Assembly (NCBI GenBank): GCA_965217975.1
Contig: OZ244578.1
Location: 597,690-661,689, forward strand
Length of the DNA stretch: 64,000 bases
Source of the DNA: Nitrospirales bacterium
Lineage (GTDB): Bacteria; Nitrospirota; Nitrospiria; Nitrospirales; UBA8639
Reading direction: 5' to 3'
A program made the position numbers and the translations under genes. Below, in pieces: positions 1 through 64,000 of this stretch. The notes under the pieces were generated by a model that was given only the letters and a program-made list of their open reading frames with translations, was not told the DNA's origin and did no database searches. Positions within the stretch are counted from its first letter, which is position 1. Each line of letters opens with the position of its first letter.

Positions 1-8398: not shown

Positions 8399-11300
8399 AT
8401 GAACCATCAAGCCATCACACCCCCCATACCCATGCCAAAACATCCACTCGCCACACGCCTCAAAATCCTCCTCCCCGCGCTCATGCTCGTTGCGCTGGCA
8501 AGTGCGGAAACCAGCGCGCAAGCCCCGCCACCCACGCTCGACCTGGAACCCACCGGCGTACCGGTGGATATCAGCAACACCGCCACGCTGACCATCACCG
8601 ATAACGATAGCGAGCTAGTCGTCAACTCGGTCGGCTACTATGCCGATGAGGCGGCGACCCTCCCCATCATCGAGGGGGCCATCAACACGCATATCTATAT
8701 GGTCATTGAGTTCAACTCGGATGTACAACATGTGAATACCGTGGACGATGTCACTCTCCAGACCAGTGAGAGAGTGACAGGGCAACCGGGGATCCTCGTG
8801 CGGCATCAAAGCGTCATCCCCGGAGTCATCCCCCCCATAGTGAGGATCCCCATCCGCGCAGACAACACCGCATTCCCGAATTTGGTCAGTGCGTGCCGCG
8901 CCAGATTCGCCGGTGACACCAGCGAATACCTCTGCCAGGTCTTCTTGCGGGAGGGGAGTTTCGGCACGGGGGCGTTACGGCTTGTGGTGGAAGCGGGCGG
9001 GACCAGCAACACCGCCGGCAACACGCTGGCCGCGGACTACGTGGATGAAGACGAAGACGGAGGCGGTGGCGTGACGGTGGTGGATCCGCAGGATCCGCCG
9101 ACCGTGCTGTCCATCACGCATTACTCGGACGCCGCCCGCAGCACAGCCGCAGAAATCAGCGACACGGATACGGTGAGAGGCGGCACGATCTACTCGGTGA
9201 TTCAATTCGCCGGGTTGCCTATCGCCAGTTCGGAATTCTTCTACCAGATTGGCCCCGACGCCGCCGATCGGGTGCGGTTTGGCGATGATGCCCCCACCGG
9301 CGACACACCACCGCAAAACGGAACCTGCGCGCTCCTTGAGCGCGGCACCGGCCTGGCGGCGGCGAATCAGTCGTTCTGGTGCCGCTACAACCTCCGGTTA
9401 AGCGACGCCGGCGCCGGCGACTATCAAGTCATCGTCGGCACCGGCACCACGGATACCGCCGGGGAACCTCTGGCCGACCCATTCCCCAGCGCCAGCGTGA
9501 CGCTCGACGTGGAGACCGGCACCGCGACCTTGAGCATCGCGGCTGTTGACGTGGACGAAGGCGCCGGCACGGCGACCGTCAGCGTGACGGTGGATGACGC
9601 GGTCACCGGCGGGTTCAGCGTGGACGCCATGACCGACGACGGCACCGCCACCGCCCCCGGCGACTACACCGCCGTCTCCGGCCAAACCCTGTCCTTCACC
9701 GGCACCGCCGCCCCCGAGACCCTGTCCTTCACCGTGACCATCATTGACGACCCCCTCTACGAAGGTGGCACAAGCGGCGTCCCCGAAACCGTGGCGGTCT
9801 CGTTAGGCAACCTGCAAAACAACGCGACCGACGTGGATATCAGCAGCGCCGCCGCCACCATCAGCATCAGAGACAACGACTACGAAGTGGCGCTGACCAT
9901 GGAAGACGTCAGCGTGAGCGAAGGTGTCGGCAGCACGGCGACCGTCATCGTGAGTGTGGATACCAGGGTGCCGGGCGCGTTCAGCGTAGAGGCGTCCACC
10001 GCCGACGGCACCGCCACCGCCTCCGGCGACTACACCATCGTCTCCGACCAGGTCCTGTCCTTCACCGGCGAGGCCGGCGAGATGCAGACCTTCAGCGTGC
10101 CCATCGCCAACGACAGCATGCAGGAATTCCCGGAAACCCTGACGGTGTCGTTGAGCAACCTGCAAGTCACCACGGACACCGCCACCACGGCGGGCACGCT
10201 GCGGCCCGTCAGCGCGACCATCACCATCATGGATGACGACATAGACACCGGAGACATCAACCTGCACCTGCTGTTCCCGGTCACGTTCAATGGCAAAACC
10301 TATCGTTATCTGGATAACAATGGGGACGGCTTAGCTGATGCCGGGGATCTTGTCTCGCATATCGCCCTGGATAACTTACTCAACGGCGGCAGCGATACCA
10401 TGGATACCCAGACCACCCGGCTCGGCGGGCACAATGGGCAGGATGACGCACGCGCGGTGATTGTCGGTGATATGATCGTGATTTTACCCACTCTGGCAGA
10501 ATTGAAGGCGTTGCGCAGCAGCCAACCCAACACCTCACCTCTCAATTGGCGGCGTCCGACCAATCCTCTAGAGGGGTACTGGACATCCACCCGCTCAACG
10601 AACGGACATTCCTATTATAGATTTTCTGATGAGGTGGTTGCTGATAGGACCGATATCGGTCACAATTACGTGGCTTTTCAGGTACGGACTCTCCCGACGT
10701 TTAGCGCCGGCATCGCCGACCAGGCCTACACGGTCGGCCAGACGGTCGCGCTGACGCTGCCCAAAGCCGGCGGCGGTGTCGGCACGCTAACCTACACGCT
10801 GACGCGCGACGATGGCTCGCCGGTGTTGCCGCTCGGGCTGACCTTTGACGACATGGCGCGCACCATCAGCGGCGCGTCAACTGTGGTGTTCGGCGGGATC
10901 GACGGCGCCAGCATGCGCTACACCGCCACAGACGCCATCGGCGCCGTCCGGGACATCGTCTTTGTGTTGCGGGTGGCCGCCGCTCCGGCCCTGGTCGCCA
11001 TTGCCGAACAGACCTACACCGCCACCACCGTCGTCAACCTGACGCTGCCGGTCTCCACCACCGGCGCCACCCCGTTGACCTACACACTGACGCCGTCCGC
11101 GTCCATCCCGGCCGGGCTGACCTTTGACGCCGCCATGCGCACCCTCACAGGCACACCGACCACGGCCACCGCCGCCGGCACCCTGACCTACGCCGTCACA
11201 GACGCGAACGGCGTGGCCGCCAGCCAGACCTTTATGGTGACGGTCAACGCGATGTTGAGCATCGCCAATGTAGAAGTGGGCGAAGGAGACGGCACCGCCA

Positions 11301-14300
11301 TCGTCACCGTGAGTGTGGATATTATGGTGCCCGGCGGGTTCAGCGTGGACATATCAACCATGGACGACACCGCCATCGCCGACGAAGACTACACCGCCGT
11401 CATCCGCCAAACGCTGGCCTTCACCGGCGAGACCGCCGAGACTCACACCGTCAGCATCGCCATCACCAATGACAAGGCGGTGGAAGGGCCGGAAACGCTG
11501 ACGCTGTTGTTGACCGACCTGGATGGCACGACCGCGCCGGTGGTGATCGGCAATCCCGCCATGGTCACCATTACCGACGACGACACCGCAGTGTTGACCA
11601 TCCTGAGTACCTCCTCCGGCGAAAGCACCAGCAGCCTGGCCCTGGATATCTTCGTCTCCGTGATTTTGGGCGATGCGGTTCCCGGCGGCTTCACGGTGTT
11701 GTTTGAGACCGCTGACGACACCGCCACCGCTGGCGAAGATTACACCGCCGTCTCCCGGATCCTGACCTTTGAAGGCACCGCTGACGAGCTACACCGAGTG
11801 AGCATACCCGTCCTGCCTGACGATGTGCCGGAACGCGCCGAGAGCTTCACGGTGTCATTGCGCGACCTTGACAACACGCAAGCGGATGTGGATATCAGCG
11901 CCACCGCCACGCCCACCATTCGCGTGAGCGACGGCGGCATCGTGGGATTTGGAGACGCCGTCATTGCCGACCAGGTCTATGTCGCCAACACGATCATCAC
12001 GCCCTTGACCCTGCCCGAACCCATCGCCGCCGATTTCACTGGCACGCCGTTCTACACCCTGACACCGGCCTCAACCATCCCGCCCGGGCTAAGCTTTGAC
12101 GCGGCCACGCACACGCTAAGCGACATGCCGACCGCGACCACGACCACACCCGTCACCCTGATCTACACCGCCAGCAACTCCGGCACGTCCGCGAGCCTGA
12201 CCTTCAGCATCACGGTGGTCGCCATCGGCGTGGGGTCGGTGACGCACTACTCGGACGCCGCCGCCGCCACGCCCATCACCGATCTGGTGTCAAGCGGCGA
12301 GATCTATTCGGTGGTGGTGTTCGGCGCCAATGTGAGCAATGAGAACGCGACGGATACGACCGCCCGGCCGGCCATCGCCTACACCCTCGGCAACGATACC
12401 CCAGTGCAATTTGGCATTGTCGCGCATGACGCCGTGCTGGCAAACGGCAACTGCCGGGCTGCATTGGCCACCGACACCAGCCGCTACACCTGCCACTACA
12501 GCGTCGCAGACAGCGGCCCGAACGTGGCGGCCAATGACCCGGGCGCCTATACCCTGTCGGTGCTTGATGTCACCACAGACGAGGTGAGCAGCATGGCCCT
12601 TGATGCCTACGATGCGGATGCCGGCGTCACCATTGGCGTGCGCCCGGAGCTGCGGTCGGTGACGTACTATGCGGACAGCGAGGCGACCATGGAACTCACC
12701 GAGAATGCGGTGATTGGCAGCGCGGTCTATGCGGTGCTTGAGTTTAGCGAGAATATGGACAACATCAACGGCGTGGCCGGGTCGCTGGATATGGACGGGC
12801 TGCCGACTCTGGGTGTGTGGACAGCCAACCCCATCGGGTTCAACGGCGAGTCTCTGGTGTCCCACGTCATCCTGGCGCACAACGCCAGGCTTCGTCACGA
12901 TACGTGCCAGGCCGAATCCGCCGAGGTCACCAGCCGATATCTCTGCCGGACCAATTTGGCTCTGGCTCAAGACTATGTCCGGTTTGTGGTGAAACAGGAT
13001 GCGCGCGACCTGGCCGGAAACACGCTGGCGATGGAAGTTCAGACGGACAACTTCCCCCTGATAAACCCTCTGCCGCCGGAGGTGCGTTCAATCATGCATT
13101 ATGCGGATTCCGCAAGGACGAAGCCCATTCGCGACGGGGACGTGGTGTCGGGCGGGGATATCTACTCGGTGATTCAATTCAGCGGCTTGACGGTGCCCGG
13201 AAGCAGCCTGGAAGTCTTCTACAAACTCGGGTCGGCGATGCGGATGCCGTTTAGCATCAACCTCACCACACAGGAGGACAGAACCTGCAACCGCCCCGGA
13301 GATGGTGGCTCCAACCCGTTTTTAGACCCGCAGTGGCAATGCCGCTATTCGGTTGGCGCGGCGGACGATGGCCGGTATCAAGTCATTGTCGGCGCGGGTA
13401 CCCAGGACACGCTGGGGCAACCCCTGGGTGCCGACTCCACCGTGGATAGCGGCGTGATCATCAGCGCCTTGAGGTTTGCCGCCGATGCAGACATTGCCGA
13501 CCAGACCTACACCGCCGGCACGGCCATCACCCCCTTGCCCCTGCCGCAAGCCACCGGCGGCGTCGCCCCGCTGACCTATCGCCTGACACCGACCGCATCC
13601 ATCCCGGCCGGGCTAAGCTTTGACGCCGCCGCGGGCACCCTTGAAGGCAGACCGGCCACGTCAACCGCCGCCGTCGCCCTGACCTACGTCGTCACAGACG
13701 CGAACGGCGTGACCACCAGCCAGACCTTTCTGGTGACGGTCAGCGCGGTGTTGAGCATCGCCGATGTCGTGGTGGACGAAGGAGTCGGCATAGCCATCGT
13801 CACCGTGCGTTTGGATCATGCGGTGCCCGGCGGGTTCATGGTGGATGCCTTGCTCCTGGATGTCAGCGCCACCGCCGTCGCCGACTACACCGCCGACGTC
13901 AGCCGGACGCTGACCTTTGCCGGCACCGCCGGCGAGCCTCAAACCTTCAGCGTGACCATTGTGGACGACGCTCTTGACGAAGACGACGAGACCGTGACGC
14001 TGTCGCTGGACAACCTGGAAGGCAACAGCGTACCGGTGGATATCAGCGACACCGCCACGCTGACCATCACCGATAACGATAGCGGGCTGACCGTCACCTC
14101 GGTCGGCTACTTTGCCGATGAGGCGGCCGCCATCACCGGGGCGGCGACCACCGTCATCACCGAAGCGGCCATCGGCACACATGTTTATATGGTCATTCAG
14201 TTCAGCGAGAATGTGCAAAATGTGAATACCGTGGACGGTCTCAATATCCCTTCCAGTGAAAGAAGGACAGGGCAACCGGCGATCTTCGTGCGGCATCTGG

Positions 14301-17300
14301 GAGTCGTCCCCTTCTCCAGCATCCTGAATTCGAGGCTCCCCATCCACGCACACAACACCGCGTTCCAGAATGGAGTCAATGCGTGCCGCGTCATACCCTC
14401 CAGTGGCACCAGCGCATACCTCTGCCAGGTCTTCTTGCCCCCCGAGATTGTCGCCCCGGGGACGCCGTTACAGGTTGTGTTGGCAGCGGGCGCGGCCAGC
14501 ACCAGCGCCGGCAACACACTGGCCGTGGAGCACGTGGACACCGGCATTGGGGTGGTGGACACGCCCGCGGCGCCGGTGCCTTCCATCACGCATTACTCGG
14601 ACGCCGACCGCAGCACAGCAATCAGCGGCACGGTGACAGGCGGCACGATCTACTCGGTGATTGAATTCGCCGGGTTGATTATCGCCAGTCAGGAAATCTT
14701 CTACCAAATTGGCGACGCCGCCGCCGAGCGGGTGCAGTTTGGCGTTCATACCCCCGGCGACACGCCGGAAAACGGAACCTGCGCGCTGATTGCTGGTGAC
14801 TACAGCATGGTGCCGGCGAATCAGTCGTTCTTGTGCCGCTACAACACCAGATCCGGCGACACCGGCACCGGCGACACCAGCACCACCTATCACGTCATCG
14901 TCGGCACCGGCACCACTGATACCGCCGGGCAAACGGCCGCCGAATTCACCAGCAGCGTGACGCTCAACGTGACGACCGGCACCGCGACCTTGAGCATCAT
15001 GGATGTCGAAGTGGACGAAGACGCCGGCACGGCGACCGTCAGCGTGACGGTGGATGACGCCGTCATGAGCGGGTTCAGCGTGGACGCCATGACCGTAGAT
15101 GACGCTGGCACCGCCACCGACGGCGAAGACTACACCGCCGTCTCCGGCCAAACCCTGTCCTTCGCCGGCACCTTCGACGGCGAGACCCTGTCCTTCACCG
15201 TGCCCATCATTGACGACGCCCTCTACGAAGGCGGCGAAAGCGGCGACGTCAAGGAGACCGTGGTGGTCTCATTAGTCAACCCGCAAAACGCGACCAACGT
15301 GGATAGCAGCAACACCGCCACCATCCGCATCACCGACAACGAGTACCAAGTGGCGCTGACCATGGAAGACTTCAGCGTGAACGAAAACACCGGCACGGCG
15401 ACCGTCAGCGTGAGTCTGGAGACGGCGGTGGACAACCCGTTCAGCGTGGAGGCTTCCACCACCGACGGCACTGCCACCGCCCCCGGTGACTACACCGCCA
15501 TCCCCAGCCAGATCCTGTCCTTCACCGGGACCACCGCCAGCGAGATACAGACCTTCAGCGTGACCATTATCAACGACTCCATGCGGGAATTCCCGGAAAC
15601 CCTGACGGTGTCGTTGAGCAACCTGGACGTCCCCACGGACACCGCCACCACGGTGGGCACGTTGCGGCCCGTCAGCGCGACCATCACCATCATGGATAAC
15701 GACATCAACACCAGAGGCATCAACCTGAACCTGATTTTCCCGGTCACGGCTGAGGGCAAAACCTATTTTTATCTGGATCAAAATGGGAATGGCATCGCTG
15801 ATATCGGGGATGTTGTCACGCATATCGCCCTGGATAACTTACTCAACAACGGGATCGATACCGATGTTACCCAGGACCGCATGCACAATGGGCAGGATGA
15901 CGCACGCTCGGTGATTGTCGGTGATAGAGTCGTGATTTTACCCACTGTGGCAGAATTGACGGCGTTGCGCAGTAGCCAATCCAACACCGCACCTCTCGCT
16001 TGGCCGAATCCGTCTTCTGGGGGGGAGTACTGGACAGCCAACCTCGCTGGAACAGTATCCCATGTCCATTCCGACTATAGCTTTTCTAATGGAATGGATA
16101 CTGGGCTGGTTGATAGCATCCTGAATTACGTAGCGTTTCAGGTACGAACTCTCCCGACGTTTAGCGCCGGCATCGCCGACCAGACCTACACGGTCGGCCA
16201 GCCGGTTGCGCTGACGTTGCCCGACGCCGCCGGCGGTGTCGGCACGTTAAGCTACACGCTGACGCGCGACGATGGGGCGCCGGTGCTGCCAGCCGGGCTG
16301 TCCTTTGACCGGGTGGCGCGCACCATCAACGGCACGCCGAGCGAGCCGTTCGGCGATACCGCCGGCGCCCGCATGCGCTACACCGCCACAGACGCCACCG
16401 GCGCCGTCCGGGACATCGTCTTCAGGTTGCGGGTAGCCGCCGCTCCGGCCATTGGCGCCATTGCCGACCAGAACTACACCGCCGACATTGACGTCAACCT
16501 GACGCTGCCGGTCACCGGCGGCATCGCCCCGCTGACCTACACCCTGACGCCGACCGCGTCCATCCCGGCCGGGCTAAGCTTTGACGGCGCGCGCACCCTG
16601 GCCGGCACACCGACCACGGCAACCGCCGCCGTCGCCCTGACCTACGTCGTCACAGACGCGAACGGCGTGGCCGCCAGCCAGACCTTTATGGTGACGGTCA
16701 GCGCGGTGTTGAGCATCACCGATGTCGAGGTGGGCGAAGGAGACGGCCCGGCCACCGTCACCGTGCGGTTGGAGCATGATGTGCCCGGCGGGTTCATGGT
16801 GGAGGCCTTTCTCCTGGGTGTCAGCGCCACCGCCGGCGCCGACTACATCGCCGACGTCAGCCGGACGCTGACCTTTGACGGCGCCGCCGGCGATCAAACC
16901 TTCAGCGTGACCATTGTGGATGACGCGCTTGACGAAGACGACAGCGAGACCGTGACGCTGTCGCTGGACAACCTGGAAGGCACCGGCGTACCGGTGGATA
17001 TCAGCGACACCGCCACGCTGACCATCACCGATAACGATAGCGGGCTGACCGTCACCTCGGTCGGCTACTTTGCCGATGCCTCGGAGGCCCTCACTATCAG
17101 CCAGGCGGCCATCGGGTCGTCCATTTATATCGTCGTTGAGTTCAGCGAGAATGTGGAACAGGTGAATACCGTGTTCAATGAAGGAGTGATAGGGCGACCG
17201 ACGATCCGCGTGCGGAGTTACCGCCTCGGCTTCGGCGCCGGCATCGTTGATGAGAGGATCCCCATCCGCGCAGACAACGCCGCGTTCCCGAATGAAGCCA

Positions 17301-20300
17301 ATGCGTGCCGCACTCAAGTCGCCGGTGACACCAGCGCATACCTCTGCCAGGTCTTCTTGCACCCCGTGCTTACTGGCACGGATGCACCGTTACAGGTTGT
17401 GTTGACAGCGGGCGCGGCCAGCACCAGCGCCGGCAACACACTGGCCGTGGAGCACGTGGACACCGGCATTGCCGTGGTGGACACGCCCGCGGCGCCGGCC
17501 GTGATGTCCATCACGCATTACTCGGACGCCGACATCGAAACAGCCACGGAAATCAGCGGCACGGTGACAGGCGGCACGATCTACTCGGTGATTCAATTCA
17601 CCGGGTTGCCTCTCGTCAGTCCGGAAATTTTCTACCAAATCGGTACGGCCGCACGGGTGCAGTTTGGCGGTCATCCCTCCGGCGACACGCCGGAAAACGG
17701 AACCTGCGCGCTCCTTGATAGCGGCACCGGCCTGGCGTTGGCGAATCAGTCGTTCTTGTGCCGCTACAACACCAGAACCGCCGACACCGGCACCACCTAT
17801 CAGGTCATCGTCGGCACCGGCACCACGGATACCGCCAGGCAACCGCTGGACCCCGAATTCGCCAGCAGCGTGATGCTCGACGTGACGACCGGCACCGCGA
17901 CCTTGAGCATCGCGGATGTTGAGGTGAACGAAGGCGCCGGCACGGCGACCGTCAGCGTGACGGTGGATGACGCGGTCACCGGCGGGTTCAGCGTGGACGC
18001 CATGACCGCAGACAGCACTGGCACCGCCACCGCCGGCGAAGATTACACCGCCGTCACCCAGACCCTGTCCTTCGCCGGCACCTTCGCCGGCGAGACCCTG
18101 TCCTTCACCGTGACCATCATTGACGACGCCCTCTACGAAGGCGGCGAAAGCGGCGACCTCAAGGAGACCGTGGCGGTCTCGTTAGGCACCCCGGTAGGCA
18201 ACACGGAAGGCACGGCCGTGTCGGTGGATAGCAGCGCCACCGCCACCATCAGCATCACCGACAACGAATACTTAGTGGTGCTGACCATGGAAGACTTCAG
18301 CGTGAACGAAAACGCCGGCATGGCGACCGTCAGCGTGAGTCTGGAGACTGCGGTGCCGGACGCGTTCAGCGTGGTCGCGTCCACCGAAGACGGCACCGGC
18401 ATCGGCATCGCCACCGCCGACGAAGACTACACCGCCATCTCCGGCCAGATCCTGTCCTTCGCCGGCACCTTCGCCGGCGAGAGACAGACCTTCAGCGTGA
18501 CCATCCCCCCCGGCGACACCACGCCGGAATTCCCGGAAACCCTGACGGTGTCGTTGAGCAACCTGGACGTCCCCACGGACACCGCCACCAGGGTGGGCAT
18601 GTTGCGGCCCGTCAGCGCGACCATCACCATCATGGATGACGACATAGACACCGGAGACATCAACCTGAACCTGTTGTTCCCGGTCACGGTTGAGGGCAAA
18701 ACCTATTTTTATCTGGATCAAAATGGGAATGGCAGGGCTGATGTCGAGGATATTGTCACGCATATCGCCCTGAATCGCTTACTCAACGGCGGCAGCGCGA
18801 CCGAGGCGACCCAGGACGGCGTGCACAATGGGCAGGATGACGCACGCTCGGTGATTGTCGGTGATACGACCTTGATTTTACCCACTGTGGAAGAATTGAC
18901 GATGTTGCGTAGCCTCCAATCCAACACCGCACCCGCACATTGGCAGAATCCGTCTCTCGGGGGGGAATACTGGACAGCCAACGTTAATATGGATCTAACA
19001 GACAGTTTTGGTGCTCCGCAATTCTTTTTCGACTATGGATTTTCTGATGGAATGGCTACTGAAGTGAACCGTCTAAACTTCAATTACGTGGCGTTTCAGG
19101 TACGCACTCTCCCGACGTTTAGCGCCGGCATCGCCACCCCCCAGACCTACACGGTCGGCCAGACGGTCACGCTGCCACTGCCCGACGCCGCCGGCGGTGT
19201 CGGCACGCTAAGCTACACGCTGACGCGCGACGATGGCTCGCCGAGGCTGCCGGCCGGGCTGTCCTTTGACCCGGTGGCGCGCACCATCAGCGGCATGCCG
19301 GGCGAGCCGTTCGGCGATACCGCCGGCGCCCGCCTGCGCTACACCGCCACAGACACCACCGGCGCCGTCCGGGACATCCTCTTTGTGTTGCGGGTAGCCG
19401 CCGCCCCGGCCCTGGTCGCCATTGACGACCAGAACTACACCGCCAACACCGCCGTCAACCTGACGCTACCGGCCGCCACCGGCGGCATCGCCCCGCTGAC
19501 CTACACCCTGACGCCGACCGCGTCCCTCCCGACCGATCTGGTCTTTGACGCCGCCGAGCTCACCCTCAAAGGCATACCACCGGCCACGGCAACCGACGCC
19601 GTCACCCTGACCTACACCGTCACAGACGCCAACGGCTTCACGGCCGAGCAGACCTTCACGCTGGAGGTGTTCAGCGCGCCGACCATCGCCGATACCGTCC
19701 CCGACCAGATTTATACCGTCGGCCAGCCGGTCGCGCTGATGCTCCCCGAAGCCACCGCCGGCGCGCCCCTGCTGACCTACACCCTGACGCGCATTGATGG
19801 CGGCACGCCGCTGTTGCCGGACGGGCTGACCTTTGACGCCACGGCGCGGACCATCAGTGACGCACCGAAAGCGACGTTCAGCGCCAGCGCCGGCGTCGGC
19901 GTCGGCCTGCTCTACACCGTCACAGACACCAACGGCGTCGTCGCGTCCACCGACTTCACTCTGCTCGTCAACGCTGCGGTGACCTTTAACACCAGCGTCA
20001 TTCCCGCGCCCGATTCGGCCTATACCTACCCCCTCAACACGGCCATCACCACCTTGACCCTGCCGCCAGCCACCGGCGGCACCGGCGTACTGACCTACAC
20101 CCTGACGCCGACCGATTCCATCCCGGGCGAGCTGACCTTTGACGCCGGCGCGCTCACCCTTGCCGGTATGCCGACCATGGTCACCGCCGCCGTCGCCCTG
20201 ACCTACGCCGCCACCGATGCCAACGACGTGGCCGCCACCCTGACCTTTACGGTCGCGGTGGTGGACCGCCCGGCTGTGACCATCACCGACAGCATCGCCA

Positions 20301-23300
20301 CCGATACCGCCAACAGCGCCGACGGCGATGTCATCTTCACCTTCATGTTCACCGAGGAGGTCAGCGGGTTTGATGTGAGCGGCATCAGCCTGACCGGCGG
20401 CACCGCCTCCGGCCCATTGAACGGCACCGCCCCCGGCGCAACCTATACGCTGGCCGTCACCCCGGCCCCCGATACCAATGACGGCATCATCAGCGTGGCC
20501 GTGATGGAGAATGAGGCCATCGGCGAAACGACCAACACCGGCAATATCGCGACCACCACCCCCGCCACGCAGAAGTACGACACGCTCGCGCCGGCCATGC
20601 CGAGCATTGACGCCATCACCGGAGACAATGTCATCAACGACACCGAAAGAGTCGCCGGCGTCCCCGTCACCGGCGACGTTGAGCGCGGCGCGAACGTGGC
20701 GCTCTGCTTCAACGACGGCACCGGGACCATCGCCGACTGCACCGGCGGCGTGGCAGCCACCGACGCCCCCGAGAACACCGCCTGGAGTTATGATCTGACC
20801 ACCGACAACATCAACACCCTGGGCGAGGGCGCCCACGTCGCGCGCGCCGTCGCCACGGATGCGGCCGGCAACCCCGGTCCGGCGGCAAGCCAACCCTTCA
20901 CCGTGGACATCACGGCGCCGGACGCCCCGACCTTTAACCTCCCCGCCGCCGGCGACATCATCAACATCGCCGAGCGGGATACCGGCGTCACCATCGGCGG
21001 CGACGTTCGCGACCCCGGCGTGAGCGTGTCCGTCTGCCTCGGCGCCGCCAGTCTCACCGATGCCCCCTGCACCGGCGGCACGACCGTCACCATCACAGAC
21101 GGCGTCACCGACACGACCTGGCGTTATACGCTCTCGGTCGCCGAAGTGAACGCGATGGGCCAGGGCGACGAGATCCTGCTCGCCACCACCATAGACCCGG
21201 CCGGCAACCGCAGTGCGCTCGGCAGCACAACCATCAACGTGGACACCACCGTGCCGGTCTTCACCTCCGGCCTCACCGGTGCGGTGGCGGTCGGTGCGAC
21301 CAGCGCCACGGTCACCGCCTACGACGCCACCGCCAGAGACAACAACGGCGGCGATGACGACGGCATCACCTACACCCTGGGCGGCGCGCATGCCGGTCTG
21401 TTCAGCATCGTCGCCGACACCGGCATCGTCACCTACAACGACGACCAGAATGTCGAGGCCATCCACACCATCGTCATCACCGCCACCGACACGGCCGGCA
21501 ACACCGCCGAACGGATCGTGACCATCTCGGCACTGAACGCGCCCGCGGTGGACATTACCAGCAGCACCCCCCTCATGGACTATGCCAACGGCGTCATCAC
21601 CTTCACCATCAGCTTCACCGAGGCGGTCACCGGGTTTGAGCCGACCGGCGACGTCAGCGTAGCCGGCGGCATGGGGGAAGCGATTACGCCGACCCCGGAT
21701 GCGGCAACCACCTATGAGACAACAGACACCTTTACCCTGCCCGTGACCCCGGGCACCGACAATGACGGCGTTCTCACCGTCACGGTGAGGGCCAATGCGG
21801 TCATGGGCACGGTCACCCTGACCGGCAACCCGGAAACCTCGGTGACCCGGCAGTATGACACCGTGGCACCCATCATCACCGGCGGCGCCACCGCCACGGC
21901 CATGTTTATCGTCAACGACCCGGTCGCCACCGAAGTCTATAACGCCGACGCGACAGACGACGGCGGCACGGATGATGACGGCATCACCTACAGCTTGAGC
22001 GGCGCCAATGCCGGTCTGTTCACCATCCACCCCGCCACCGGCTCGGTCACCTACCAGACCAGCCCGACCGACGCGGCCGTCCACACCATCGTCATCACCG
22101 CCACCGACAAAGGCGGCAACACCGACACCATCATGGTCACCGTCACCGCTGTCTTAAGCGACAACGCCGCCCTGTCGGCGCTGACCGTCACCACCACTGG
22201 CGACGCCGTCGTCCCGCTCTCTCCGGCCTTCGCCACCGCCACCAGCGCCTATACCGCCACCGTCCGCCAGGAAGTCACCAGCGTCACCATCACCCTCCCC
22301 ACCGCCCACGCCGGCGCCACCGCCGGCATCGCCGGCACCGCCGCCGACGGCACTACCGCCCTGAACGTCACCGGCAGCACCGTCACCGGCCTGACCGAAG
22401 GCATCAGCCCCAACACCAACACCATCCTCGTCACGGTCACCGCCGCCGACATGGTCACCATGAACATCTACACCATCACCCTGACCCGCGCCCCCCTCCT
22501 GACATTCGGCACCGGCGTCACCATTGACGACCAGACCTACAACATCGGCGAAACCATCGCCGCCCTGACCCTGCCCGTCGCCACCGGCGGCCTCGGTACG
22601 TTGAGCTACACACTGACCCCGCCCGCCAACATCCCGGCGGACCTGGTGTTTGCCAGTGCCTCTCGCATCCTTAGTGGCACACCGAGCGTGCTTGATACCC
22701 AACCCCTGACCTACACCGTCACCGACGGCGCCACCCCCCCGGTCTCAACCACGTTGACCTTCAACGTGATGATCGTGCGAGGGATAACGGTCACACCCGG
22801 CAGCACCGCCGACATACCGCTGGACCTGGATGGCGACATGGCCGCCAACGACCCCGAAGACGGAATCCTGACTCTGCCCCCCGGCCACACCGTCACCGAA
22901 GCCATCATCGGCGTCCCGCCGGAGACCGCCGTCGCCAACCCGCCCGCCGGCGTGATCTTCAGCCTGACGACGGACATCATGTTGGACATGGCCCTGACGT
23001 TGCCCGCGACCGTCTGCATGCCCACCACCGGCGTCCCGCCAGGCCGCGAACCGGTGCTTTACCACTACTTCGCCGGCACCTGGAACGAAATCGGCCGCGA
23101 CACCGCCACCCGCGCCGGCTACGTCTGCGGCGAGACCCTCACCTTCTCGCCCTTCGCGGTGGGCTATGCCCAACTCCGCGCCCGGCTGACGACCATCAGC
23201 CAAACCCTCCTGCCGGAAGTGGCACGGGCCATCACGGACAGCACCGTCAACGCCATCACGCGGCGTATAGCGCAATCCAGCGCCGGCGCTGTCCGCGAGA

Positions 23301-24664
23301 TCATTTATATTCCCCATGCCGCCACGGGCCATGAGCAAGGCTCGTTCACCCTCGGCGGCCAAACCACCCTGGCCGGCATCCTGACCACCGGCGGGCAAGC
23401 GCTGGCCGACGGCACCCTGGACCTGTACGACATCGTGAGCCGCTCCGACTTTGTGCTGCCGATCAACCCCGCCAATGGGCTGGCGCAGCACCTGACCCTC
23501 TGGGGCGGCGCCGACTACCGCGGCCTCAACGGCACCGGCGGCGCCACGGACTGGGACGGAGGGCTATTCAGCATGAGACTGGGCGCGGACGCCCGCGTGC
23601 GGCACAACCTGCTGGCCGGGGCCGCCCTCACCTGGACCGATGGCGACTTTGACTATGGCGCACTGACGGACGACCCCACAGATCGCGGCGGCGACTATGC
23701 CCTTGAGCTCACCAGCCTCACCCCCTACGCAGGGTGGGCCGTCCTGCCGGCGGGCCGCCTGGACCTGTGGGCCACCGCGGGCTACGGCTGGGGCGAAGTA
23801 ACGCTCAACGATAGCGTCGTAGAACCGGTGCAAACCAGCGACGCCACGACAGTCATGGTAGGCGGAGGCATCAGCGGGCAGTTACTGAAAACCAACGCCA
23901 GCCAGTTGCGGATACACGGCGAAGTCATGCAGACATCCATGGATCTGGAAGGCCACGACAGAATTGAAGCGCTGACCGTCTCGGCCCGGCGGGTACGGGT
24001 GAACCTGGAAGGGAAGCATGACCAGGCGTTGCCCTACGGCGGGCGACTGGGCACCACGTTGGAGATGGGCATTCGGCATGACGGAGGAGACGGGCGCACC
24101 GGCACCGGCGTGGAAATGGGCGGCGGGCTAAGTTATCAGCACCCGGTTCAGGGCTTCACCCTGTCCAGCCAGAGCCGGGTGTTGCTGGGGCATACCGGCG
24201 GCTACGAAGACTGGGGCATCGGCGGCGCGTTTTCGGTGGCACCGGGCAAAGGCGGGCGCGGGTTGGCCCTCCGGCTGGCGCCCACCTACGGCCAAACCGC
24301 AACGCGCACCGCGCAACTCTGGGATCAAAATGCGGCGGATCTGACCGGCACGGACGCAGCGGCCATGGGTCGGCGAATGGATGCGGAAATAGGCTACGGG
24401 CTGGCCATTGCGGACGGGCAAAGTCTCCTGACGCCATACGGAAAGCTGACATGGGGCGCCGGCACACGGGATTACCGGCTGGGGAGCCGCCTGGCGCTTC
24501 CCCTGGGGCTGACCATGAGCCTGGAAGGTGTACGCGGGGAGACGGTCGGCGCCCCGCCGGCGCATCGGCTCCAATGGCAGACCGCCTGGCGGTGGCTCAC
24601 CGCGTCCATGGAATCCTCCAGACAGGAGCGCCGTCTCCAACTGAAGGCCGAGTGGCAGTGGTAG
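8399..24664 (+). CDS. Giant (about 5,400 aa) repetitive surface adhesin-like protein: Calx-beta, He_PIG/dystroglycan-type Ig, SbsA/Big-like, cadherin-like and lectin-like modules, with a C-terminal autotransporter-type beta-barrel
   Basis: One uninterrupted 16.3-kb ORF (track 8324..24664). Candidate starts are ATG 8399 or ATG 8432; the latter gives the signal peptide MPKHPLATRLKILLPALMLVALASAETSAQA. Ten Calx-beta-like units (DYTAVSGQTLSFTG...F.V.I.DD..E). Many units with PLTYTLTP..SIPAGLSFD...L.GTPT...TDANG. Cadherin-like units (ITYTLGG..AGLFSI...TGIVTY...H.IVITATD.AGN). The C terminus ends in LQLKAEWQW. Confidence 0.9.
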   Translation: MNHQAITPPIPMPKHPLATRLKILLPALMLVALASAETSAQAPPPTLDLEPTGVPVDISNTATLTITDNDSELVVNSVGYYADEAATLPIIEGAINTHIYMVIEFNSDVQHVNTVDDVTLQTSERVTGQPGILVRHQSVIPGVIPPIVRIPIRADNTAFPNLVSACRARFAGDTSEYLCQVFLREGSFGTGALRLVVEAGGTSNTAGNTLAADYVDEDEDGGGGVTVVDPQDPPTVLSITHYSDAARSTAAEISDTDTVRGGTIYSVIQFAGLPIASSEFFYQIGPDAADRVRFGDDAPTGDTPPQNGTCALLERGTGLAAANQSFWCRYNLRLSDAGAGDYQVIVGTGTTDTAGEPLADPFPSASVTLDVETGTATLSIAAVDVDEGAGTATVSVTVDDAVTGGFSVDAMTDDGTATAPGDYTAVSGQTLSFTGTAAPETLSFTVTIIDDPLYEGGTSGVPETVAVSLGNLQNNATDVDISSAAATISIRDNDYEVALTMEDVSVSEGVGSTATVIVSVDTRVPGAFSVEASTADGTATASGDYTIVSDQVLSFTGEAGEMQTFSVPIANDSMQEFPETLTVSLSNLQVTTDTATTAGTLRPVSATITIMDDDIDTGDINLHLLFPVTFNGKTYRYLDNNGDGLADAGDLVSHIALDNLLNGGSDTMDTQTTRLGGHNGQDDARAVIVGDMIVILPTLAELKALRSSQPNTSPLNWRRPTNPLEGYWTSTRSTNGHSYYRFSDEVVADRTDIGHNYVAFQVRTLPTFSAGIADQAYTVGQTVALTLPKAGGGVGTLTYTLTRDDGSPVLPLGLTFDDMARTISGASTVVFGGIDGASMRYTATDAIGAVRDIVFVLRVAAAPALVAIAEQTYTATTVVNLTLPVSTTGATPLTYTLTPSASIPAGLTFDAAMRTLTGTPTTATAAGTLTYAVTDANGVAASQTFMVTVNAMLSIANVEVGEGDGTAIVTVSVDIMVPGGFSVDISTMDDTAIADEDYTAVIRQTLAFTGETAETHTVSIAITNDKAVEGPETLTLLLTDLDGTTAPVVIGNPAMVTITDDDTAVLTILSTSSGESTSSLALDIFVSVILGDAVPGGFTVLFETADDTATAGEDYTAVSRILTFEGTADELHRVSIPVLPDDVPERAESFTVSLRDLDNTQADVDISATATPTIRVSDGGIVGFGDAVIADQVYVANTIITPLTLPEPIAADFTGTPFYTLTPASTIPPGLSFDAATHTLSDMPTATTTTPVTLIYTASNSGTSASLTFSITVVAIGVGSVTHYSDAAAATPITDLVSSGEIYSVVVFGANVSNENATDTTARPAIAYTLGNDTPVQFGIVAHDAVLANGNCRAALATDTSRYTCHYSVADSGPNVAANDPGAYTLSVLDVTTDEVSSMALDAYDADAGVTIGVRPELRSVTYYADSEATMELTENAVIGSAVYAVLEFSENMDNINGVAGSLDMDGLPTLGVWTANPIGFNGESLVSHVILAHNARLRHDTCQAESAEVTSRYLCRTNLALAQDYVRFVVKQDARDLAGNTLAMEVQTDNFPLINPLPPEVRSIMHYADSARTKPIRDGDVVSGGDIYSVIQFSGLTVPGSSLEVFYKLGSAMRMPFSINLTTQEDRTCNRPGDGGSNPFLDPQWQCRYSVGAADDGRYQVIVGAGTQDTLGQPLGADSTVDSGVIISALRFAADADIADQTYTAGTAITPLPLPQATGGVAPLTYRLTPTASIPAGLSFDAAAGTLEGRPATSTAAVALTYVVTDANGVTTSQTFLVTVSAVLSIADVVVDEGVGIAIVTVRLDHAVPGGFMVDALLLDVSATAVADYTADVSRTLTFAGTAGEPQTFSVTIVDDALDEDDETVTLSLDNLEGNSVPVDISDTATLTITDNDSGLTVTSVGYFADEAAAITGAATTVITEAAIGTHVYMVIQFSENVQNVNTVDGLNIPSSERRTGQPAIFVRHLGVVPFSSILNSRLPIHAHNTAFQNGVNACRVIPSSGTSAYLCQVFLPPEIVAPGTPLQVVLAAGAASTSAGNTLAVEHVDTGIGVVDTPAAPVPSITHYSDADRSTAISGTVTGGTIYSVIEFAGLIIASQEIFYQIGDAAAERVQFGVHTPGDTPENGTCALIAGDYSMVPANQSFLCRYNTRSGDTGTGDTSTTYHVIVGTGTTDTAGQTAAEFTSSVTLNVTTGTATLSIMDVEVDEDAGTATVSVTVDDAVMSGFSVDAMTVDDAGTATDGEDYTAVSGQTLSFAGTFDGETLSFTVPIIDDALYEGGESGDVKETVVVSLVNPQNATNVDSSNTATIRITDNEYQVALTMEDFSVNENTGTATVSVSLETAVDNPFSVEASTTDGTATAPGDYTAIPSQILSFTGTTASEIQTFSVTIINDSMREFPETLTVSLSNLDVPTDTATTVGTLRPVSATITIMDNDINTRGINLNLIFPVTAEGKTYFYLDQNGNGIADIGDVVTHIALDNLLNNGIDTDVTQDRMHNGQDDARSVIVGDRVVILPTVAELTALRSSQSNTAPLAWPNPSSGGEYWTANLAGTVSHVHSDYSFSNGMDTGLVDSILNYVAFQVRTLPTFSAGIADQTYTVGQPVALTLPDAAGGVGTLSYTLTRDDGAPVLPAGLSFDRVARTINGTPSEPFGDTAGARMRYTATDATGAVRDIVFRLRVAAAPAIGAIADQNYTADIDVNLTLPVTGGIAPLTYTLTPTASIPAGLSFDGARTLAGTPTTATAAVALTYVVTDANGVAASQTFMVTVSAVLSITDVEVGEGDGPATVTVRLEHDVPGGFMVEAFLLGVSATAGADYIADVSRTLTFDGAAGDQTFSVTIVDDALDEDDSETVTLSLDNLEGTGVPVDISDTATLTITDNDSGLTVTSVGYFADASEALTISQAAIGSSIYIVVEFSENVEQVNTVFNEGVIGRPTIRVRSYRLGFGAGIVDERIPIRADNAAFPNEANACRTQVAGDTSAYLCQVFLHPVLTGTDAPLQVVLTAGAASTSAGNTLAVEHVDTGIAVVDTPAAPAVMSITHYSDADIETATEISGTVTGGTIYSVIQFTGLPLVSPEIFYQIGTAARVQFGGHPSGDTPENGTCALLDSGTGLALANQSFLCRYNTRTADTGTTYQVIVGTGTTDTARQPLDPEFASSVMLDVTTGTATLSIADVEVNEGAGTATVSVTVDDAVTGGFSVDAMTADSTGTATAGEDYTAVTQTLSFAGTFAGETLSFTVTIIDDALYEGGESGDLKETVAVSLGTPVGNTEGTAVSVDSSATATISITDNEYLVVLTMEDFSVNENAGMATVSVSLETAVPDAFSVVASTEDGTGIGIATADEDYTAISGQILSFAGTFAGERQTFSVTIPPGDTTPEFPETLTVSLSNLDVPTDTATRVGMLRPVSATITIMDDDIDTGDINLNLLFPVTVEGKTYFYLDQNGNGRADVEDIVTHIALNRLLNGGSATEATQDGVHNGQDDARSVIVGDTTLILPTVEELTMLRSLQSNTAPAHWQNPSLGGEYWTANVNMDLTDSFGAPQFFFDYGFSDGMATEVNRLNFNYVAFQVRTLPTFSAGIATPQTYTVGQTVTLPLPDAAGGVGTLSYTLTRDDGSPRLPAGLSFDPVARTISGMPGEPFGDTAGARLRYTATDTTGAVRDILFVLRVAAAPALVAIDDQNYTANTAVNLTLPAATGGIAPLTYTLTPTASLPTDLVFDAAELTLKGIPPATATDAVTLTYTVTDANGFTAEQTFTLEVFSAPTIADTVPDQIYTVGQPVALMLPEATAGAPLLTYTLTRIDGGTPLLPDGLTFDATARTISDAPKATFSASAGVGVGLLYTVTDTNGVVASTDFTLLVNAAVTFNTSVIPAPDSAYTYPLNTAITTLTLPPATGGTGVLTYTLTPTDSIPGELTFDAGALTLAGMPTMVTAAVALTYAATDANDVAATLTFTVAVVDRPAVTITDSIATDTANSADGDVIFTFMFTEEVSGFDVSGISLTGGTASGPLNGTAPGATYTLAVTPAPDTNDGIISVAVMENEAIGETTNTGNIATTTPATQKYDTLAPAMPSIDAITGDNVINDTERVAGVPVTGDVERGANVALCFNDGTGTIADCTGGVAATDAPENTAWSYDLTTDNINTLGEGAHVARAVATDAAGNPGPAASQPFTVDITAPDAPTFNLPAAGDIINIAERDTGVTIGGDVRDPGVSVSVCLGAASLTDAPCTGGTTVTITDGVTDTTWRYTLSVAEVNAMGQGDEILLATTIDPAGNRSALGSTTINVDTTVPVFTSGLTGAVAVGATSATVTAYDATARDNNGGDDDGITYTLGGAHAGLFSIVADTGIVTYNDDQNVEAIHTIVITATDTAGNTAERIVTISALNAPAVDITSSTPLMDYANGVITFTISFTEAVTGFEPTGDVSVAGGMGEAITPTPDAATTYETTDTFTLPVTPGTDNDGVLTVTVRANAVMGTVTLTGNPETSVTRQYDTVAPIITGGATATAMFIVNDPVATEVYNADATDDGGTDDDGITYSLSGANAGLFTIHPATGSVTYQTSPTDAAVHTIVITATDKGGNTDTIMVTVTAVLSDNAALSALTVTTTGDAVVPLSPAFATATSAYTATVRQEVTSVTITLPTAHAGATAGIAGTAADGTTALNVTGSTVTGLTEGISPNTNTILVTVTAADMVTMNIYTITLTRAPLLTFGTGVTIDDQTYNIGETIAALTLPVATGGLGTLSYTLTPPANIPADLVFASASRILSGTPSVLDTQPLTYTVTDGATPPVSTTLTFNVMIVRGITVTPGSTADIPLDLDGDMAANDPEDGILTLPPGHTVTEAIIGVPPETAVANPPAGVIFSLTTDIMLDMALTLPATVCMPTTGVPPGREPVLYHYFAGTWNEIGRDTATRAGYVCGETLTFSPFAVGYAQLRARLTTISQTLLPEVARAITDSTVNAITRRIAQSSAGAVREIIYIPHAATGHEQGSFTLGGQTTLAGILTTGGQALADGTLDLYDIVSRSDFVLPINPANGLAQHLTLWGGADYRGLNGTGGATDWDGGLFSMRLGADARVRHNLLAGAALTWTDGDFDYGALTDDPTDRGGDYALELTSLTPYAGWAVLPAGRLDLWATAGYGWGEVTLNDSVVEPVQTSDATTVMVGGGISGQLLKTNASQLRIHGEVMQTSMDLEGHDRIEALTVSARRVRVNLEGKHDQALPYGGRLGTTLEMGIRHDGGDGRTGTGVEMGGGLSYQHPVQGFTLSSQSRVLLGHTGGYEDWGIGGAFSVAPGKGGRGLALRLAPTYGQTATRTAQLWDQNAADLTGTDAAAMGRRMDAEIGYGLAIADGQSLLTPYGKLTWGAGTRDYRLGSRLALPLGLTMSLEGVRGETVGAPPAHRLQWQTAWRWLTASMESSRQERRLQLKAEWQW
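8558..14039 (+). repeat. Intragenic mega-repeat unit 1 (5.48 kb; the unit 2/3 module order plus about 2.5 kb of extra modules)
   Basis: Starts with GTACCGGTGGATATCAGCAACACCGCCACGCTGACCATCACCGATAACGATAGCG. This anchor recurs almost identically at 14040 and 16988. A second anchor, CCGGAAACCCTGACGGTGTCGTTGAGCAACCTG, is at 10130. Confidence 0.85.
14040..16987 (+). repeat. Intragenic mega-repeat unit 2 (2.95 kb)
   Basis: Same anchor at 14040 and second anchor at 15593. Module order: two Cys-pair Ig-like modules, two Calx-beta, one lectin-like, two He_PIG, one Calx-beta. Confidence 0.85.
16988..19660 (+). repeat. Intragenic mega-repeat unit 3 (about 2.7 kb; diverges from unit 2 near 19650)
   Basis: Same anchor at 16988 and second anchor at 18533. 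Long stretches are roughly 90% identical to units 1 and 2 at the DNA level, judged by eye. Confidence 0.8.
23491..24661 (+). other. Autotransporter-like beta-barrel translocator domain of the giant protein
   Basis: LTLWGGADYRGLNGTGG..WDGGLFSMRLGADARV..., followed by alternating amphipathic strands rich in G, Y and W. Terminal aromatic residue (..AEWQW). Preceded by a helical linker (LLPEVARAITDSTVNAITRRIAQ). Confidence 0.7.
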
Positions 24665-24741
24665 GTAGTCGGCTGGCATCATCAAGCGCGAACCCCGGCA
24701 ACCTCTGACAACAAGCCATCGGCGGGAACACCGCCGCCGTT

Positions 24742-24763
24742 ATTCCCGCGTCCCGGCGGGAAT
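24742..24763 (+). terminator. Possible stem-loop downstream of the giant gene (no T-tract)
   Basis: ATTCCCGC-gtcccg-GCGGGAAT forms an 8-bp stem. A further GCGGGAA copy lies at 24722-24728. Confidence 0.25.
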
Positions 24764-25154
24764 CCAGTTCCCCCGGCGACGCCCGGATTCTCGTTTTCAC
24801 GGGGGGACCGTCAAGCGTAGAAATCCCTGTGCGGGCATGACGAAAGTGGCGGACAGGCGGTTGTTGGTATTGACGCACTCGGCTGGGCTGTGCTGCCGGG
24901 TGGCAGCCGGATCTCATGAGTTGGCAGGACTGTTTTGTTTATTGAGGTATGCAACCCTTCATTAAGCCTTCCATCGGCACCCCGTCTTCATTGACCATTC
25001 CCTGTGTTCCTCTGCTTTGCATTGCAGTCAACGTGACTCCGCGGCGTATGCCCTGGAGAGGGTGCAGTCTTTCAATGTCGCACGAAAGAGACGGAGGCTC
25101 TGATGTATCAGGAGCAAGGCCGAACGGGTATCCTGTCCTGCGCGGTGGCGCTTT

Positions 25155-26006
25155 TCAGGAAAACCGTCGTAACGAACTGGCGAGGCCCAGGCAGGAGAGA
25201 CTGTAGATGAGCCACTTTGAGGGATCAAAATTATACCACTTGCAGCCATTCCGATAATCACTTTTATACATGTGATGATAGTTATGGTACCCCTCGCCAA
25301 ACGTGACGAGCGAGACCCACCAACTGTCACGACTGGAATCGGACTGTCCGTGCGGTTGGGCACCCCAGATGTGGCAAATGGAATTGATGCAAAAGGTGGA
25401 ATTCAGGACAAAAAACGTTCGTCCGAGTCCGGCCAGCAGGAAACACCCCAGTCCGCCAACCCAGCCGTCGCTCACAAACCCCACGACAAACGTCAACATC
25501 AGGCCCGACAGGACGATCGGAACATAATTCCGATTTTGCCACATCACGACCGGGTCCATCTGCAGTTTGGTGGCATATTTGGGGTCTTTATAAGGATCAA
25601 TCCGAAAGAGCCAGCCGCAATGACTGTGCCAGAATCCCAGTTTCGCGTTATAGGGATCCTCGTTCTTGTCGCACCGGGCATGGTGGCGGATGTGGTCTGA
25701 TGCCCATTTCAGGCCGGAGTTTTGCAACGCCCAGCCGCCGGCAATCAACAACAGGCCCTTGACCCAATTGGGGCACGTAAAACTCCGATGCGACAGTAAG
25801 CGATGGTATCCCACGGTAATGCCCAATCCCGTGATGACGTAGAGTATCGCAAACATGGTCCAGGCAACCGGAGAATAATCATAAAAATACGCGTAGATGG
25901 GCATCCCGATGACGGTGCCGCTCGTGACACTGCTGAACAGCACGACATTCAGTTTGTCAAGGGGTCTTTTTTCGTTGGTCGCAAGGGTCTCTGTCAACGT
26001 TTCCAT
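25155..26006 (-). CDS. Acyl-CoA/acyl-lipid delta-9-type fatty acid desaturase
   Basis: Three histidine boxes: HRLLSHRSF, HRHHHARCD and HNYHH. TM segments are present. Confidence 0.9.
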   Translation of the reverse strand: METLTETLATNEKRPLDKLNVVLFSSVTSGTVIGMPIYAYFYDYSPVAWTMFAILYVITGLGITVGYHRLLSHRSFTCPNWVKGLLLIAGGWALQNSGLKWASDHIRHHARCDKNEDPYNAKLGFWHSHCGWLFRIDPYKDPKYATKLQMDPVVMWQNRNYVPIVLSGLMLTFVVGFVSDGWVGGLGCFLLAGLGRTFFVLNSTFCINSICHIWGAQPHGQSDSSRDSWWVSLVTFGEGYHNYHHMYKSDYRNGCKWYNFDPSKWLIYSLSCLGLASSLRRFS

Positions 26007-26167
26007 GGCCGTATTAGAACTCCTGGTTGCCTGTGAATTCTACCGCCACATCCTCCGGCGGCCAGCGATTTTTGCGAAGTCTCGAACCCGTAGATGGTAA
26101 TCGTACAGAATGAGCCATGTCAAGGGAGCGGGGACGAGAGCCATGGCGCGTGGGGAAGGGGTTGCCA

Positions 26168-26509
26168 TCAAGATTCGTCATCCGGTTCCTGGGGGCTGGC
26201 GTGTTGCGAGCCGGGTTTTTCGCGGAATTTTTTGATTTCCACCGTGGCGGCCTTGAAGGCGGCGCGAATCGCTTCCTCGAAGCTTTTCGCTTCTTTCCGT
26301 GCGGTCACGGTATGGCGTGGAGGCACGCTCACCACGAGCAACGCTTCGGCGTTATGGTCCCCATGTTTGTGATGCGGATTTTTGGTGAGCGTGACCCGTG
26401 CATGGGTGAGATTGTCGTATTCGCTTTGGAGGGCGGCGACCCGGTCCTCAATCTCCTGTTTCCATCGTGGCGTCATGCCGACGTTTCGACTGTCAATTTT
26501 GACATCCAT
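26168..26509 (-). CDS. hpf: Ribosome hibernation promoting factor / sigma-54 modulation protein family (short HPF/RaiA type)
   Basis: MDVKIDSRNVGMTPRWKQEIEDRV...LTHARVTLTK....AEALLVVSVP......ARKEAKSFEEAIRAAF.K, typical of the family. GGAGGGA Shine-Dalgarno (SD) sequence upstream. Confidence 0.85.
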   Translation of the reverse strand: MDVKIDSRNVGMTPRWKQEIEDRVAALQSEYDNLTHARVTLTKNPHHKHGDHNAEALLVVSVPPRHTVTARKEAKSFEEAIRAAFKAATVEIKKFREKPGSQHASPQEPDDES

Positions 26510-26710
26510 TGTTGTTCCCTCCGCCTGGGTTGCGCCCGATCATGAGCGCCTCATGCCATACGGACAGCGTCCCGCAACTCTGTGCCCGCCATGCCGTGTG
26601 ACAGCATTCACGCACGTGCGATTCTCGCACCTACTCTCATCAAAATTCAATCTTGTTTGTCAAGCGGTTCTTGCGGTACCATGAGCCTCCATTGGCGTGT
26701 TGGAGGAATC

Positions 26711-27478
26711 ATGACAAAACAGGAAAATTCTGCGCAAGAGAAACGCACGATGCTCGACCGGAACATTGATCGCTTTCGTCAACAGGTCGCGGGCCTGAAA
26801 GTGTTTATCATGGGCGGCTCGTCAAAGATTTCGATTGAAGAATTTGATCTGGCCACCGAAGAGCTGATTGCCGAGGCGTTGGGAAACGCCTCCAGTTTGC
26901 TGGAGGCCTATGAATATGCCCAGTTGGGAGAGGCGGGCGGGCTGGTCAATCTGACAGAGGAAGCCCCGGAAGCGACAGGGCTGGATGATCAACGCGAAGC
27001 TCTCCGGCAACGTCAGCGCGTGTTGGAAAGTTGTATCGCGGATCTGGAAACCCGGAGGGCCCAGGCCAGTTCGGCCCGGCGTCACAAGAAAACCAGCGGC
27101 CCCACCGTGAGCGACTTTATGGCGAGGACCATTCGGTCCGTGTCGCATGACGCGACGCTGCGCGAGGCCGGGAAATTATTACAGAAATGGCGCATTGGAT
27201 CATTGCTGGTGGAAAGCGGAGATGAATTCATCGGGAGCATCACGGAAACCGAGTTGAGCCGGGAGGTGGTCGCCAATGGCATTGATCCCGAAACGGCGAC
27301 GGTCTCAACCTGTATGAGAGAACCCATCCTGACGATTGAAAGCCGAGAGCCTGTGGTGGAGGCGGTGCGGTGTATGAAGGAAAAAGCGACTCGCCACGTG
27401 TGTGTGACCGAAAGTGGAAAAATTGTCGGACTGATTTCCGTGTCCGATATTCTGCGTTATTATTCCGGCGTCACGTAA
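26711..27478 (+). CDS. CBS-domain pair protein with an N-terminal coiled-coil region
   Basis: GGAGG lies 5 nt upstream of ATG 26711. The C-terminal CBS pair reads VSDFMARTIRSVSHDATLREAGKLL...GIITETEL and VSTCMREPILTIE...VGLISVSDILRY. Confidence 0.8.
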   Translation: MTKQENSAQEKRTMLDRNIDRFRQQVAGLKVFIMGGSSKISIEEFDLATEELIAEALGNASSLLEAYEYAQLGEAGGLVNLTEEAPEATGLDDQREALRQRQRVLESCIADLETRRAQASSARRHKKTSGPTVSDFMARTIRSVSHDATLREAGKLLQKWRIGSLLVESGDEFIGSITETELSREVVANGIDPETATVSTCMREPILTIESREPVVEAVRCMKEKATRHVCVTESGKIVGLISVSDILRYYSGVT

Positions 27479-27890
27479 ACCGGATACGGAAATGCCTTGC
27501 CGACCGGCATTCTGGCCTGTCAAACACCCTCACCCTTACCGCAACGCCGTTGCTGAAGCCCGCTCCAACGCTGTCCCGGCTTGTCCACTGTATAAGGCCC
27601 TGTTGATAAACTGGAGATATGTTTTTTGACACTGCGATTCTTTGGCTACAGAGCCATCAATCAAGCGGATTGCCCGTTTTTTTTGCATTAGTATTCGGCA
27701 ATCTTTGACTACCATATGTAGTGTTTTCTCAATCATATACTGGTCTTTCTTGTCCATATTGCAATGCTTTTCACGAAAATCGTCTCATTTTTTACAAGAT
27801 CACCACGTGCTGAAGAAGAGAGAGACATTTATGCACATGGGGTGTTGAAAAGTCCGGCTTCAGCGGGGATGTTGAGAGGCGAGAAACCCG

Positions 27891-28271
27891 TTGGCAGAGC
27901 GGGTTCGGTTCTGTTTTTGGCGTCATCAGGGTAGGGACATGCAGGGAATTTCCATTCTGGCCACCACTGTTTCTGTGTTCAGTTTTTCGTTGGCGTGTAT
28001 CGTCCTGCTGTATCCTGCACTGTCTCGTTTCAAGAGCCGGTGGAAGGGCGGAGCCTTCTACGGAAGCCTGTCGGTGGGCACGTTGCTGGTGGCGGCGCTG
28101 ACGGCCCCTGATCCGGCGTTGCCGGAGCCGGCATGGTCCTGGGTGGATTGGACGGTCATTGTGGCGGGCGGAGGGACGGGGCTGGCGATGGTGACAAAAA
28201 ATCAGTGGTGGCCGCGAGCCGGACATGGGGATTTAGGCAAGAAGAGAGAGGCCCGTCGCAAGGCGCCATGA
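27891..28271 (+). CDS. Hypothetical small membrane protein (start uncertain; possibly MQGISIL at about 27939)
   Basis: Three hydrophobic segments and GC-rich codon usage like the neighbouring genes. No recognisable family. Confidence 0.35.
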   Translation: MAERVRFCFWRHQGRDMQGISILATTVSVFSFSLACIVLLYPALSRFKSRWKGGAFYGSLSVGTLLVAALTAPDPALPEPAWSWVDWTVIVAGGGTGLAMVTKNQWWPRAGHGDLGKKREARRKAP

Positions 28272-28310
28272 GCGAACAGGCCATTGGGACAGAAGAGTCG
28301 TGGGGACATC

Positions 28311-30752
28311 CTAGAAGACCCACTGCGTGCGGAAGAAGATGGAGCGGGGCATATTGGTATGGGAGACACCAAGCCCGATACTGCGTTCTCCGACATTCAG
28401 AAATTCTTGCTGGTCCAGCAGATTGATGACGTCCACGCCCAACACCAGCTTGTGTTGATTCACCAGAGGGATCACATGCGTCAGGGACATATGATACGTG
28501 GTATGCGAATCAGCATGGCCCGAATTGGTTTTTGCGCCCGGCTCGTGGCTGCGCAAACCGGAACCAAACAACATTTGCCCGGAGACGGTGGTCTGCGGCA
28601 GGAGACGATACGTCACCACCGCGGAACTGGTGATCGTTTGCATATGATCGCAGAAGACGCCTTCCGGTGTTTCGATGTCGGCCAGCTCTTCTGCGTGCAG
28701 CAGGAAATGTCCGGATTGTAACCCTTGGCCTTTGCATTGACCCCAGGCGACGTTGCCCCGTGCCGCGAGATTGTTCGTCGGCGCGACTTTCAGTGTGCCT
28801 TCAATCCCGCGTTGCCAGCCGCGTCGAAACGCAATCGCATTCAGCATCGGCGTGGTATGGAATTGATGAGCGTCCGCCTGGTTGGTATTGAACTTATAAT
28901 AGCCCGTCAATTGGAACATCGCCGTGTCCCCCATCGTATACGTCGAGCCTATTTCAACGGCATGAGATCGTTCGGGGTTGGGGGTGTGATTGGTCGGGTC
29001 CTCGGGCGCCGCCGTTGTGCCGGCGGTATTGAGTGTTTGAAATGGAATGGCCTCAAGGCTGGGAGGAGTAAAGAACCGGCCATAAAACACGCGGAACGCC
29101 AGACGGTCGTTGGGCGTGAAGGTGACCCCGATACGGGGACTGATTTGCATGGCATCAATGTACCCGTGAACATGATCCAGACGGAGGCCCGCGTTCACGG
29201 TCCATTCCTGATTGGGTGTGAATTGATCCTGCACCCAGAACTCTTCGCGATAGCCGAGAATCCGCCTGTCGGCATTGCGTGACAGGACCCCGCCCGTTGG
29301 GGCGCCTGTCGTTTCGTCGCGCGCAAAGACAAACAATCGTGGTTTATTCGTCGCCATCGTCCGGTCAAACTGGAAGCCGGCCTTGAGCAGGTGCCGCTTC
29401 TTCATCGCATGCGTGTAATCAATCCTCATGCCGCCGGCCACTCCATATCGGTCCTGATGGCCCGCGGAAAACGGTTCATCCGCCTCGTCCGCATAGGCCA
29501 GGACGTCCCAGGGATCGGTCGTGAACGTCGCCCGGCTGTGCCGGACGTATCCGGCCACGCTCAACACCTGGTTCGCATTCATGTCGTATCGCCACACGAG
29601 ATGGGAATACTGGCCATGCTCCTCCTGGTTTTCATCAATCGCTTCCGAGGATTTTGGTGTAAACCGCGGGTCGGTGTTTCGGATCAGCGCCACAAGAACG
29701 GGGTTCGGGGCATGACCCGGTTGCGTGGGAATTTGATAGCTGGCGACGCTATTCAAGAATAACCAGGTCACTTGATGGCGGGCGTTCGGTTGATAATCGC
29801 CATGCAGGTAGGTGTGGTAGCGTTCGCCGTGGTCATGATAGACGGATTGGCCCAACGTCGGAGGGTCAATGCCCCGGTTGGTATTCAGATAATTGTGCAT
29901 CATATACCAGCGGAACCGGTCACCCACGGTCCAGCCGTATTCAAAAGACGGCTGTAACGTTTCATTGCCTCCGCCAAACCATTGGAGCGAGCCACGCCCC
30001 GGCGTCGTGCCGCTTTTGCTGGTAATGTCAATCACCGCGGTCGTCCGATTCCCGTATTGGGCTTCCATGCCGCCGAGAATAATATCCGCTCGTTCCCAGG
30101 TTCGCGGATGAATCAGATCGGCAAACTGCGTCGTGACGGTGTCCGGAATCGGCACTCCGTCAATGCGAAATTGCAGATTCGCGTGCTCCTGTCGAATGTG
30201 GATTTGCTTGAGGCTGCCGTTGACGGCGCCGGGAATGGTGAGGAGGACATCGGAAAGGTCCAGATTGTTGCCCCTCGGCAGCGCTTCAATGTCCTTTCGA
30301 CTGACCGAATACGTTGTACTGGACGACCGCGACTTCGCGGCAATGCGCGGCGCCACGATTTCCACTGTGTCCAGTACCGTCTCCTCCTGCGTGTCCGTCA
30401 CGGTCAACACGACGGGGTCGCGGTCTGGTGTGCCGACATCCAGCACGACGGTGGCGCGACGAGAGGGTTCCTGAAGGGCGTGGACGGAAAATGTGCCGGT
30501 GTGCGGGGCGACCATCTCAAACTCTCCCGCATCGTTGGTGGTTGTTGAGGTCACGCGGCGCCCTTCCTGATCGCGCAATGTGACGGTGACGTGCGCGCCA
30601 CGTCGCAAATCCGCATCCTGCACGTACCCGGAAATCGTCTGTGTTGCGGCCGGCACGCACGGCGTCACCCCCAACGTGAACGCGATGGCCGCCCAAATAA
30701 CACACCCGGCTCGTCTTCCGGGCGCCGTTCTGGCCGAATTTCTCTCTGTCAT
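28311..30752 (-). CDS. TonB-dependent outer-membrane receptor with an N-terminal carboxypeptidase-regulatory-like domain
   Basis: The most likely start, ATG 30752, has GGAG 7 nt upstream. Signal peptide present. ISGYVQDADLRRGAHVTVTLRDQEGRRV...TNDAGEFEM, a plug region (VSRKDIEALPRGNNLDLSDVLLTIPGA), a long barrel and a C-terminal FFRTQWVF. Confidence 0.9.
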   Translation of the reverse strand: MTERNSARTAPGRRAGCVIWAAIAFTLGVTPCVPAATQTISGYVQDADLRRGAHVTVTLRDQEGRRVTSTTTNDAGEFEMVAPHTGTFSVHALQEPSRRATVVLDVGTPDRDPVVLTVTDTQEETVLDTVEIVAPRIAAKSRSSSTTYSVSRKDIEALPRGNNLDLSDVLLTIPGAVNGSLKQIHIRQEHANLQFRIDGVPIPDTVTTQFADLIHPRTWERADIILGGMEAQYGNRTTAVIDITSKSGTTPGRGSLQWFGGGNETLQPSFEYGWTVGDRFRWYMMHNYLNTNRGIDPPTLGQSVYHDHGERYHTYLHGDYQPNARHQVTWLFLNSVASYQIPTQPGHAPNPVLVALIRNTDPRFTPKSSEAIDENQEEHGQYSHLVWRYDMNANQVLSVAGYVRHSRATFTTDPWDVLAYADEADEPFSAGHQDRYGVAGGMRIDYTHAMKKRHLLKAGFQFDRTMATNKPRLFVFARDETTGAPTGGVLSRNADRRILGYREEFWVQDQFTPNQEWTVNAGLRLDHVHGYIDAMQISPRIGVTFTPNDRLAFRVFYGRFFTPPSLEAIPFQTLNTAGTTAAPEDPTNHTPNPERSHAVEIGSTYTMGDTAMFQLTGYYKFNTNQADAHQFHTTPMLNAIAFRRGWQRGIEGTLKVAPTNNLAARGNVAWGQCKGQGLQSGHFLLHAEELADIETPEGVFCDHMQTITSSAVVTYRLLPQTTVSGQMLFGSGLRSHEPGAKTNSGHADSHTTYHMSLTHVIPLVNQHKLVLGVDVINLLDQQEFLNVGERSIGLGVSHTNMPRSIFFRTQWVF

Positions 30753-30869
30753 CGGTTGTCTCCCTCCCTGTGTCATCGCTGAACCTGATTGCACACGGCA
30801 CGGATCCGGCCTCACCGATTTTCAGGAGTGCATGACCGGACGATGGCCTGTGTGGACATGGACGTTGAG

Positions 30870-31217
30870 TCAATTAGACACAACGGACACTGGGGGAGCG
30901 CGGGAAGGCGAGGACGGAAGAACGCGGCATTGCGCGAATGTGTGGGACGCAAGGTCTGCGTTATGCAGGAACAGGAGAGGGCCGTGAGAGAGCGAAGGGG
31001 ACCAGCCTGCCAACATGCCGGAAACATGAATGGCCATCCAGACACACAAATCAGCATCCGAATGCGTCCCCCGACCCTCTTCTGTCTCCGAAGCCAGGAC
31101 ATGCTGAATTTCCAATGCGCTGGCGAGAGGCACGAAGGTCAGGACACTGATTGACACGGCGAGGATGAGCGCCGCGTACGACGGAAAGGAGACGGCCGTG
31201 GCTTGAAACGTTTTCAT
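30870..31217 (-). CDS. Hypothetical small exported protein upstream of the TonB-dependent receptor (extent uncertain)
   Basis: N-terminal hydrophobic segment AALILAVSISVLTFVPLASA followed by a His/Cys-containing stretch. The C-terminal half looks weakly coding. Confidence 0.3.
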   Translation of the reverse strand: MKTFQATAVSFPSYAALILAVSISVLTFVPLASALEIQHVLASETEEGRGTHSDADLCVWMAIHVSGMLAGWSPSLSHGPLLFLHNADLASHTFAQCRVLPSSPSRAPPVSVVSN

Positions 31218-31389
31218 GGTTCTACCGTGACGGATGAGCGCGGATCGGTTTCACCCCGGCAATCACGGCCTCGCCTCCTCTCGAACAATGTGCGTGACAA
31301 CGGCGCCATGCTCCGGATTCTGCCTGTTTCGTTACTGCAAGTCAATTGCGTTTGCAGAACAGGCCGGCCCGGCCATCCGTGCGGACCCG

Positions 31390-32214
31390 TCAGGGATTCC
31401 GCTTCCGGTGAAGGATCCCGGCAACCTGCTCGCTGGCTTCTTTCACCAGGATGCCCATTCTGGCGTGGGAGGGTTCAAAGTCAACGGGGAACTGATGGTG
31501 GCGGAGCCGCTGGCTGGTCATGGGGCCAATTGAGCCAACCATGGTTTTCCCGATCGCGTCGCGAAAGGCCGCCAGATCGTTGGTGACGCGGAGCAGTTGC
31601 ACAACATGGTCAACCTGGATGGCGCTGGTGAAAAACGCCACCGCCACGCGCCCTTCCACAATGTCCCGGAGTGCGCGTGTGAGAGGGGCCACGTCGTCGG
31701 GAAGCGCCCAGCGATACACGGGGACACGCATGACCTGTGCGTTCCGACTGGTCAATCCCTCCACAAGCTCCGTGTTGGCTATGCCGTATTCCTGAATGGC
31801 AATCCGTAGTCCGGTGAGACCCTCGGGTTTGACGTCATCCAGCTTGTGGAGGATATCCCGCCACGTATTGGGTTCGGGAACATCCCAATGGGATTTCACG
31901 CCCAACGCCTTTAGGGCCGCAACGGGTTTTGGCCCGCGGCAGACGACGGTTGTTTCGGACAGCGCGCGCCGGATGGTGTCCATGGGAAACCGTGTGTTCC
32001 AGATGTCCACCAACGTCCTGGTTCCAACGCCGGTGAGCAGAATCAGCATATCCACGCTCCCCGCCATGAGCTGCGTCCCGAAGTCCAGGGCTTCCGTATT
32101 GTTTTCCAGCGGAATTTCTTGCAGGGAAGGCGCCACCAGGGGTTGTCCCCCATAGCGAGCGATCAGATGGGCCATGTGATCGGCCATCCGGCTTTCGAAG
32201 GCGGCCACGGTCAT
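31390..32214 (-). CDS. Uroporphyrinogen-III synthase (HemD/HEM4) family protein
   Basis: Start at MTVAAFESR (ATG 32214). Two-lobe HEM4-like pattern: LILLTGVGTR, VVCRGPKPVAALKALG, IAIQEYG, VAFFTSAIQV, GSIGPMTSQRL. Confidence 0.7.
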   Translation of the reverse strand: MTVAAFESRMADHMAHLIARYGGQPLVAPSLQEIPLENNTEALDFGTQLMAGSVDMLILLTGVGTRTLVDIWNTRFPMDTIRRALSETTVVCRGPKPVAALKALGVKSHWDVPEPNTWRDILHKLDDVKPEGLTGLRIAIQEYGIANTELVEGLTSRNAQVMRVPVYRWALPDDVAPLTRALRDIVEGRVAVAFFTSAIQVDHVVQLLRVTNDLAAFRDAIGKTMVGSIGPMTSQRLRHHQFPVDFEPSHARMGILVKEASEQVAGILHRKRNP

Positions 32215-32440
32215 GCCCGCGAATCCGCTTGTTGCGTCTGGTGCAGTGTGCACGGCTCCCTCCGCCGGGCCAAACGACCGCCGGCTGTATCGGTGTGAGA
32301 GGAAAAGAGACCCCGCAAGAGGGGTGAGGGTAGCACACCGTCTGCATGATGCACACCGCGCGCGTCACGGTTGCGAACCGGTCAGGCGGGTTGCTCCGTC
32401 TCGTGGGCCTCGTTAAGATGACGCCAGGGAATGAGGGCCC

Positions 32441-32893
32441 GTGATTCAAACGTCCGAGCAAGACCACAACGATATTCCGCAGGGAACAGGGTTGCGACAC
32501 GTGGCGTTGAACGTGACGAATCTGGCGGTCTCAAAAACGTTTTATCAGACCTGGTTTGGCATGACGGTCGTCTGGGAGCCTGATGCCGAGAACGTCTATA
32601 TGAGTTCAGGGATTGATAACCTGGCGCTCCATCAAATTCCACGCGAGGACATTCCCGCTCACCGACAGCATCACGGGCAATGCCTCGATCACCTGGGGTT
32701 TGTGATGGAATCCCCGGACAGTGTGGACCAATTGTATCGGCACATCGTCAAAGCGGGCGTCACGATTGTCCACCATCCGAAGCGCCATCGCGATGGCAGT
32801 TATTCATTTTATCTCGCCGATCCCGACCGCATTGTCATCCAGGTTTTATACGAACCCCACATCAGCGCGGTGCGCTTTTCGATAGACCCGTAG
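32441..32893 (+). CDS. VOC (glyoxalase/bleomycin-resistance/dioxygenase) family protein
   Basis: GLRHVALNVTNLAVSKTFY...GM, LDHLGFVMES, SFYLADPDRIVIQV. Confidence 0.8.
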   Translation: MIQTSEQDHNDIPQGTGLRHVALNVTNLAVSKTFYQTWFGMTVVWEPDAENVYMSSGIDNLALHQIPREDIPAHRQHHGQCLDHLGFVMESPDSVDQLYRHIVKAGVTIVHHPKRHRDGSYSFYLADPDRIVIQVLYEPHISAVRFSIDP

Positions 32894-32961
32894 GGGAACC
32901 CCCGGTTGTGTTGCGTCGTGGTGTGATGCTGTCGCCCCTCACGAAGAAAGGTTCTTGAGTC

Positions 32962-34584
32962 ATGGCTCTGTGGGATCGCCTGGCCCCCCATCAGTGTGTT
33001 GGACTGCCGCCCTGGGTGTGGGTGCAACTGGAAAGCGCCGAGCCTCCAGGCCCCTTTCCTTTCATGGGCGGTGTGGCCCCCGAGGTCGTGGCGAGTCTCC
33101 ATGAGGTTCACGGCATCCTCATGAGCGCCGTGGAAACAGCCATCAGTGATGTGTTTGCGCGTCGAACGTCGGTGGATGCGCCCGCGGTCGGTCGCCGCCT
33201 TGAGGATGCCTATGCCGAAGTGGTGCAGTCACGGCCGCGCCTCCGGCAGCATATTCGGTGTGGACGGAATCCCGATGGCGCCTTTGTCTGGGAATTTCCT
33301 CACGATCCCCGGAAATCGGCGGTCATGACGTATGCCGGCCTGCGCGTGTTCAACGCGATGACACAGCAAGCGTTGCCGATAGGATTTGATCGTCCCATTT
33401 CGCCGGCGGTGGGGAAGCTGTTGGGCTGTTTGAATGGGACCCGGACCGTGTCGGACATTCAGACCATGGTCACGGCGTCCGGACCCGACCTCGCGCGGCA
33501 TTTGACGCACCTGCTTGATCAACTCGCCTCGCATGACTGTCTGGCGGTGTCGGACCAATCCACCGTTCGCGCACGGTGGCTTGATGTCACACGCCATCAG
33601 GACATGGTGCATCTTGGTCACGCGGCCCTGCTGTATCGCCAACGGGATCAGTTTTTCTGGTTTGACCCCTGGTTGATGCCCTGGTTTGCCGAATCCCCGG
33701 TGCCATCTTTGTGGACGTCATTGTTGCCGCAGCCGTCCGCCGTGTTCTTAACGCACGACCATGATGACCACGTTGATCCTCGAACGTTACTGCACGTGCC
33801 CAAGGACGTGCCCGTTTTCGTGCCGAGCCGGAAGAACCGAAAGGCGTTGTATTTCGATTATCAGTCCCTGATGCGGGAGCTGGGATTTACGAACGTGATT
33901 GAACTGGCGCATGGAGAGTCCTGGAAATTTGAAGGCGGGGAAGTGGTGTCGGTCCCGTTTTTCGGTGAGGACCCTTGCGACCTTGCCCTTCCCCGTAATT
34001 GCTATTTGATCAGTGATCACGGACACAATACCCTGGTCCATGCGGACAGTGGGCCGACGAATGACGGGCATTCCGCCATCCGGGACGGCGTCATCACCGA
34101 ACTGGTGCGCCAGTATGGTCCGATCACGACCGTCTATGCCTCCCAACAGCAATTGAAAGAAATTCGCGCCTACGCGGCTCATGCGAGTGTGTCGCCTCCC
34201 GGCAAGTGGCTGGAGGTGGGGGAAAACGGATTCCTCACGAATCACTATCTGTCGGAGCTGGTCGCCCAGGCTCAAGCCAAGCTGTTCGTCTCGTATGCCA
34301 CCGGCGGCGCCGATTGGTATCCTGACCATTTGTCGTTCATGTTTCATCATCGGAATCCGGCCCGGACGGCGTTGCTCACCGCTCACTGGGATCCTCCTGA
34401 ATCCCTCGGAGACGTGCTGCGCGCATCGGGCGGCCAGTATCATTATGGCCAGGCGTTGGACGTGGTGCGCGTGTCCGCACCGGGCCATGTTCAGGTGATC
34501 TCACATGCCGAGGCTCTGGCGCCTCTTTCGCTGTATCAGTTGGATCATGTCTTGCCTGATGCTCTCACGCGCGGGTCTCGTTAG
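32962..34584 (+). CDS. MBL-fold metallo-hydrolase with an N-terminal extension (start uncertain)
   Basis: THDHDDHVDP metal-binding motif plus a downstream DSG/H pattern. The N-terminal roughly 230 aa include a PqqD/RRE-like stretch AVGKLLGCLNGTRTVSDIQTMV....LARHLTHLLDQLASHDCL. Confidence 0.7.
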   Translation: MALWDRLAPHQCVGLPPWVWVQLESAEPPGPFPFMGGVAPEVVASLHEVHGILMSAVETAISDVFARRTSVDAPAVGRRLEDAYAEVVQSRPRLRQHIRCGRNPDGAFVWEFPHDPRKSAVMTYAGLRVFNAMTQQALPIGFDRPISPAVGKLLGCLNGTRTVSDIQTMVTASGPDLARHLTHLLDQLASHDCLAVSDQSTVRARWLDVTRHQDMVHLGHAALLYRQRDQFFWFDPWLMPWFAESPVPSLWTSLLPQPSAVFLTHDHDDHVDPRTLLHVPKDVPVFVPSRKNRKALYFDYQSLMRELGFTNVIELAHGESWKFEGGEVVSVPFFGEDPCDLALPRNCYLISDHGHNTLVHADSGPTNDGHSAIRDGVITELVRQYGPITTVYASQQQLKEIRAYAAHASVSPPGKWLEVGENGFLTNHYLSELVAQAQAKLFVSYATGGADWYPDHLSFMFHHRNPARTALLTAHWDPPESLGDVLRASGGQYHYGQALDVVRVSAPGHVQVISHAEALAPLSLYQLDHVLPDALTRGSR

Positions 34585-34671
34585 CACGGGAACACGGCGC
34601 GGTCGCCAACAGCTTCGGGCATGGTTGCGTGTGATGATGTGAAGGGCGGGGCCGTGCATCCGGCGCCGTGG

Positions 34672-35313
34672 TCAATGCCGGGTGCGTTCAATGACGGTCA
34701 GGCCATTGTTATGTGTCAGGTGGGTTTTGACGCGCCAATCGCCGCTCTGTTCGGCCAAATGGCGCAGGATGGCGGGTAACAGCCCGCCGCGCACGGGGGG
34801 TGGAGCCGTGTTTTTTCGCATCATGCGCGGGACCATCCTTGAAAGTCGCGTACGCGGGGGGCCACATTCAGGTTCGTCCATCACGCCAAACGTGTCCGTG
34901 TCGTGGAAGACCATGTAGCGTCGTGCCTTGTCGGCGTGTCGCTTCAATTCCAGTGACAGTTGTTGATACGTGTGCCGGGTGTCGATAAACAGCAGGTCGG
35001 TTTCTTCAATATCAACCTTCAACACGTCAGCTTGTTGATAAGAGACATCACGGCCGGCGGCGCGCGCACGGTCAAACAGTGTTTGCAAGTCGCCGTCAAG
35101 CGTCAGGTCATAGGAACGCAGTCGTACCCCGGCGGCCAGGAACGCCCGTGTGCTATTGCCCTGGCGCACACCGAATTCCGTGACGCGGGAGACCGAAGTC
35201 GCCAGTTCCCGCAGCAAAGGCAGGTGTTCGTTGATGTCGGAAAGCGTCTCGACCGCCTTGCGATATTCGGCTTCCAGCATGTCGCCCACGCGCGTTTCGT
35301 CAAGCATGGGCAA
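34672..35313 (-). CDS. Class I SAM-dependent methyltransferase (TylF/Methyltransf_24-like)
   Basis: VTEFGVRQGNSTRAFL (motif I-like) and LLFIDTRHTYQQLSLEL...MVFHDT. Confidence 0.7.
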   Translation of the reverse strand: MPMLDETRVGDMLEAEYRKAVETLSDINEHLPLLRELATSVSRVTEFGVRQGNSTRAFLAAGVRLRSYDLTLDGDLQTLFDRARAAGRDVSYQQADVLKVDIEETDLLFIDTRHTYQQLSLELKRHADKARRYMVFHDTDTFGVMDEPECGPPRTRLSRMVPRMMRKNTAPPPVRGGLLPAILRHLAEQSGDWRVKTHLTHNNGLTVIERTRH

Positions 35314-35467
35314 GCCATACCACGGTCACCGCGTGCGCGACAAGATGCGATGGCGGCACGGCTGTCGTCACCACATCCGTGGATGAGGCTGATGGCGTTC
35401 GTTCTTGCCGTTCGCCCGCTGATATGATAGGAATGACGGCCTGTTGTGATGCCGTCAGGACTTGCGT

Positions 35468-36223
35468 ATGAACGACCAAGCACGACCCGGGCCTGCGCCA
35501 GTGAAGGATGAGGAAGCCCCGTTTGACAGGGGCGACGTCATCGTGGTCGGGGTCAAGGTTCGTGACTATGGTGAGATCAAAAGTACCCGGACGACAGACG
35601 CCGCCCTTAAGGTCGGTGACTGTGTGCTCCTGGAATTAGATAACGATCTGACGTATGGCATCGTCAGTTCCCCTCCCCGTTCTCAACCGTTCAGCCCGCC
35701 GATGCGAGTGATGCGGAGCGTCCTTCGGAAAGCGACGGAGGCTGACGAGGCCGCGATCGCTCATCAAAAACAATTGTCATCCTCGGGCAGAGAGTTTTGC
35801 CTGGAGCGGGTTCTGGCCCTGGGGCTGCACTTGAAGTTAGTCGAAGTGTACGGATCGCTTCAGCGGCGGACGACGCTGACGTTCAGCTACACGGCGGAAT
35901 CGCGCGTTGATTTTCGGCAGCTCGTGAGGGATCTGGCGCGCCAGTTTAATTGTCGGATTGAAATGCGGCAAATTTCCAGCCGGGAGGAAGCTCGTCGGTT
36001 GAGCGGGGTTGATACCTGTGGGCTGGTGTTGTGTTGTGCCGGTTTTCTCACGGATTTTAAACCGGTGATGCTCGCGTTATCCCATCGAGAAACGGTGTCG
36101 CCAAACGATTCCCGTCGCATCGGAGTCTGCGGACGTTTGAAATGTTGTCTGATTTTTGAAAGCGATGATTGGCCAACCGGACAGGCGTCCGGGCAACAGC
36201 TCATTCAACTCACTCGATCCTGA
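35468..36223 (+). CDS. PSP1 C-terminal domain protein (RicT/YaaT-like)
   Basis: KLVEVYGSLQRRTTLTFSYTAESRVDFRQLVRDLARQFNCRIEMRQI..REEAR..GGVDTCG..LCC. Confidence 0.8.
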   Translation: MNDQARPGPAPVKDEEAPFDRGDVIVVGVKVRDYGEIKSTRTTDAALKVGDCVLLELDNDLTYGIVSSPPRSQPFSPPMRVMRSVLRKATEADEAAIAHQKQLSSSGREFCLERVLALGLHLKLVEVYGSLQRRTTLTFSYTAESRVDFRQLVRDLARQFNCRIEMRQISSREEARRLSGVDTCGLVLCCAGFLTDFKPVMLALSHRETVSPNDSRRIGVCGRLKCCLIFESDDWPTGQASGQQLIQLTRS

Positions 36224-36254
36224 TTGTTTCATTCGCCCCTTTCAAGGGAGTTAT

Positions 36255-36674
36255 ATGAGTACCCCGCCTCTCATGGTCATTTACGCGCATAACGCCACCT
36301 ATGACAAACTCCATCAGGTGGCGACCCTGGCCCTCACGGCCTCGGCCATGAGCAAAGACGTGGTGGTCGTGTTGCTGTTCTGGACCATTAAAAAGCTCGC
36401 CGAGGGGAAACTCAATGACGTGGATTTTCCCCCTGAATATCAGGCCTGGCATGACGAGGTGGCCCGGTTGCTTGTCGAACGCAAGGTTCCGCTGATTTCG
36501 GACATGTTTGACGAGGCTCGCACGGTGGGGAAGTTTCGACTCATCGCGTGCAGCGCCGGGTTGGAATACATGGGCGTTGAGGCGGACGCCGTGGCCAGAC
36601 AAGTTGATGAGGTGATGGGCCTTCCCGCCATTCTGGCGCTGGCGTCTGGTGCGGAGACGACCCTGTTTATCTAG
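36255..36674 (+). CDS. DsrE/DsrF-like family protein
   Basis: AGGGAG lies upstream of ATG 36255. C-terminal pattern RLIACSAGLEYMGVEADA...VDEVMGLPAILALASGAETTLFI. Confidence 0.65.
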   Translation: MSTPPLMVIYAHNATYDKLHQVATLALTASAMSKDVVVVLLFWTIKKLAEGKLNDVDFPPEYQAWHDEVARLLVERKVPLISDMFDEARTVGKFRLIACSAGLEYMGVEADAVARQVDEVMGLPAILALASGAETTLFI

Positions 36675-36731
36675 TGGAGTGCGCCGTGACCACGGCCCGT
36701 TTCTCACCCCCCCCCGCACCGACCGTGAGAC

Positions 36732-37388
36732 CTACCGGGATGTGCGAACGCCGACCCGTTTGCAGTACGTGTGAACCGGGCACTGGCTGCAAAAAGGGGA
36801 AACGGGACGACAGAGATGTTGCCCGAAGGGGACCAGCCAGTCATTAAACGTGATCCAGTATTGGGGGGGTAGTTTTTTCCGGAGCGCGAATTCGGTTTCC
36901 TCGGGCGTGGTCGTCCGAACGTAGCCCCACCGGTTGCTGATGCGGTGTACGTGGATATCCACGCAAATCCCAGGTTTGCGATAGCCAATGGTCACCACCA
37001 GATTGGCCGTCTTGCGTCCGACGCCTTTCAACGTGAGCAGCTCTTCAATGGTATCCGGCACCCGCCCTCCAAAGTCATGCAGCAGGCTGTGACAAATCGC
37101 ATGAATCTGTTTGGCTTTGTTTCTGTAAAACCCCACCGGATAGATGGCGTTCTCAATGGTGCGCAACGAGAGCGCCAGCAGGCGTTCCGGCGTGTCGCCC
37201 AACCGAAATAATCGTTGGCTGGCCTCGGCCGTGGGCTGATCTTTGGTCCGAAGACTAAGCAGGCAGGCAATCAGGATCTGGAAGGGGTCGCGTGTCTCAC
37301 GGGCCACCACTCCCAGCACCGGTTCTTTCCATTGGCGAATGGCGTGTTTGACTTTGGCGGTGACCGCGTGAATCTGGGCAACACGCAT
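36732..37388 (-). CDS. nth: Endonuclease III (DNA glycosylase/AP lyase)
   Basis: HhH-GPD region LLTLKGVGRKTANLVV, catalytic-region DIHVHRISNRWG and the C-terminal Cys cluster CRPVSPFCSQCPVHTYC. Confidence 0.9.
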   Translation of the reverse strand: MRVAQIHAVTAKVKHAIRQWKEPVLGVVARETRDPFQILIACLLSLRTKDQPTAEASQRLFRLGDTPERLLALSLRTIENAIYPVGFYRNKAKQIHAICHSLLHDFGGRVPDTIEELLTLKGVGRKTANLVVTIGYRKPGICVDIHVHRISNRWGYVRTTTPEETEFALRKKLPPQYWITFNDWLVPFGQHLCRPVSPFCSQCPVHTYCKRVGVRTSR

Positions 37389-37444
37389 TGAAGACAGTTA
37401 CAAGAAGAACGAGGCGGGAGCAAAAGAGGATGCGACGATTTGCA

Positions 37445-37639
37445 CTACCGGAATGAACGCTTGGCCAACCATTTTTGTCGGCGACGGGCGGCCTCCTGTT
37501 CTTTGGCTTTCCGTCTCACGCTCGGCTTTTCGTAAAACCGTCGGCGTTTCAAATCACGGAACAACCCATCGGCTGCGAGTTTCTTCTTCGCGACGCGAAG
37601 CGCTTTCTCGACATTGTTGTTCACGACTTTGATTTCCAT
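37445..37639 (-). CDS. rpsU: 30S ribosomal protein S21
   Basis: MEIKVVNNNVEKALRVAKKKLAADGLFRDLKRRRFYEKPSVRRKAKEQEAARR. Confidence 0.95.
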   Translation of the reverse strand: MEIKVVNNNVEKALRVAKKKLAADGLFRDLKRRRFYEKPSVRRKAKEQEAARRRQKWLAKRSFR

Positions 37640-37685
37640 GGCAACCCCGATGCGTTATACGTTTCTTCCGTGATCAGCGAGGGCA

Positions 37686-37715
37686 GATATACCATACTTA
37701 GCAAATGAGTGACAA
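37686..37715 (-). promoter_or_regulatory. Putative promoter of rpsU (extended -10)
   Basis: On the minus strand: TTGTCA (37715-37710), 18-nt spacer ending in TGG, then TATATC (37691-37686). Confidence 0.4.
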
Positions 37716-37855
37716 GTTTGTAGGGTCACGCGAAGAAAGCCTTGTGCATTCAACAGGTTAGATCATTGTTTTTGATAAGAATGAGCGTTGTACGCGCAGA
37801 TTCAGGAAAGATAAAGATATTTTCAGGATGGGCCTGGAGAGCGAGCGAGACGGGA

Positions 37856-39241
37856 TTAGACGTTTTTCAATGCGGCGAGAATATCCAGCACCATCTTTTT
37901 CCCGTCGCCAAACAGCATGAGGGAATTATCCAACGCAAAAAGAGGATTCGGGATTCCCGCAAATCCGGGGCTTAAACTCCGTTTGATAACCACCACGGTT
38001 TTTGCCTTATCCACGTCAATGATCGGCATCCCGGCAATGGGACTGGCGGGGTCCGTTCTCGCCAAAGGATTCACCACGTCATTGGCGCCGATGATCAGGG
38101 CCACATCCATTTGATCAATATAGGGATTAATCTCGTCCATATCCTTGAGAGACTCATACGGCACGTCGGCTTCGGCTAACAGGACGTTCATATGCCCGGG
38201 CATCCGACCGGCGACGGGATGAACGGCATATTCCACTTCCACGCCTCGTTCCTCAAGCAGGGAAGCGAGGCTGGCGAGAGGGTGCTGGGCTTGAGAGACC
38301 GCCATGCCGTACCCCGGAACAATGACCACCCGTCGAGCGGCGTCAAAGAGGAGCGCGACTTCCTCCGGCGAGGTGGACTTCACACGGCCGGCATAGACCT
38401 CGTCCGCCGTGGCGCTTTCACCAGCCGGCCCCATGACGCCAAAGAGGACATTGGTCAGGGAGCGGTTCATGGCTTTACACATGATTTGCGTCAGGATCAA
38501 TCCCGAAGCGCCGACAAGGGATCCGGTAATGATCAGGACGTTATTGGACAACACAAACCCCGTTGCGGCGGCCGCCAACCCGGAGTAGGAGTTTAAGAGC
38601 GCGACCACCACGGGCATATCGGCTCCGCCGACTGGAATGACGAGCAACACCCCAAGGAGTGACGCCACCAGCACCAGTAACCAGTACAGCAGGATATTGG
38701 CCGGGTTCAGGACCACGCCCACGCTTAACGCAAGGGCCAGAAGCGCCAATATGGCGTTCATGACCTGTTGCCCCGTGAACAGCACGGCATTTTCAGAAAT
38801 GAGGCCTTTGAGTTTTCCAAAGGCCACCAGGCTTCCCCAAAACGTGACGGCCCCAATCAGCCCGGAGACGGCTGTGGCCACGGTGACCTGCACCAAAGGG
38901 TTGCCGTCAAAGAGGGTGTGTTCCAGTAAGACCGTCCCCGCCACCAGCACCGAGGCGATACCGCCAAACCCGTTAAACAACGCCACGAGTTCCGGCATGG
39001 TCGTCATGGCAATTTTCAGGGCCAGCAAGGCCCCGATGGTTGCCCCGATGAGGATGCCGACGAGGATGACCTCAAAACTGACGATGTTGCGATTCGTGAG
39101 CGTGATGACGATGGCCAGCAACATGCCGGATGCGCCGAGCGCGTTGCCTCGGACGGCGGTACGGGGACGGGTCAGTCCCTTCAGGCCGACAATGAAGAGT
39201 ATGGCGGCAACGAGGTATCCCAGATTGATGAGGACATTCAT
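37856..39241 (-). CDS. pntB: NAD(P) transhydrogenase subunit beta
   Basis: Full-length PntB-like protein: an N-terminal multi-TM domain and a C-terminal NADP(H)-binding domain (VIVPGYGMAVSQAQH, GANDVVNP). Confidence 0.95.
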   Translation of the reverse strand: MNVLINLGYLVAAILFIVGLKGLTRPRTAVRGNALGASGMLLAIVITLTNRNIVSFEVILVGILIGATIGALLALKIAMTTMPELVALFNGFGGIASVLVAGTVLLEHTLFDGNPLVQVTVATAVSGLIGAVTFWGSLVAFGKLKGLISENAVLFTGQQVMNAILALLALALSVGVVLNPANILLYWLLVLVASLLGVLLVIPVGGADMPVVVALLNSYSGLAAAATGFVLSNNVLIITGSLVGASGLILTQIMCKAMNRSLTNVLFGVMGPAGESATADEVYAGRVKSTSPEEVALLFDAARRVVIVPGYGMAVSQAQHPLASLASLLEERGVEVEYAVHPVAGRMPGHMNVLLAEADVPYESLKDMDEINPYIDQMDVALIIGANDVVNPLARTDPASPIAGMPIIDVDKAKTVVVIKRSLSPGFAGIPNPLFALDNSLMLFGDGKKMVLDILAALKNV

Positions 39242-39528
39242 GATGACGGGGATTTCTTTTTAAACATTTCCAGCATGCGATTGGTGACCATAAAGCCGCC
39301 GACGACATTAATGGTGGCGAAGATCACGGCGAGAAACCCAAGCGTGGTCGTCACGATCGTGTGTTGGGCGCCTGCCGAAAGAATGGCTCCGACAAGCGTG
39401 ATGCCTGAAATGGCGTTTGACCCCGACATGAGCGGGGTATGCAGGGTGGGAGGAATTTTGGTGATAATCTCAAACCCCACAAATATCGCCAGGACGAAAA
39501 TCGTAATGCCGGCAATCAACAGCTCCAT
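39238..39528 (-). CDS. pntA: NAD(P) transhydrogenase subunit alpha part 2 (membrane segment)
   Basis: 96-aa protein with 3 TM segments (TLHTPLMSGSNAISGITLVGA). Overlaps the pntB start by 4 nt. Confidence 0.9.
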   Translation of the reverse strand: MELLIAGITIFVLAIFVGFEIITKIPPTLHTPLMSGSNAISGITLVGAILSAGAQHTIVTTTLGFLAVIFATINVVGGFMVTNRMLEMFKKKSPSS

Positions 39529-39530
39529 GC

Positions 39531-40709
39531 TTACGGCTCCTCTCCCCGTCCGCCTGCGGGCGCGCCCAGGAGGTCGCGGATTTTGGGATGCACAATGTCT
39601 CCGCCGCGAGTCAACAGGGTTTCTCTGGTGATTTCGTCTTCCATGTCAATCGTCAACTCGCCTTTTTTCACCACATGAAGCAGGAAGGTGGCCAGGTTTT
39701 TGCTGTACATTTGGCTGGCGTGATACGGCACCATGGAGGCAAGATTGTCAGGCCCGATCAGTGTGACTCCATGCGCCACCACCGTCTGATTCAGCTTGGT
39801 GAGTTCACAATTTCCGCCTCGTTCGGCGGCCAAATCAATGATGACCGACCCGGGAGCCATGCCGGCCACCATCTCGGCGGTGATCAAGACCGGGGCTTTT
39901 TGTCCCGGTACCGCCGCTGTGGTAATCACCACGTCGCTTGCGCCGATCACTTTCGTCAGCAATGTTCGCTGGCGTTGATAGAATTCCTCGCCCTGGGCTT
40001 TGGCATAGCCGCTCGTGTCTTCTGCGTCCTGCGCCTCCAATGGCAAATCCACAAACTTGGCCCCGAGGCTTAGCACCTGCTCTTTGACCGTTGGCCGAAG
40101 GTCATAGGCTTCAACGGAGGCCCCGAGGCGGCGCGCCATGGAAATGGCCTGCAGACCGGCGACGCCGGCGCCGATGATCAAGACCTTGGCGGGAACCACG
40201 GTTCCGGCGGCTGTCATCAGCATCGGAAACATTTTCGGCAGCGCATCGGCGGCCATCAGGACGGCCTTGTAGCCAATGATCGTGCCCATTGACGAGAGCA
40301 CGTCCATGCTTTGCGCGCGAGTGATACGCGGCATCAATTCCATGGCACAGGCCCGCACGTTGCGCGCGCTCAACTCCCGGACGGCCTGGGGATTGGAAAG
40401 CGCGTCAGCCATGCCGACGATGAGGTGATCGTGCCGCATCAACGGCAGGTCGCTTTTGCCTTGTTCGGGATTCGCGCCCAACGTTCTGACTTGCGCAATG
40501 ATGTGCGCCTGTTCAAAGAGTTGAGAGCGTGACGGGACAATGACGCCCCCTTTCTCCGTATAGGCGGCGTCAGGATAGCCGGATTTGACCCCGGCGCCAC
40601 ATTCAATGTGGACGGTCATCCCGCCCTTCTGGAGAGACGGGAGGCTGGCGGGAGTAATGGCCACCCGATTTTCACCGGGATATGTCTCTTTGGGAACGCC
40701 GATGATCAT
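39531..40709 (-). CDS. pntA: NAD(P) transhydrogenase subunit alpha part 1 (AlaDH/PNT domain)
   Basis: MIIGVPKETYPGENRVAITP and the Rossmann motif VLIIGAGVAGLQA. Confidence 0.95.
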   Translation of the reverse strand: MIIGVPKETYPGENRVAITPASLPSLQKGGMTVHIECGAGVKSGYPDAAYTEKGGVIVPSRSQLFEQAHIIAQVRTLGANPEQGKSDLPLMRHDHLIVGMADALSNPQAVRELSARNVRACAMELMPRITRAQSMDVLSSMGTIIGYKAVLMAADALPKMFPMLMTAAGTVVPAKVLIIGAGVAGLQAISMARRLGASVEAYDLRPTVKEQVLSLGAKFVDLPLEAQDAEDTSGYAKAQGEEFYQRQRTLLTKVIGASDVVITTAAVPGQKAPVLITAEMVAGMAPGSVIIDLAAERGGNCELTKLNQTVVAHGVTLIGPDNLASMVPYHASQMYSKNLATFLLHVVKKGELTIDMEDEITRETLLTRGGDIVHPKIRDLLGAPAGGRGEEP

Positions 40710-40902
40710 GATGGTATCCGGGTCAAGGCATGAGCTGATGTCGCGGGACTGAACATGCGGAAGATGCCCTCATGAAAAGTCGCGACTGGCATGAACGGTT
40801 CAAACCGGGACAAAGTGTGAAGAGATACCATATGTATTTCCTGAAAATCAACGTGATGGTGAAGAGGCAACGGCCGCATTGGACAAAGCCGGCAGGAGGG
40901 CC

Positions 40903-42171
40903 TTACGAGCCATACAGGGTTTCCACGATGTGGTGTGTTTGGAAAAGCAGCGCATTCATCCGCGTGTAACAGGCATGACCAAAGAGCGATTCCTGCGGAT
41001 TGGTCGTATCGTTGTAATCAATCAGCAGGCATTCCCCGTCGTTGGGGCAGCGGGCCACGCGTCTCGCACATTCCAGCCACCGTTCAAAGCCGTCATAAGG
41101 CTCCAGATTTTCGCGCAAGGCCTGGTTCAGTTCCTCTTCCCATGGTGTGTCGGGCATGGCATCGGTGCCCGCCACCGCAAGCTGGTGCACGTAGTCGCCG
41201 CCGGAGGCCATGGGCAGTTCCATGACGACGTTGGGCAACTCCATTCTGGCCAGCCACCGCTTGCCATCCTGTCGAATCTGGCGATGATTGACGAGGTGGA
41301 GAAGTTTGCCGATTCCATCGGTGTTCCAGCCGTACCGAATGGGTGTGCCGAGCGTGACCACATCCAGCGCGGGCCAGGCGTCAAACCGGTTCTCGCCGAG
41401 AAAGCGATCAATCGCCCGCAAGTGTTGAGTCGCGTCCGCCGGAGCCTCGTCTTGTTCGTAAAACGAGACCAGTGTTTCAAGCAGGGCGTCACGAACGGAA
41501 GAGTCCCCCGGGGCAATCAGATTGGACAACAGGGCCGGCAATTGGCCCGCATGGCCATGGGCGACAATGACGAGACGGTCGTTGGCCTGGAAGCGTTGTT
41601 GGGCGGCAAGGTGCTCAAGTTCGCGGAAGAGCGCCAACGCCCCCTCCATGCGTCCGAGATGATGGTGCCTGGACGACCACAGGAAACGCCGGAACGCGAA
41701 CGGATGCGCGCGGGATTGAGAGAGGCCGTCCGCAAGACCATTGAGATAGTGTTCGGAAAAATTTCCTTTGTCATGCAGCAGGCTGTCCAGCTTTGTTTTG
41801 GTGGCTTCGTCATTGGCAAGGGGGATAGCGGGTTGGTCGGGGGAATCCGGCGACACCGGTTGGCAGGCATCGGGGCGCATGGCGGCCAGAAGCGATTCCA
41901 GTCCTGGAATGCCGCGAGAATACCCGCGCTTGAGACCGCCGACGTCATCCAGCCGCGCCGCTCCAAACAGATCGGCGCCGACGTGGGAACCATACACCAG
42001 GACCACGGCGCGCACCCCCGCGTCCCACATGCGCGTGCCCAGGTGTCCAAGCGCCTCGTGCCATGCCGGAGAACACGCGGGCGCCCCCGGGTCAAACGAC
42101 ACATACCGGACCCGCTCGCCCGGATCCGAACGGGAATACCTGGCATGGAGAAAATTATTGTCCTTTGGCAT
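40903..42171 (-). CDS. Hypothetical protein, alpha/beta-hydrolase (lipase/PGAP1)-like
   Basis: GGAG lies 8 nt upstream of ATG 42171 (MPKDNNF). VVLVYGSHVG, VIVAHGHAGQL at the position of a GxSxG elbow, and TLGTPIRYG. The upstream 87 codons of the track ORF look non-coding. Confidence 0.6.
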   Translation of the reverse strand: MPKDNNFLHARYSRSDPGERVRYVSFDPGAPACSPAWHEALGHLGTRMWDAGVRAVVLVYGSHVGADLFGAARLDDVGGLKRGYSRGIPGLESLLAAMRPDACQPVSPDSPDQPAIPLANDEATKTKLDSLLHDKGNFSEHYLNGLADGLSQSRAHPFAFRRFLWSSRHHHLGRMEGALALFRELEHLAAQQRFQANDRLVIVAHGHAGQLPALLSNLIAPGDSSVRDALLETLVSFYEQDEAPADATQHLRAIDRFLGENRFDAWPALDVVTLGTPIRYGWNTDGIGKLLHLVNHRQIRQDGKRWLARMELPNVVMELPMASGGDYVHQLAVAGTDAMPDTPWEEELNQALRENLEPYDGFERWLECARRVARCPNDGECLLIDYNDTTNPQESLFGHACYTRMNALLFQTHHIVETLYGS

Positions 42172-42256
42172 GAACGGCGCTCCTTTTTCGTGGCGTCTCA
42201 CCCGATTTTTCGGTATGGTGCCGGACGATATCATCGTGCGGGAATCGGGGATTGAC

Positions 42257-42709
42257 ATGCGACATGGTCTTTGCGCCGTCTTCGTGGCGGCAACATTGTG
42301 CATGGGGGCATCGGCATTTGCCGCGGATGCGAGTGCCATTGAAGCGGCGAAACGGTGCGTGGCGATTGCGTCGGACGGTGAAGGCGGTTTCGCCCGCGCC
42401 CAATGGCACCAGCGGCAAGTCGCCTGCCTCACGGACCTCTACGTGATGATCGGGATTGGGCCCAACGGCGGAGCGGCGGCTGTCACCGAGATTCGAGCGC
42501 ATTTGGACAATCTGGAAGCGGCCTATTACAACAGCCGCGCCCTGTGTATGACGAAAGAAAAACACGGCGACATTTCCGGCGGTTGCGGCACCATCTCACT
42601 GGCCCCCGCCGAATTCCGCCGCCTGCTTAAAACCATGATCCTCAACGCCGACACCGGCTGGGTCACGGAAGACCAACGCTTGAGAGACGCCCTCAAACTC
42701 CGCGACTAA
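42257..42709 (+). CDS. Hypothetical secreted Cys-containing protein
   Basis: Signal peptide MRHGLCAVFVAATLCMGASAFAADA and four further Cys. Divergent from the preceding gene. Confidence 0.55.
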   Translation: MRHGLCAVFVAATLCMGASAFAADASAIEAAKRCVAIASDGEGGFARAQWHQRQVACLTDLYVMIGIGPNGGAAAVTEIRAHLDNLEAAYYNSRALCMTKEKHGDISGGCGTISLAPAEFRRLLKTMILNADTGWVTEDQRLRDALKLRD

Positions 42710-43132
42710 GCTCCTGCCTTTCGCCCACCCAACGCTCAACGTGCTCCCATTGTCTTACCCTGAAAAGGAATCCGGACGCAACAGAGGTGAACCGGGAATG
42801 ACACACTTCAGGACAACGGGCGGCATGAAAAGCCTTCACGTTGACCGTGTGGCTGCATACGGGACAGGCATGGCCGGCAGGGGGGCAAGCCCATGGGTCA
42901 GCCGCATGTTCAACGAAGGCCGTTCCATCATCATCCCGCATGTCGGCGTGTTGACCCCTGAAAAATCGGCGTGATACGTTGATTATTCCTGTTTCCTGTT
43001 TGGTTCTTTATGGACTTGGGAGACGCGGAACGGCAGGAAGCACTGGCCAGGCAAGACCGCTACGCGCATCTGCAACGCATCTCCCGCAAAAAAGATTGTG
43101 AAGAGTTGAGCGTGGCTTTCGGAGCGAATAGC

Positions 43133-44146
43133 ATGGGTTCATCAGTCATCGCAATTGTTTTGCTCGGACTCTCTGCGCTCGGTTTTTCGGTGCCTCCCCC
43201 CGTTGCTGCCGCCACTCCGACCCAGGCCGATCACGTTCTGCTGTTTGTGCTGGAAGGCGTGGGGAGCGAAGTCATTGGCAAGGGGGATCACGGCCTCATG
43301 CCGGTGGTACACAAGCTCGCCAAAGAAGGGGCCGTCACGTGGAGCGCCCACTCGGTGTCGCCGCCGTTGACGGTGCCGGCCATGGCGAGTTTGCTGACGG
43401 GGTTGCCCGTCAACCGGCACCGCGTGAATCAGGAATGGGAAACGTATGATTTTTCCCGGTCGTTTCTGCGTCCTCCCACGATGTTTGATTATCTTGATCT
43501 GGCCGGAGGCGTGGATACCGCGCTCTTCATCATGGATGAGCGGTTTTATCAACTGGCCAGACCGGAAATTTACGTGGACATGCAAACGTGCGGGAAATCC
43601 AAACCGCAGTGTCATCCTGCCACGCTGGTGGAATATATCAAAGACTACCTGAAAAAAGTCACCAGCGAAGGCGGCTATAATTTCCGCATCTTCGCGGTGC
43701 CGGGACTGTTGGTGGCGCATCTTCCCGAGCCGGCGGACGTCGCCCAAAAACGCGGCTGGGATTCCGAGCCGTATCGCGCGGCACTCCGGGCCGTTGATAC
43801 GGCGATTGCGGATGTCATAGCTATCTATCGTGACCACGGCGTTCTGGACAAAACCATGGTCATCGTCACCGGCCTGAAGGGACCGGGCGCCCCGCATGAA
43901 TCCAACGCGGACATGGCCGCGGGGTCTCCACAGCAATCCCTTGTTCCCTGGCTCGCCTGGGGCGCGAACGTGAAGCCGGAGTACGCCATTACCCGTCCGG
44001 TGAGCATCATGGACACGGGCGCCACCGTGATGGAGGCGCTTGGGCTGGAAACGCACACGGAATGGGACAGTCGGACGCTGACGGACATTTTTCAAAAGAA
44101 ACCCGAACGCAGGACCACCGGCAATGAACAACTCGCGACGCGCTAG
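43133..44146 (+). CDS. Alkaline-phosphatase superfamily enzyme, nucleotide pyrophosphatase/phosphodiesterase (NPP)-like
   Basis: Signal/TM segment MGSSVIAIVLLGLSALG. HVLLFVLEGVG and the nucleophile region SVSPPLTVPAMASLLTGLPVNRHRV resemble the NPP PTxTxPxHxSxxTG motif. Start could instead be ATG 43010. Confidence 0.7.
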   Translation: MGSSVIAIVLLGLSALGFSVPPPVAAATPTQADHVLLFVLEGVGSEVIGKGDHGLMPVVHKLAKEGAVTWSAHSVSPPLTVPAMASLLTGLPVNRHRVNQEWETYDFSRSFLRPPTMFDYLDLAGGVDTALFIMDERFYQLARPEIYVDMQTCGKSKPQCHPATLVEYIKDYLKKVTSEGGYNFRIFAVPGLLVAHLPEPADVAQKRGWDSEPYRAALRAVDTAIADVIAIYRDHGVLDKTMVIVTGLKGPGAPHESNADMAAGSPQQSLVPWLAWGANVKPEYAITRPVSIMDTGATVMEALGLETHTEWDSRTLTDIFQKKPERRTTGNEQLATR

Positions 44147-44591
44147 ACGACGATCCCTGACGATGGGCGCCCTCATCGCGGCCAGCCCACTCCTCGGCGG
44201 CATGCTCATTGTCGAGGGAAGCGCGGCGCGGGAAGCCGTGAATCCGCTCACGCGGGAGTATGCGATTACCGTTGACCCCACGGCGATCAATCCGCCAACG
44301 TGGTGGCACGTGCCGGGCGTGACGCCCTTAATCTGGACCAACGATCCGATCACGTATGAATCCCATCCGACAACCGATGCGCGGGAACTGACGCTCAAGC
44401 CGGGTGAATATCGTTTCGGCACCTTTACGTTTGATTTTGCCTTTCGGGTGACGCTGGACGGCACGTTGGATTTTGCGTCATCCCTGGCGCAATGCGTGGA
44501 CGGGCGCGGCACCCGGACGCTGGCGATTCGGTGCAGCCATACGCAACCGTATAAACAAGAACGCGATTACGACTACTCCTCCGGCAACTAA
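44124..44591 (+). CDS. Hypothetical exported protein with a twin-arginine-like signal
   Basis: MNNSRRARRRSLTMGALIAASPLLGG...AAREA, then a beta-rich body. Overlaps the previous gene by 23 nt. Confidence 0.55.
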   Translation: MNNSRRARRRSLTMGALIAASPLLGGMLIVEGSAAREAVNPLTREYAITVDPTAINPPTWWHVPGVTPLIWTNDPITYESHPTTDARELTLKPGEYRFGTFTFDFAFRVTLDGTLDFASSLAQCVDGRGTRTLAIRCSHTQPYKQERDYDYSSGN

Positions 44592-44612
44592 CGCGGCTCG
44601 TTGGGAAATCTC

Positions 44613-45998
44613 ATGACACAGAACGTTGAACACTGGATTGAAGCGTTGGAAGACGTTGACGACGCGACGCGGGAGGAAGCCGCGAAGGCGCTGGCCGAAT
44701 TGGGTGATCCCAGCTCCGCCGACGTTCTTTTCGCGGCGCTGGAGGACGAGTATTGGGCCGTTCGCGTCCACGTGGGATGGGCGTTGGCGAAAATCGGAGG
44801 GGACGCGGCCATTGATGCGCTGATCACGTTGTTCAACGACAGCATCATGGAAGTGCAGGGTGAGGCGGTCTCCGCCATGGCGTCAATGGGGGCCGTCACG
44901 GTCCCGAAACTCATTGTCTGTTTGAAAGATGACCGATGGCGCGTGCGGGAGCAGGCGTCCAAGACGCTGGGGTTTCTCAAGGCCCCCGATACCGTCCAGC
45001 CGTTGATGCTGGTCTGCCGTGACCGTGACGGGGCCGTCAAAAGCGCGGCGGCCGGCACGCTGGGGCGCATTGGTGATGCCAGGGCCGTGCCCGTACTCAT
45101 CAAGCTGTTTAAGGACACCTCAAAAATCGTTCGTGAAACCGCCGGCACCGCCCTTGTGTATATCGGCGACGAGGCGATTCCCGCTCTTCTGGACACCTTG
45201 CACGATCCGCACTTTGTGGTGCGCTGTCACGGTGTGCGGGCGTTGGGCGGCATGACCACGGACTATCAAATGGGGCGCGCCTGGACGAAGGATCGGCGCG
45301 TGGTCGAGGCGCTGATCGGCGCCTTGAAGGATGACGACCGGGCTGTTCGTGAAGACGCCACGATCGCCCTGGGGATTATCGGGGATCCTCTGGCTGTTGA
45401 AGGGCTGGCGGACGCCATGAAGGACGGAGCCGTGAAGCGTCACGCCATTGCGTCGCTTGGCATGATCGGTGACGCGCGCGCGTTGCCGCCGGTGTTGGAT
45501 GCGCTCAAAGGCAAAGGGATTGCGCAACACGGGAAACCGACGCCGGGCTGCATTATCAGCGAAGACCAGCTTATCAAGGAAGCGGCGGCGACGGCGCTGG
45601 GACATTTTCGGGACCCCAAGGTGATTCCGGATCTGATTCTGCTGTTAAAGGATATCGTGTTGCGAGACTATGCCGCCTCGTCGCTGGTGCTGATCGGTGA
45701 CGCGGCCATTGAACCGCTGGCGGCTTTTCTGCATGACCCGGATGCGTCAAAGGTTGAAAAAGAGAGCGAGCGGGTGCTGGCGTTTGCCTCGACCAGGCTG
45801 ACGGCGTCCAGTGCGTTAAAGAAGACCGTGCTGGAGACGCTTGCCAAACTCGGCTGGGAACCGCCCAAGGGCGGTGAGCAGGACGGGAGTCAGGACCTTG
45901 AATATACCGACCCGGATAAAGTACTCGGCGAAGAAGGGCGGTTCGGGCCGTCGGGAGATTTCGCGAAGCCGGCCAAAGCCTACCGTATTGAACGCTGA
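44613..45998 (+). CDS. HEAT / PBS-lyase-like repeat protein (paralogue 1 of 5)
   Basis: Repeated units of the form D.(D/E)W.VR..AA.ALG.IGD..A(V/I)..L...L.D along the whole protein. Confidence 0.85.
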   Translation: MTQNVEHWIEALEDVDDATREEAAKALAELGDPSSADVLFAALEDEYWAVRVHVGWALAKIGGDAAIDALITLFNDSIMEVQGEAVSAMASMGAVTVPKLIVCLKDDRWRVREQASKTLGFLKAPDTVQPLMLVCRDRDGAVKSAAAGTLGRIGDARAVPVLIKLFKDTSKIVRETAGTALVYIGDEAIPALLDTLHDPHFVVRCHGVRALGGMTTDYQMGRAWTKDRRVVEALIGALKDDDRAVREDATIALGIIGDPLAVEGLADAMKDGAVKRHAIASLGMIGDARALPPVLDALKGKGIAQHGKPTPGCIISEDQLIKEAAATALGHFRDPKVIPDLILLLKDIVLRDYAASSLVLIGDAAIEPLAAFLHDPDASKVEKESERVLAFASTRLTASSALKKTVLETLAKLGWEPPKGGEQDGSQDLEYTDPDKVLGEEGRFGPSGDFAKPAKAYRIER

Positions 45999-46173
45999 CC
46001 CTGATTCACGCGAAGGCGCGAATCCGGGCTTCGGTGGGATGTTCTTCTCTCGTGCATCACGCTGACACAGGCCGGCACGGGACGGACACAATCTCTGAAT
46101 GATCTCCGGAAGACGGCATCGCGGAGAGAAGCCTGTTCAGGGGGGCGTGTCGTGTCACAACAAGGTGTGAATC

Positions 46174-47289
46174 ATGACCGATCGCGTGCCGGAGCACATT
46201 GCAGCCTTACGAGACGACGATTGGGGCATTCGCGAAGAAGCGGCCGTTGCGCTTGGGGCATGCCGGGATCCGAGAGGTGTTCGTCCATTGATTGAAGCGT
46301 TGCGAGATACAGATCAAGCCGTCAAAACCGCGGCGGCCCGTGCGTTGGCGGCGACTGGGGAACCGGCTGTGGTGGAGGTGGGGTATTGTTTGCAGGATCC
46401 GGACTTGGCCGTCCAGGAGGCTGCGGCGTCCATTTTGTCCACGACCGCCGATGCGCGTGTACTCGAACCCCTCACGTCTGCCCTCTTGAGCCGGGATTGG
46501 GTTGTCCGCATGCATGCCGCCCGCTCAATGGGACGGATTGCCGACCCGTGTTCGGTTGAAACCCTGGCGTTGCTTCTGCACGACACGGTGCCGGCGGTGC
46601 GCGACGAAGCCGTTGCGGTGCTGACATCCATCGGTGAGGCGGCGGTGACGCCATTGGTGGACGCGCTGGAGCACGACGATTGGCGAATCCGCCTGCGCGC
46701 CGCGGAAGCGTTGTGTGTGTTGCGCCCCCCCACAGCCGTTCGCCCGCTGGTGGCTCGTTTGCAACATGACCTTGATACGGCCGTGCGCCAGGAGGCCGCC
46801 CGCGCACTCGGCGATATCGGCGACAGCGGCGCCGTTGACGCTCTGCTGGAGGTCATTGAGGACCCGCGTCTTCGTGTGCGGGCGATTGAGGCGCTCGGGA
46901 AAATCGGCGATCGCCGCGTGTTGCCCGTCCTGTTTCAACTGCTCGGTGCGTTGACGACGAGCGACTATGCCAATCGCACGCCGGCCTGTGAGGACAATCA
47001 GTCGGAACTGGAGCTGGCCGCCGCAGAAGAAGCCGTGCGGGCGTTGGCGCGCTTCCGGGACAAGGCGTCTATTGCCGTGTTAATTCAGGCTTTGCAAAGT
47101 ACCCTGGTTCGACAGGAGGCGAGTGATGCGCTGGTCCAGTTTGGACAGCCGGCCATTGCGCCTCTGGTGAAACAGCTTCAACGCGAACGTGATGACAATA
47201 TTTGCTACCATCTTCAGGAAACCCTGACCCGGCTGGGATGGAACCCCAACCGGGTTCGTCTGGAATTTCGTAAGCGCACAAAGGCTTGA
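46174..47289 (+). CDS. HEAT / PBS-lyase-like repeat protein (paralogue 2)
   Basis: The same repeat grammar, e.g. LRDDDWGIREEAAVALGACRDPRGVRPLIEALRD. Confidence 0.85.
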   Translation: MTDRVPEHIAALRDDDWGIREEAAVALGACRDPRGVRPLIEALRDTDQAVKTAAARALAATGEPAVVEVGYCLQDPDLAVQEAAASILSTTADARVLEPLTSALLSRDWVVRMHAARSMGRIADPCSVETLALLLHDTVPAVRDEAVAVLTSIGEAAVTPLVDALEHDDWRIRLRAAEALCVLRPPTAVRPLVARLQHDLDTAVRQEAARALGDIGDSGAVDALLEVIEDPRLRVRAIEALGKIGDRRVLPVLFQLLGALTTSDYANRTPACEDNQSELELAAAEEAVRALARFRDKASIAVLIQALQSTLVRQEASDALVQFGQPAIAPLVKQLQRERDDNICYHLQETLTRLGWNPNRVRLEFRKRTKA

Positions 47290-47295
47290 GTCGCC

Positions 47296-48393
47296 ATGCC
47301 AAAAGAAACCCTTGACGTCATCGTATCCGAACTCACGCACGAGGAGGACTGGCGCCGCATGCGAGCCACGGCCACCTGTCTCAAGGGCGGGCCGAACGTG
47401 GTGGACCTGGTCATCAGCGCGATGGAGACCGGATCGCCGGCCTATCAGGCGGAGGCGGCCCTCATGCTGGCGCGCATTCGGGATCCGCGTGCGGGGGTGC
47501 CGCTGGTGACGTTGCTGCGCAGCGAAGGGGACGGCGTCCGCGAGGCGGTGGCGACGGCCCTGGAACAGATGGCCGGCGTGGTCAATGAAGAGGCGGCCGC
47601 GGCCCTGGTTGCGCTGTTGAAGGATGAAGCGCTTCGGCCGTCCGTCACCACCCTGCTGGGTGTGATTCCGACGTCCATCGGCCCCCTGACCGTGATGCTC
47701 AAAGACTCGGACGAGGAGGCGCGCGTACGGGCCGCCGACATTCTCGACCGTCTGCTGGACCCGCGCGCCGCCGATGCGTTGGTGGATGCCATGGGAGATG
47801 CGGCTGTGCGGGACATGGCGATTCAAACCCTCCAAAAACTCGGCGCCATTCGGGATCGTATTGATGAGATTATGGATGAATTGCGGAACGTGGAAGAGTC
47901 CGAACTCCGCGAAGGCGCGCGACAGGAAGCCGTGCAAAAACTGCATCCCATCGGCCGGCCCGTTGTCGAGATTCTCATTGAATACCTTGAAGACGATGAT
48001 TGGGTGGTGCGGGAAGCCGCCGCGGACGTCCTGGGGAAAATCGGCGACGTGCGGGCGGTGGAGCCGTTGATTGAGCGTCTGAAGCAGGACAAGGATACGG
48101 GGGTCAAAGAACTGGCGACCAAGGGGTTGGGCCTCATTGGCGACGCCAGGCCCGTGGACCTGCTGGTTGGCATGATTCCCATCAAACCGTTGCGGGTCCT
48201 GGCGGTGGAAGCCCTGGAAAAAATCAAAGACATTGAAGCGTTGCGACCCCATGCGGAGATGTTCAAGAAAATGAAAAACGACCGTGACGGGTTGATCTCG
48301 TATAACTCCGGGATCATCATTGACAAACTGGAGGCGTCCGCGGCGCAGTTGGACGAAACGCAATGGGCGGAGAAGGAGCAGGTGCATGGCTGA
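47296..48393 (+). CDS. HEAT / PBS-lyase-like repeat protein (paralogue 3)
   Basis: The same repeat grammar, e.g. LEDDDWVVREAAADVLGKIGDVRAVEPLIERLK. Starts 6 nt after the previous stop. Confidence 0.85.
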   Translation: MPKETLDVIVSELTHEEDWRRMRATATCLKGGPNVVDLVISAMETGSPAYQAEAALMLARIRDPRAGVPLVTLLRSEGDGVREAVATALEQMAGVVNEEAAAALVALLKDEALRPSVTTLLGVIPTSIGPLTVMLKDSDEEARVRAADILDRLLDPRAADALVDAMGDAAVRDMAIQTLQKLGAIRDRIDEIMDELRNVEESELREGARQEAVQKLHPIGRPVVEILIEYLEDDDWVVREAAADVLGKIGDVRAVEPLIERLKQDKDTGVKELATKGLGLIGDARPVDLLVGMIPIKPLRVLAVEALEKIKDIEALRPHAEMFKKMKNDRDGLISYNSGIIIDKLEASAAQLDETQWAEKEQVHG

Positions 48394-49141
48394 CAGTCAT
48401 CGTTTGGAACAATTGCTGTCCGCCCTTCGTGACGACAACGAAGGGTTGCGCAATCATGCGGCGGACGGCCTGGGGCACATGGGTGATTCGGCGATTCCCG
48501 GTTTGATCGGGATGTTTGGGGATGATGACCTGGTGATTCGGGAAGCCGCGGTCACCGCCATGGTGCAAATCGGGGAATCCGCGATTGATCCCCTGATTGA
48601 GGCGTTGGACGACGACGAATGGGCCGTGCGCGAACAGTCGGTGTCCGCGCTGGGGAAACTGAAACAGGCCCGGGCGGTGCCGCATCTGATTCGCGCGTTG
48701 AAGGATAAAGACGGCGGCGTCCGCACCGCCGCGGTCTGGGCGATGGAGAGGATTGCGCATCCCGACGCCGTGCCCGCTCTCGTGGACTGTTTGTTGGACG
48801 CGATGTTGCGCGAAGACGCGGCGCGTGTGTTGAAAAAAATCGGGGACAGCCGGGCCACCGATGCTCTGATTGAAGGGCTGAAAGGGACCAACTGGATTGT
48901 CCGCCGTCATGCGGCCGAAGCGCTGGGAAAAATCGGTGACACCAAAGGGTTCTCCCCGTTGGTGGAGGCGTTGGCCGACGAGGACTGGCTGGTTCGCCGC
49001 AACGCCGCCGAAGCCCTGGCCCGGTTGGGCGATCACCGCGCCATTCAACCGATGGTCGCGTTATTGGAAGATGAAAACGAAATGGTGCGCGACACCGCCG
49101 AAGGCGTGCTGTCGAGTCTGGGATGGAAATCCGACTCGTGA
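48386..49141 (+). CDS. HEAT / PBS-lyase-like repeat protein (paralogue 4)
   Basis: ATG 48386 overlaps the previous stop (ATGGCTGA). LDDDEWAVREQSVSALGKLKQARAVPHLIRALKD. Confidence 0.85.
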   Translation: MADSHRLEQLLSALRDDNEGLRNHAADGLGHMGDSAIPGLIGMFGDDDLVIREAAVTAMVQIGESAIDPLIEALDDDEWAVREQSVSALGKLKQARAVPHLIRALKDKDGGVRTAAVWAMERIAHPDAVPALVDCLLDAMLREDAARVLKKIGDSRATDALIEGLKGTNWIVRRHAAEALGKIGDTKGFSPLVEALADEDWLVRRNAAEALARLGDHRAIQPMVALLEDENEMVRDTAEGVLSSLGWKSDS

Positions 49142-49218
49142 TGGTTCCGTGGTCGGCGAAACGCAGGGCATGGACGTCTTCAGCGCCCCTGTCCGAATAA
49201 GAAGAAGGAGAAGTTGCA

Positions 49219-49932
49219 ATGGCAGATCCAGTTCCAACTCCAACCCCATCCCCAACCCCAACTCCAACCCCGGCTCCAGCCCCTCTGGTGACCATCTCGC
49301 CCAAGCGTACCAAAAAAGACGGCTTTAATCTTGTGACCGAAAACGTTATCGCCATCAACCTGGAGGCCAAACAACTGGAAGTCGAACTTCTGGCCTATGA
49401 CGGCAAAACCGTGTTACTGGACGTGGCCGAAGAGGCGCTTGACGATTTGCAGAAGCTGAAACCGGGTGATGGCGCCACCGTTCGCATTGTCGAAGAAGAC
49501 GGCAAGCGGGTGGTCAAGCAGTTTCGCATCCGGGCGAAAGATCCGAACGTCGTCAAAGTTGACGCCGCGTTGATGGATTTAAAGGATTCGCACTGGCTCA
49601 ATCGCAAATATGCCGTGGAGGTGCTGGGAGAACTCCGGTCCGCCGAAGCGGTGGACGACCTCGTGGTCTGTCTGGAAGATGACGTGGGTGACGTCCGGCA
49701 TCGCGCGTATGAGGCGTTGATTAAAATCGGCGCGCCCTCCGTCACCAAGGTCATTCCGCTGCTGGTGTCGGAAGAAGATGAATTGCGTCAGTCCGCGACC
49801 GAGATTCTCAGGAAAATCGGCAAGCCGGCCGTGGAGGCTCTGGCCGTGGCGTTGGCCGAAGCCGATGGTCCCATGAAAAAGCGGATTACCAAAGTGCTGG
49901 ATCGCATGGGGTATAAACCCAAAGACGCCTGA
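49219..49932 (+). CDS. HEAT repeat protein with an N-terminal Pro/Thr linker and a small beta-rich domain (paralogue 5)
   Basis: GAAGGAG SD. N terminus MADPVPTPTPSPTPTPTPAPAP. C-terminal HEAT units, e.g. LKDSHWLNRKYAVEVLGELRSAEAVDDLVVCLED. Confidence 0.8.
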   Translation: MADPVPTPTPSPTPTPTPAPAPLVTISPKRTKKDGFNLVTENVIAINLEAKQLEVELLAYDGKTVLLDVAEEALDDLQKLKPGDGATVRIVEEDGKRVVKQFRIRAKDPNVVKVDAALMDLKDSHWLNRKYAVEVLGELRSAEAVDDLVVCLEDDVGDVRHRAYEALIKIGAPSVTKVIPLLVSEEDELRQSATEILRKIGKPAVEALAVALAEADGPMKKRITKVLDRMGYKPKDA

Positions 49933-49978
49933 CCCCTGCTCCCGCCACACCGGCCTGACAGCGCGCGGCCGTCGTGGG

Positions 49979-51310
49979 TTACAGAGTCTGAAAGGGGGGC
50001 ACGCCGACGGAAGGGCGGCCGACAGACACATAGTACAAGCCGTATGCGGCGACCTGCTCGGGGTCGTACACGTTGCGGAGATCAATCAACACCGGCGCGC
50101 GAAGCAGCGATTTCATGCGTGCCAGATCCAGATTGCGGAATGGATTCCATTCGGTGGCCAGGACCACGGCATCCGCCCCGCGCATCGCGTCATACGCATC
50201 GTCGCATCCGACCAATTCGGGTAACATCTTGAGCGATCCTTCCAGACCTTCCGGGTCATAGGCTCTGACGGTGCCGCCTTCCTTCAGCAGATGTTCCGCA
50301 ATCATCAAGGCGGGAGAATCCCGCAGGTCGTCGGTGTTGGGTTTAAAGGACAACCCCAGCAGGGCGATGGTTTTCCCCCGCACGCCGTGCAGGGTGTCAC
50401 GAATTTTCTCCACCATCCTGGCCCGCTGTTGTTCATTGACCCGTTGCGTCGTCGCCGTCAACTGCATGGCATAGCCGGCGGCTTCTCCGATATGCGCCAG
50501 CGCCGTCGTGTCTTTCCCCAGACAGGATCCGCCATATCCCGGGCCGGCGTGCAGGAACTTCGCCCCAATCCGCTTATCAAGCCCCATGGCTTTGGCCACG
50601 GTTTGCACGTCGGCGTTTACGCGTTCACAGAGATTGGCGACTTCGTTGATAAAGGAAATCTTGGTGGCCAGGAACGCATTCGATGCGTATTTGATCATTT
50701 CCGCCGTTTGGACACTGGTCACGATGAAGGGCGTTTCAATGAGATACAACGGCCGATACAACTGCTTGAGGATGGCTGTGGCCCGCTCACTGTCCGTGCC
50801 GATGACCACGCGATCCGGACGCATGAAGTCTTCTATCGCCGATCCCTCGCGCAAAAACTCGGGGTTGGACGCCACGTCAACGTTGACGGGCTTTGTCTGT
50901 TGGGCTGTGATGATGTCCCGTACGCGCATGGCGGTCCCCACGGGCACGGTTGACTTGGTGGCCACGACTTTGTACCCGGTCATGCGGCGGCCAATGTTCC
51001 GAGCCGCATCATCAACGCAGGACAGATCCGGCGACCCATCGGGGCGCGCGGGGGTGCCCACCGCGATAAAAATCACCAACGCCTCGTCCACGGCATGGTT
51101 GAAGTCGTTGGTAAACGTGAGCCGCCCGGCTTTGTGGACTTTGGCCACCAGTTCGGTCAAGCCGGGTTCATAAAACGGCACGTCGCCACATTGCAATTGT
51201 TCCACGCGGGCGGCGTCCACGTCCATGCACGTCACCGTCAGCCCAAATTCCGCAAAACACGCGCCGGTGACGAGTCCCACGTAGCCCGTGCCGAGAACAC
51301 TGATCTGCAT
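49979..51310 (-). CDS. ugd: UDP-glucose 6-dehydrogenase
   Basis: MQISVLGTGYVGLVTGACFAEFG and the catalytic region GGSCLGKD. Start set at ATG 51310. Confidence 0.95.
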   Translation of the reverse strand: MQISVLGTGYVGLVTGACFAEFGLTVTCMDVDAARVEQLQCGDVPFYEPGLTELVAKVHKAGRLTFTNDFNHAVDEALVIFIAVGTPARPDGSPDLSCVDDAARNIGRRMTGYKVVATKSTVPVGTAMRVRDIITAQQTKPVNVDVASNPEFLREGSAIEDFMRPDRVVIGTDSERATAILKQLYRPLYLIETPFIVTSVQTAEMIKYASNAFLATKISFINEVANLCERVNADVQTVAKAMGLDKRIGAKFLHAGPGYGGSCLGKDTTALAHIGEAAGYAMQLTATTQRVNEQQRARMVEKIRDTLHGVRGKTIALLGLSFKPNTDDLRDSPALMIAEHLLKEGGTVRAYDPEGLEGSLKMLPELVGCDDAYDAMRGADAVVLATEWNPFRNLDLARMKSLLRAPVLIDLRNVYDPEQVAAYGLYYVSVGRPSVGVPPFQTL

Positions 51311-51556
51311 CGCCGCCTCTTGTTTGGATGAGCAACGGTCAACGGTGTCCGGTCTCGTTGTTGAGGCCGAATGGATGCGCCCGGATTCCCGATCCTGCCA
51401 TCCTGCGCCGGTATCAACGCGGTCACAACGTATCACAACTCATGGAAAAATAAACCGCTTGACTCGCAAAGGCATTGCCGGGTTCACGCATCAAGGGTTT
51501 TCTTGACGAGGAGAGTCCGGGCAAACTAGAATTAGAGACTCATCCCATTGCGGAGA

Positions 51557-51631
51557 GCGGGAATAGCTCAGTGGTAGAGCATCGCCTTGCCAAGGCGAGG
51601 GTCGGGGGTTCAAATCCCCTTTCCCGCTCCA
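51557..51631 (+). tRNA. tRNA-Gly(GCC), CCA encoded
   Basis: GCGGGAATAGCTCAGTGGTAGAGCATCGCCTTGCCAAGGCGAGGGTCGGGGGTTCAAATCCCCTTTCCCGCTCCA folds as a cloverleaf and is nearly colinear with E. coli tRNA-Gly(GCC). Confidence 0.95.
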
Positions 51632-51757
51632 AATCCCCCGATAGAATATCGCCATGGAGTTGAACGCCCGACCGGGAATGCCGAAAGGGTGTGCCCTTTT
51701 TCGGGAGTCGGCTTGGGCGGCGGTGTGCGATGGACGCCCGTGATCAACCGGAAATCC

Positions 51758-52228
51758 TCAAGCGGGCGTTGGATGTTTCCTCGTCTGAACGTGAAAGATC
51801 ACATCAAGAGGTATTTTCGTCAGCAAGTGTTTCCGGTGACGAATTTCAAACCACCAGGTCCCTTCCCCGTTGATTTCTATGATCATTTTGACAATGATCG
51901 TGACGCCTTTATATTCCGGTCCCTCAAAATGCACCGGGCTGCTTTGGGATGGCAGCCTTTCCCCGCCCGGCTTGATGGGAACAATTTCCAATTCATGCGA
52001 CCCCCGTTCCCCTCCGCACTTTAAACTGACGAACAAAATAAGCGGCTGCTGAACTTTGGGAAGCGTCTTCATCTCGCCTTGGGTGGTCACGGCAATTTTG
52101 ATGCGATCAATAATCCTGATCAGGGAATGCACGTTGTCGGTTTCCGTTAAAACCTTTTCCGCAAAACACGCCGTCGAAACATACGGGCCAATGCTTAAGG
52201 AGGGGACAATCCCCGTTTCCTGTGTCAT
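51758..52228 (-). CDS. Hypothetical protein (possibly DUF6941-like)
   Basis: Clean 156-aa ORF with lower GC than its surroundings. A beta-rich pattern with GSHELEIVPIKPGGE and a C-terminal GEGTWWFEIRHRKHLLTKIPLDV resembles my memory of DUF6941 proteins. Not verifiable here. Confidence 0.55.
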   Translation of the reverse strand: MTQETGIVPSLSIGPYVSTACFAEKVLTETDNVHSLIRIIDRIKIAVTTQGEMKTLPKVQQPLILFVSLKCGGERGSHELEIVPIKPGGERLPSQSSPVHFEGPEYKGVTIIVKMIIEINGEGTWWFEIRHRKHLLTKIPLDVIFHVQTRKHPTPA

Positions 52229-52376
52229 GTGATGTGTCCTTTCGTCGGGCTATGAAGGGCTTGAAAAAACTGTGGTCTTGCCAGTGCGAGGGCCATGCTC
52301 ACCTCCTCGTGTCGTCGTTATTGATACCTTGGGATTCCAGGCATCTTCAAGTCTCTTCCGGTGAATGCTTCTGTGT

Positions 52377-53696
52377 TCACTCCGGCACAAGCACGATCTG
52401 CCACGGCGGGGCTTCTTCGCTCATCTGCGAAAATTGTCGCGCGGTTGACCCGGCGGGTACGCCGGGAAACACGGCGCCTCGTCGGATTTCCACGAAACGG
52501 AAGCGGCGGGTCGCGGGCGTCACGTTCCGAGGCCGTGCGGCGGAACGTGTTCGTCGGAGAGCGGTCACATCAGACAGGCGACAGCGTTCCCCGGTTTGCA
52601 GCGACGTCAGCACGTGATGAACCTCCCCAAAGACGTCAGGAAGAACATCCGGAGTGAACACGACGTCCGCCGGTCGCATCGCGGGATCGTCCACCAGTTG
52701 AGCGAGGATTTCCCAAAACACTTCGTCGTCAATGGCGGTGAGTACACAGAGTGCCCCGTGGCGAGCCACAAAGTCCAACAGCGCGACCGGGCCGTGAACC
52801 GAGAATTTCCACGGAGGAAACGTCAGGCTCTTGCCACGATGCATGACGTTCAGGGCCTTCTCCCCGTTCATGCGAACCGTCCGGGAGTCGCCTTTTGTCC
52901 TGGCGAGATGGGCCTGGATAACCGATGGAGATAACCGGGAAGGCTCATAGGCAAAGGTCGGCGTGGCCGGGGCATGACACGTCACAATGGTGTAACGGGA
53001 AAGCAGGGCGCGCGGCTTTGCCGGATCCATCATGTCAACGCCGCCCCAAAACCGAAATTGAAGATGGTTCGGAGCGGTGCGTTCAAGTCGGCGAAGGCGC
53101 TCCGGGTTGGCGTGGTACCCGCCGCCCAGTTGAGATCCTGGTTGCAGGCGATCCAACGCATGAAGCGTCAAGACCCGCTCGCGTTGTTGCAATGAAGGAC
53201 GGTAGTGGTTGAGCAGTTCTTCTTCAAAGGATAAATCTCCCGCACCCAGATCAAGCAACGAAGGCTTCTCCACCTGAAGCAGAAGCTCGTAGGGTGACAC
53301 GCTCTGTTGCACGACGGCTTCAACGGCATGAGGAGCGAGCACGGCTGCAGAAGGCGCGCTGTCCCGGACGAGGGCAAAGTACAGACACAGGGAGCGAATC
53401 GCTTTCGTGTGAGGGAGTCCCGTGAAGGCTTTCAGCGTGTTCTCCCCTGCCGTGCCGCTCGCCGGAGCACGGGGTGTGGCAAGGCCGGCCACCAACCGTT
53501 CCCGCCACGTGTCCGGCAAGGCGCTGCGCTGGATGCGTTCCGTGAGTTGCCCCACGGTGTCGGCCAGTTGAGAAGGGTGCACGAGCTTCCTGGTTTGCTC
53601 CCATGCGTCCGGGTCGGTCTGTTTGCACGTCTGAAGGTGCGCGCGAAATTGAGCAGGGGTCTGTGGAATGTCCGGAGAGTCGGCGGAGAGGGGCAT
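52377..53696 (-). CDS. Hypothetical protein with a possible Rossmann/methyltransferase-like motif
   Basis: Start set at MPLSADS (ATG 53696). Contains LLDLGAGDLSFEE. No confident family assignment. Confidence 0.55.
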   Translation of the reverse strand: MPLSADSPDIPQTPAQFRAHLQTCKQTDPDAWEQTRKLVHPSQLADTVGQLTERIQRSALPDTWRERLVAGLATPRAPASGTAGENTLKAFTGLPHTKAIRSLCLYFALVRDSAPSAAVLAPHAVEAVVQQSVSPYELLLQVEKPSLLDLGAGDLSFEEELLNHYRPSLQQRERVLTLHALDRLQPGSQLGGGYHANPERLRRLERTAPNHLQFRFWGGVDMMDPAKPRALLSRYTIVTCHAPATPTFAYEPSRLSPSVIQAHLARTKGDSRTVRMNGEKALNVMHRGKSLTFPPWKFSVHGPVALLDFVARHGALCVLTAIDDEVFWEILAQLVDDPAMRPADVVFTPDVLPDVFGEVHHVLTSLQTGERCRLSDVTALRRTRSAARPRNVTPATRRFRFVEIRRGAVFPGVPAGSTARQFSQMSEEAPPWQIVLVPE

Positions 53697-53876
53697 GGAC
53701 GGTGTACTCAACTGACGAGAAGCGTAGTCCCGGATGTGCGCATGTGTCAAGATTTGGGTTGCGCGAATCACGGCGACGGGTTGCGGTCGGGCAGACGAGG
53801 TGCCCGCTTTACGCGGGAATGACGTGGGCGCCTGTGTTGGCGACAGGTTGCGGTTGGAAAGACCCTGTGCTACACC

Positions 53877-54884
53877 ATGCGCATGCTGCGGTGCGTTGAT
53901 GGCTTTTCCGGAAAAACGTTGACGTGCCTGGGATGTGCCGGCTGGCTGATGGTTGCGGCCACGGCCTGTGCCACGATCCAACCCGCCGGCCCGTATCACG
54001 TCGGCCAAATCATCGCGCTGAACCCGCCGGCCACCGTCTCCTACGCGGCATTCGCCTCACGTCTCCAATCGGTTGACGTCATCTATATCGGTGAAGCGCA
54101 TTACACGCCTTCTCACGTGGCCGCCGCCCTTCGGGTGTTGCAAACCCTTCTCGATGAAGGCCGACAACCCATCGTCGGGATGGAAATGTTCAGTTGGGAC
54201 GGTCAGGACGGGATTGATCGTTACCTTCATGGAACGGTGACCTCAACGGAGGATTTTGTGGTGGAATCGCGATGGCGGGACAATTGGGGAGGCGACTATC
54301 AGGATTATTCGCCACTGGTTGATTTTGCCAAAACGCATGGCTTGAAACTACTGGCTCTCAATCCGCCCCGCTCGCTTGTCAGGACCGTGGCCCAAAAAGG
54401 ATTCATGGATATGGCTCGTGATCCAAAGGCGCAGCGATGGCATGTTCCCCCGTTTCCGCCGGACGATCCGGAATATCGTCGGGTCATTTACGAACAAATC
54501 GAACAATGTCATGAAGGATTGCCACGGGATGTCTATCAGAAAATCTATGAAGCCTCTGTCTTTCGGGATGAGGGCATGGCGTCTGTTGTGACGACCATGG
54601 TCGGGGCCGATGTGCGCGCGCCTGGGCCGTTCGTCAGTTATACCGGCGCCGGGCATATCCAATACGGGCTTCCCGTTCCCAAACGGGTTCAGCGGCAATC
54701 AGGCGGTTCCGTCACACATGCGACGGTGTATCTCCACGCGCTGGACCCCGACCACGCGGAAGACGTGGAGCGTTTGCTCAAGGAACACATTGCGGATTAC
54801 GTATGGCTGACGGCGTTGGGCCCCCAGGGAAGACAGCCGAGGTGCGGGGAGTCGTCTCACGAGATTCGGAAGACTTTTTCATGA
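53877..54884 (+). CDS. ChaN-like (haem-binding uptake, Tiki superfamily) lipoprotein
   Basis: Signal with Cys (LMVAATAC). VIYIGEAHYTPSHVAAALRVLQTLL....IVGMEMFSWDGQDGIDRYL, typical of ChaN/DUF399-type proteins. Confidence 0.7.
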   Translation: MRMLRCVDGFSGKTLTCLGCAGWLMVAATACATIQPAGPYHVGQIIALNPPATVSYAAFASRLQSVDVIYIGEAHYTPSHVAAALRVLQTLLDEGRQPIVGMEMFSWDGQDGIDRYLHGTVTSTEDFVVESRWRDNWGGDYQDYSPLVDFAKTHGLKLLALNPPRSLVRTVAQKGFMDMARDPKAQRWHVPPFPPDDPEYRRVIYEQIEQCHEGLPRDVYQKIYEASVFRDEGMASVVTTMVGADVRAPGPFVSYTGAGHIQYGLPVPKRVQRQSGGSVTHATVYLHALDPDHAEDVERLLKEHIADYVWLTALGPQGRQPRCGESSHEIRKTFS

Positions 54885-54896
54885 AGGAGGAACGGC

Positions 54897-55142
54897 ATGG
54901 GTGACCCAATCAAAATTGCGCAACGGATGCCCTATGTGTTGGAGATGAAACCCGGCACGTATCACTGGTGTCGGTGTGGCCGGTCTCAAACGCAACCGTT
55001 TTGCGATGGTTCACACACGGGCACGGAACATTCCCCCGTGGAGGTCACGCTCACTGAAACAAAACGCGTGGCGTGGTGCGGGTGTAAGCATACGAAAAAA
55101 CAGCCGTTTTGCGATGGAACCCATGCCCACCTTGACGAGTAG
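54897..55142 (+). CDS. CDGSH iron-sulfur domain protein (two CDGSH motifs)
   Basis: CRCGRSQTQPFCDGSH and CGCKHTKKQPFCDGTH. Confidence 0.9.
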   Translation: MGDPIKIAQRMPYVLEMKPGTYHWCRCGRSQTQPFCDGSHTGTEHSPVEVTLTETKRVAWCGCKHTKKQPFCDGTHAHLDE

Positions 55143-55259
55143 CCGGCGGGGACGATCATGCTCTTGCCCCCATGGGAAGAGTTTTATACAATATCTCGCT
55201 CATCCATTTGACATGCCCTCACGCAGGGCGGTGTGCGGCTTGAGAAGGAGGATCCAATC

Positions 55260-55427
55260 ATGAAAAAGACCATGATTTTTGGTGCGGCGTTACTGGTGTT
55301 GGGAATGTCCACGGCCTATGCCAACGCCCCGGGTGGCGGGTACGAAGGGATCAGCTCCATGTACTACGGGGCGATTGCCCTGGTGCTTGCGTATGGCGTG
55401 TGGGATATTTTCTTTAAAAAAGACTGA
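55260..55427 (+). CDS. Small (55 aa) exported/membrane protein
   Basis: GAAGGAGG SD 7 nt upstream of ATG 55260. Signal-like MKKTMIFGAALLVLGMSTAYA and a second TM segment YYGAIALVLAYGVWDIFF. Confidence 0.5.
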   Translation: MKKTMIFGAALLVLGMSTAYANAPGGGYEGISSMYYGAIALVLAYGVWDIFFKKD

Positions 55428-55516
55428 CACGCGCTTGCCCCGCTTCCGAACGTGTGCCCTCTGTTTCAGACCTGCGGGGTGTGTCAAGACGGCTCCCTTC
55501 CTGAATGTGTGTGACC

Positions 55517-56287
55517 TCACGACGAGTCGGGTCTCTCCTTTTGGAGCAACGGTGTGATCACGTCAAAGACCGTCCCGGCGACAATGCGATACCCCTCTCC
55601 GGTGGGATGGATGCCGTCGGCCTGATTCAGGGACTTCCGCGTCGCCACGCCTTCAAGAAAAAATGGAATCAGCGTGACGGCATGTTCCTTGGCCAACCGT
55701 TCAAACAGGAACGCAAAGCCCGTGGTGTAGTCCACCCCGTAATTTGGAGGAATCTGCATCCCCGCCAGGACCACCACGGCTCCTCCCTTGTGTAACCCTT
55801 CGATGATGGTGTTCAGATTTGACTCAATGCCGGACAACGGTTGTCCTCGCAGGCCGTCATTGGCGCCCAATTCAAGGATCACGATTGACGGCCGGCTTTT
55901 GAGAATCCACGGGAGGCGCCGCACGCCCCCCGCCGTGGTCTCGCCGCTCACGCCCGCATTGACGACGTCATAGTGATATCCTGCCGCGCGCAGTTGATTC
56001 TGCAGGTGCGCGGGATACGCGTGGTCGGGAGAGACGCCGAGGCCGGCCGTGAGGCTGTTCCCGAACGCGACGATGCGCGGGGCGTCAGATGAGATGCGGT
56101 GCGCGGGCGTCGTGTTCTCGAATGGCCGCGCGGGTTCCTTGCCGGCGTCGCAGCCTTCCAGCCCTGGGAGCAAGAGACCGCAGACCGCGACCAGGGAGAG
56201 CGTCCGGAGCCAACGCCACACCTGGCGCACGGGTCGCCGTGTCGCGAACCCATGCCGTGCATCGGGTGTACAGGGAAACGGATCCAT
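55517..56287 (-). CDS. SGNH/GDSL arylesterase-thioesterase (TesA-like) lipoprotein
   Basis: Block I IVAFGNSLTAG, block III LGANDGLRG, block V DGIHPT. Signal with LEGC lipobox. Confidence 0.85.
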   Translation of the reverse strand: MDPFPCTPDARHGFATRRPVRQVWRWLRTLSLVAVCGLLLPGLEGCDAGKEPARPFENTTPAHRISSDAPRIVAFGNSLTAGLGVSPDHAYPAHLQNQLRAAGYHYDVVNAGVSGETTAGGVRRLPWILKSRPSIVILELGANDGLRGQPLSGIESNLNTIIEGLHKGGAVVVLAGMQIPPNYGVDYTTGFAFLFERLAKEHAVTLIPFFLEGVATRKSLNQADGIHPTGEGYRIVAGTVFDVITPLLQKERPDSS

Positions 56288-56347
56288 AGCCTATACTATA
56301 GAACATCGGCCCGAAGGTTTTCCAATGGGGAAGGACGTATCCCGATC

Positions 56348-57025
56348 ATGATCCGCGTTGCCAATCTGACCATGCAACTCCATGGGGGCGGTCGCGTGGT
56401 GTCCATTCTCAAAGGTGTGAATTTTGAGGTGCCGCCCGGGCAAATCGTGTCCATTGTCGGCCCGTCGGGAAGCGGGAAATCAACCTTGTTGGGGCTGTTG
56501 GCCGGATTGGATCGGCCCACTTCCGGATCCATTCAGTTAAACGGCCAGGAGATAACGACGTGGACCGAGCCTCAACTGGCGCACTTTCGACGTCAAAACA
56601 TCGGGTATGTTTTTCAGTCGTTTCATCTTATCCCAACCCTGACAGCGTTGGAAAACGTCGCGCTTCCGTTGGAACTGAACGGCGAGGCATCCGCGAATGA
56701 CCGGGCCAGGGAGCTGTTGGAAGCCGTGGGGCTTCATGATCGTCAGGGCCATTACCCCGCCCAGCTCTCCGGGGGCGAGCAGCAGCGTGTGGCGGTGGCT
56801 CGCGCCTTTGCCTGCCGTCCCCGCATTCTGTTAGCCGACGAACCCACCGGTAATGTGGATCGCGCAACGGGACAGACCCTGATTGATCTGTTGCTCACCT
56901 TGCATCGCGCCCAGGGCAGTACATTCGTGCTCGTGACCCACGACTTGACGTTGGCTGACCAAACGGAACGCATCATCACGCTCCAGGATGGCCGCATGAC
57001 CGCGGACCGGGTGCCTGGAGGGTAA
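56348..57025 (+). CDS. ABC transporter ATP-binding protein (YbbA/LolD-like)
   Basis: GPSGSGKSTLL, LSGGEQQRVAVARA, ILLADEPTGNVD. Divergent from the tesA-like gene, as in the E. coli tesA-ybbA-ybbP arrangement. Confidence 0.9.
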   Translation: MIRVANLTMQLHGGGRVVSILKGVNFEVPPGQIVSIVGPSGSGKSTLLGLLAGLDRPTSGSIQLNGQEITTWTEPQLAHFRRQNIGYVFQSFHLIPTLTALENVALPLELNGEASANDRARELLEAVGLHDRQGHYPAQLSGGEQQRVAVARAFACRPRILLADEPTGNVDRATGQTLIDLLLTLHRAQGSTFVLVTHDLTLADQTERIITLQDGRMTADRVPGG

Positions 57026-57032
57026 GCCGGTC

Positions 57033-59720
57033 ATGCGTGGCAACGTCATCCCACTCTCGCTCAAAATGGCCTGGCGCGAAACGCGAGGCAGTTGGCGTCG
57101 GTTTGTCTTCTTTGTGGCGTGTCTGGCCATTGGCGTTGGAGCCGTGGTGGGCATTGAATTGTTTGCGGCAACCGTGGAAGGCGTGATCCTGAAGGACGCC
57201 AGAAGTTTATTAGGCGGCGACGTCGAGATTCGGTCGGCGCGGGAATTGGGAGAAGACGGGCAAACAGTTCTGGCCTCGTTGAACGCACGACACATGGCCA
57301 TGACCCACGTGTGGGAACTCGTCGGCATGGCTGCGGCGGCGCGGGCGCGCACCTTCAACGATGGCGGACCGGAACGGCTCGCGTCTCGAACCACCCAGTT
57401 GGTGGAACTCAAAGCGGTGGAATCGAACTATCCTCTCTACGGCCGGGTTGGCGTGTCGCCCGACCAGCCGTTGCACACCTTGCTCTCCCCTGTTTCGTCG
57501 TGTCCCGACGCGCCTGTTCCCGTGCCCTGTTTTGGGCTTGTGGTCCAGGAGTCGCTGCTGATCGTCCTGGGCCTGGACATGGGGGCACACCTCAAAATCG
57601 GGCAAGCCTGGTTTGAGGTCAGGGGCGTGCTGCAGAAAGAGCCTGACCGGATGGCCAGCGCGTTCAGTCTGGGCCCGCGCGTCATGATGTCCCGAGACGC
57701 GCTGGTTGCCACCGATCTGGTGCAAGTGGGCAGCCGAGTGCGTCATCGGTATCTCCTTCGCGTCCCGGAGTCCCTCGCGCTTGAGCCGCTCCTGGGGGAG
57801 TTGAGAGGACGGTTGGTCAATGAGGGAGCCGGCGTCTCGTCCTTTCGGACTGCCCAACCTCGCATTCGCGGATTTTTAGATCAATTCACCATCTATCTGG
57901 GGTTGATTGCGCTCGCCGCCTTGTTCGTGGGCGGCATTGGCATTGCCTGCACGATTCACGGATTCATCGCGCACAAGCTGACGACAGTGGCGATCCTCAA
58001 AACCCTGGGAGCGGACGCCGGACTGATCATGCGGGTGTACATGGGCCAGAGTGGGCTTATGGGATGCGTGGGGAGTCTGATAGGGGTGATCGTGGGTATG
58101 GGGTTACAGCTTGGGCTGTCTCTCGGACTGAGCGGCATGCTGCCTGTTGCGGACAGCGCGACCGTGACGGTGATGCCGTTGGTCAAAGGGCTTCTCCTTG
58201 GTATGGGGACGACGCTGTGCTTCACGCTGTGGCCCTTGCTCACGATTCGAACCATTCCCCCGGCGCTTGTCTTCCGGCGGGAAGTGGAGCCAGTCGCCAT
58301 GCCGGCTCACGGACAACCCTTTTGGCAACACGTTGGGCGGTCGCTCATGCGTGTCTGTCAAGACCGTCACCGGTGCCTCACGGGCGCCGTCATTGGCGCG
58401 GGACTGCTGTTGCTTGCCGTGTGGCAGGCCCGCTCCGTGTCTTTGGGGGCGGTGTTTCTTCTGGCTTTTGGCGCGGCGTTAGTCTTGCTGCGGGCGGGTG
58501 TGTGGCTCCTCCTGCACATGGTGCGAAGGGTGCCTCGGTCTCGATCCTTTGTCGTTCGGCACGCGCTTGGCCGGGTTCAACGACCGGGACATTACACCGT
58601 GGGCATGACCGTCGCCATCGGCGTCGGCGTGATGGTCATTACGACGGTGGCGTTCGTCAAGGTGTCGATGCTGTCGGCGATTGGTGATCGTCTTCCCGAC
58701 GATGCGCCGACGTTCTTCTTTGTTGACATTCAGCCGGATCAAAAACAGCAGTTTGAACACATCATGCGCACGCACATGCGAACCGGAACGTATGACATGA
58801 CGCCGGTGGTTCGCTCACGACTCGGATCGCTCAATGGCACGTCCGTCAATCCGGAGGACCACGCGGGCCGGCGCAATGGATGGTATTTCACGCGGGAGTA
58901 CGTGTTGACCGCGTCAGCCGATCTTCCCAAAGACAATACGATTGTCAAGGGATCATGGTGGTCTCACCCTCGTCGCGACACGGGTCGGCGTCATGCACGC
59001 GGTGCGGCGGCCGGCGTATCGGTGGAAGAAGAGGCCGCGCGCAATCTCGGCCTGGACGTGGGTTCCACTGTCGAGTTTGACGTGCAGGGCGTGCTGTTGT
59101 CGGCGGTCGTCGAGAATATACGGAAGGTGGATTGGGGGAGTTTTTCCACGAACTTTTATATGATGCTCTCGCCGGCCGCGTTGGACGGGGCGCCGCTGAC
59201 GTATCTCTCGCCGGCCAGGGTCAGCCCGGAAGAAGCCATGCCCCTGCAACAAGCCCTGGTCCGGGCGCTGCCGAACGTCACGGCCATTCCGATCGGCGAC
59301 GTGCTCGCGAACGTGGCGCGGCTACTGGAACAATTAGCGCGGGTGATTCAGGGCATCGCGCTGTTCAACATCTTCAGCGGTGCGGTGGTGATGATGGCGG
59401 CCTTGTCTTCGACGCGGTACCGACGGTTGTACGAATTCGCCGTTCTCAAAGTCATGGGATGCACGCGACGGGCGATGGTGCAGTCGTTCGCGATAGAATG
59501 TGCTGTGGTCGGCACACTGGCGGGTCTCATCGGAGTCGGTCTTGCCAGCGCGCTCTCCTGGGCCATCCTGTACTTTTTTCTGGACCTGCCCTGGGTGTGG
59601 CAACCCGTCGTGATGATTCAGGGACTTGCCGCCACGGTGGGACTGGCCGTGGTGGTCGGCTTCTTCAGCGCGTATCGCATCCTGGGCCAGTCGCCGTTGG
59701 CCGTATTGCGGCAGGAATGA
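57033..59720 (+). CDS. ABC transporter permease with two FtsX-like domains (YbbP-like)
   Basis: 895-aa protein with about 10 TM segments and two large periplasmic loops. Starts 8 nt after the ATPase stop. Confidence 0.85.
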   Translation: MRGNVIPLSLKMAWRETRGSWRRFVFFVACLAIGVGAVVGIELFAATVEGVILKDARSLLGGDVEIRSARELGEDGQTVLASLNARHMAMTHVWELVGMAAAARARTFNDGGPERLASRTTQLVELKAVESNYPLYGRVGVSPDQPLHTLLSPVSSCPDAPVPVPCFGLVVQESLLIVLGLDMGAHLKIGQAWFEVRGVLQKEPDRMASAFSLGPRVMMSRDALVATDLVQVGSRVRHRYLLRVPESLALEPLLGELRGRLVNEGAGVSSFRTAQPRIRGFLDQFTIYLGLIALAALFVGGIGIACTIHGFIAHKLTTVAILKTLGADAGLIMRVYMGQSGLMGCVGSLIGVIVGMGLQLGLSLGLSGMLPVADSATVTVMPLVKGLLLGMGTTLCFTLWPLLTIRTIPPALVFRREVEPVAMPAHGQPFWQHVGRSLMRVCQDRHRCLTGAVIGAGLLLLAVWQARSVSLGAVFLLAFGAALVLLRAGVWLLLHMVRRVPRSRSFVVRHALGRVQRPGHYTVGMTVAIGVGVMVITTVAFVKVSMLSAIGDRLPDDAPTFFFVDIQPDQKQQFEHIMRTHMRTGTYDMTPVVRSRLGSLNGTSVNPEDHAGRRNGWYFTREYVLTASADLPKDNTIVKGSWWSHPRRDTGRRHARGAAAGVSVEEEAARNLGLDVGSTVEFDVQGVLLSAVVENIRKVDWGSFSTNFYMMLSPAALDGAPLTYLSPARVSPEEAMPLQQALVRALPNVTAIPIGDVLANVARLLEQLARVIQGIALFNIFSGAVVMMAALSSTRYRRLYEFAVLKVMGCTRRAMVQSFAIECAVVGTLAGLIGVGLASALSWAILYFFLDLPWVWQPVVMIQGLAATVGLAVVVGFFSAYRILGQSPLAVLRQE

Positions 59721-59728
59721 CTGATTTT

Positions 59729-60163
59729 TTAAGTTCTTTGAAGTTCTCTTAAGGCTCTCGTAATAGACCGTAGATCTTTTTCTGCAATATCTTGACACTT
59801 TAAAATGCAATGAATCAGCGCTCTTTTGTTCACGTCTTTTAAATCAGCCACATGTTCAGCTTGTCCACCAAAGTGGTCTCGTAATAGTTGCCTCGCCTCA
59901 AACTCATAGAGTTCATCAAATTGCACCCATGTATCTTTATCAAACCAATCATCTTCCTCTAAAAATACAAAGTAATTTCTTTGAGGAGCGGAGCAACCTT
60001 GCTTTTTTACTCTGTAAGGTGCTTCCCTGGAAGTGGTTTTACAAACGAGATAATTGTCTTCTTTGGTTGGAGAGTTGACCACAATAAAGAGTTTTATTCC
60101 TGTTGCTCCATCAGAAAATTTAAATTGCTTATGTAAGTAGATAGCCCCAATCTTCACAGTCAT
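59729..60163 (-). CDS. Putative toxin partnered with a Panacea-domain antitoxin (unassigned family; N terminus faintly PemK/MazF-like)
   Basis: The ATG directly abuts the TAA of the upstream DUF4065 gene (TAAATG). Low GC. N terminus IGAIYLHKQFKFSDGATGIKLFIVVNSP...YLVCKTTS, then a helical tail. Confidence 0.6.
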   Translation of the reverse strand: MTVKIGAIYLHKQFKFSDGATGIKLFIVVNSPTKEDNYLVCKTTSREAPYRVKKQGCSAPQRNYFVFLEEDDWFDKDTWVQFDELYEFEARQLLRDHFGGQAEHVADLKDVNKRALIHCILKCQDIAEKDLRSITRALRELQRT

Positions 60164-60736
60164 TTAGCCGAACATTTTTTTCATTTCTTTATCTTCCCGG
60201 TCTATCTCTTCGGCTTCTTCCTTTGACTTTGAAACAGATGAATGATCCAAAATATACTCATAAGGTATATACCCTTGCCTCTTGTTTTCTTGTCTGAAAA
60301 CCCTATGCCAGGGACCATCAACATCGTGACTTATGTCCGTCATCGCTCTGGATTGAGTGTTTTGATAAATTTCTATGAGTTGGTTCATTATTTCCGTCTC
60401 TCTTTTCGAAAAAAGACTTTTGTCAAAGGATACCTTTGGAAGAATTCTCATGGCTTTATCATTCGTAAAATCTGCATCAATGGAACTTTGAGGGATAAAA
60501 TTAAAAGAATTTTTTAGCGTATCAGGGTGTTGCATTTCATCGTATAAACTCTTCGGTACCGGCCCCATGGGCCAAGCAAAATACTGTAACCCCGTCACTG
60601 GTCTTCCTGTCTGCTTAAAGTGTTCAAAGTCAAGAAAATAAAGGAGTTTAAACAATTTGAGCTTATAGCAATGCTTGGTTTTCTTAACAAAGAAAGCCAT
60701 GGCATGAATCAACTTATCTTTTTTCCGATCAATCAT
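60164..60736 (-). CDS. Panacea (DUF4065) domain protein, PanA/SocA-like antitoxin
   Basis: [44 protein letters not shown] matches the KLxKLLYF....G.P......A...GPV....Y core of DUF4065. Confidence 0.75.
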
Positions 60737-60814
60737 GATGACGCTCTGTCCTGCGAAATAAGGGCAGCTTTCAACGTAAGTTCAGGAAATGATCGTGGCG
60801 ACGCGGCGATCGTA

Positions 60815-60899
60815 TGGTGCCGAAGCCGGGACTCGAACCCGGATGGGTTGCCCCACACGCCCCTCAAACGTGCGTGTCTACCAATTCCACCACTTCGGC
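60815..60899 (-). tRNA. tRNA-Leu(GAG), CCA encoded, long variable arm
   Basis: Minus strand reads GCCGAAGTGGTGGAATTGGTAGACACGCACGTTTGAGGGGCGTGTGGGGCAACCCATCCGGGTTCGAGTCCCGGCTTCGGCACCA (85 nt). The anticodon loop is TTGAGGG. Confidence 0.9.
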
Positions 60900-60995
60900 T
60901 CGGCGGGAGTATAGGGAGGGGTTCAAACGGTTGTCAATGCACGAACCCTGCGGTACAATTGATGGCAGTACCTGGTGATGGTCTGAAAAATAGCC

Positions 60996-61691
60996 ATGTC
61001 TGATTCCGCCCGTTTCGCATCTTCCGATCCTTCGTCCCAGAGCCCCATCGGCGCGTTTTTTGACGTTGATAATACGCTGATTCCCGGTCAATCCATTGAG
61101 ATTCGATTCGTCCGGTATTTGTGGAAGGTGGGTTTGTTGTCCAATCGTGTGTTGCTCGACAGCGCGCGCTATATGCTCTCCAATATGTTCGCGTTTTCCC
61201 GGAGTCCCTTGCGGGAACGCAAGGTGTATCTGACGGATAAACGCCCGGCGGGCGTCGAACCCCTGGCGAAGTGGTTTGTGCGGTCGGAAATCTGTCCGCG
61301 CCTGTCTTTCAAGGCCACGGCGGCTCTGGCGCAGCACCAGCAAGCCGGCCATCGGGTGGCGCTGGTCAGCGGCACTCCGGAATTTCTGATCAAACCCCTC
61401 GCGCATTTCCTGGGTGTGTCGCACGTGCTGGCGGCACAGTTGGAAACCCATGATGATGGCTATACGTGTCGGGTCCTGATGCCCTATCCGTACGGCGAAG
61501 GCAAGCGGCATTTGCTCCGAATCTTTGCGGGGACTCATGGCGTGGATCTCGCGCAAAGCTACGCCTATGGCGACAGTCCCGGCGACATTCAGGTTCTGGA
61601 ATCCGTGGGCCATCCCCTGGTGGTGAATCCCATTCGCGGCATGACGAGGATTGCGCGGCGGCATCGGTGGCCCATTGCCACCTGGGCCTGA
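60996..61691 (+). CDS. HAD-IB family hydrolase (phosphoserine phosphatase-like)
   Basis: FFDVDNTLI (motif I), LVSGTPEFLIKPLA and AYGDSPGDIQVLE (motif IV). Confidence 0.8.
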   Translation: MSDSARFASSDPSSQSPIGAFFDVDNTLIPGQSIEIRFVRYLWKVGLLSNRVLLDSARYMLSNMFAFSRSPLRERKVYLTDKRPAGVEPLAKWFVRSEICPRLSFKATAALAQHQQAGHRVALVSGTPEFLIKPLAHFLGVSHVLAAQLETHDDGYTCRVLMPYPYGEGKRHLLRIFAGTHGVDLAQSYAYGDSPGDIQVLESVGHPLVVNPIRGMTRIARRHRWPIATWA

Positions 61692-61704
61692 TCGCGGCGG
61701 CGTC

Positions 61705-62349
61705 ATGCATTCCCTCCGGGTCACAGAAATTTTTCATAGCATTCAGGGTGAATCCACACATGCGGGTGAGCCGTGTGTCTTCGTCCGGTTAACGGGCTGT
61801 CCCCTCCGATGCACCTGGTGTGATACGGCGTATGCGTTTCACGGCGGCACCGAGATGTCCCTTGACGCCGTGGTGGATGACGTCAAACGGTATGGCTGTT
61901 CGCTGGTTGAAGTGACGGGTGGGGAGCCGCTGGCGCAGTCGGCGGCGTTGGCCCTGATCACGCGTTTGTGCGAAGAAGCCTTGGATGTGTTACTCGAAAC
62001 CAGCGGCGCCATTGACATCACGCCGGTTGATTCCCGTGCCACCATCATTTTGGATGTGAAATGTCCCGGCAGCGCAATGGAGGATCGTATGTGCTGGGAC
62101 AACCTCCGGCATATCAGGCCGAAAGATCAGATTAAATTTGTCATCGGCAACCGTGGAGATTACGATTGGGCCGTGGACGTGGTGAAACGGTATCACCTCG
62201 CGGAGCGATGCCCCGTCTTGTTTAGTCCGGTGTTTGGCGAACAGGCGTTGCGCCCGCTGGCGGAGTGGATTCTTCGGGATCGGTTGCCGGTGCGTGTTCA
62301 GGTGCAATTGCACAAGTTTATTTGGGATTCAAACGCGCGAAGCGTCTAG
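61705..62349 (+). CDS. queE: 7-carboxy-7-deazaguanine synthase (radical SAM)
   Basis: EIFHSIQGESTHAGEPCVFVRLTGCPLRCTWCDT. Start set at ATG 61705. Confidence 0.9.
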   Translation: MHSLRVTEIFHSIQGESTHAGEPCVFVRLTGCPLRCTWCDTAYAFHGGTEMSLDAVVDDVKRYGCSLVEVTGGEPLAQSAALALITRLCEEALDVLLETSGAIDITPVDSRATIILDVKCPGSAMEDRMCWDNLRHIRPKDQIKFVIGNRGDYDWAVDVVKRYHLAERCPVLFSPVFGEQALRPLAEWILRDRLPVRVQVQLHKFIWDSNARSV

Positions 62350-62359
62350 AGGAGATACG

Positions 62360-63874
62360 ATGAAATGTCAGGTCAAAGAAGGCGGTCTTACGAAAGAAGC
62401 CACGGAAGTGCTGGTGCTCGCCGGCTATGAAGGCGAGCGTCTGTTGCCCAAGGCTCATCAGGCGGTGGATAAGGCATTGGGCGGACAGCTCCGGGAGTTG
62501 AGAACAAGCGGCGAGTTTTCAGGCAAAAAACACCAGTCGGTGTTGATTCACACGCGCGGCGTCCTTCCCGCGAAACGCATTCTGCTGATGGGGTTGGGCG
62601 AGAAGAAGGCGGTGACACTGGATCGTGTGCGACAGGCCATGGGCGAGGCGTCCAGGCGGGTTCGGCAAACCGGCGCGCGCACGTTTTCCGTATCGGTGCT
62701 CGGCATGGATGCCGTTCGGGCGCCGGTCTCCGACGTGGCCCAGGCCATGGTGGAGGGGGCCATACTGGGCGGCTACCGATTCATGCATTATCGGTCCGAG
62801 CGCGAGGAGCCGGCGCGGATCATACGGACGATGACCCTGTTGGCGACGCAGGCGAATCAGGTGAGCGGGATGCGAACGGGCGTCCGACGCGGAACAGCCA
62901 GCGCCGGTGCCACGTCGTTCGCGCGTGATCTCTGTAACCATCCGTCCAACGTCATGACCCCGTCTCGTGTGGCGCAGGAGGCGAGAACAATCGCCAAAGA
63001 TTGCAAACTCAAATTGACCGTGCTGGGGCGCAAGGAGCAGGAGCGTCTGGGCATGGGCGGGATGACGGGCGTCTCACGTGGCAGTCGAGAGACGCCTCAA
63101 TTCATCGTGTTGGAATATGCCGGGGGCAAGACACAGGATCGGCCGCTGGCGCTGGTTGGGAAAACGATCACCTTTGATTCCGGCGGCATTTCGCTCAAGC
63201 CTTCGGAGAATATGGAACAGATGAAAGCGGATATGACGGGGGGGGCGGAGGTGCTGGGCGCGGTGCGGGCTGCCGCGCAATTGCGGCTTCCCATCAATGT
63301 CGTGGGCATCCTGCCGGCGGCGGAAAACATGCCGGGTGGTCAAGCCATGAGGCCGGGGGACGTTCTGCGCATGCTCAATGGCACAACCGTCGAGGTGCAG
63401 AATACCGATGCCGAAGGACGGTTGATTCTGGCGGATGGGCTGGTCTATGCCGCTCGGTTTCGCCCGGCCTGTATCATTGATATTGCCACGTTGACGGGGG
63501 CGTGCATTGTGGCCCTGGGGCAGTTTGCCATCGGGATGCTGGGGAATGATGACCGGCTCAAGGCCGCATTCAAAACGGCGGGGGAGCAAGCCGGCGAACG
63601 CGTGTGGGAAATGCCGCTCTGGGAGGAATATGCCGAGCAACTCAAAAGCGACGTGGCGGATATGCGCAACATCGGTGGCCGCGGGGGTGGCATGATCACG
63701 GCGGGAATGTTTTTGAGCAAGTTTGTCGGCGACTGTCCCTGGGTGCATCTTGACATTGCGAGCACCGATTGGAGTCCATCCGAACGTTCGTATCTCGGCA
63801 AAGGGCCGACGGCCATCGGCGCGCGCTTGCTGGTGCAGTTTTTAATCAATCATTCAGGGGGGCGGGAACGGTGA
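62360..63874 (+). CDS. pepA: Leucyl aminopeptidase (M17)
   Basis: GAGGAG SD. VGKTITFDSGGISLKP and NTDAEGRLILAD. Confidence 0.95.
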   Translation: MKCQVKEGGLTKEATEVLVLAGYEGERLLPKAHQAVDKALGGQLRELRTSGEFSGKKHQSVLIHTRGVLPAKRILLMGLGEKKAVTLDRVRQAMGEASRRVRQTGARTFSVSVLGMDAVRAPVSDVAQAMVEGAILGGYRFMHYRSEREEPARIIRTMTLLATQANQVSGMRTGVRRGTASAGATSFARDLCNHPSNVMTPSRVAQEARTIAKDCKLKLTVLGRKEQERLGMGGMTGVSRGSRETPQFIVLEYAGGKTQDRPLALVGKTITFDSGGISLKPSENMEQMKADMTGGAEVLGAVRAAAQLRLPINVVGILPAAENMPGGQAMRPGDVLRMLNGTTVEVQNTDAEGRLILADGLVYAARFRPACIIDIATLTGACIVALGQFAIGMLGNDDRLKAAFKTAGEQAGERVWEMPLWEEYAEQLKSDVADMRNIGGRGGGMITAGMFLSKFVGDCPWVHLDIASTDWSPSERSYLGKGPTAIGARLLVQFLINHSGGRER

Positions 63875-63881
63875 GTTCGCC

Positions 63882-64000
63882 ATGACGGTGCGCGAGATCA
63901 TCGGGCAACTCTTGATGGTCGGGTTCCACGGGACGGAGCTTTCTTCGGAATGTCGTGACTGGCTTCGGGACACTCGCCCCGGGGGAGTCATTCTCTTTGC
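63882..64000 (+). CDS. Glycoside hydrolase family 3 N-terminal domain protein (NagZ-like), 3'-truncated by the window edge
   Basis: My own translation of the open frame gives MTVREIIGQLLMVGFHGTELSSECRDWLRDTRPGGVILF, which is NagZ-like. Absent from the ORF track because no stop is reached. Confidence 0.6.
   Translation, partial: MTVREIIGQLLMVGFHGTELSSECRDWLRDTRPGGVILF

Follow-up and report, generated by a model that had tools for sequence, protein, structure and literature searches.

The 64,000-nucleotide stretch of DNA analysed here (the window) encodes a giant protein that is, in our judgement, probably a self-anchored, autotransporter-like giant adhesin. Read from predicted structure and by analogy with known systems, it would depend on Sec and BAM, anchor itself and represent a type-V-like class for which we found no description. 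Its parts are a putative signal peptide, a very long passenger of repeated modules and a C-terminal helix-plus-barrel module.

The reading frame is free of stops from 8324 to 24664 on the plus strand (ORF and translation reading), in agreement with the single 16.3-kb ORF claimed in an earlier, sequence-only reading, and a frame of this length cannot have arisen by chance. Translation may start at ATG 8384 or at ATG 8399, the latter being the choice of that reading; a 100 per cent identical protein of 5,426 aa in a public protein collection (P0002) matches the ATG 8384 start. The precursor has a mass of 559 kDa. The signal peptide that had been claimed is recognizable by eye in the translation as an n-h-c pattern, with K/R in the n-region, then LLPALMLVALASA and an A-x-A site. 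Cleavage after ALASA is more likely than cleavage after AQA, because Pro comes next after AQA. The features of the gene and its 5' end are as follows.

8310-8315, plus strand: candidate promoter, a TATAAT -10-like hexamer preceded by TGGG (direct reading)
8384-24664, plus strand: giant gene, stop codon at 24662-24664; 5,426 aa from ATG 8384, 5,421 aa from ATG 8399
8399-8506, plus strand: putative Sec-type signal peptide, aa 1 to about 36, ending ...RLKILLPALMLVALASA before ETS (sequence inspection)

Some 70-85 nt separate the hexamer from the start codons, and it is absent from the output of a consensus promoter scan. No RNA gene was found upstream (7300-8450) by ARAGORN or Rfam. The neighbouring genes code for a glycosyltransferase, a GldG-type ABC-2 system, a fatty-acid desaturase and a TonB-dependent receptor. 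A profile scan of the neighbouring ORFs found no type I secretion, TpsB or usher genes near the giant gene, and Pfam detected neither TPS nor POTRA domains in the giant protein or in ten neighbouring ORFs.

The passenger comprises 4,885 aa, is acidic (pI 4.05) and consists of about 45 beta-sandwich modules. Its domain map was established with Pfam, tile self-BLAST and profiles built from the protein's own repeats (self-HMMs).

8531-11248, plus strand: super-repeat 1, aa 45-950 (tile self-BLAST, self-HMMs, Pfam); Calx-beta remnant, two two-Cys modules, two Calx-beta, one lectin-like module, two He_PIG
10232-10690, plus strand: lectin-like module, copy 1 (self-HMM)
11306-13798, plus strand: middle block, aa 970-1800 (Pfam, self-HMMs); two Calx-beta, He_PIG, three two-Cys modules, He_PIG
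13802-16702, plus strand: super-repeat 2, aa 1802-2768 (tile self-BLAST, self-HMMs)
15695-16150, plus strand: lectin-like module, copy 2 (self-HMM)
16760-19672, plus strand: super-repeat 3, aa 2788-3758 (tile self-BLAST, self-HMMs)
18635-19108, plus strand: lectin-like module, copy 3 (self-HMM)
19679-20263, plus strand: two more He_PIG domains, aa 3761-3955 (Pfam, self-HMMs)
20267-22498, plus strand: distal block, aa 3957-4700 (Pfam, self-HMMs); in order Big_12, two Big_13-like, cadherin, Big_12, cadherin, cadherin-like beta sandwich
22499-22777, plus strand: final He_PIG domain, aa 4701-4793 (Pfam, self-HMMs)
22781-23161, plus strand: pre-barrel junction domain, aa 4795-4921, with Cys4873 and Cys4910, ending FSPFAVGY

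There are 10 full copies of Calx-beta and one N-terminal remnant, 11 copies of He_PIG, two of Big_12 and two of Big_13-like modules (Pfam and self-HMMs). Pfam also identifies two cadherin domains and one cadherin-like PF12733 domain at SDNAALSALTVT. Domain mapping by HMM, a check named in the sequence-only reading, thus bore out its domain observations overall: the ten Calx-beta-like units, the two cadherin-like units and the single cadherin-like beta sandwich, exactly where it had been placed. He_PIG is present as claimed, but ‘more than a dozen’ units was slightly too many. Two further modules, missing from that list, were revealed by self-HMMs: a two-Cys module of about 140 aa in nine copies and a lectin-like module of about 155 aa in three. 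Neither has a Pfam or NCBIfam match, even at E<=1, and the lectin-like, two-Cys and pre-barrel modules, searched singly, gave no match to the sequences in the PDB. The lectin-like module has the pattern LPT..EL..L ... YWT ... YVAFQVR and could be called a ‘DUF1566-like lectin’ by resemblance of pattern only.

The three super-repeats share 50-85 per cent protein identity (tile self-BLAST); for super-repeat 2 against repeats 1 and 3 the figure is 50-80 per cent. There are 12 Cys pairs, including one in each Big_13-like module of the distal block; every pair is intramodular, with 11-37 residues between partners, and the barrel module is Cys-free. The pre-barrel junction domain, likewise without a Pfam match, is specific to a subfamily: it occurs in 23 of 371 family members, where it mostly ends 466-477 aa from the C-terminus.

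The C-terminal module, counted from the helix to the end, has 500 aa in the giant protein, against about 478 aa in typical relatives. The beta-domains of classical autotransporters have about 280-300 aa.

23162-23293, plus strand: long alpha-helix, module residues 2-44 (AlphaFold2, pLDDT 81-90)
23294-23485, plus strand: linker of short helices and strands, module residues 45-108 (AlphaFold2 secondary structure)
23486-24595, plus strand: eighteen long beta-strands, module residues 109-478 (AlphaFold2; strands 1 to about 10 also by Pfam)
24596-24661, plus strand: extra C-terminal hairpin, LTASMESSRQE-RRLQLKAEWQW (sequence comparison, AlphaFold2)

The autotransporter character proposed for the C-terminus is reflected in a Pfam match to PF03797 (Autotransporter) at 35.6-38.3 bits, above the cut-off of 26, and the final residue is W. 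This profile is also matched by 17 of 31 relatives; NCBIfam TIGR01414 reaches 13.6 bits, below its cut-off of 16. The alignment covers profile positions 3-207 of 255 at module residues 115-313, approximately the first 10 strands, and a further 165-185 module residues remain beyond its end. Structure prediction, which the sequence-only reading had named as a check on this region, gives a barrel, but not the 12-strand one assumed there: two AlphaFold2 models have 18 long strands. The model of the giant protein's own module (pLDDT 78, pTM 0.72) places 18 strands at 109-480, plus a strand at 488-499. That of P0190, 45 per cent identical and predicted from a 96-sequence alignment (pLDDT 82, pTM 0.78), has exactly 18, with barrel blocks mostly above 90 pLDDT. 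In both, the strands are linked by turns of 2-9 residues and there is a single long loop.

The preceding helix is found in both models (38-43 residues, pLDDT 81-96; residues 90-127 in P0190), and its family motif, LPEVARAITD.T..AI..R, is visible in homologues. The linker at 45-108, presumed from the model to be a lumen plug, holds a variable loop, marked by gappy alignment columns at 45-58 and by a 27-bp in-frame insertion behind 23319 elsewhere. From secondary structure, confidence values and fold matches we infer that the barrel closes with the helix in its lumen.

A Foldseek search against the PDB aligned the beta-domains of BrkA, EspP and Hbp with only half of the model (TM 0.55-0.62 target-normalised, 0.29-0.34 query-normalised). 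Plugged barrels of 22-26 strands align over about 480-560 columns with TM 0.33-0.43. No solved structure reached a query TM >=0.5 in this search, and the family profile had no match among the sequences of solved structures. Among 265 relatives, 244 have F or W as their last residue. Direct-coupling analysis of 265 aligned modules (Neff 172), aimed at strand pairing and barrel closure, had too few sequences to yield usable ladders: gap patterns and near-diagonal pairs made up most of its signal. Comparison of the first and second barrel halves with hhalign found weak hairpin-level similarity only (E 0.014, probability 3 per cent), too weak to show an origin of the barrel by block duplication. 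Judged from the sequence matches and the models together, the predicted anchor is related to the autotransporter barrel but larger, and defines a large family of its own.

The giant protein ends in ...KAEWQW, whereas typical family members stop before the extra hairpin, ending in W or F. This hairpin is a compact 22-aa copy of the preceding LTMSLEGVRGE..HRLQWQTAWRW, with 12 of 22 residues identical. AlphaFold2 recovers its second strand (488-499) and gives the first low confidence (pLDDT about 47); with both strands in place the barrel would be 20-stranded. Terminal hairpin copies of 22-35 aa occur in four sequence types of the barrel family, and sequence comparison indicates at least three further separate origins of such copies. 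In work attributed to Remmert et al. in 2010 and Franklin et al. in 2018, the strand number of outer-membrane barrels reportedly grows by hairpin duplication. Here, the barrel is autotransporter-like and its terminal targeting strand is part of the copy, which in the giant gene is recent enough to be recognized by eye.

The barrel family comprises 6,008 representative clusters (50 per cent identity) at E<=1e-3 and 1,541 at E<=1e-30 (phmmer). The giant protein belongs to it by its LPEVARA-type helix, plug segment, 18 predicted strands and terminal aromatic residue. The module is C-terminal in all 150 matches listed, in proteins of 383-7,796 aa, and some relatives carry the NCBI name ‘autotransporter domain-containing protein’. 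Partner domains in the 253 relatives listed include He_PIG, Calx-beta, cadherin, fn3, PKD, Big, LRR, SRCR and HYR; no beta-helix passenger family is recorded among them. Of 78 genomic loci, 51 have an uninterrupted frame reaching at least 1,000 aa beyond the barrel on its upstream side, and no downstream partner gene is common to the 78 across phyla. Members come from many phyla, and most of their genomes bear labels reminiscent of sponge-metagenome studies; the 2.41-Mb contig of the giant gene alone carries at least 12 copies of the module. By sequence comparison, the helix-plus-barrel unit is evidently swapped as a cassette: identity to one relative drops from 80-89 per cent to 25-39 per cent exactly at the helix.

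A Sec signal, a non-beta-helical passenger of calcium-binding and Ig-like modules, a helix and a C-terminal barrel make an atypical combination for type Va, as the sequence-only reading had argued. Type Va proteins (BrkA, EspP, Hbp and NalP, with EstA as a non-beta-helical example; PF03797) likewise have signal, passenger, helical linker and C-terminal barrel in one polypeptide, and the terminal aromatic residue and absence of a partner translocator gene are common to both. The PF03797 match remains significant over about the first 10 strands. However, type Va barrels have 12 strands against the 18 (+2) predicted here, where a helix of about 40 residues is followed by a plug-like segment of about 60 aa, and the beta-helix and autochaperone are replaced by beta-sandwich families and unassigned modules only. 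Inverse autotransporters of type Ve (intimin, invasin) share the outer-membrane barrel with a string of Ig-like (Big) domains, lectin-like modules and adhesion; their 12-strand barrel is N-terminal and their passenger C-terminal, whereas here the order is reversed and the barrel larger. Two-partner secretion (type Vb) involves an N-terminal TPS domain and a separate TpsB with POTRA domains and a 16-strand barrel, neither of which was found in the giant protein or its ten neighbouring ORFs. The type I giants LapA, SiiE, MpIBP and BapA are also acidic Calx-beta/cadherin/Big-like fibres of several thousand residues, with embedded ligand-binding modules and calcium rigidification as shared traits. 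Instead of a Sec signal, they possess a retention module at the N-terminus, RTX repeats at the C-terminus and an adjacent type I secretion operon, none of which is present here.

According to PMC10947273, ‘eukaryote-like’ cadherin, fn3, LRR and Ig proteins are enriched in sponge symbionts, and lateral transfer between symbionts has been proposed; they are handled there as domain counts, and the text on autotransporters concerns inverse autotransporters only. Their domain repertoire and the kind of source genome are the same as in the barrel family. A helix-plus-barrel module for the surface display of eukaryote-like proteins was not found in the literature searched on this point.

We propose that the Sec signal would deliver the precursor to the periplasm, where the C-terminal module would enter the outer membrane, presumably via BAM reading the terminal aromatic strand. 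A large barrel would form, with 18 strands in typical members and 18 plus the duplicated hairpin here, its lumen filled by the conserved 40-residue helix and the plug of about 60 aa. The passenger would then be threaded outward, C-terminus first, and remain attached. Calx-beta and cadherin-type modules, folding outside and stabilised by calcium, could give export its direction and stiffen the fibre, whose length would be roughly 0.2 micrometre. Its likely role would be adhesion, either to a host matrix or between cells, in a bacterium that lives with a host, apparently a sponge. Surface exposure, export route, BAM dependence, this calcium ratchet, ligand and host are what we infer for the protein. 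That the passenger is exported is assumed by analogy with autotransporters, since many outer-membrane proteins with a C-terminal barrel keep their N-terminal extensions in the periplasm.

Type V secretion is usually taught as relying on 12-strand (Va, Vc, Ve) or 16-strand (Vb, Vd) barrels, and classical autotransporter passengers are, to our knowledge, nearly all beta-helices. A family thousands strong, with an autotransporter-related 18-strand barrel and strings of Ig-like, cadherin, fn3, LRR and Calx-beta domains, would widen this picture. Tentatively, and with slightly more doubt than confidence, we suggest that the data as a whole reflect an undescribed type-V-like secretion and anchoring class. 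Its autotransporter-derived barrel would have been enlarged to 18 strands and would still be growing by terminal hairpin duplication, 20-strand forms having at least three or four independent origins, one of them here. The cassette would move between passengers and phyla, acting as a display device for the cadherin, fn3, Ig, LRR and Calx-beta arrays of sponge-associated bacteria. Export of disulphide-looped beta-sandwich passengers of several thousand residues would be made possible by a broader lumen or by another kind of cooperation with BAM. The family offers a testable case of large, disulphide-containing beta-sandwich arrays crossing the outer membrane. For symbiosis, the module supplies a specific way in which the eukaryote-like adhesion domains counted in sponge symbionts could be exported and anchored; for barrel evolution, the terminal hairpin copies reveal growth in progress. 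Being short (about 470 aa) and transferable from one passenger to another, the module may serve in the surface display of beta-sandwich proteins.

Two other readings accept the barrel and differ in its nature. It might be that of a classical type Va protein with the usual 12 strands, the extra length being long loops or an appended domain misdrawn by AlphaFold2. PF03797 as the sole significant barrel family match, the NCBI naming of some relatives and the target-normalised scores of BrkA, EspP and Hbp speak for this. We consider it unlikely, as both models have 18 long strands with short turns and a single long loop despite their limited identity, the Pfam profile ends after about 10 strands, and the conserved terminal F/W strand stands at the far end of the extra strands, where some members have added a further hairpin copy. 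Alternatively, the barrel might be an outer-membrane anchor or pore only, with the beta-sandwich array periplasmic or brought to the surface by another system. LptD, BamA and TonB-dependent receptors have their N-terminal domains in the periplasm or the lumen, large plugged barrels of this kind are among the best fold matches, and a narrow pore would be hard to pass for folded Ig-like domains. Yet about 45 modules in a row make a fibre that the periplasm could not hold; Calx-beta, cadherin, He_PIG, fn3, PKD and lectin-like domains serve adhesion outside the cell; the barrel resembles that of autotransporters in its first half, as does the helix before it; and neither flanking secretion genes nor a cross-phylum downstream partner at the 78 loci were found. 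This explanation therefore seems rather improbable. The ‘outer-membrane anchor of another type’ offered in the sequence-only reading came closer to the result than its 12-strand barrel.

A self-anchored, autotransporter-like adhesin also accounts better for the protein than two explanations to which we give very little credence. Giant adhesins of the Calx-beta/cadherin type are usually type I substrates, as noted in the sequence-only reading and in PMC12153261, and the protein could be a type I-secreted RTX/Bap-like adhesin (LapA, SiiE, MpIBP type) merely bearing a barrel-like C-terminus. It has, however, an N-terminal Sec signal and a C-terminal beta-barrel ending in W; its Pfam matches include neither RTX repeats nor other type I secretion features; and there is no adjacent ABC/MFP/TolC operon, the upstream ABC system being of the ABC-2/GldG type. 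Equally improbable is an assembly chimera or pseudogene, in which collapsed or mis-joined repeats would have produced the long frame. The gene does contain three super-repeats, and the short-read contigs of three runs break inside it with many repeat-to-repeat joints, so that short reads neither confirm nor contradict the full repeat order. Against this, the super-repeats are not hard to assemble, since they are only 50-85 per cent identical in protein, and 16.3 kb of frame remain open. P0020, from another assembly, is collinear with the giant protein at 60-89 per cent identity over about 2,700 aa, and both P0020 and P0003, from independent assemblies, have the same pre-barrel/helix/barrel junction. 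The gene is present in two other samples, in one of them with the in-frame 27-bp insertion in the variable loop, and the only indels within the frame in reads are of 3 and 27 bp, all multiples of three. The available evidence thus contains no sign of a chimera or an interruption, the findings on which the sequence-only reading would have been given up. A search for RNA runs retrieved the same three runs. A SMART-type adaptor was observed in run X1, compatible with cDNA or with amplified low-input DNA.

The giant gene forms a single unbroken frame on the + strand (8324-24664, ORF listing and translation). Two ATG codons are candidate starts, one at 8384 (5,426 aa, as in P0002, its record in the public protein collection, same contig) and one at 8399 (5,421 aa); the start at 8399 adopted by the sequence-only reading is one of these two plausible choices, and residues are numbered from it here. 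The protein is best read as a Sec-exported, BAM-inserted, self-anchored adhesin, belonging to a class that derives from autotransporters and has an enlarged barrel. Its N-terminus, MNHQAITPPIPMPKHPLATRLKILLPALMLVALASAETSAQAPPP, is judged by inspection to be a Sec-type signal, and cleavage is likelier after ALASA than after AQA, because AQA is followed directly by Pro. The computed mass is 559 kDa and the pI 4.05; the protein contains 626 Asp + Glu residues, only 22 Lys and 24 Cys. Across the gene (8000-24000), G+C is 0.61-0.67 versus 0.54-0.61 in the flanks, and GC skew is negative (-0.04 to -0.20), whereas it is positive in both flanks. High G+C and negative skew are consistent alike with a composition rich in Thr, Ala, Gly, Val and Asp and with transfer.

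The gene's upstream neighbours encode a glycosyltransferase of family GT2 and an ABC-2 system of GldG type; those downstream encode a fatty-acid desaturase, a CBS protein and a TonB-dependent receptor. Genes for type I secretion, a TpsB, an usher or a chaperone are absent next to it. Upstream of the gene, ARAGORN detected no tRNA within 7000-8500, and no Rfam family scored above threshold within 7300-8450. Its 3' end is present in three public sequencing runs from two organisms. Compared over 8000-25000, the short contigs of these runs break within the repeats, and the flanks join long contigs precisely at the gene borders. All indels seen within the frame have lengths divisible by three: ACC after 14575 and an insertion of 27 bp after 23319. 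The latter (CGCCACGGGGCAGTTGGCGCCATCCGG, run X2) falls in the variable loop that follows the helix of the C-terminal module and is a frame-keeping, strain-level length variation. A contig of run X1 opens at 23338 with CAGTGGTATCAACGCAGAGTACT, a SMART-type PCR adaptor; such adaptors serve both cDNA and amplified low-input DNA libraries, and X1 is therefore no basis for claiming transcription.

Matches above the Pfam cut-offs were obtained for Calx-beta, He_PIG, Big_12, Cadherin, Cadherin-like and Autotransporter; those to Big_13 and Big_9 fall under their cut-offs. Copy numbers were determined with profiles made of the protein's own repeats.

Modules of the giant protein (+ strand; nucleotide positions are those of the window).
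Calx-beta: 10 copies and 1 remnant (aa 45-79)
He_PIG: 11 copies
Two-Cys module, ~140-160 aa, starting (S/T)(I/V)(T/G)(H/Y)Y(S/A)D: 9 copies (8615-9556 and eight more; aa 73-386, 1276-1694, 1896-2203, 2882-3173)
Lectin-like module, ~155 aa: 3 copies (10232-10690, 15695-16150, 18635-19108)
Big_12: 2 copies
Big_13-like: 2 copies
Cadherin: 2 copies
Cadherin-like sandwich: 1 copy
Pre-barrel domain, 127 aa: 1 copy (22781-23161)

The domain counts of the sequence-only reading are essentially right, except that He_PIG occurs 11 times and not in 'more than a dozen' copies. Neither Pfam nor NCBIfam gives a match to the two-Cys, lectin-like or pre-barrel module even at E ≤ 1, and the PDB contains no sequence match to them. 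The lectin-like module carries a D.NG.G.AD loop and the pattern LPT..EL..L...YWT...YVAFQVR; this pattern recalls lectin folds of the DUF1566/Lcl type. The passenger would be presented outside the cell as a calcium-stiffened fibre bearing three lectin-like modules. Three super-repeats (aa ~45-950, ~1802-2768 and ~2788-3758) share 50-85% protein identity; they are old enough to pose no assembly hazard.

The 24 Cys form 12 pairs, both partners of each lying within one module and spaced by 11, 13, 18 or 37 residues; each two-Cys module holds one pair (spacing 13 or 18), and the pair of the pre-barrel domain is 37 residues apart. Short disulphide loops are the only kind known to be tolerated in autotransporter export. 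The short-range pairs fit export along a narrow path, short of proof.

PF03797 recognises the C-terminal 500 residues (4922-5421, window 23162-24661) with a score of 35.6-38.3 bits (cut-off 26), over profile positions 3-207 of 255 only, corresponding to module residues 115-313; the TIGR01414 score (NCBIfam) is under its cut-off. The AlphaFold2 model of this module (31 sequences; pLDDT 78, pTM 0.72) has a helix at 2-44, then a poorly ordered loop with short helices and short strands to ~108, 18 long strands within 109-480, joined by turns of 2-9 residues and a single 26-residue loop, and an additional strand at 488-499. A typical relative, P0190 (556 aa, 45% identical, 96 sequences), is modelled with pLDDT 82 and pTM 0.78, most barrel blocks exceeding 90; it keeps both the helix (at 90-127) and the plug-like segment and has exactly 18 strands. 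In place of the 12-strand barrel assumed in the sequence-only reading, both models thus predict 18 long strands. If strand 1 runs outward, strand 18 runs inward and finishes at the periplasmic end, as a barrel requires; we infer that the sheet closes and that the helix lies inside the lumen.

A sequence search of solved structures with the family profile gave no match, and Foldseek against the PDB returned nothing at TM ≥ 0.5 normalised to the query. The beta-domains of BrkA, EspP and Hbp align over ~230-260 columns, with TM 0.55-0.62 by target and 0.29-0.34 by query. Large plugged barrels align over ~480-560 columns (TM 0.33-0.43); these are TonB-dependent transporters (22 strands) and LptD (26 strands). 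Classical type Va barrels have 12 strands, the sole structural feature that can be tested, whereas 18 or more are predicted here, and the match to the curated type Va profiles is incomplete. The protein would work like an autotransporter, yet is not filed as canonical type Va.

Searched with phmmer against 1.84 billion representative sequences, the module gave 6,008 clusters at E ≤ 1e-3 and, at the stricter limit of E ≤ 1e-30, 1,541; it is C-terminal in each of the 150 matches listed, which are proteins of 383-7,796 aa. Word-indexed searches over lengths of 275-9,500 aa listed 253 relatives, whose recorded partner domains are He_PIG, Calx-beta, cadherin, fn3, PKD, several Big families, LRR, SRCR and HYR, with no beta-helix passenger family among them. 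A few relatives bear the NCBI name 'autotransporter domain-containing protein'; the Pfam and NCBIfam libraries searched contain no dedicated model for the barrel family, and the literature searched gave no description of such a barrel. Of 371 members, only 23 have the pre-barrel domain, which in most of them ends 466-477 aa ahead of the C-terminus and immediately precedes the helix. As a junction domain it belongs to the query's subfamily and is not family-wide; it may have an autochaperone or junction role there.

In a scan of species-representative genomes, 144 loci were confirmed and 80 of them kept. The taxa represented include Nitrospirales (24 kept loci in one 2.99-Mb genome), Thermohalobaculum (15), Nitrospinales, Candidatus Poriferihabitaceae, Thermodesulfobacteriota, Binatia, Thiotrichales, Ectothiorhodospiraceae and Rhodobacterales. 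Aphanocapsa feldmannii, a sponge-symbiont cyanobacterium, appears in the title of one locus, Candidatus Spongiihabitans is the source of one named relative, and several isolate labels resemble those of sponge-metagenome studies. It is these labels, and no sample metadata, that underlie the link to sponges. In 51 of 78 loci an open frame extends at least 1,000 aa upstream of the barrel, and on the downstream side no gene is conserved across phyla. At least 12 members are encoded on the window's own 2,414,105-bp contig: the query (P0002), P0181-P0185, P0187, P0189, P0280, P0281, P0034 and P0038.

The last 22 residues of the query face gaps in the family alignment. Typical members, including the same-genome paralogue P0182, stop at the position of ...HRLQWQTAWRW; the query runs on with LTASMESSRQERRLQLKAEWQW (24596-24661), which repeats in compact form the hairpin that precedes it, LTMSLEGVRGE-(turn)-HRLQWQTAWRW (12/22 identical), and is common only to the query and P0003, its closest relative by barrel. 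The distance from the conserved (L/V)TPY motif to the C-terminus is 50-55 residues in 271 of 309 members, and this survey revealed three further kinds of terminal hairpin copy.

Further terminal hairpin copies.
31 aa, copy of strands 17-18: Nitrospirales group P0004, P0005, P0040, P0041, P0044, P0285-P0288 (~56% identical to the parent hairpin, hand count)
34 aa, copy of strands 16-17: P0015, P0016, P0088
35 aa: P0248

Each of the four types (22-35 aa) duplicates a strand pair at or beside the terminal targeting strand. The four types therefore point to repeated shifts from 18 to 20 strands by duplication of the targeting-strand end. A direct test for older barrel duplications was not significant. 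Repeated hairpin copying makes growth by the same route from a 12-strand ancestor plausible.

Comparison with individual relatives revealed a mosaic with a sharp boundary at the helix start (window 23162, aa 4922). P0020, a relative from another assembly located near dnaA (L001:6001-16683), is 80-89% identical to the query over most of the final ~1,400 residues of the passenger, with exceptions at aa 4022-4421 and 4622-4721 (38-62%); the final two passenger windows, to FSPFAVGY (aa 4921), are 82-83% identical, and helix and barrel 25-39%. The pattern for P0003 is 26-56% in the passenger and 57-71% in helix and barrel. The break at the helix start therefore indicates that helix and barrel are inherited and exchanged as a single piece, and since the closest relative of the passenger is not that of the helix-plus-barrel unit, the anchor module has been swapped as a cassette. 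In Thermohalobaculum sp. (L019, L028, L029, L032, L037 and L048), a recurrent ORF of 480-500 aa lies ~0.5-3 kb downstream of the barrel. It bears HLPLYRQ, a motif typical of IS66-family transposases, which hints at an association of family members with mobile elements.

Follow-up and report, generated by a model that had tools for sequence, protein, structure and literature searches.

The short segment that separates tRNA-Leu(GAG) from a ybbP-like permease gene in the window (the whole 64-kb stretch of Nitrospirales DNA analyzed here) is likely a two-gene PanAT module of foreign, AT-rich origin, situated in a variable hotspot and encoding a putative MazF-like endoribonuclease toxin. The module is real and probably functional. 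In the mechanism proposed, the toxin PanT would cut RNA, and so arrest translation, as a MazF-like endoribonuclease of divergent sequence whose putative catalytic pair is K24 (at the MazF Arg position) and T44 (at the MazF Thr position). The antitoxin PanA would neutralize PanT through direct binding (type II), as published for stand-alone Panacea antitoxins, and its conserved acidic C-terminal tail may contribute to this neutralization. Stress or phage infection could then bring about release of the toxin and a stop in growth.

A low-GC islet carrying a conserved gene pair

The GC content of the 1016-nt stretch 59721–60736 is 0.372, against a mean of 0.604 (sd 0.034) for other 1016-nt segments of the 64-kb window (z = −6.8), and this is the sole part of the window with a GC content <50%. 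At finer scale, 200-nt segments have GC contents of 0.355–0.41 from 59700 to 60800, with flanks on both sides at 0.52–0.70, and codon GC3 is 0.39 in panA and 0.30 in panT vs. 0.73 in the ybbP-like neighbor. An earlier note on this DNA had described a sharp GC drop between the ybbP-like stop codon and about 60740, an islet 78 nt from the 3′ end of tRNA-Leu(GAG), and exactly two minus-strand genes joined as TAAATG. This description was accurate in each respect (37% GC vs. 60% elsewhere, z = −6.8; panA ATG at 60736 and a spacer of 78 nt; both ORFs and their junction present), and the two motifs that it quoted, the DUF4065 core and one from the N terminus of the 144-aa protein, occur verbatim in the sequence. 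The features of the locus are as follows:

60908..60937, minus strand: promoter-like site of the tRNA gene, TTGACA-18-TATACT, 11/12 matches to the consensus
60815..60899, minus strand: tRNA-Leu(GAG), found by ARAGORN and by Rfam RF00005 (51.1 bits); the islet begins at its 3′ end
60737..60814, minus strand: 78-nt spacer from the tRNA CCA end to the panA ATG, GC 0.53
60164..60736, minus strand: panA, 190-aa single-domain Panacea (DUF4065/SocA-like) antitoxin, full-length match to Pfam PF13274
59729..60163, minus strand: panT, 144-aa putative toxin of an unannotated sequence family (AlphaFold2 model, Foldseek and hhalign)
59721..60750, no strand assigned: putatively foreign low-GC cassette, delimited by GC profile and blastn to a syntenic genome (L006), with a related contig (L014) that has the flanks without the islet

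The two substantial ORFs of the islet, of 190 and 144 aa, both lie on the minus strand, and their stop and start codons are tightly coupled (junction sequence ggcTAAATGact). At the distal end of the islet, 8 nt separate the panT stop from the ybbP-like stop codon, whose last base is 59720. The cassette starts with the base that follows this codon and reaches to ~14 nt 5′ of the panA ATG. In the blastn comparison with L006, a syntenic Nitrospirales MAG, the islet block spans 60750..59737 and the flank blocks end at 59721 and 60814.

The product of the upstream gene matches Pfam PF13274 (SocA_Panacea) over model positions 1–113 of 113 (E = 1.2e-22; 81.4 bits, cutoff 25.7), the domain occupying residues 28–144. 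By this profile match the gene encodes a single-domain Panacea (PanA) protein, as had been supposed when it was first read as DUF4065. PanA also matches PHROG 1281 (E = 3e-26) and can be aligned over its full length with the PanA proteins partnered with nine other members of the toxin family. Neither PanA nor PanT matched PADLOC-DB v2 at E ≤ 1.

Conservation of the two genes as neighbors, which the earlier note had proposed as a check, was found throughout: a PF13274 gene lies immediately upstream of the PanT-family gene in 12 of 12 informative contexts (excluding one further context truncated at a contig end), and this holds at toxin identities as low as 26%. At one extreme the genes overlap by 26 nt and at the other they are 388 nt apart, the spacing being <80 nt in 10 of the 12; among the hosts are Bdellovibrionales, Nitrospirales, R. 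palustris, and Mesorhizobium. The PanA partners are mutually homologous, and their divergence parallels that of the toxins. Judged by these contexts, panA and panT are obligate neighbors across very divergent hosts and have diverged together. A search for related loci started from the family alignment recovered only 3 loci.

Predicted fold and putative active site of PanT

The 144-aa protein, for which no family could be named at first reading, has no match in Pfam, NCBIfam, PADLOC, or PHROGs at E ≤ 1. It belongs to a family with at least 561 representatives (clusters at 50% identity) at E ≤ 1e-3, 265 of them at E ≤ 1e-10, whose members are all about 130–155 aa long and almost all metagenomic. 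In RefSeq, members were found only in R. palustris (WP_208855627.1) and Mesorhizobium (WP_349015928.1). The conserved residues K24, T44, S45, C57, T78, and C119 are all intact in the window protein; no columns of the family alignment are better conserved than K24 (148/150 sequences) and T44 (150/150), and C57 and C119 constitute a near-invariant Cys pair.

The AlphaFold2 model of PanT, built with 143 sequences (pLDDT 97, pTM 0.90), is a MazF/PemK-type SH3-like barrel with strands at residues 7–15, 21–28, 38–44, 64–67, 78–88, and 102–107, followed by two C-terminal helices (110–121 and 128–143). In a Foldseek search of the PDB with this model, ranks 1–19 were all MazF, EndoA, MoxT, or MazF-mt (E from 2.3e-4; probability 0.99–1.0; TM normalized by target 0.50–0.65), and the first entries beyond the MazF family included CptN at rank 20 (E = 0.015) and CcdB at rank 23 (E = 0.05). 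The best matches in BFVD were PemK/MazF toxins, and an earlier, shallower model of PanT led to the same Foldseek outcome. The predicted fold of the PanT family is that of the MazF/PemK/EndoA toxins, and the faint PemK/MazF-like beta pattern that the earlier note had perceived is correct at the level of the fold (pLDDT 97; Foldseek matches to MazF, EndoA, MoxT, and PemK at probability 1.0).

At the level of sequence, attempts to link PanT with MazF through Pfam, NCBIfam, and hmmsearch against the PDB failed, and profile–profile comparison alone gave a weak signal. The window PanT has no match to PF02452 (PemK_toxin) at E ≤ 1 and only 1 of 143 family members has a marginal one (E = 0.0068), while hmmsearch of the PDB with the PanT family profile returned no MazF. 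With hhalign, the family aligns colinearly with a verified profile of MazF/Kid/ChpBK toxins (P = E = 0.005, probability 7%), and this weak alignment pairs the near-invariant K24 with the catalytic Arg of MazF and the invariant T44 with its catalytic Thr. Because the hhalign probability is only 7%, the mapping of K24 and T44 as a candidate active site rests on a weak alignment together with matching secondary-structure positions. The MazF catalytic residues are R29 and T52 in EcMazF and R25 and T48 in BsMazF, and a Lys in place of the catalytic Arg is not known to support MazF-type catalysis.

PanT shares with MazF/PemK/Kid/EndoA (PF02452), its best structural matches, the predicted fold and the order of strands. 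Its strand 2 begins with a conserved basic residue and its strand 3 ends with an invariant Thr, and these two residues align weakly with the catalytic Arg and Thr. PanT differs in lacking a PF02452 match, in having Lys where this alignment places the catalytic Arg, in its length (144 aa vs. about 110), in its extra C-terminal helix and conserved Cys pair, and in its partner, which is a Panacea protein rather than a MazE/PemI (AbrB or RHH) antitoxin.

A different reading, which we regard as unlikely, is that PanT, within the same PanAT module, is not an RNase and that its MazF/CcdB barrel poisons another target, such as DNA gyrase (like CcdB) or the replication clamp (like SocB). In its favor, Lys stands where MazF has its catalytic Arg, and the extra conserved helix and near-invariant C57/C119 are both lacking in MazF. 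CcdB structures match the PanT model at the lowest rmsd (3.9–4.1 Å; TM 0.62–0.67, target-normalized; E 0.05–0.09), yet the Foldseek E-values are about two orders of magnitude better for the MazF-family RNases that fill the first 19 ranks, and the most conserved PanT residues lie on MazF catalytic positions, not on the C-terminal helix that forms the gyrase-binding site of CcdB. Similarly, the NCBIfam model closest to PanA is that of SocA, whose toxin partner SocB targets DnaN, but the PanA score is far under the equivalog cutoff of that model. Furthermore, both validated PanT toxins predicted to be MazF-like inhibit translation, not replication (PMC8832971), which favors the reading of PanT as a MazF-like endoribonuclease.

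These two validated toxins belong to the PanA:PanT systems of P. moraviensis and B. ruminantium; they have no CDD hit but show HHpred similarity to EndoA/PemK/MazF, are toxic, are neutralized by PanA, and specifically inhibit protein synthesis (Kurata et al., 2022; PMC8832971). In the published systems with MazF-like PanT (PanT(Pse. mor.) of pT6, PanT(Bif. rum.), and pT5), as in the islet, a single-domain “noNTD” Panacea gene comes first with the toxin gene immediately downstream and tightly coupled, and there too the toxin has no CDD/Pfam hit and is predicted to be EndoA/PemK/MazF-like (PMC8832971). The resemblance to EndoA is clearer for the pT5 cluster, with an HHpred probability of 99.5% (PMC8832971), compared with the hhalign E of 0.005 for the PanT family described here.

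The family is probably separate from pT6, or much more divergent than it, since profile searches of a 5.8-billion-protein index recovered no proteins from pT6 taxa; one of these searches, run at E ≤ 1, gave no weaker matches between 3e-8 and 1. The comparison with the published clusters pT5 (WP_116809181.1), pT6 (WP_083201923.1), and pT8 was made on accessions and taxa and gave no link; WP_208855627.1 and WP_349015928.1 are absent from the portion of Dataset S1 of PMC8832971 that was compared. The suggestion in the earlier note that the toxin may be a new family holds for sequence annotation but not for kind, as PanA with MazF-fold toxins lacking CDD hits had already been described (PMC8832971). 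As Kurata et al. (2022; PMC8832971) validated PanA together with such toxins, the islet is not a new kind of system, and it leaves the established picture of PanAT systems unchanged. What is gained is a predicted fold and a candidate active site (K24, T44) for a family that has no Pfam/NCBIfam model and numbers 561 or more clusters at 50% identity, and a further MazF-fold partner for the “hyperpromiscuous antitoxin” network of Panacea, drawn from poorly studied phyla (Nitrospirales, Bdellovibrionales, Omnitrophota).

PanA and its proposed mode of neutralization

PanA has no DNA-binding domain and no recognizable intrinsically disordered neutralizing domain beyond its short C-terminal tail (residues 160–190), which is acidic (net charge about −4), a conserved property. 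The absence of a DNA-binding domain leaves PanA no evident means of autoregulation, which counts against the proposed reading. The best NCBIfam match of PanA is the type VI SocA_antitoxin model (NF047745), at 48.9 bits against an equivalog cutoff of 190 (E = 5.6e-13 over residues 22–181).

The match to a type VI model and the domain content of PanA, short acidic tail aside, would be consistent with PanA acting as a proteolytic adaptor in the manner of SocA, delivering a stable but toxic PanT to ClpXP instead of sequestering it as in type II systems. We consider this improbable. The score of PanA is far below the SocA cutoff, and the antitoxin-first order and tight coupling of the two genes are typical of type II modules. 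The SocAB system of Caulobacter shares with the islet the Panacea/DUF4065 domain of its antitoxin, whereas the toxin here has no NCBIfam match, is predicted to have the MazF fold, and has closest functional analogues that inhibit translation. In addition, complex formation between PanA antitoxins and their toxins has been published (PMC8832971; PMC10440598), and a stand-alone Panacea protein neutralizes its toxin directly (PMC10440598), which argues for direct binding of PanT by PanA.

Expression, origin, and maintenance of the islet

Upstream of panAT, the same strand has a single promoter-like site, that of the tRNA gene. On the coding strand of the spacer (60737..60814) no promoter-like or terminator-like site was found, RNA folding of the spacer is not significant (z = 0.47), and the Rfam scan identified the tRNA only. 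The spacer shares with the islet of L006 only its last ~14 nt (GACAGAGCGTCATC), which hold a weak ribosome-binding site. As no other same-strand promoter-like site lies upstream of panA, transcription of panAT probably depends on read-through from the tRNA promoter, a view drawn solely from the absence of consensus promoter and terminator matches. The arrangement in L006 is analogous, and in another locus (L002) the corresponding position is occupied by a tmRNA gene instead of the tRNA.

A more far-reaching idea, which we put forward tentatively and think unlikely, is that the PanT family is a distinct, undescribed clade of MazF-fold effectors with an obligate single-domain PanA partner, a Lys-Thr active site, the Cys57/Cys119 pair, an extra C-terminal helix, and a target or specificity unlike that of canonical MazF. 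The cassette may also be adapted to insert, promoterless, no more than about 20 nt from the CCA end of a tRNA or tmRNA gene, in which case its expression would depend on how the stable RNA upstream is transcribed and processed at its 3′ end.

The same islet is present at the same tRNA in L006, and the tRNA-Leu(GAG) preceding it there is identical in sequence to that of the window. Two related contigs (L014 and L015), which supply the comparison with relatives lacking the islet that the earlier note had called for, lack the panAT pair at the same tRNA-Leu site and have different cargo, L014 sharing the flanks. The different cargo of these two contigs makes the site a hotspot. Both have, at this site, a second copy of the 23-nt tRNA 3′ end. 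In the window, the 23-nt tRNA 3′ end occurs only in the tRNA itself, even when ≤3 mismatches are allowed; no direct repeat flanks the islet in L006; and no integrase is encoded in the islet, which holds only the two toxin-antitoxin genes. Short repeat families returned by a repeat search of the window were at chance level and inside coding sequence, with no direct repeat flanking the islet. The 190-nt segment of L014 between the tRNA and its duplicated 3′ end was considered as a known RNA, and Rfam found nothing there.

In its position at a tRNA 3′ end, its strongly deviant GC content, and its patchy occurrence among relatives, the cassette resembles tRNA-linked genomic islands, but it is only about 1 kb in length and, in the window and L006, without integrase or flanking direct repeat. 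The GC content of the panAT pair is below that of its flanks in 9 of 9 loci checked. Carriage on plasmids or phages was not detected by tblastn in 72,556 plasmids and 50,697 phage records, with the window toxin and two proteobacterial members (P0191 and P0193) as queries, and a pattern scan of IMG/VR viral contigs found nothing. A foreign, AT-rich origin of the islet is supported by composition. Horizontal acquisition, as proposed in the earlier note, agrees with the GC anomaly, the absence of the pair from two related contigs, and the lower GC in 9/9 loci, but the event is not recent and no integrase or att repeat accompanies it.

Synonymous divergence of the islet from L006 is 0.7–0.9 (about 0.8), matching that of the flanks. 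On this measure, acquisition predates the split from this second Nitrospirales genome, and the islet has been inherited vertically since. The dN/dS values relative to the orthologous L006 islet are 0.20 for panA and 0.16 for panT, compared with 0.28 for the flanking ybbP-like gene, and indicate that both genes are under purifying selection. A very improbable alternative is that panA and panT no longer have a function and are what is left of a genomic island that decayed at a tRNA integration site. In its favor, the window has no integrase, no att-type repeat of the tRNA 3′ end, and no detected promoter of panAT's own, and the VapBC neighbor of a related contig has been lost here and is reduced to an orphan VapB in L006. 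Against it, both ORFs are intact with every family-invariant residue present, their stop and start codons are still tightly coupled, and constraint (dN/dS 0.16–0.20 over dS 0.7–0.9) is as strong as on the ybbP-like gene. The foreign cassette is still AT-rich in a genome of 60–66% GC across a synonymous divergence of about 0.8.

In one related contig a VapBC pair adjoins the site; it is absent in the window, and L006 has an orphan VapB. This indicates toxin-antitoxin turnover at a single tRNA-linked hotspot, with VapBC, orphan VapB, or PanAT present depending on the genome.

An AT-rich gene pair beside tRNA-Leu(GAG)

Measured in 200-nt windows, GC is 0.52-0.70 outside the islet and drops to 0.355-0.41 at about 59700-60800. 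The islet itself (59721-60736, 1016 nt) has a GC of 0.372, against a mean of 0.604 (sd 0.034) for the remaining 1016-nt windows of the 64-kb window (z = -6.8). Nowhere else in the 64-kb window is GC below 50%. The base composition of the islet is foreign, with GC3 values of 0.39 for panA and 0.30 for panT, compared with 0.73 for the adjacent ybbP-like gene. The islet is filled by two minus-strand ORFs, encoding a Panacea-domain antitoxin (PanA) and, downstream, a putative toxin (PanT):

60815..60899, minus strand, tRNA-Leu(GAG), from ARAGORN with Rfam in agreement
60164..60736, minus strand, panA, ORF of 190 aa
59729..60163, minus strand, panT, ORF of 144 aa

The two genes meet at a TAAATG junction, the panA ATG is 78 nt from the CCA end of the tRNA, and the panT stop is 8 nt from that of the convergent ybbP-like gene (59718-59720). 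The GC drop, the tRNA position, both ORFs, the junction and the 78-nt distance are as an earlier note, made from the sequence alone, had described them, and the peptide motifs that it cited are all found in the two proteins.

The DUF4065 assignment of the 190-aa protein was likewise borne out, with a full-length match to SocA_Panacea (PF13274; residues 28-144, E = 1.2e-22, 81 bits against a cutoff of 25.7). Although this domain is held in common with SocA, PanA scores only 48.9 bits against the NCBIfam SocA equivalog model, far under the cutoff of 190, and its sequence therefore marks it as a Panacea protein and not a SocA orthologue. PHROG 1281, of unknown function, also matches PanA (E = 3e-26), PADLOC gives no match, an additional N-terminal domain is absent, and the C-terminal tail (residues 160-190) is acidic, with a net charge of about -4.

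The PanT family and its Panacea partner

PanT matched no family in Pfam, NCBIfam, PADLOC or PHROGs (E <= 1), and a sequence comparison with the PDB gave no meaningful match. A word-indexed search returned 11 relatives of 60-72% identity, all unnamed and without a Pfam domain, and their alignment, used for an exhaustive HMM search, brought the family to 561 representatives at E <= 1e-3 (265 at E <= 1e-10), of about 130-155 aa throughout. NCBI contributes just four members, each annotated as hypothetical (R. palustris WP_208855627.1, Mesorhizobium WP_349015928.1, an Omnitrophota MAG and a Bdellovibrionales MAG), and no homologues were found on plasmids, phages or viral contigs. In R. palustris BisB18 (CP000301), the toxin gene overlaps at its 3' end with a small DUF6471 (PF20075) gene (locus L009, 4461-4673), and in the metagenomic protein P0198 a DUF6471 domain is fused to the first 58 toxin residues. 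Both suggest that a third gene recurs in the alphaproteobacterial branch of the family, or that a deletion-fusion occurred there.

AlphaFold2 modelled PanT with a pLDDT of 74.5 from 9 sequences and of 97 (pTM 0.90) from 143, as a six-stranded barrel (strands 7-15, 21-28, 38-44, 64-67, 78-88 and 102-107) with helices at 90-98, 110-121 and 128-143. In a Foldseek search of the PDB, ranks 1-19 were all MazF, EndoA (YdcE), MoxT or MazF-mt (E from 2.3e-4, probability 0.99-1.0), with the type III toxin CptN (E 0.015) and CcdB (E 0.05-0.09) below them, and PemK/MazF toxins also ranked first in a viral structure library. The predicted fold thus bears out the faint PemK/MazF-like beta pattern that the earlier note had seen, but the likeness does not extend to membership of PF02452 by sequence, which was rejected, with no Pfam match for the window PanT and a single marginal PemK_toxin match (E = 0.0068) among 143 family members scanned.

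A reference MazF profile of five sequences (MazF/EndoA/Kid/ChpBK) was verified by its recovery of the PDB entries of these toxins at E ~1e-49. Compared with this profile, the PanT family aligned colinearly at E = 0.005 with a probability of only 7%, and in this weak alignment K24 and T44 fall on the catalytic Arg and Thr of MazF. Over 150 diverse family members, conservation is complete or nearly so at K24 (148/150), T44 (150/150), S45 (143/150), C57 (148/150), T78 (147/150) and C119 (149/150), and all six are intact in the window PanT. The near-invariant cysteine pair, C57 in a barrel loop and C119 in the first C-terminal helix, has no counterpart in canonical MazF and may form a disulfide, bind a metal or serve in core packing.

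The partnership proposed from the window alone recurs elsewhere, as the gene directly upstream of the toxin, on its strand, encodes a PF13274 protein in 12/12 informative family contexts, drawn from unrelated hosts whose toxins are 26-72% identical to that of the window (loci L001-L006, L009-L013, a JGI contig and L017; one more ended at a contig edge). The two genes overlap by 26 nt at one extreme and stand 388 nt apart at the other, the distance being < 80 nt in 10 of the 12, the PanA partners can be aligned end to end, and the two proteins diverge in step (PanA 35-76% identity, toxin 26-72%). The neighbouring genes differ at each locus, and at some loci many of them are of the defence or mobile-element type: restriction-modification genes (type I and type IIG), DUF4365 and a PLD-SNF2 helicase (L002, L004, L012), transposases (L001) and MqsRA (L017). 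These contexts show the MazF-fold partner to be obligately linked to a Panacea protein. At L002, the interval that separates the toxin gene from a DUF4365/type I restriction-modification defence cluster contains a perfect 9-nt tandem repeat of four copies, TATCTAACC (5579-5614), some 150 nt past the toxin stop.

We infer the islet to be a PanAT module of type II, where PanT would be a divergent MazF-like endoribonuclease that arrests translation through a Lys24/Thr44 active site, and PanA would neutralise it via direct binding, possibly helped by its acidic tail. Known PanA partners include PemK-type toxins and MazF-like toxins recognised by HHpred only, in clusters pT5 and pT6; for PanT(Pse. 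mor.) and PanT(Bif. rum.), toxicity, neutralisation by PanA and a specific block of protein synthesis were demonstrated (Kurata et al., 2022, PMC8832971). CcdB does appear among the structural matches, below the MazF-type chains, and a CcdB- or SocB-like target in place of RNA is unlikely. That PanA, with its SocA-type domain, works as a SocA-like proteolytic adaptor seems more doubtful again; its equivalog score is low, and stand-alone Panacea is reported to neutralise directly (Ernits et al., 2023, PMC10440598).

A system of the PanAT kind, pairing PanA with a MazF-fold PanT without database matches, is already described and validated. Accessions, taxa and profile signal suggest indirectly that the window family is separate from pT5/pT6 or more divergent, because its accessions are absent from the part of Dataset S1 of PMC8832971 that was compared, no proteins from pT6 taxa appeared in its two profile searches, and its profile-profile signal is much weaker than the 99.5% HHpred probability of pT5.

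History of the cassette and turnover at its site

Contig L006 (JAHRAQ010000007), from a Nitrospirales MAG, is syntenic with the window and has this pair too, again following a tRNA-Leu(GAG), whose sequence is identical in both. By blastn, the flanks are 75-79% identical and the islet 80%.

Codon-level comparison, window against L006
panA: dS 0.69, dN/dS 0.20
panT: dS 0.90, dN/dS 0.16
ybbP-like gene: dS 0.72, dN/dS 0.28

The last ancestor shared by the two genomes therefore already had the cassette, and the dN/dS estimates show both panA and panT to be kept by purifying selection, contradicting the very improbable reading of the pair as an inert remnant. Of the horizontal acquisition proposed earlier, the foreign base composition stands, but the event is not recent, being older than the window/L006 split, and inheritance has been vertical from then on. 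Cassette GC3 (0.30-0.44) is raised only in part relative to copies in low-GC hosts (0.19-0.25) and is far under the host value of 0.73, and the pair is lower in GC than its flanks in 9/9 loci checked. The cassette (59721-60736; L006 2422-3441) is still AT-rich in hosts of GC3 ~0.73 after a synonymous divergence of 0.7-0.9, and its amelioration is much slower than that divergence would suggest.

Two related Nitrospirales metagenome contigs, L014 and L015, found with the 3' half of the tRNA, share the tRNA-side flank with the window at 77-80% identity, and L014 also the ybbP-like side (69%). Both lack PanAT and carry other cargo at the same tRNA-Leu locus. On the minus strand (L014 5049-5263; L015 7063-7275), ~190 nt of sequence with no assignment and no Rfam match come after tRNA-Leu(GAG). 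Beyond them, ~215 nt downstream of the tRNA, its 3' end recurs as a 23-nt direct repeat, TTCGAGTCCCcGGCTTCGGCACCA, resembling the att-type scar left by an integrative element. Neither this duplicate nor an integrase is present in the window or L006, and no repeats were found bounding the islet. Two lipoprotein-like genes lie downstream of the tRNA in L014 and L015, and in L014 a VapC(PIN)-VapB(AbrB/MazE-type) pair (6354-6979, minus) adjoins the ybbP-like gene. L006 has a VapB (3908-4126, minus) 85% identical to that of L014 but orphaned, since a lipoprotein-like ORF occupies the expected VapC position; the window has neither gene here. With PanAT, VapC-VapB or an orphan VapB depending on the genome, this intergenic site is a hotspot with turnover of toxin-antitoxin cargo.

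Promoter-like sites at the stable-RNA junction

The only promoter-like site on the coding strand upstream of panA is that of the tRNA (TTGACA-18-TATACT, 11/12 matches, 60937..60908). No terminator-like site lies between tRNA and panA, RNA structure in the 78-nt spacer is not significant (z = 0.47), and Rfam finds only the tRNA in the islet region. The panA ATG is 17 nt past the tRNA-Leu CCA end in L006 (2320-2424), and in the unrelated host of L002 (4048-4422) the true panA start, where the gene caller had cut off 13 codons, is 21 nt past the CCA end of a tmRNA; the stable-RNA promoter is again the sole one upstream. Co-transcription of panAT with the stable RNA would therefore be the simplest reading. 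In L002 and L006, independently, the cassette lies so close to a stable-RNA gene that a promoter would not fit between them. On the plus strand, a strong promoter-like site (TTGTCA-17-TACAAT, 60931-60959) faces a HAD-type hydrolase gene at 60996, and it overlaps the tRNA-Leu site (60908-60937, minus), which is likewise strong, back to back, forming a compact divergent promoter region.
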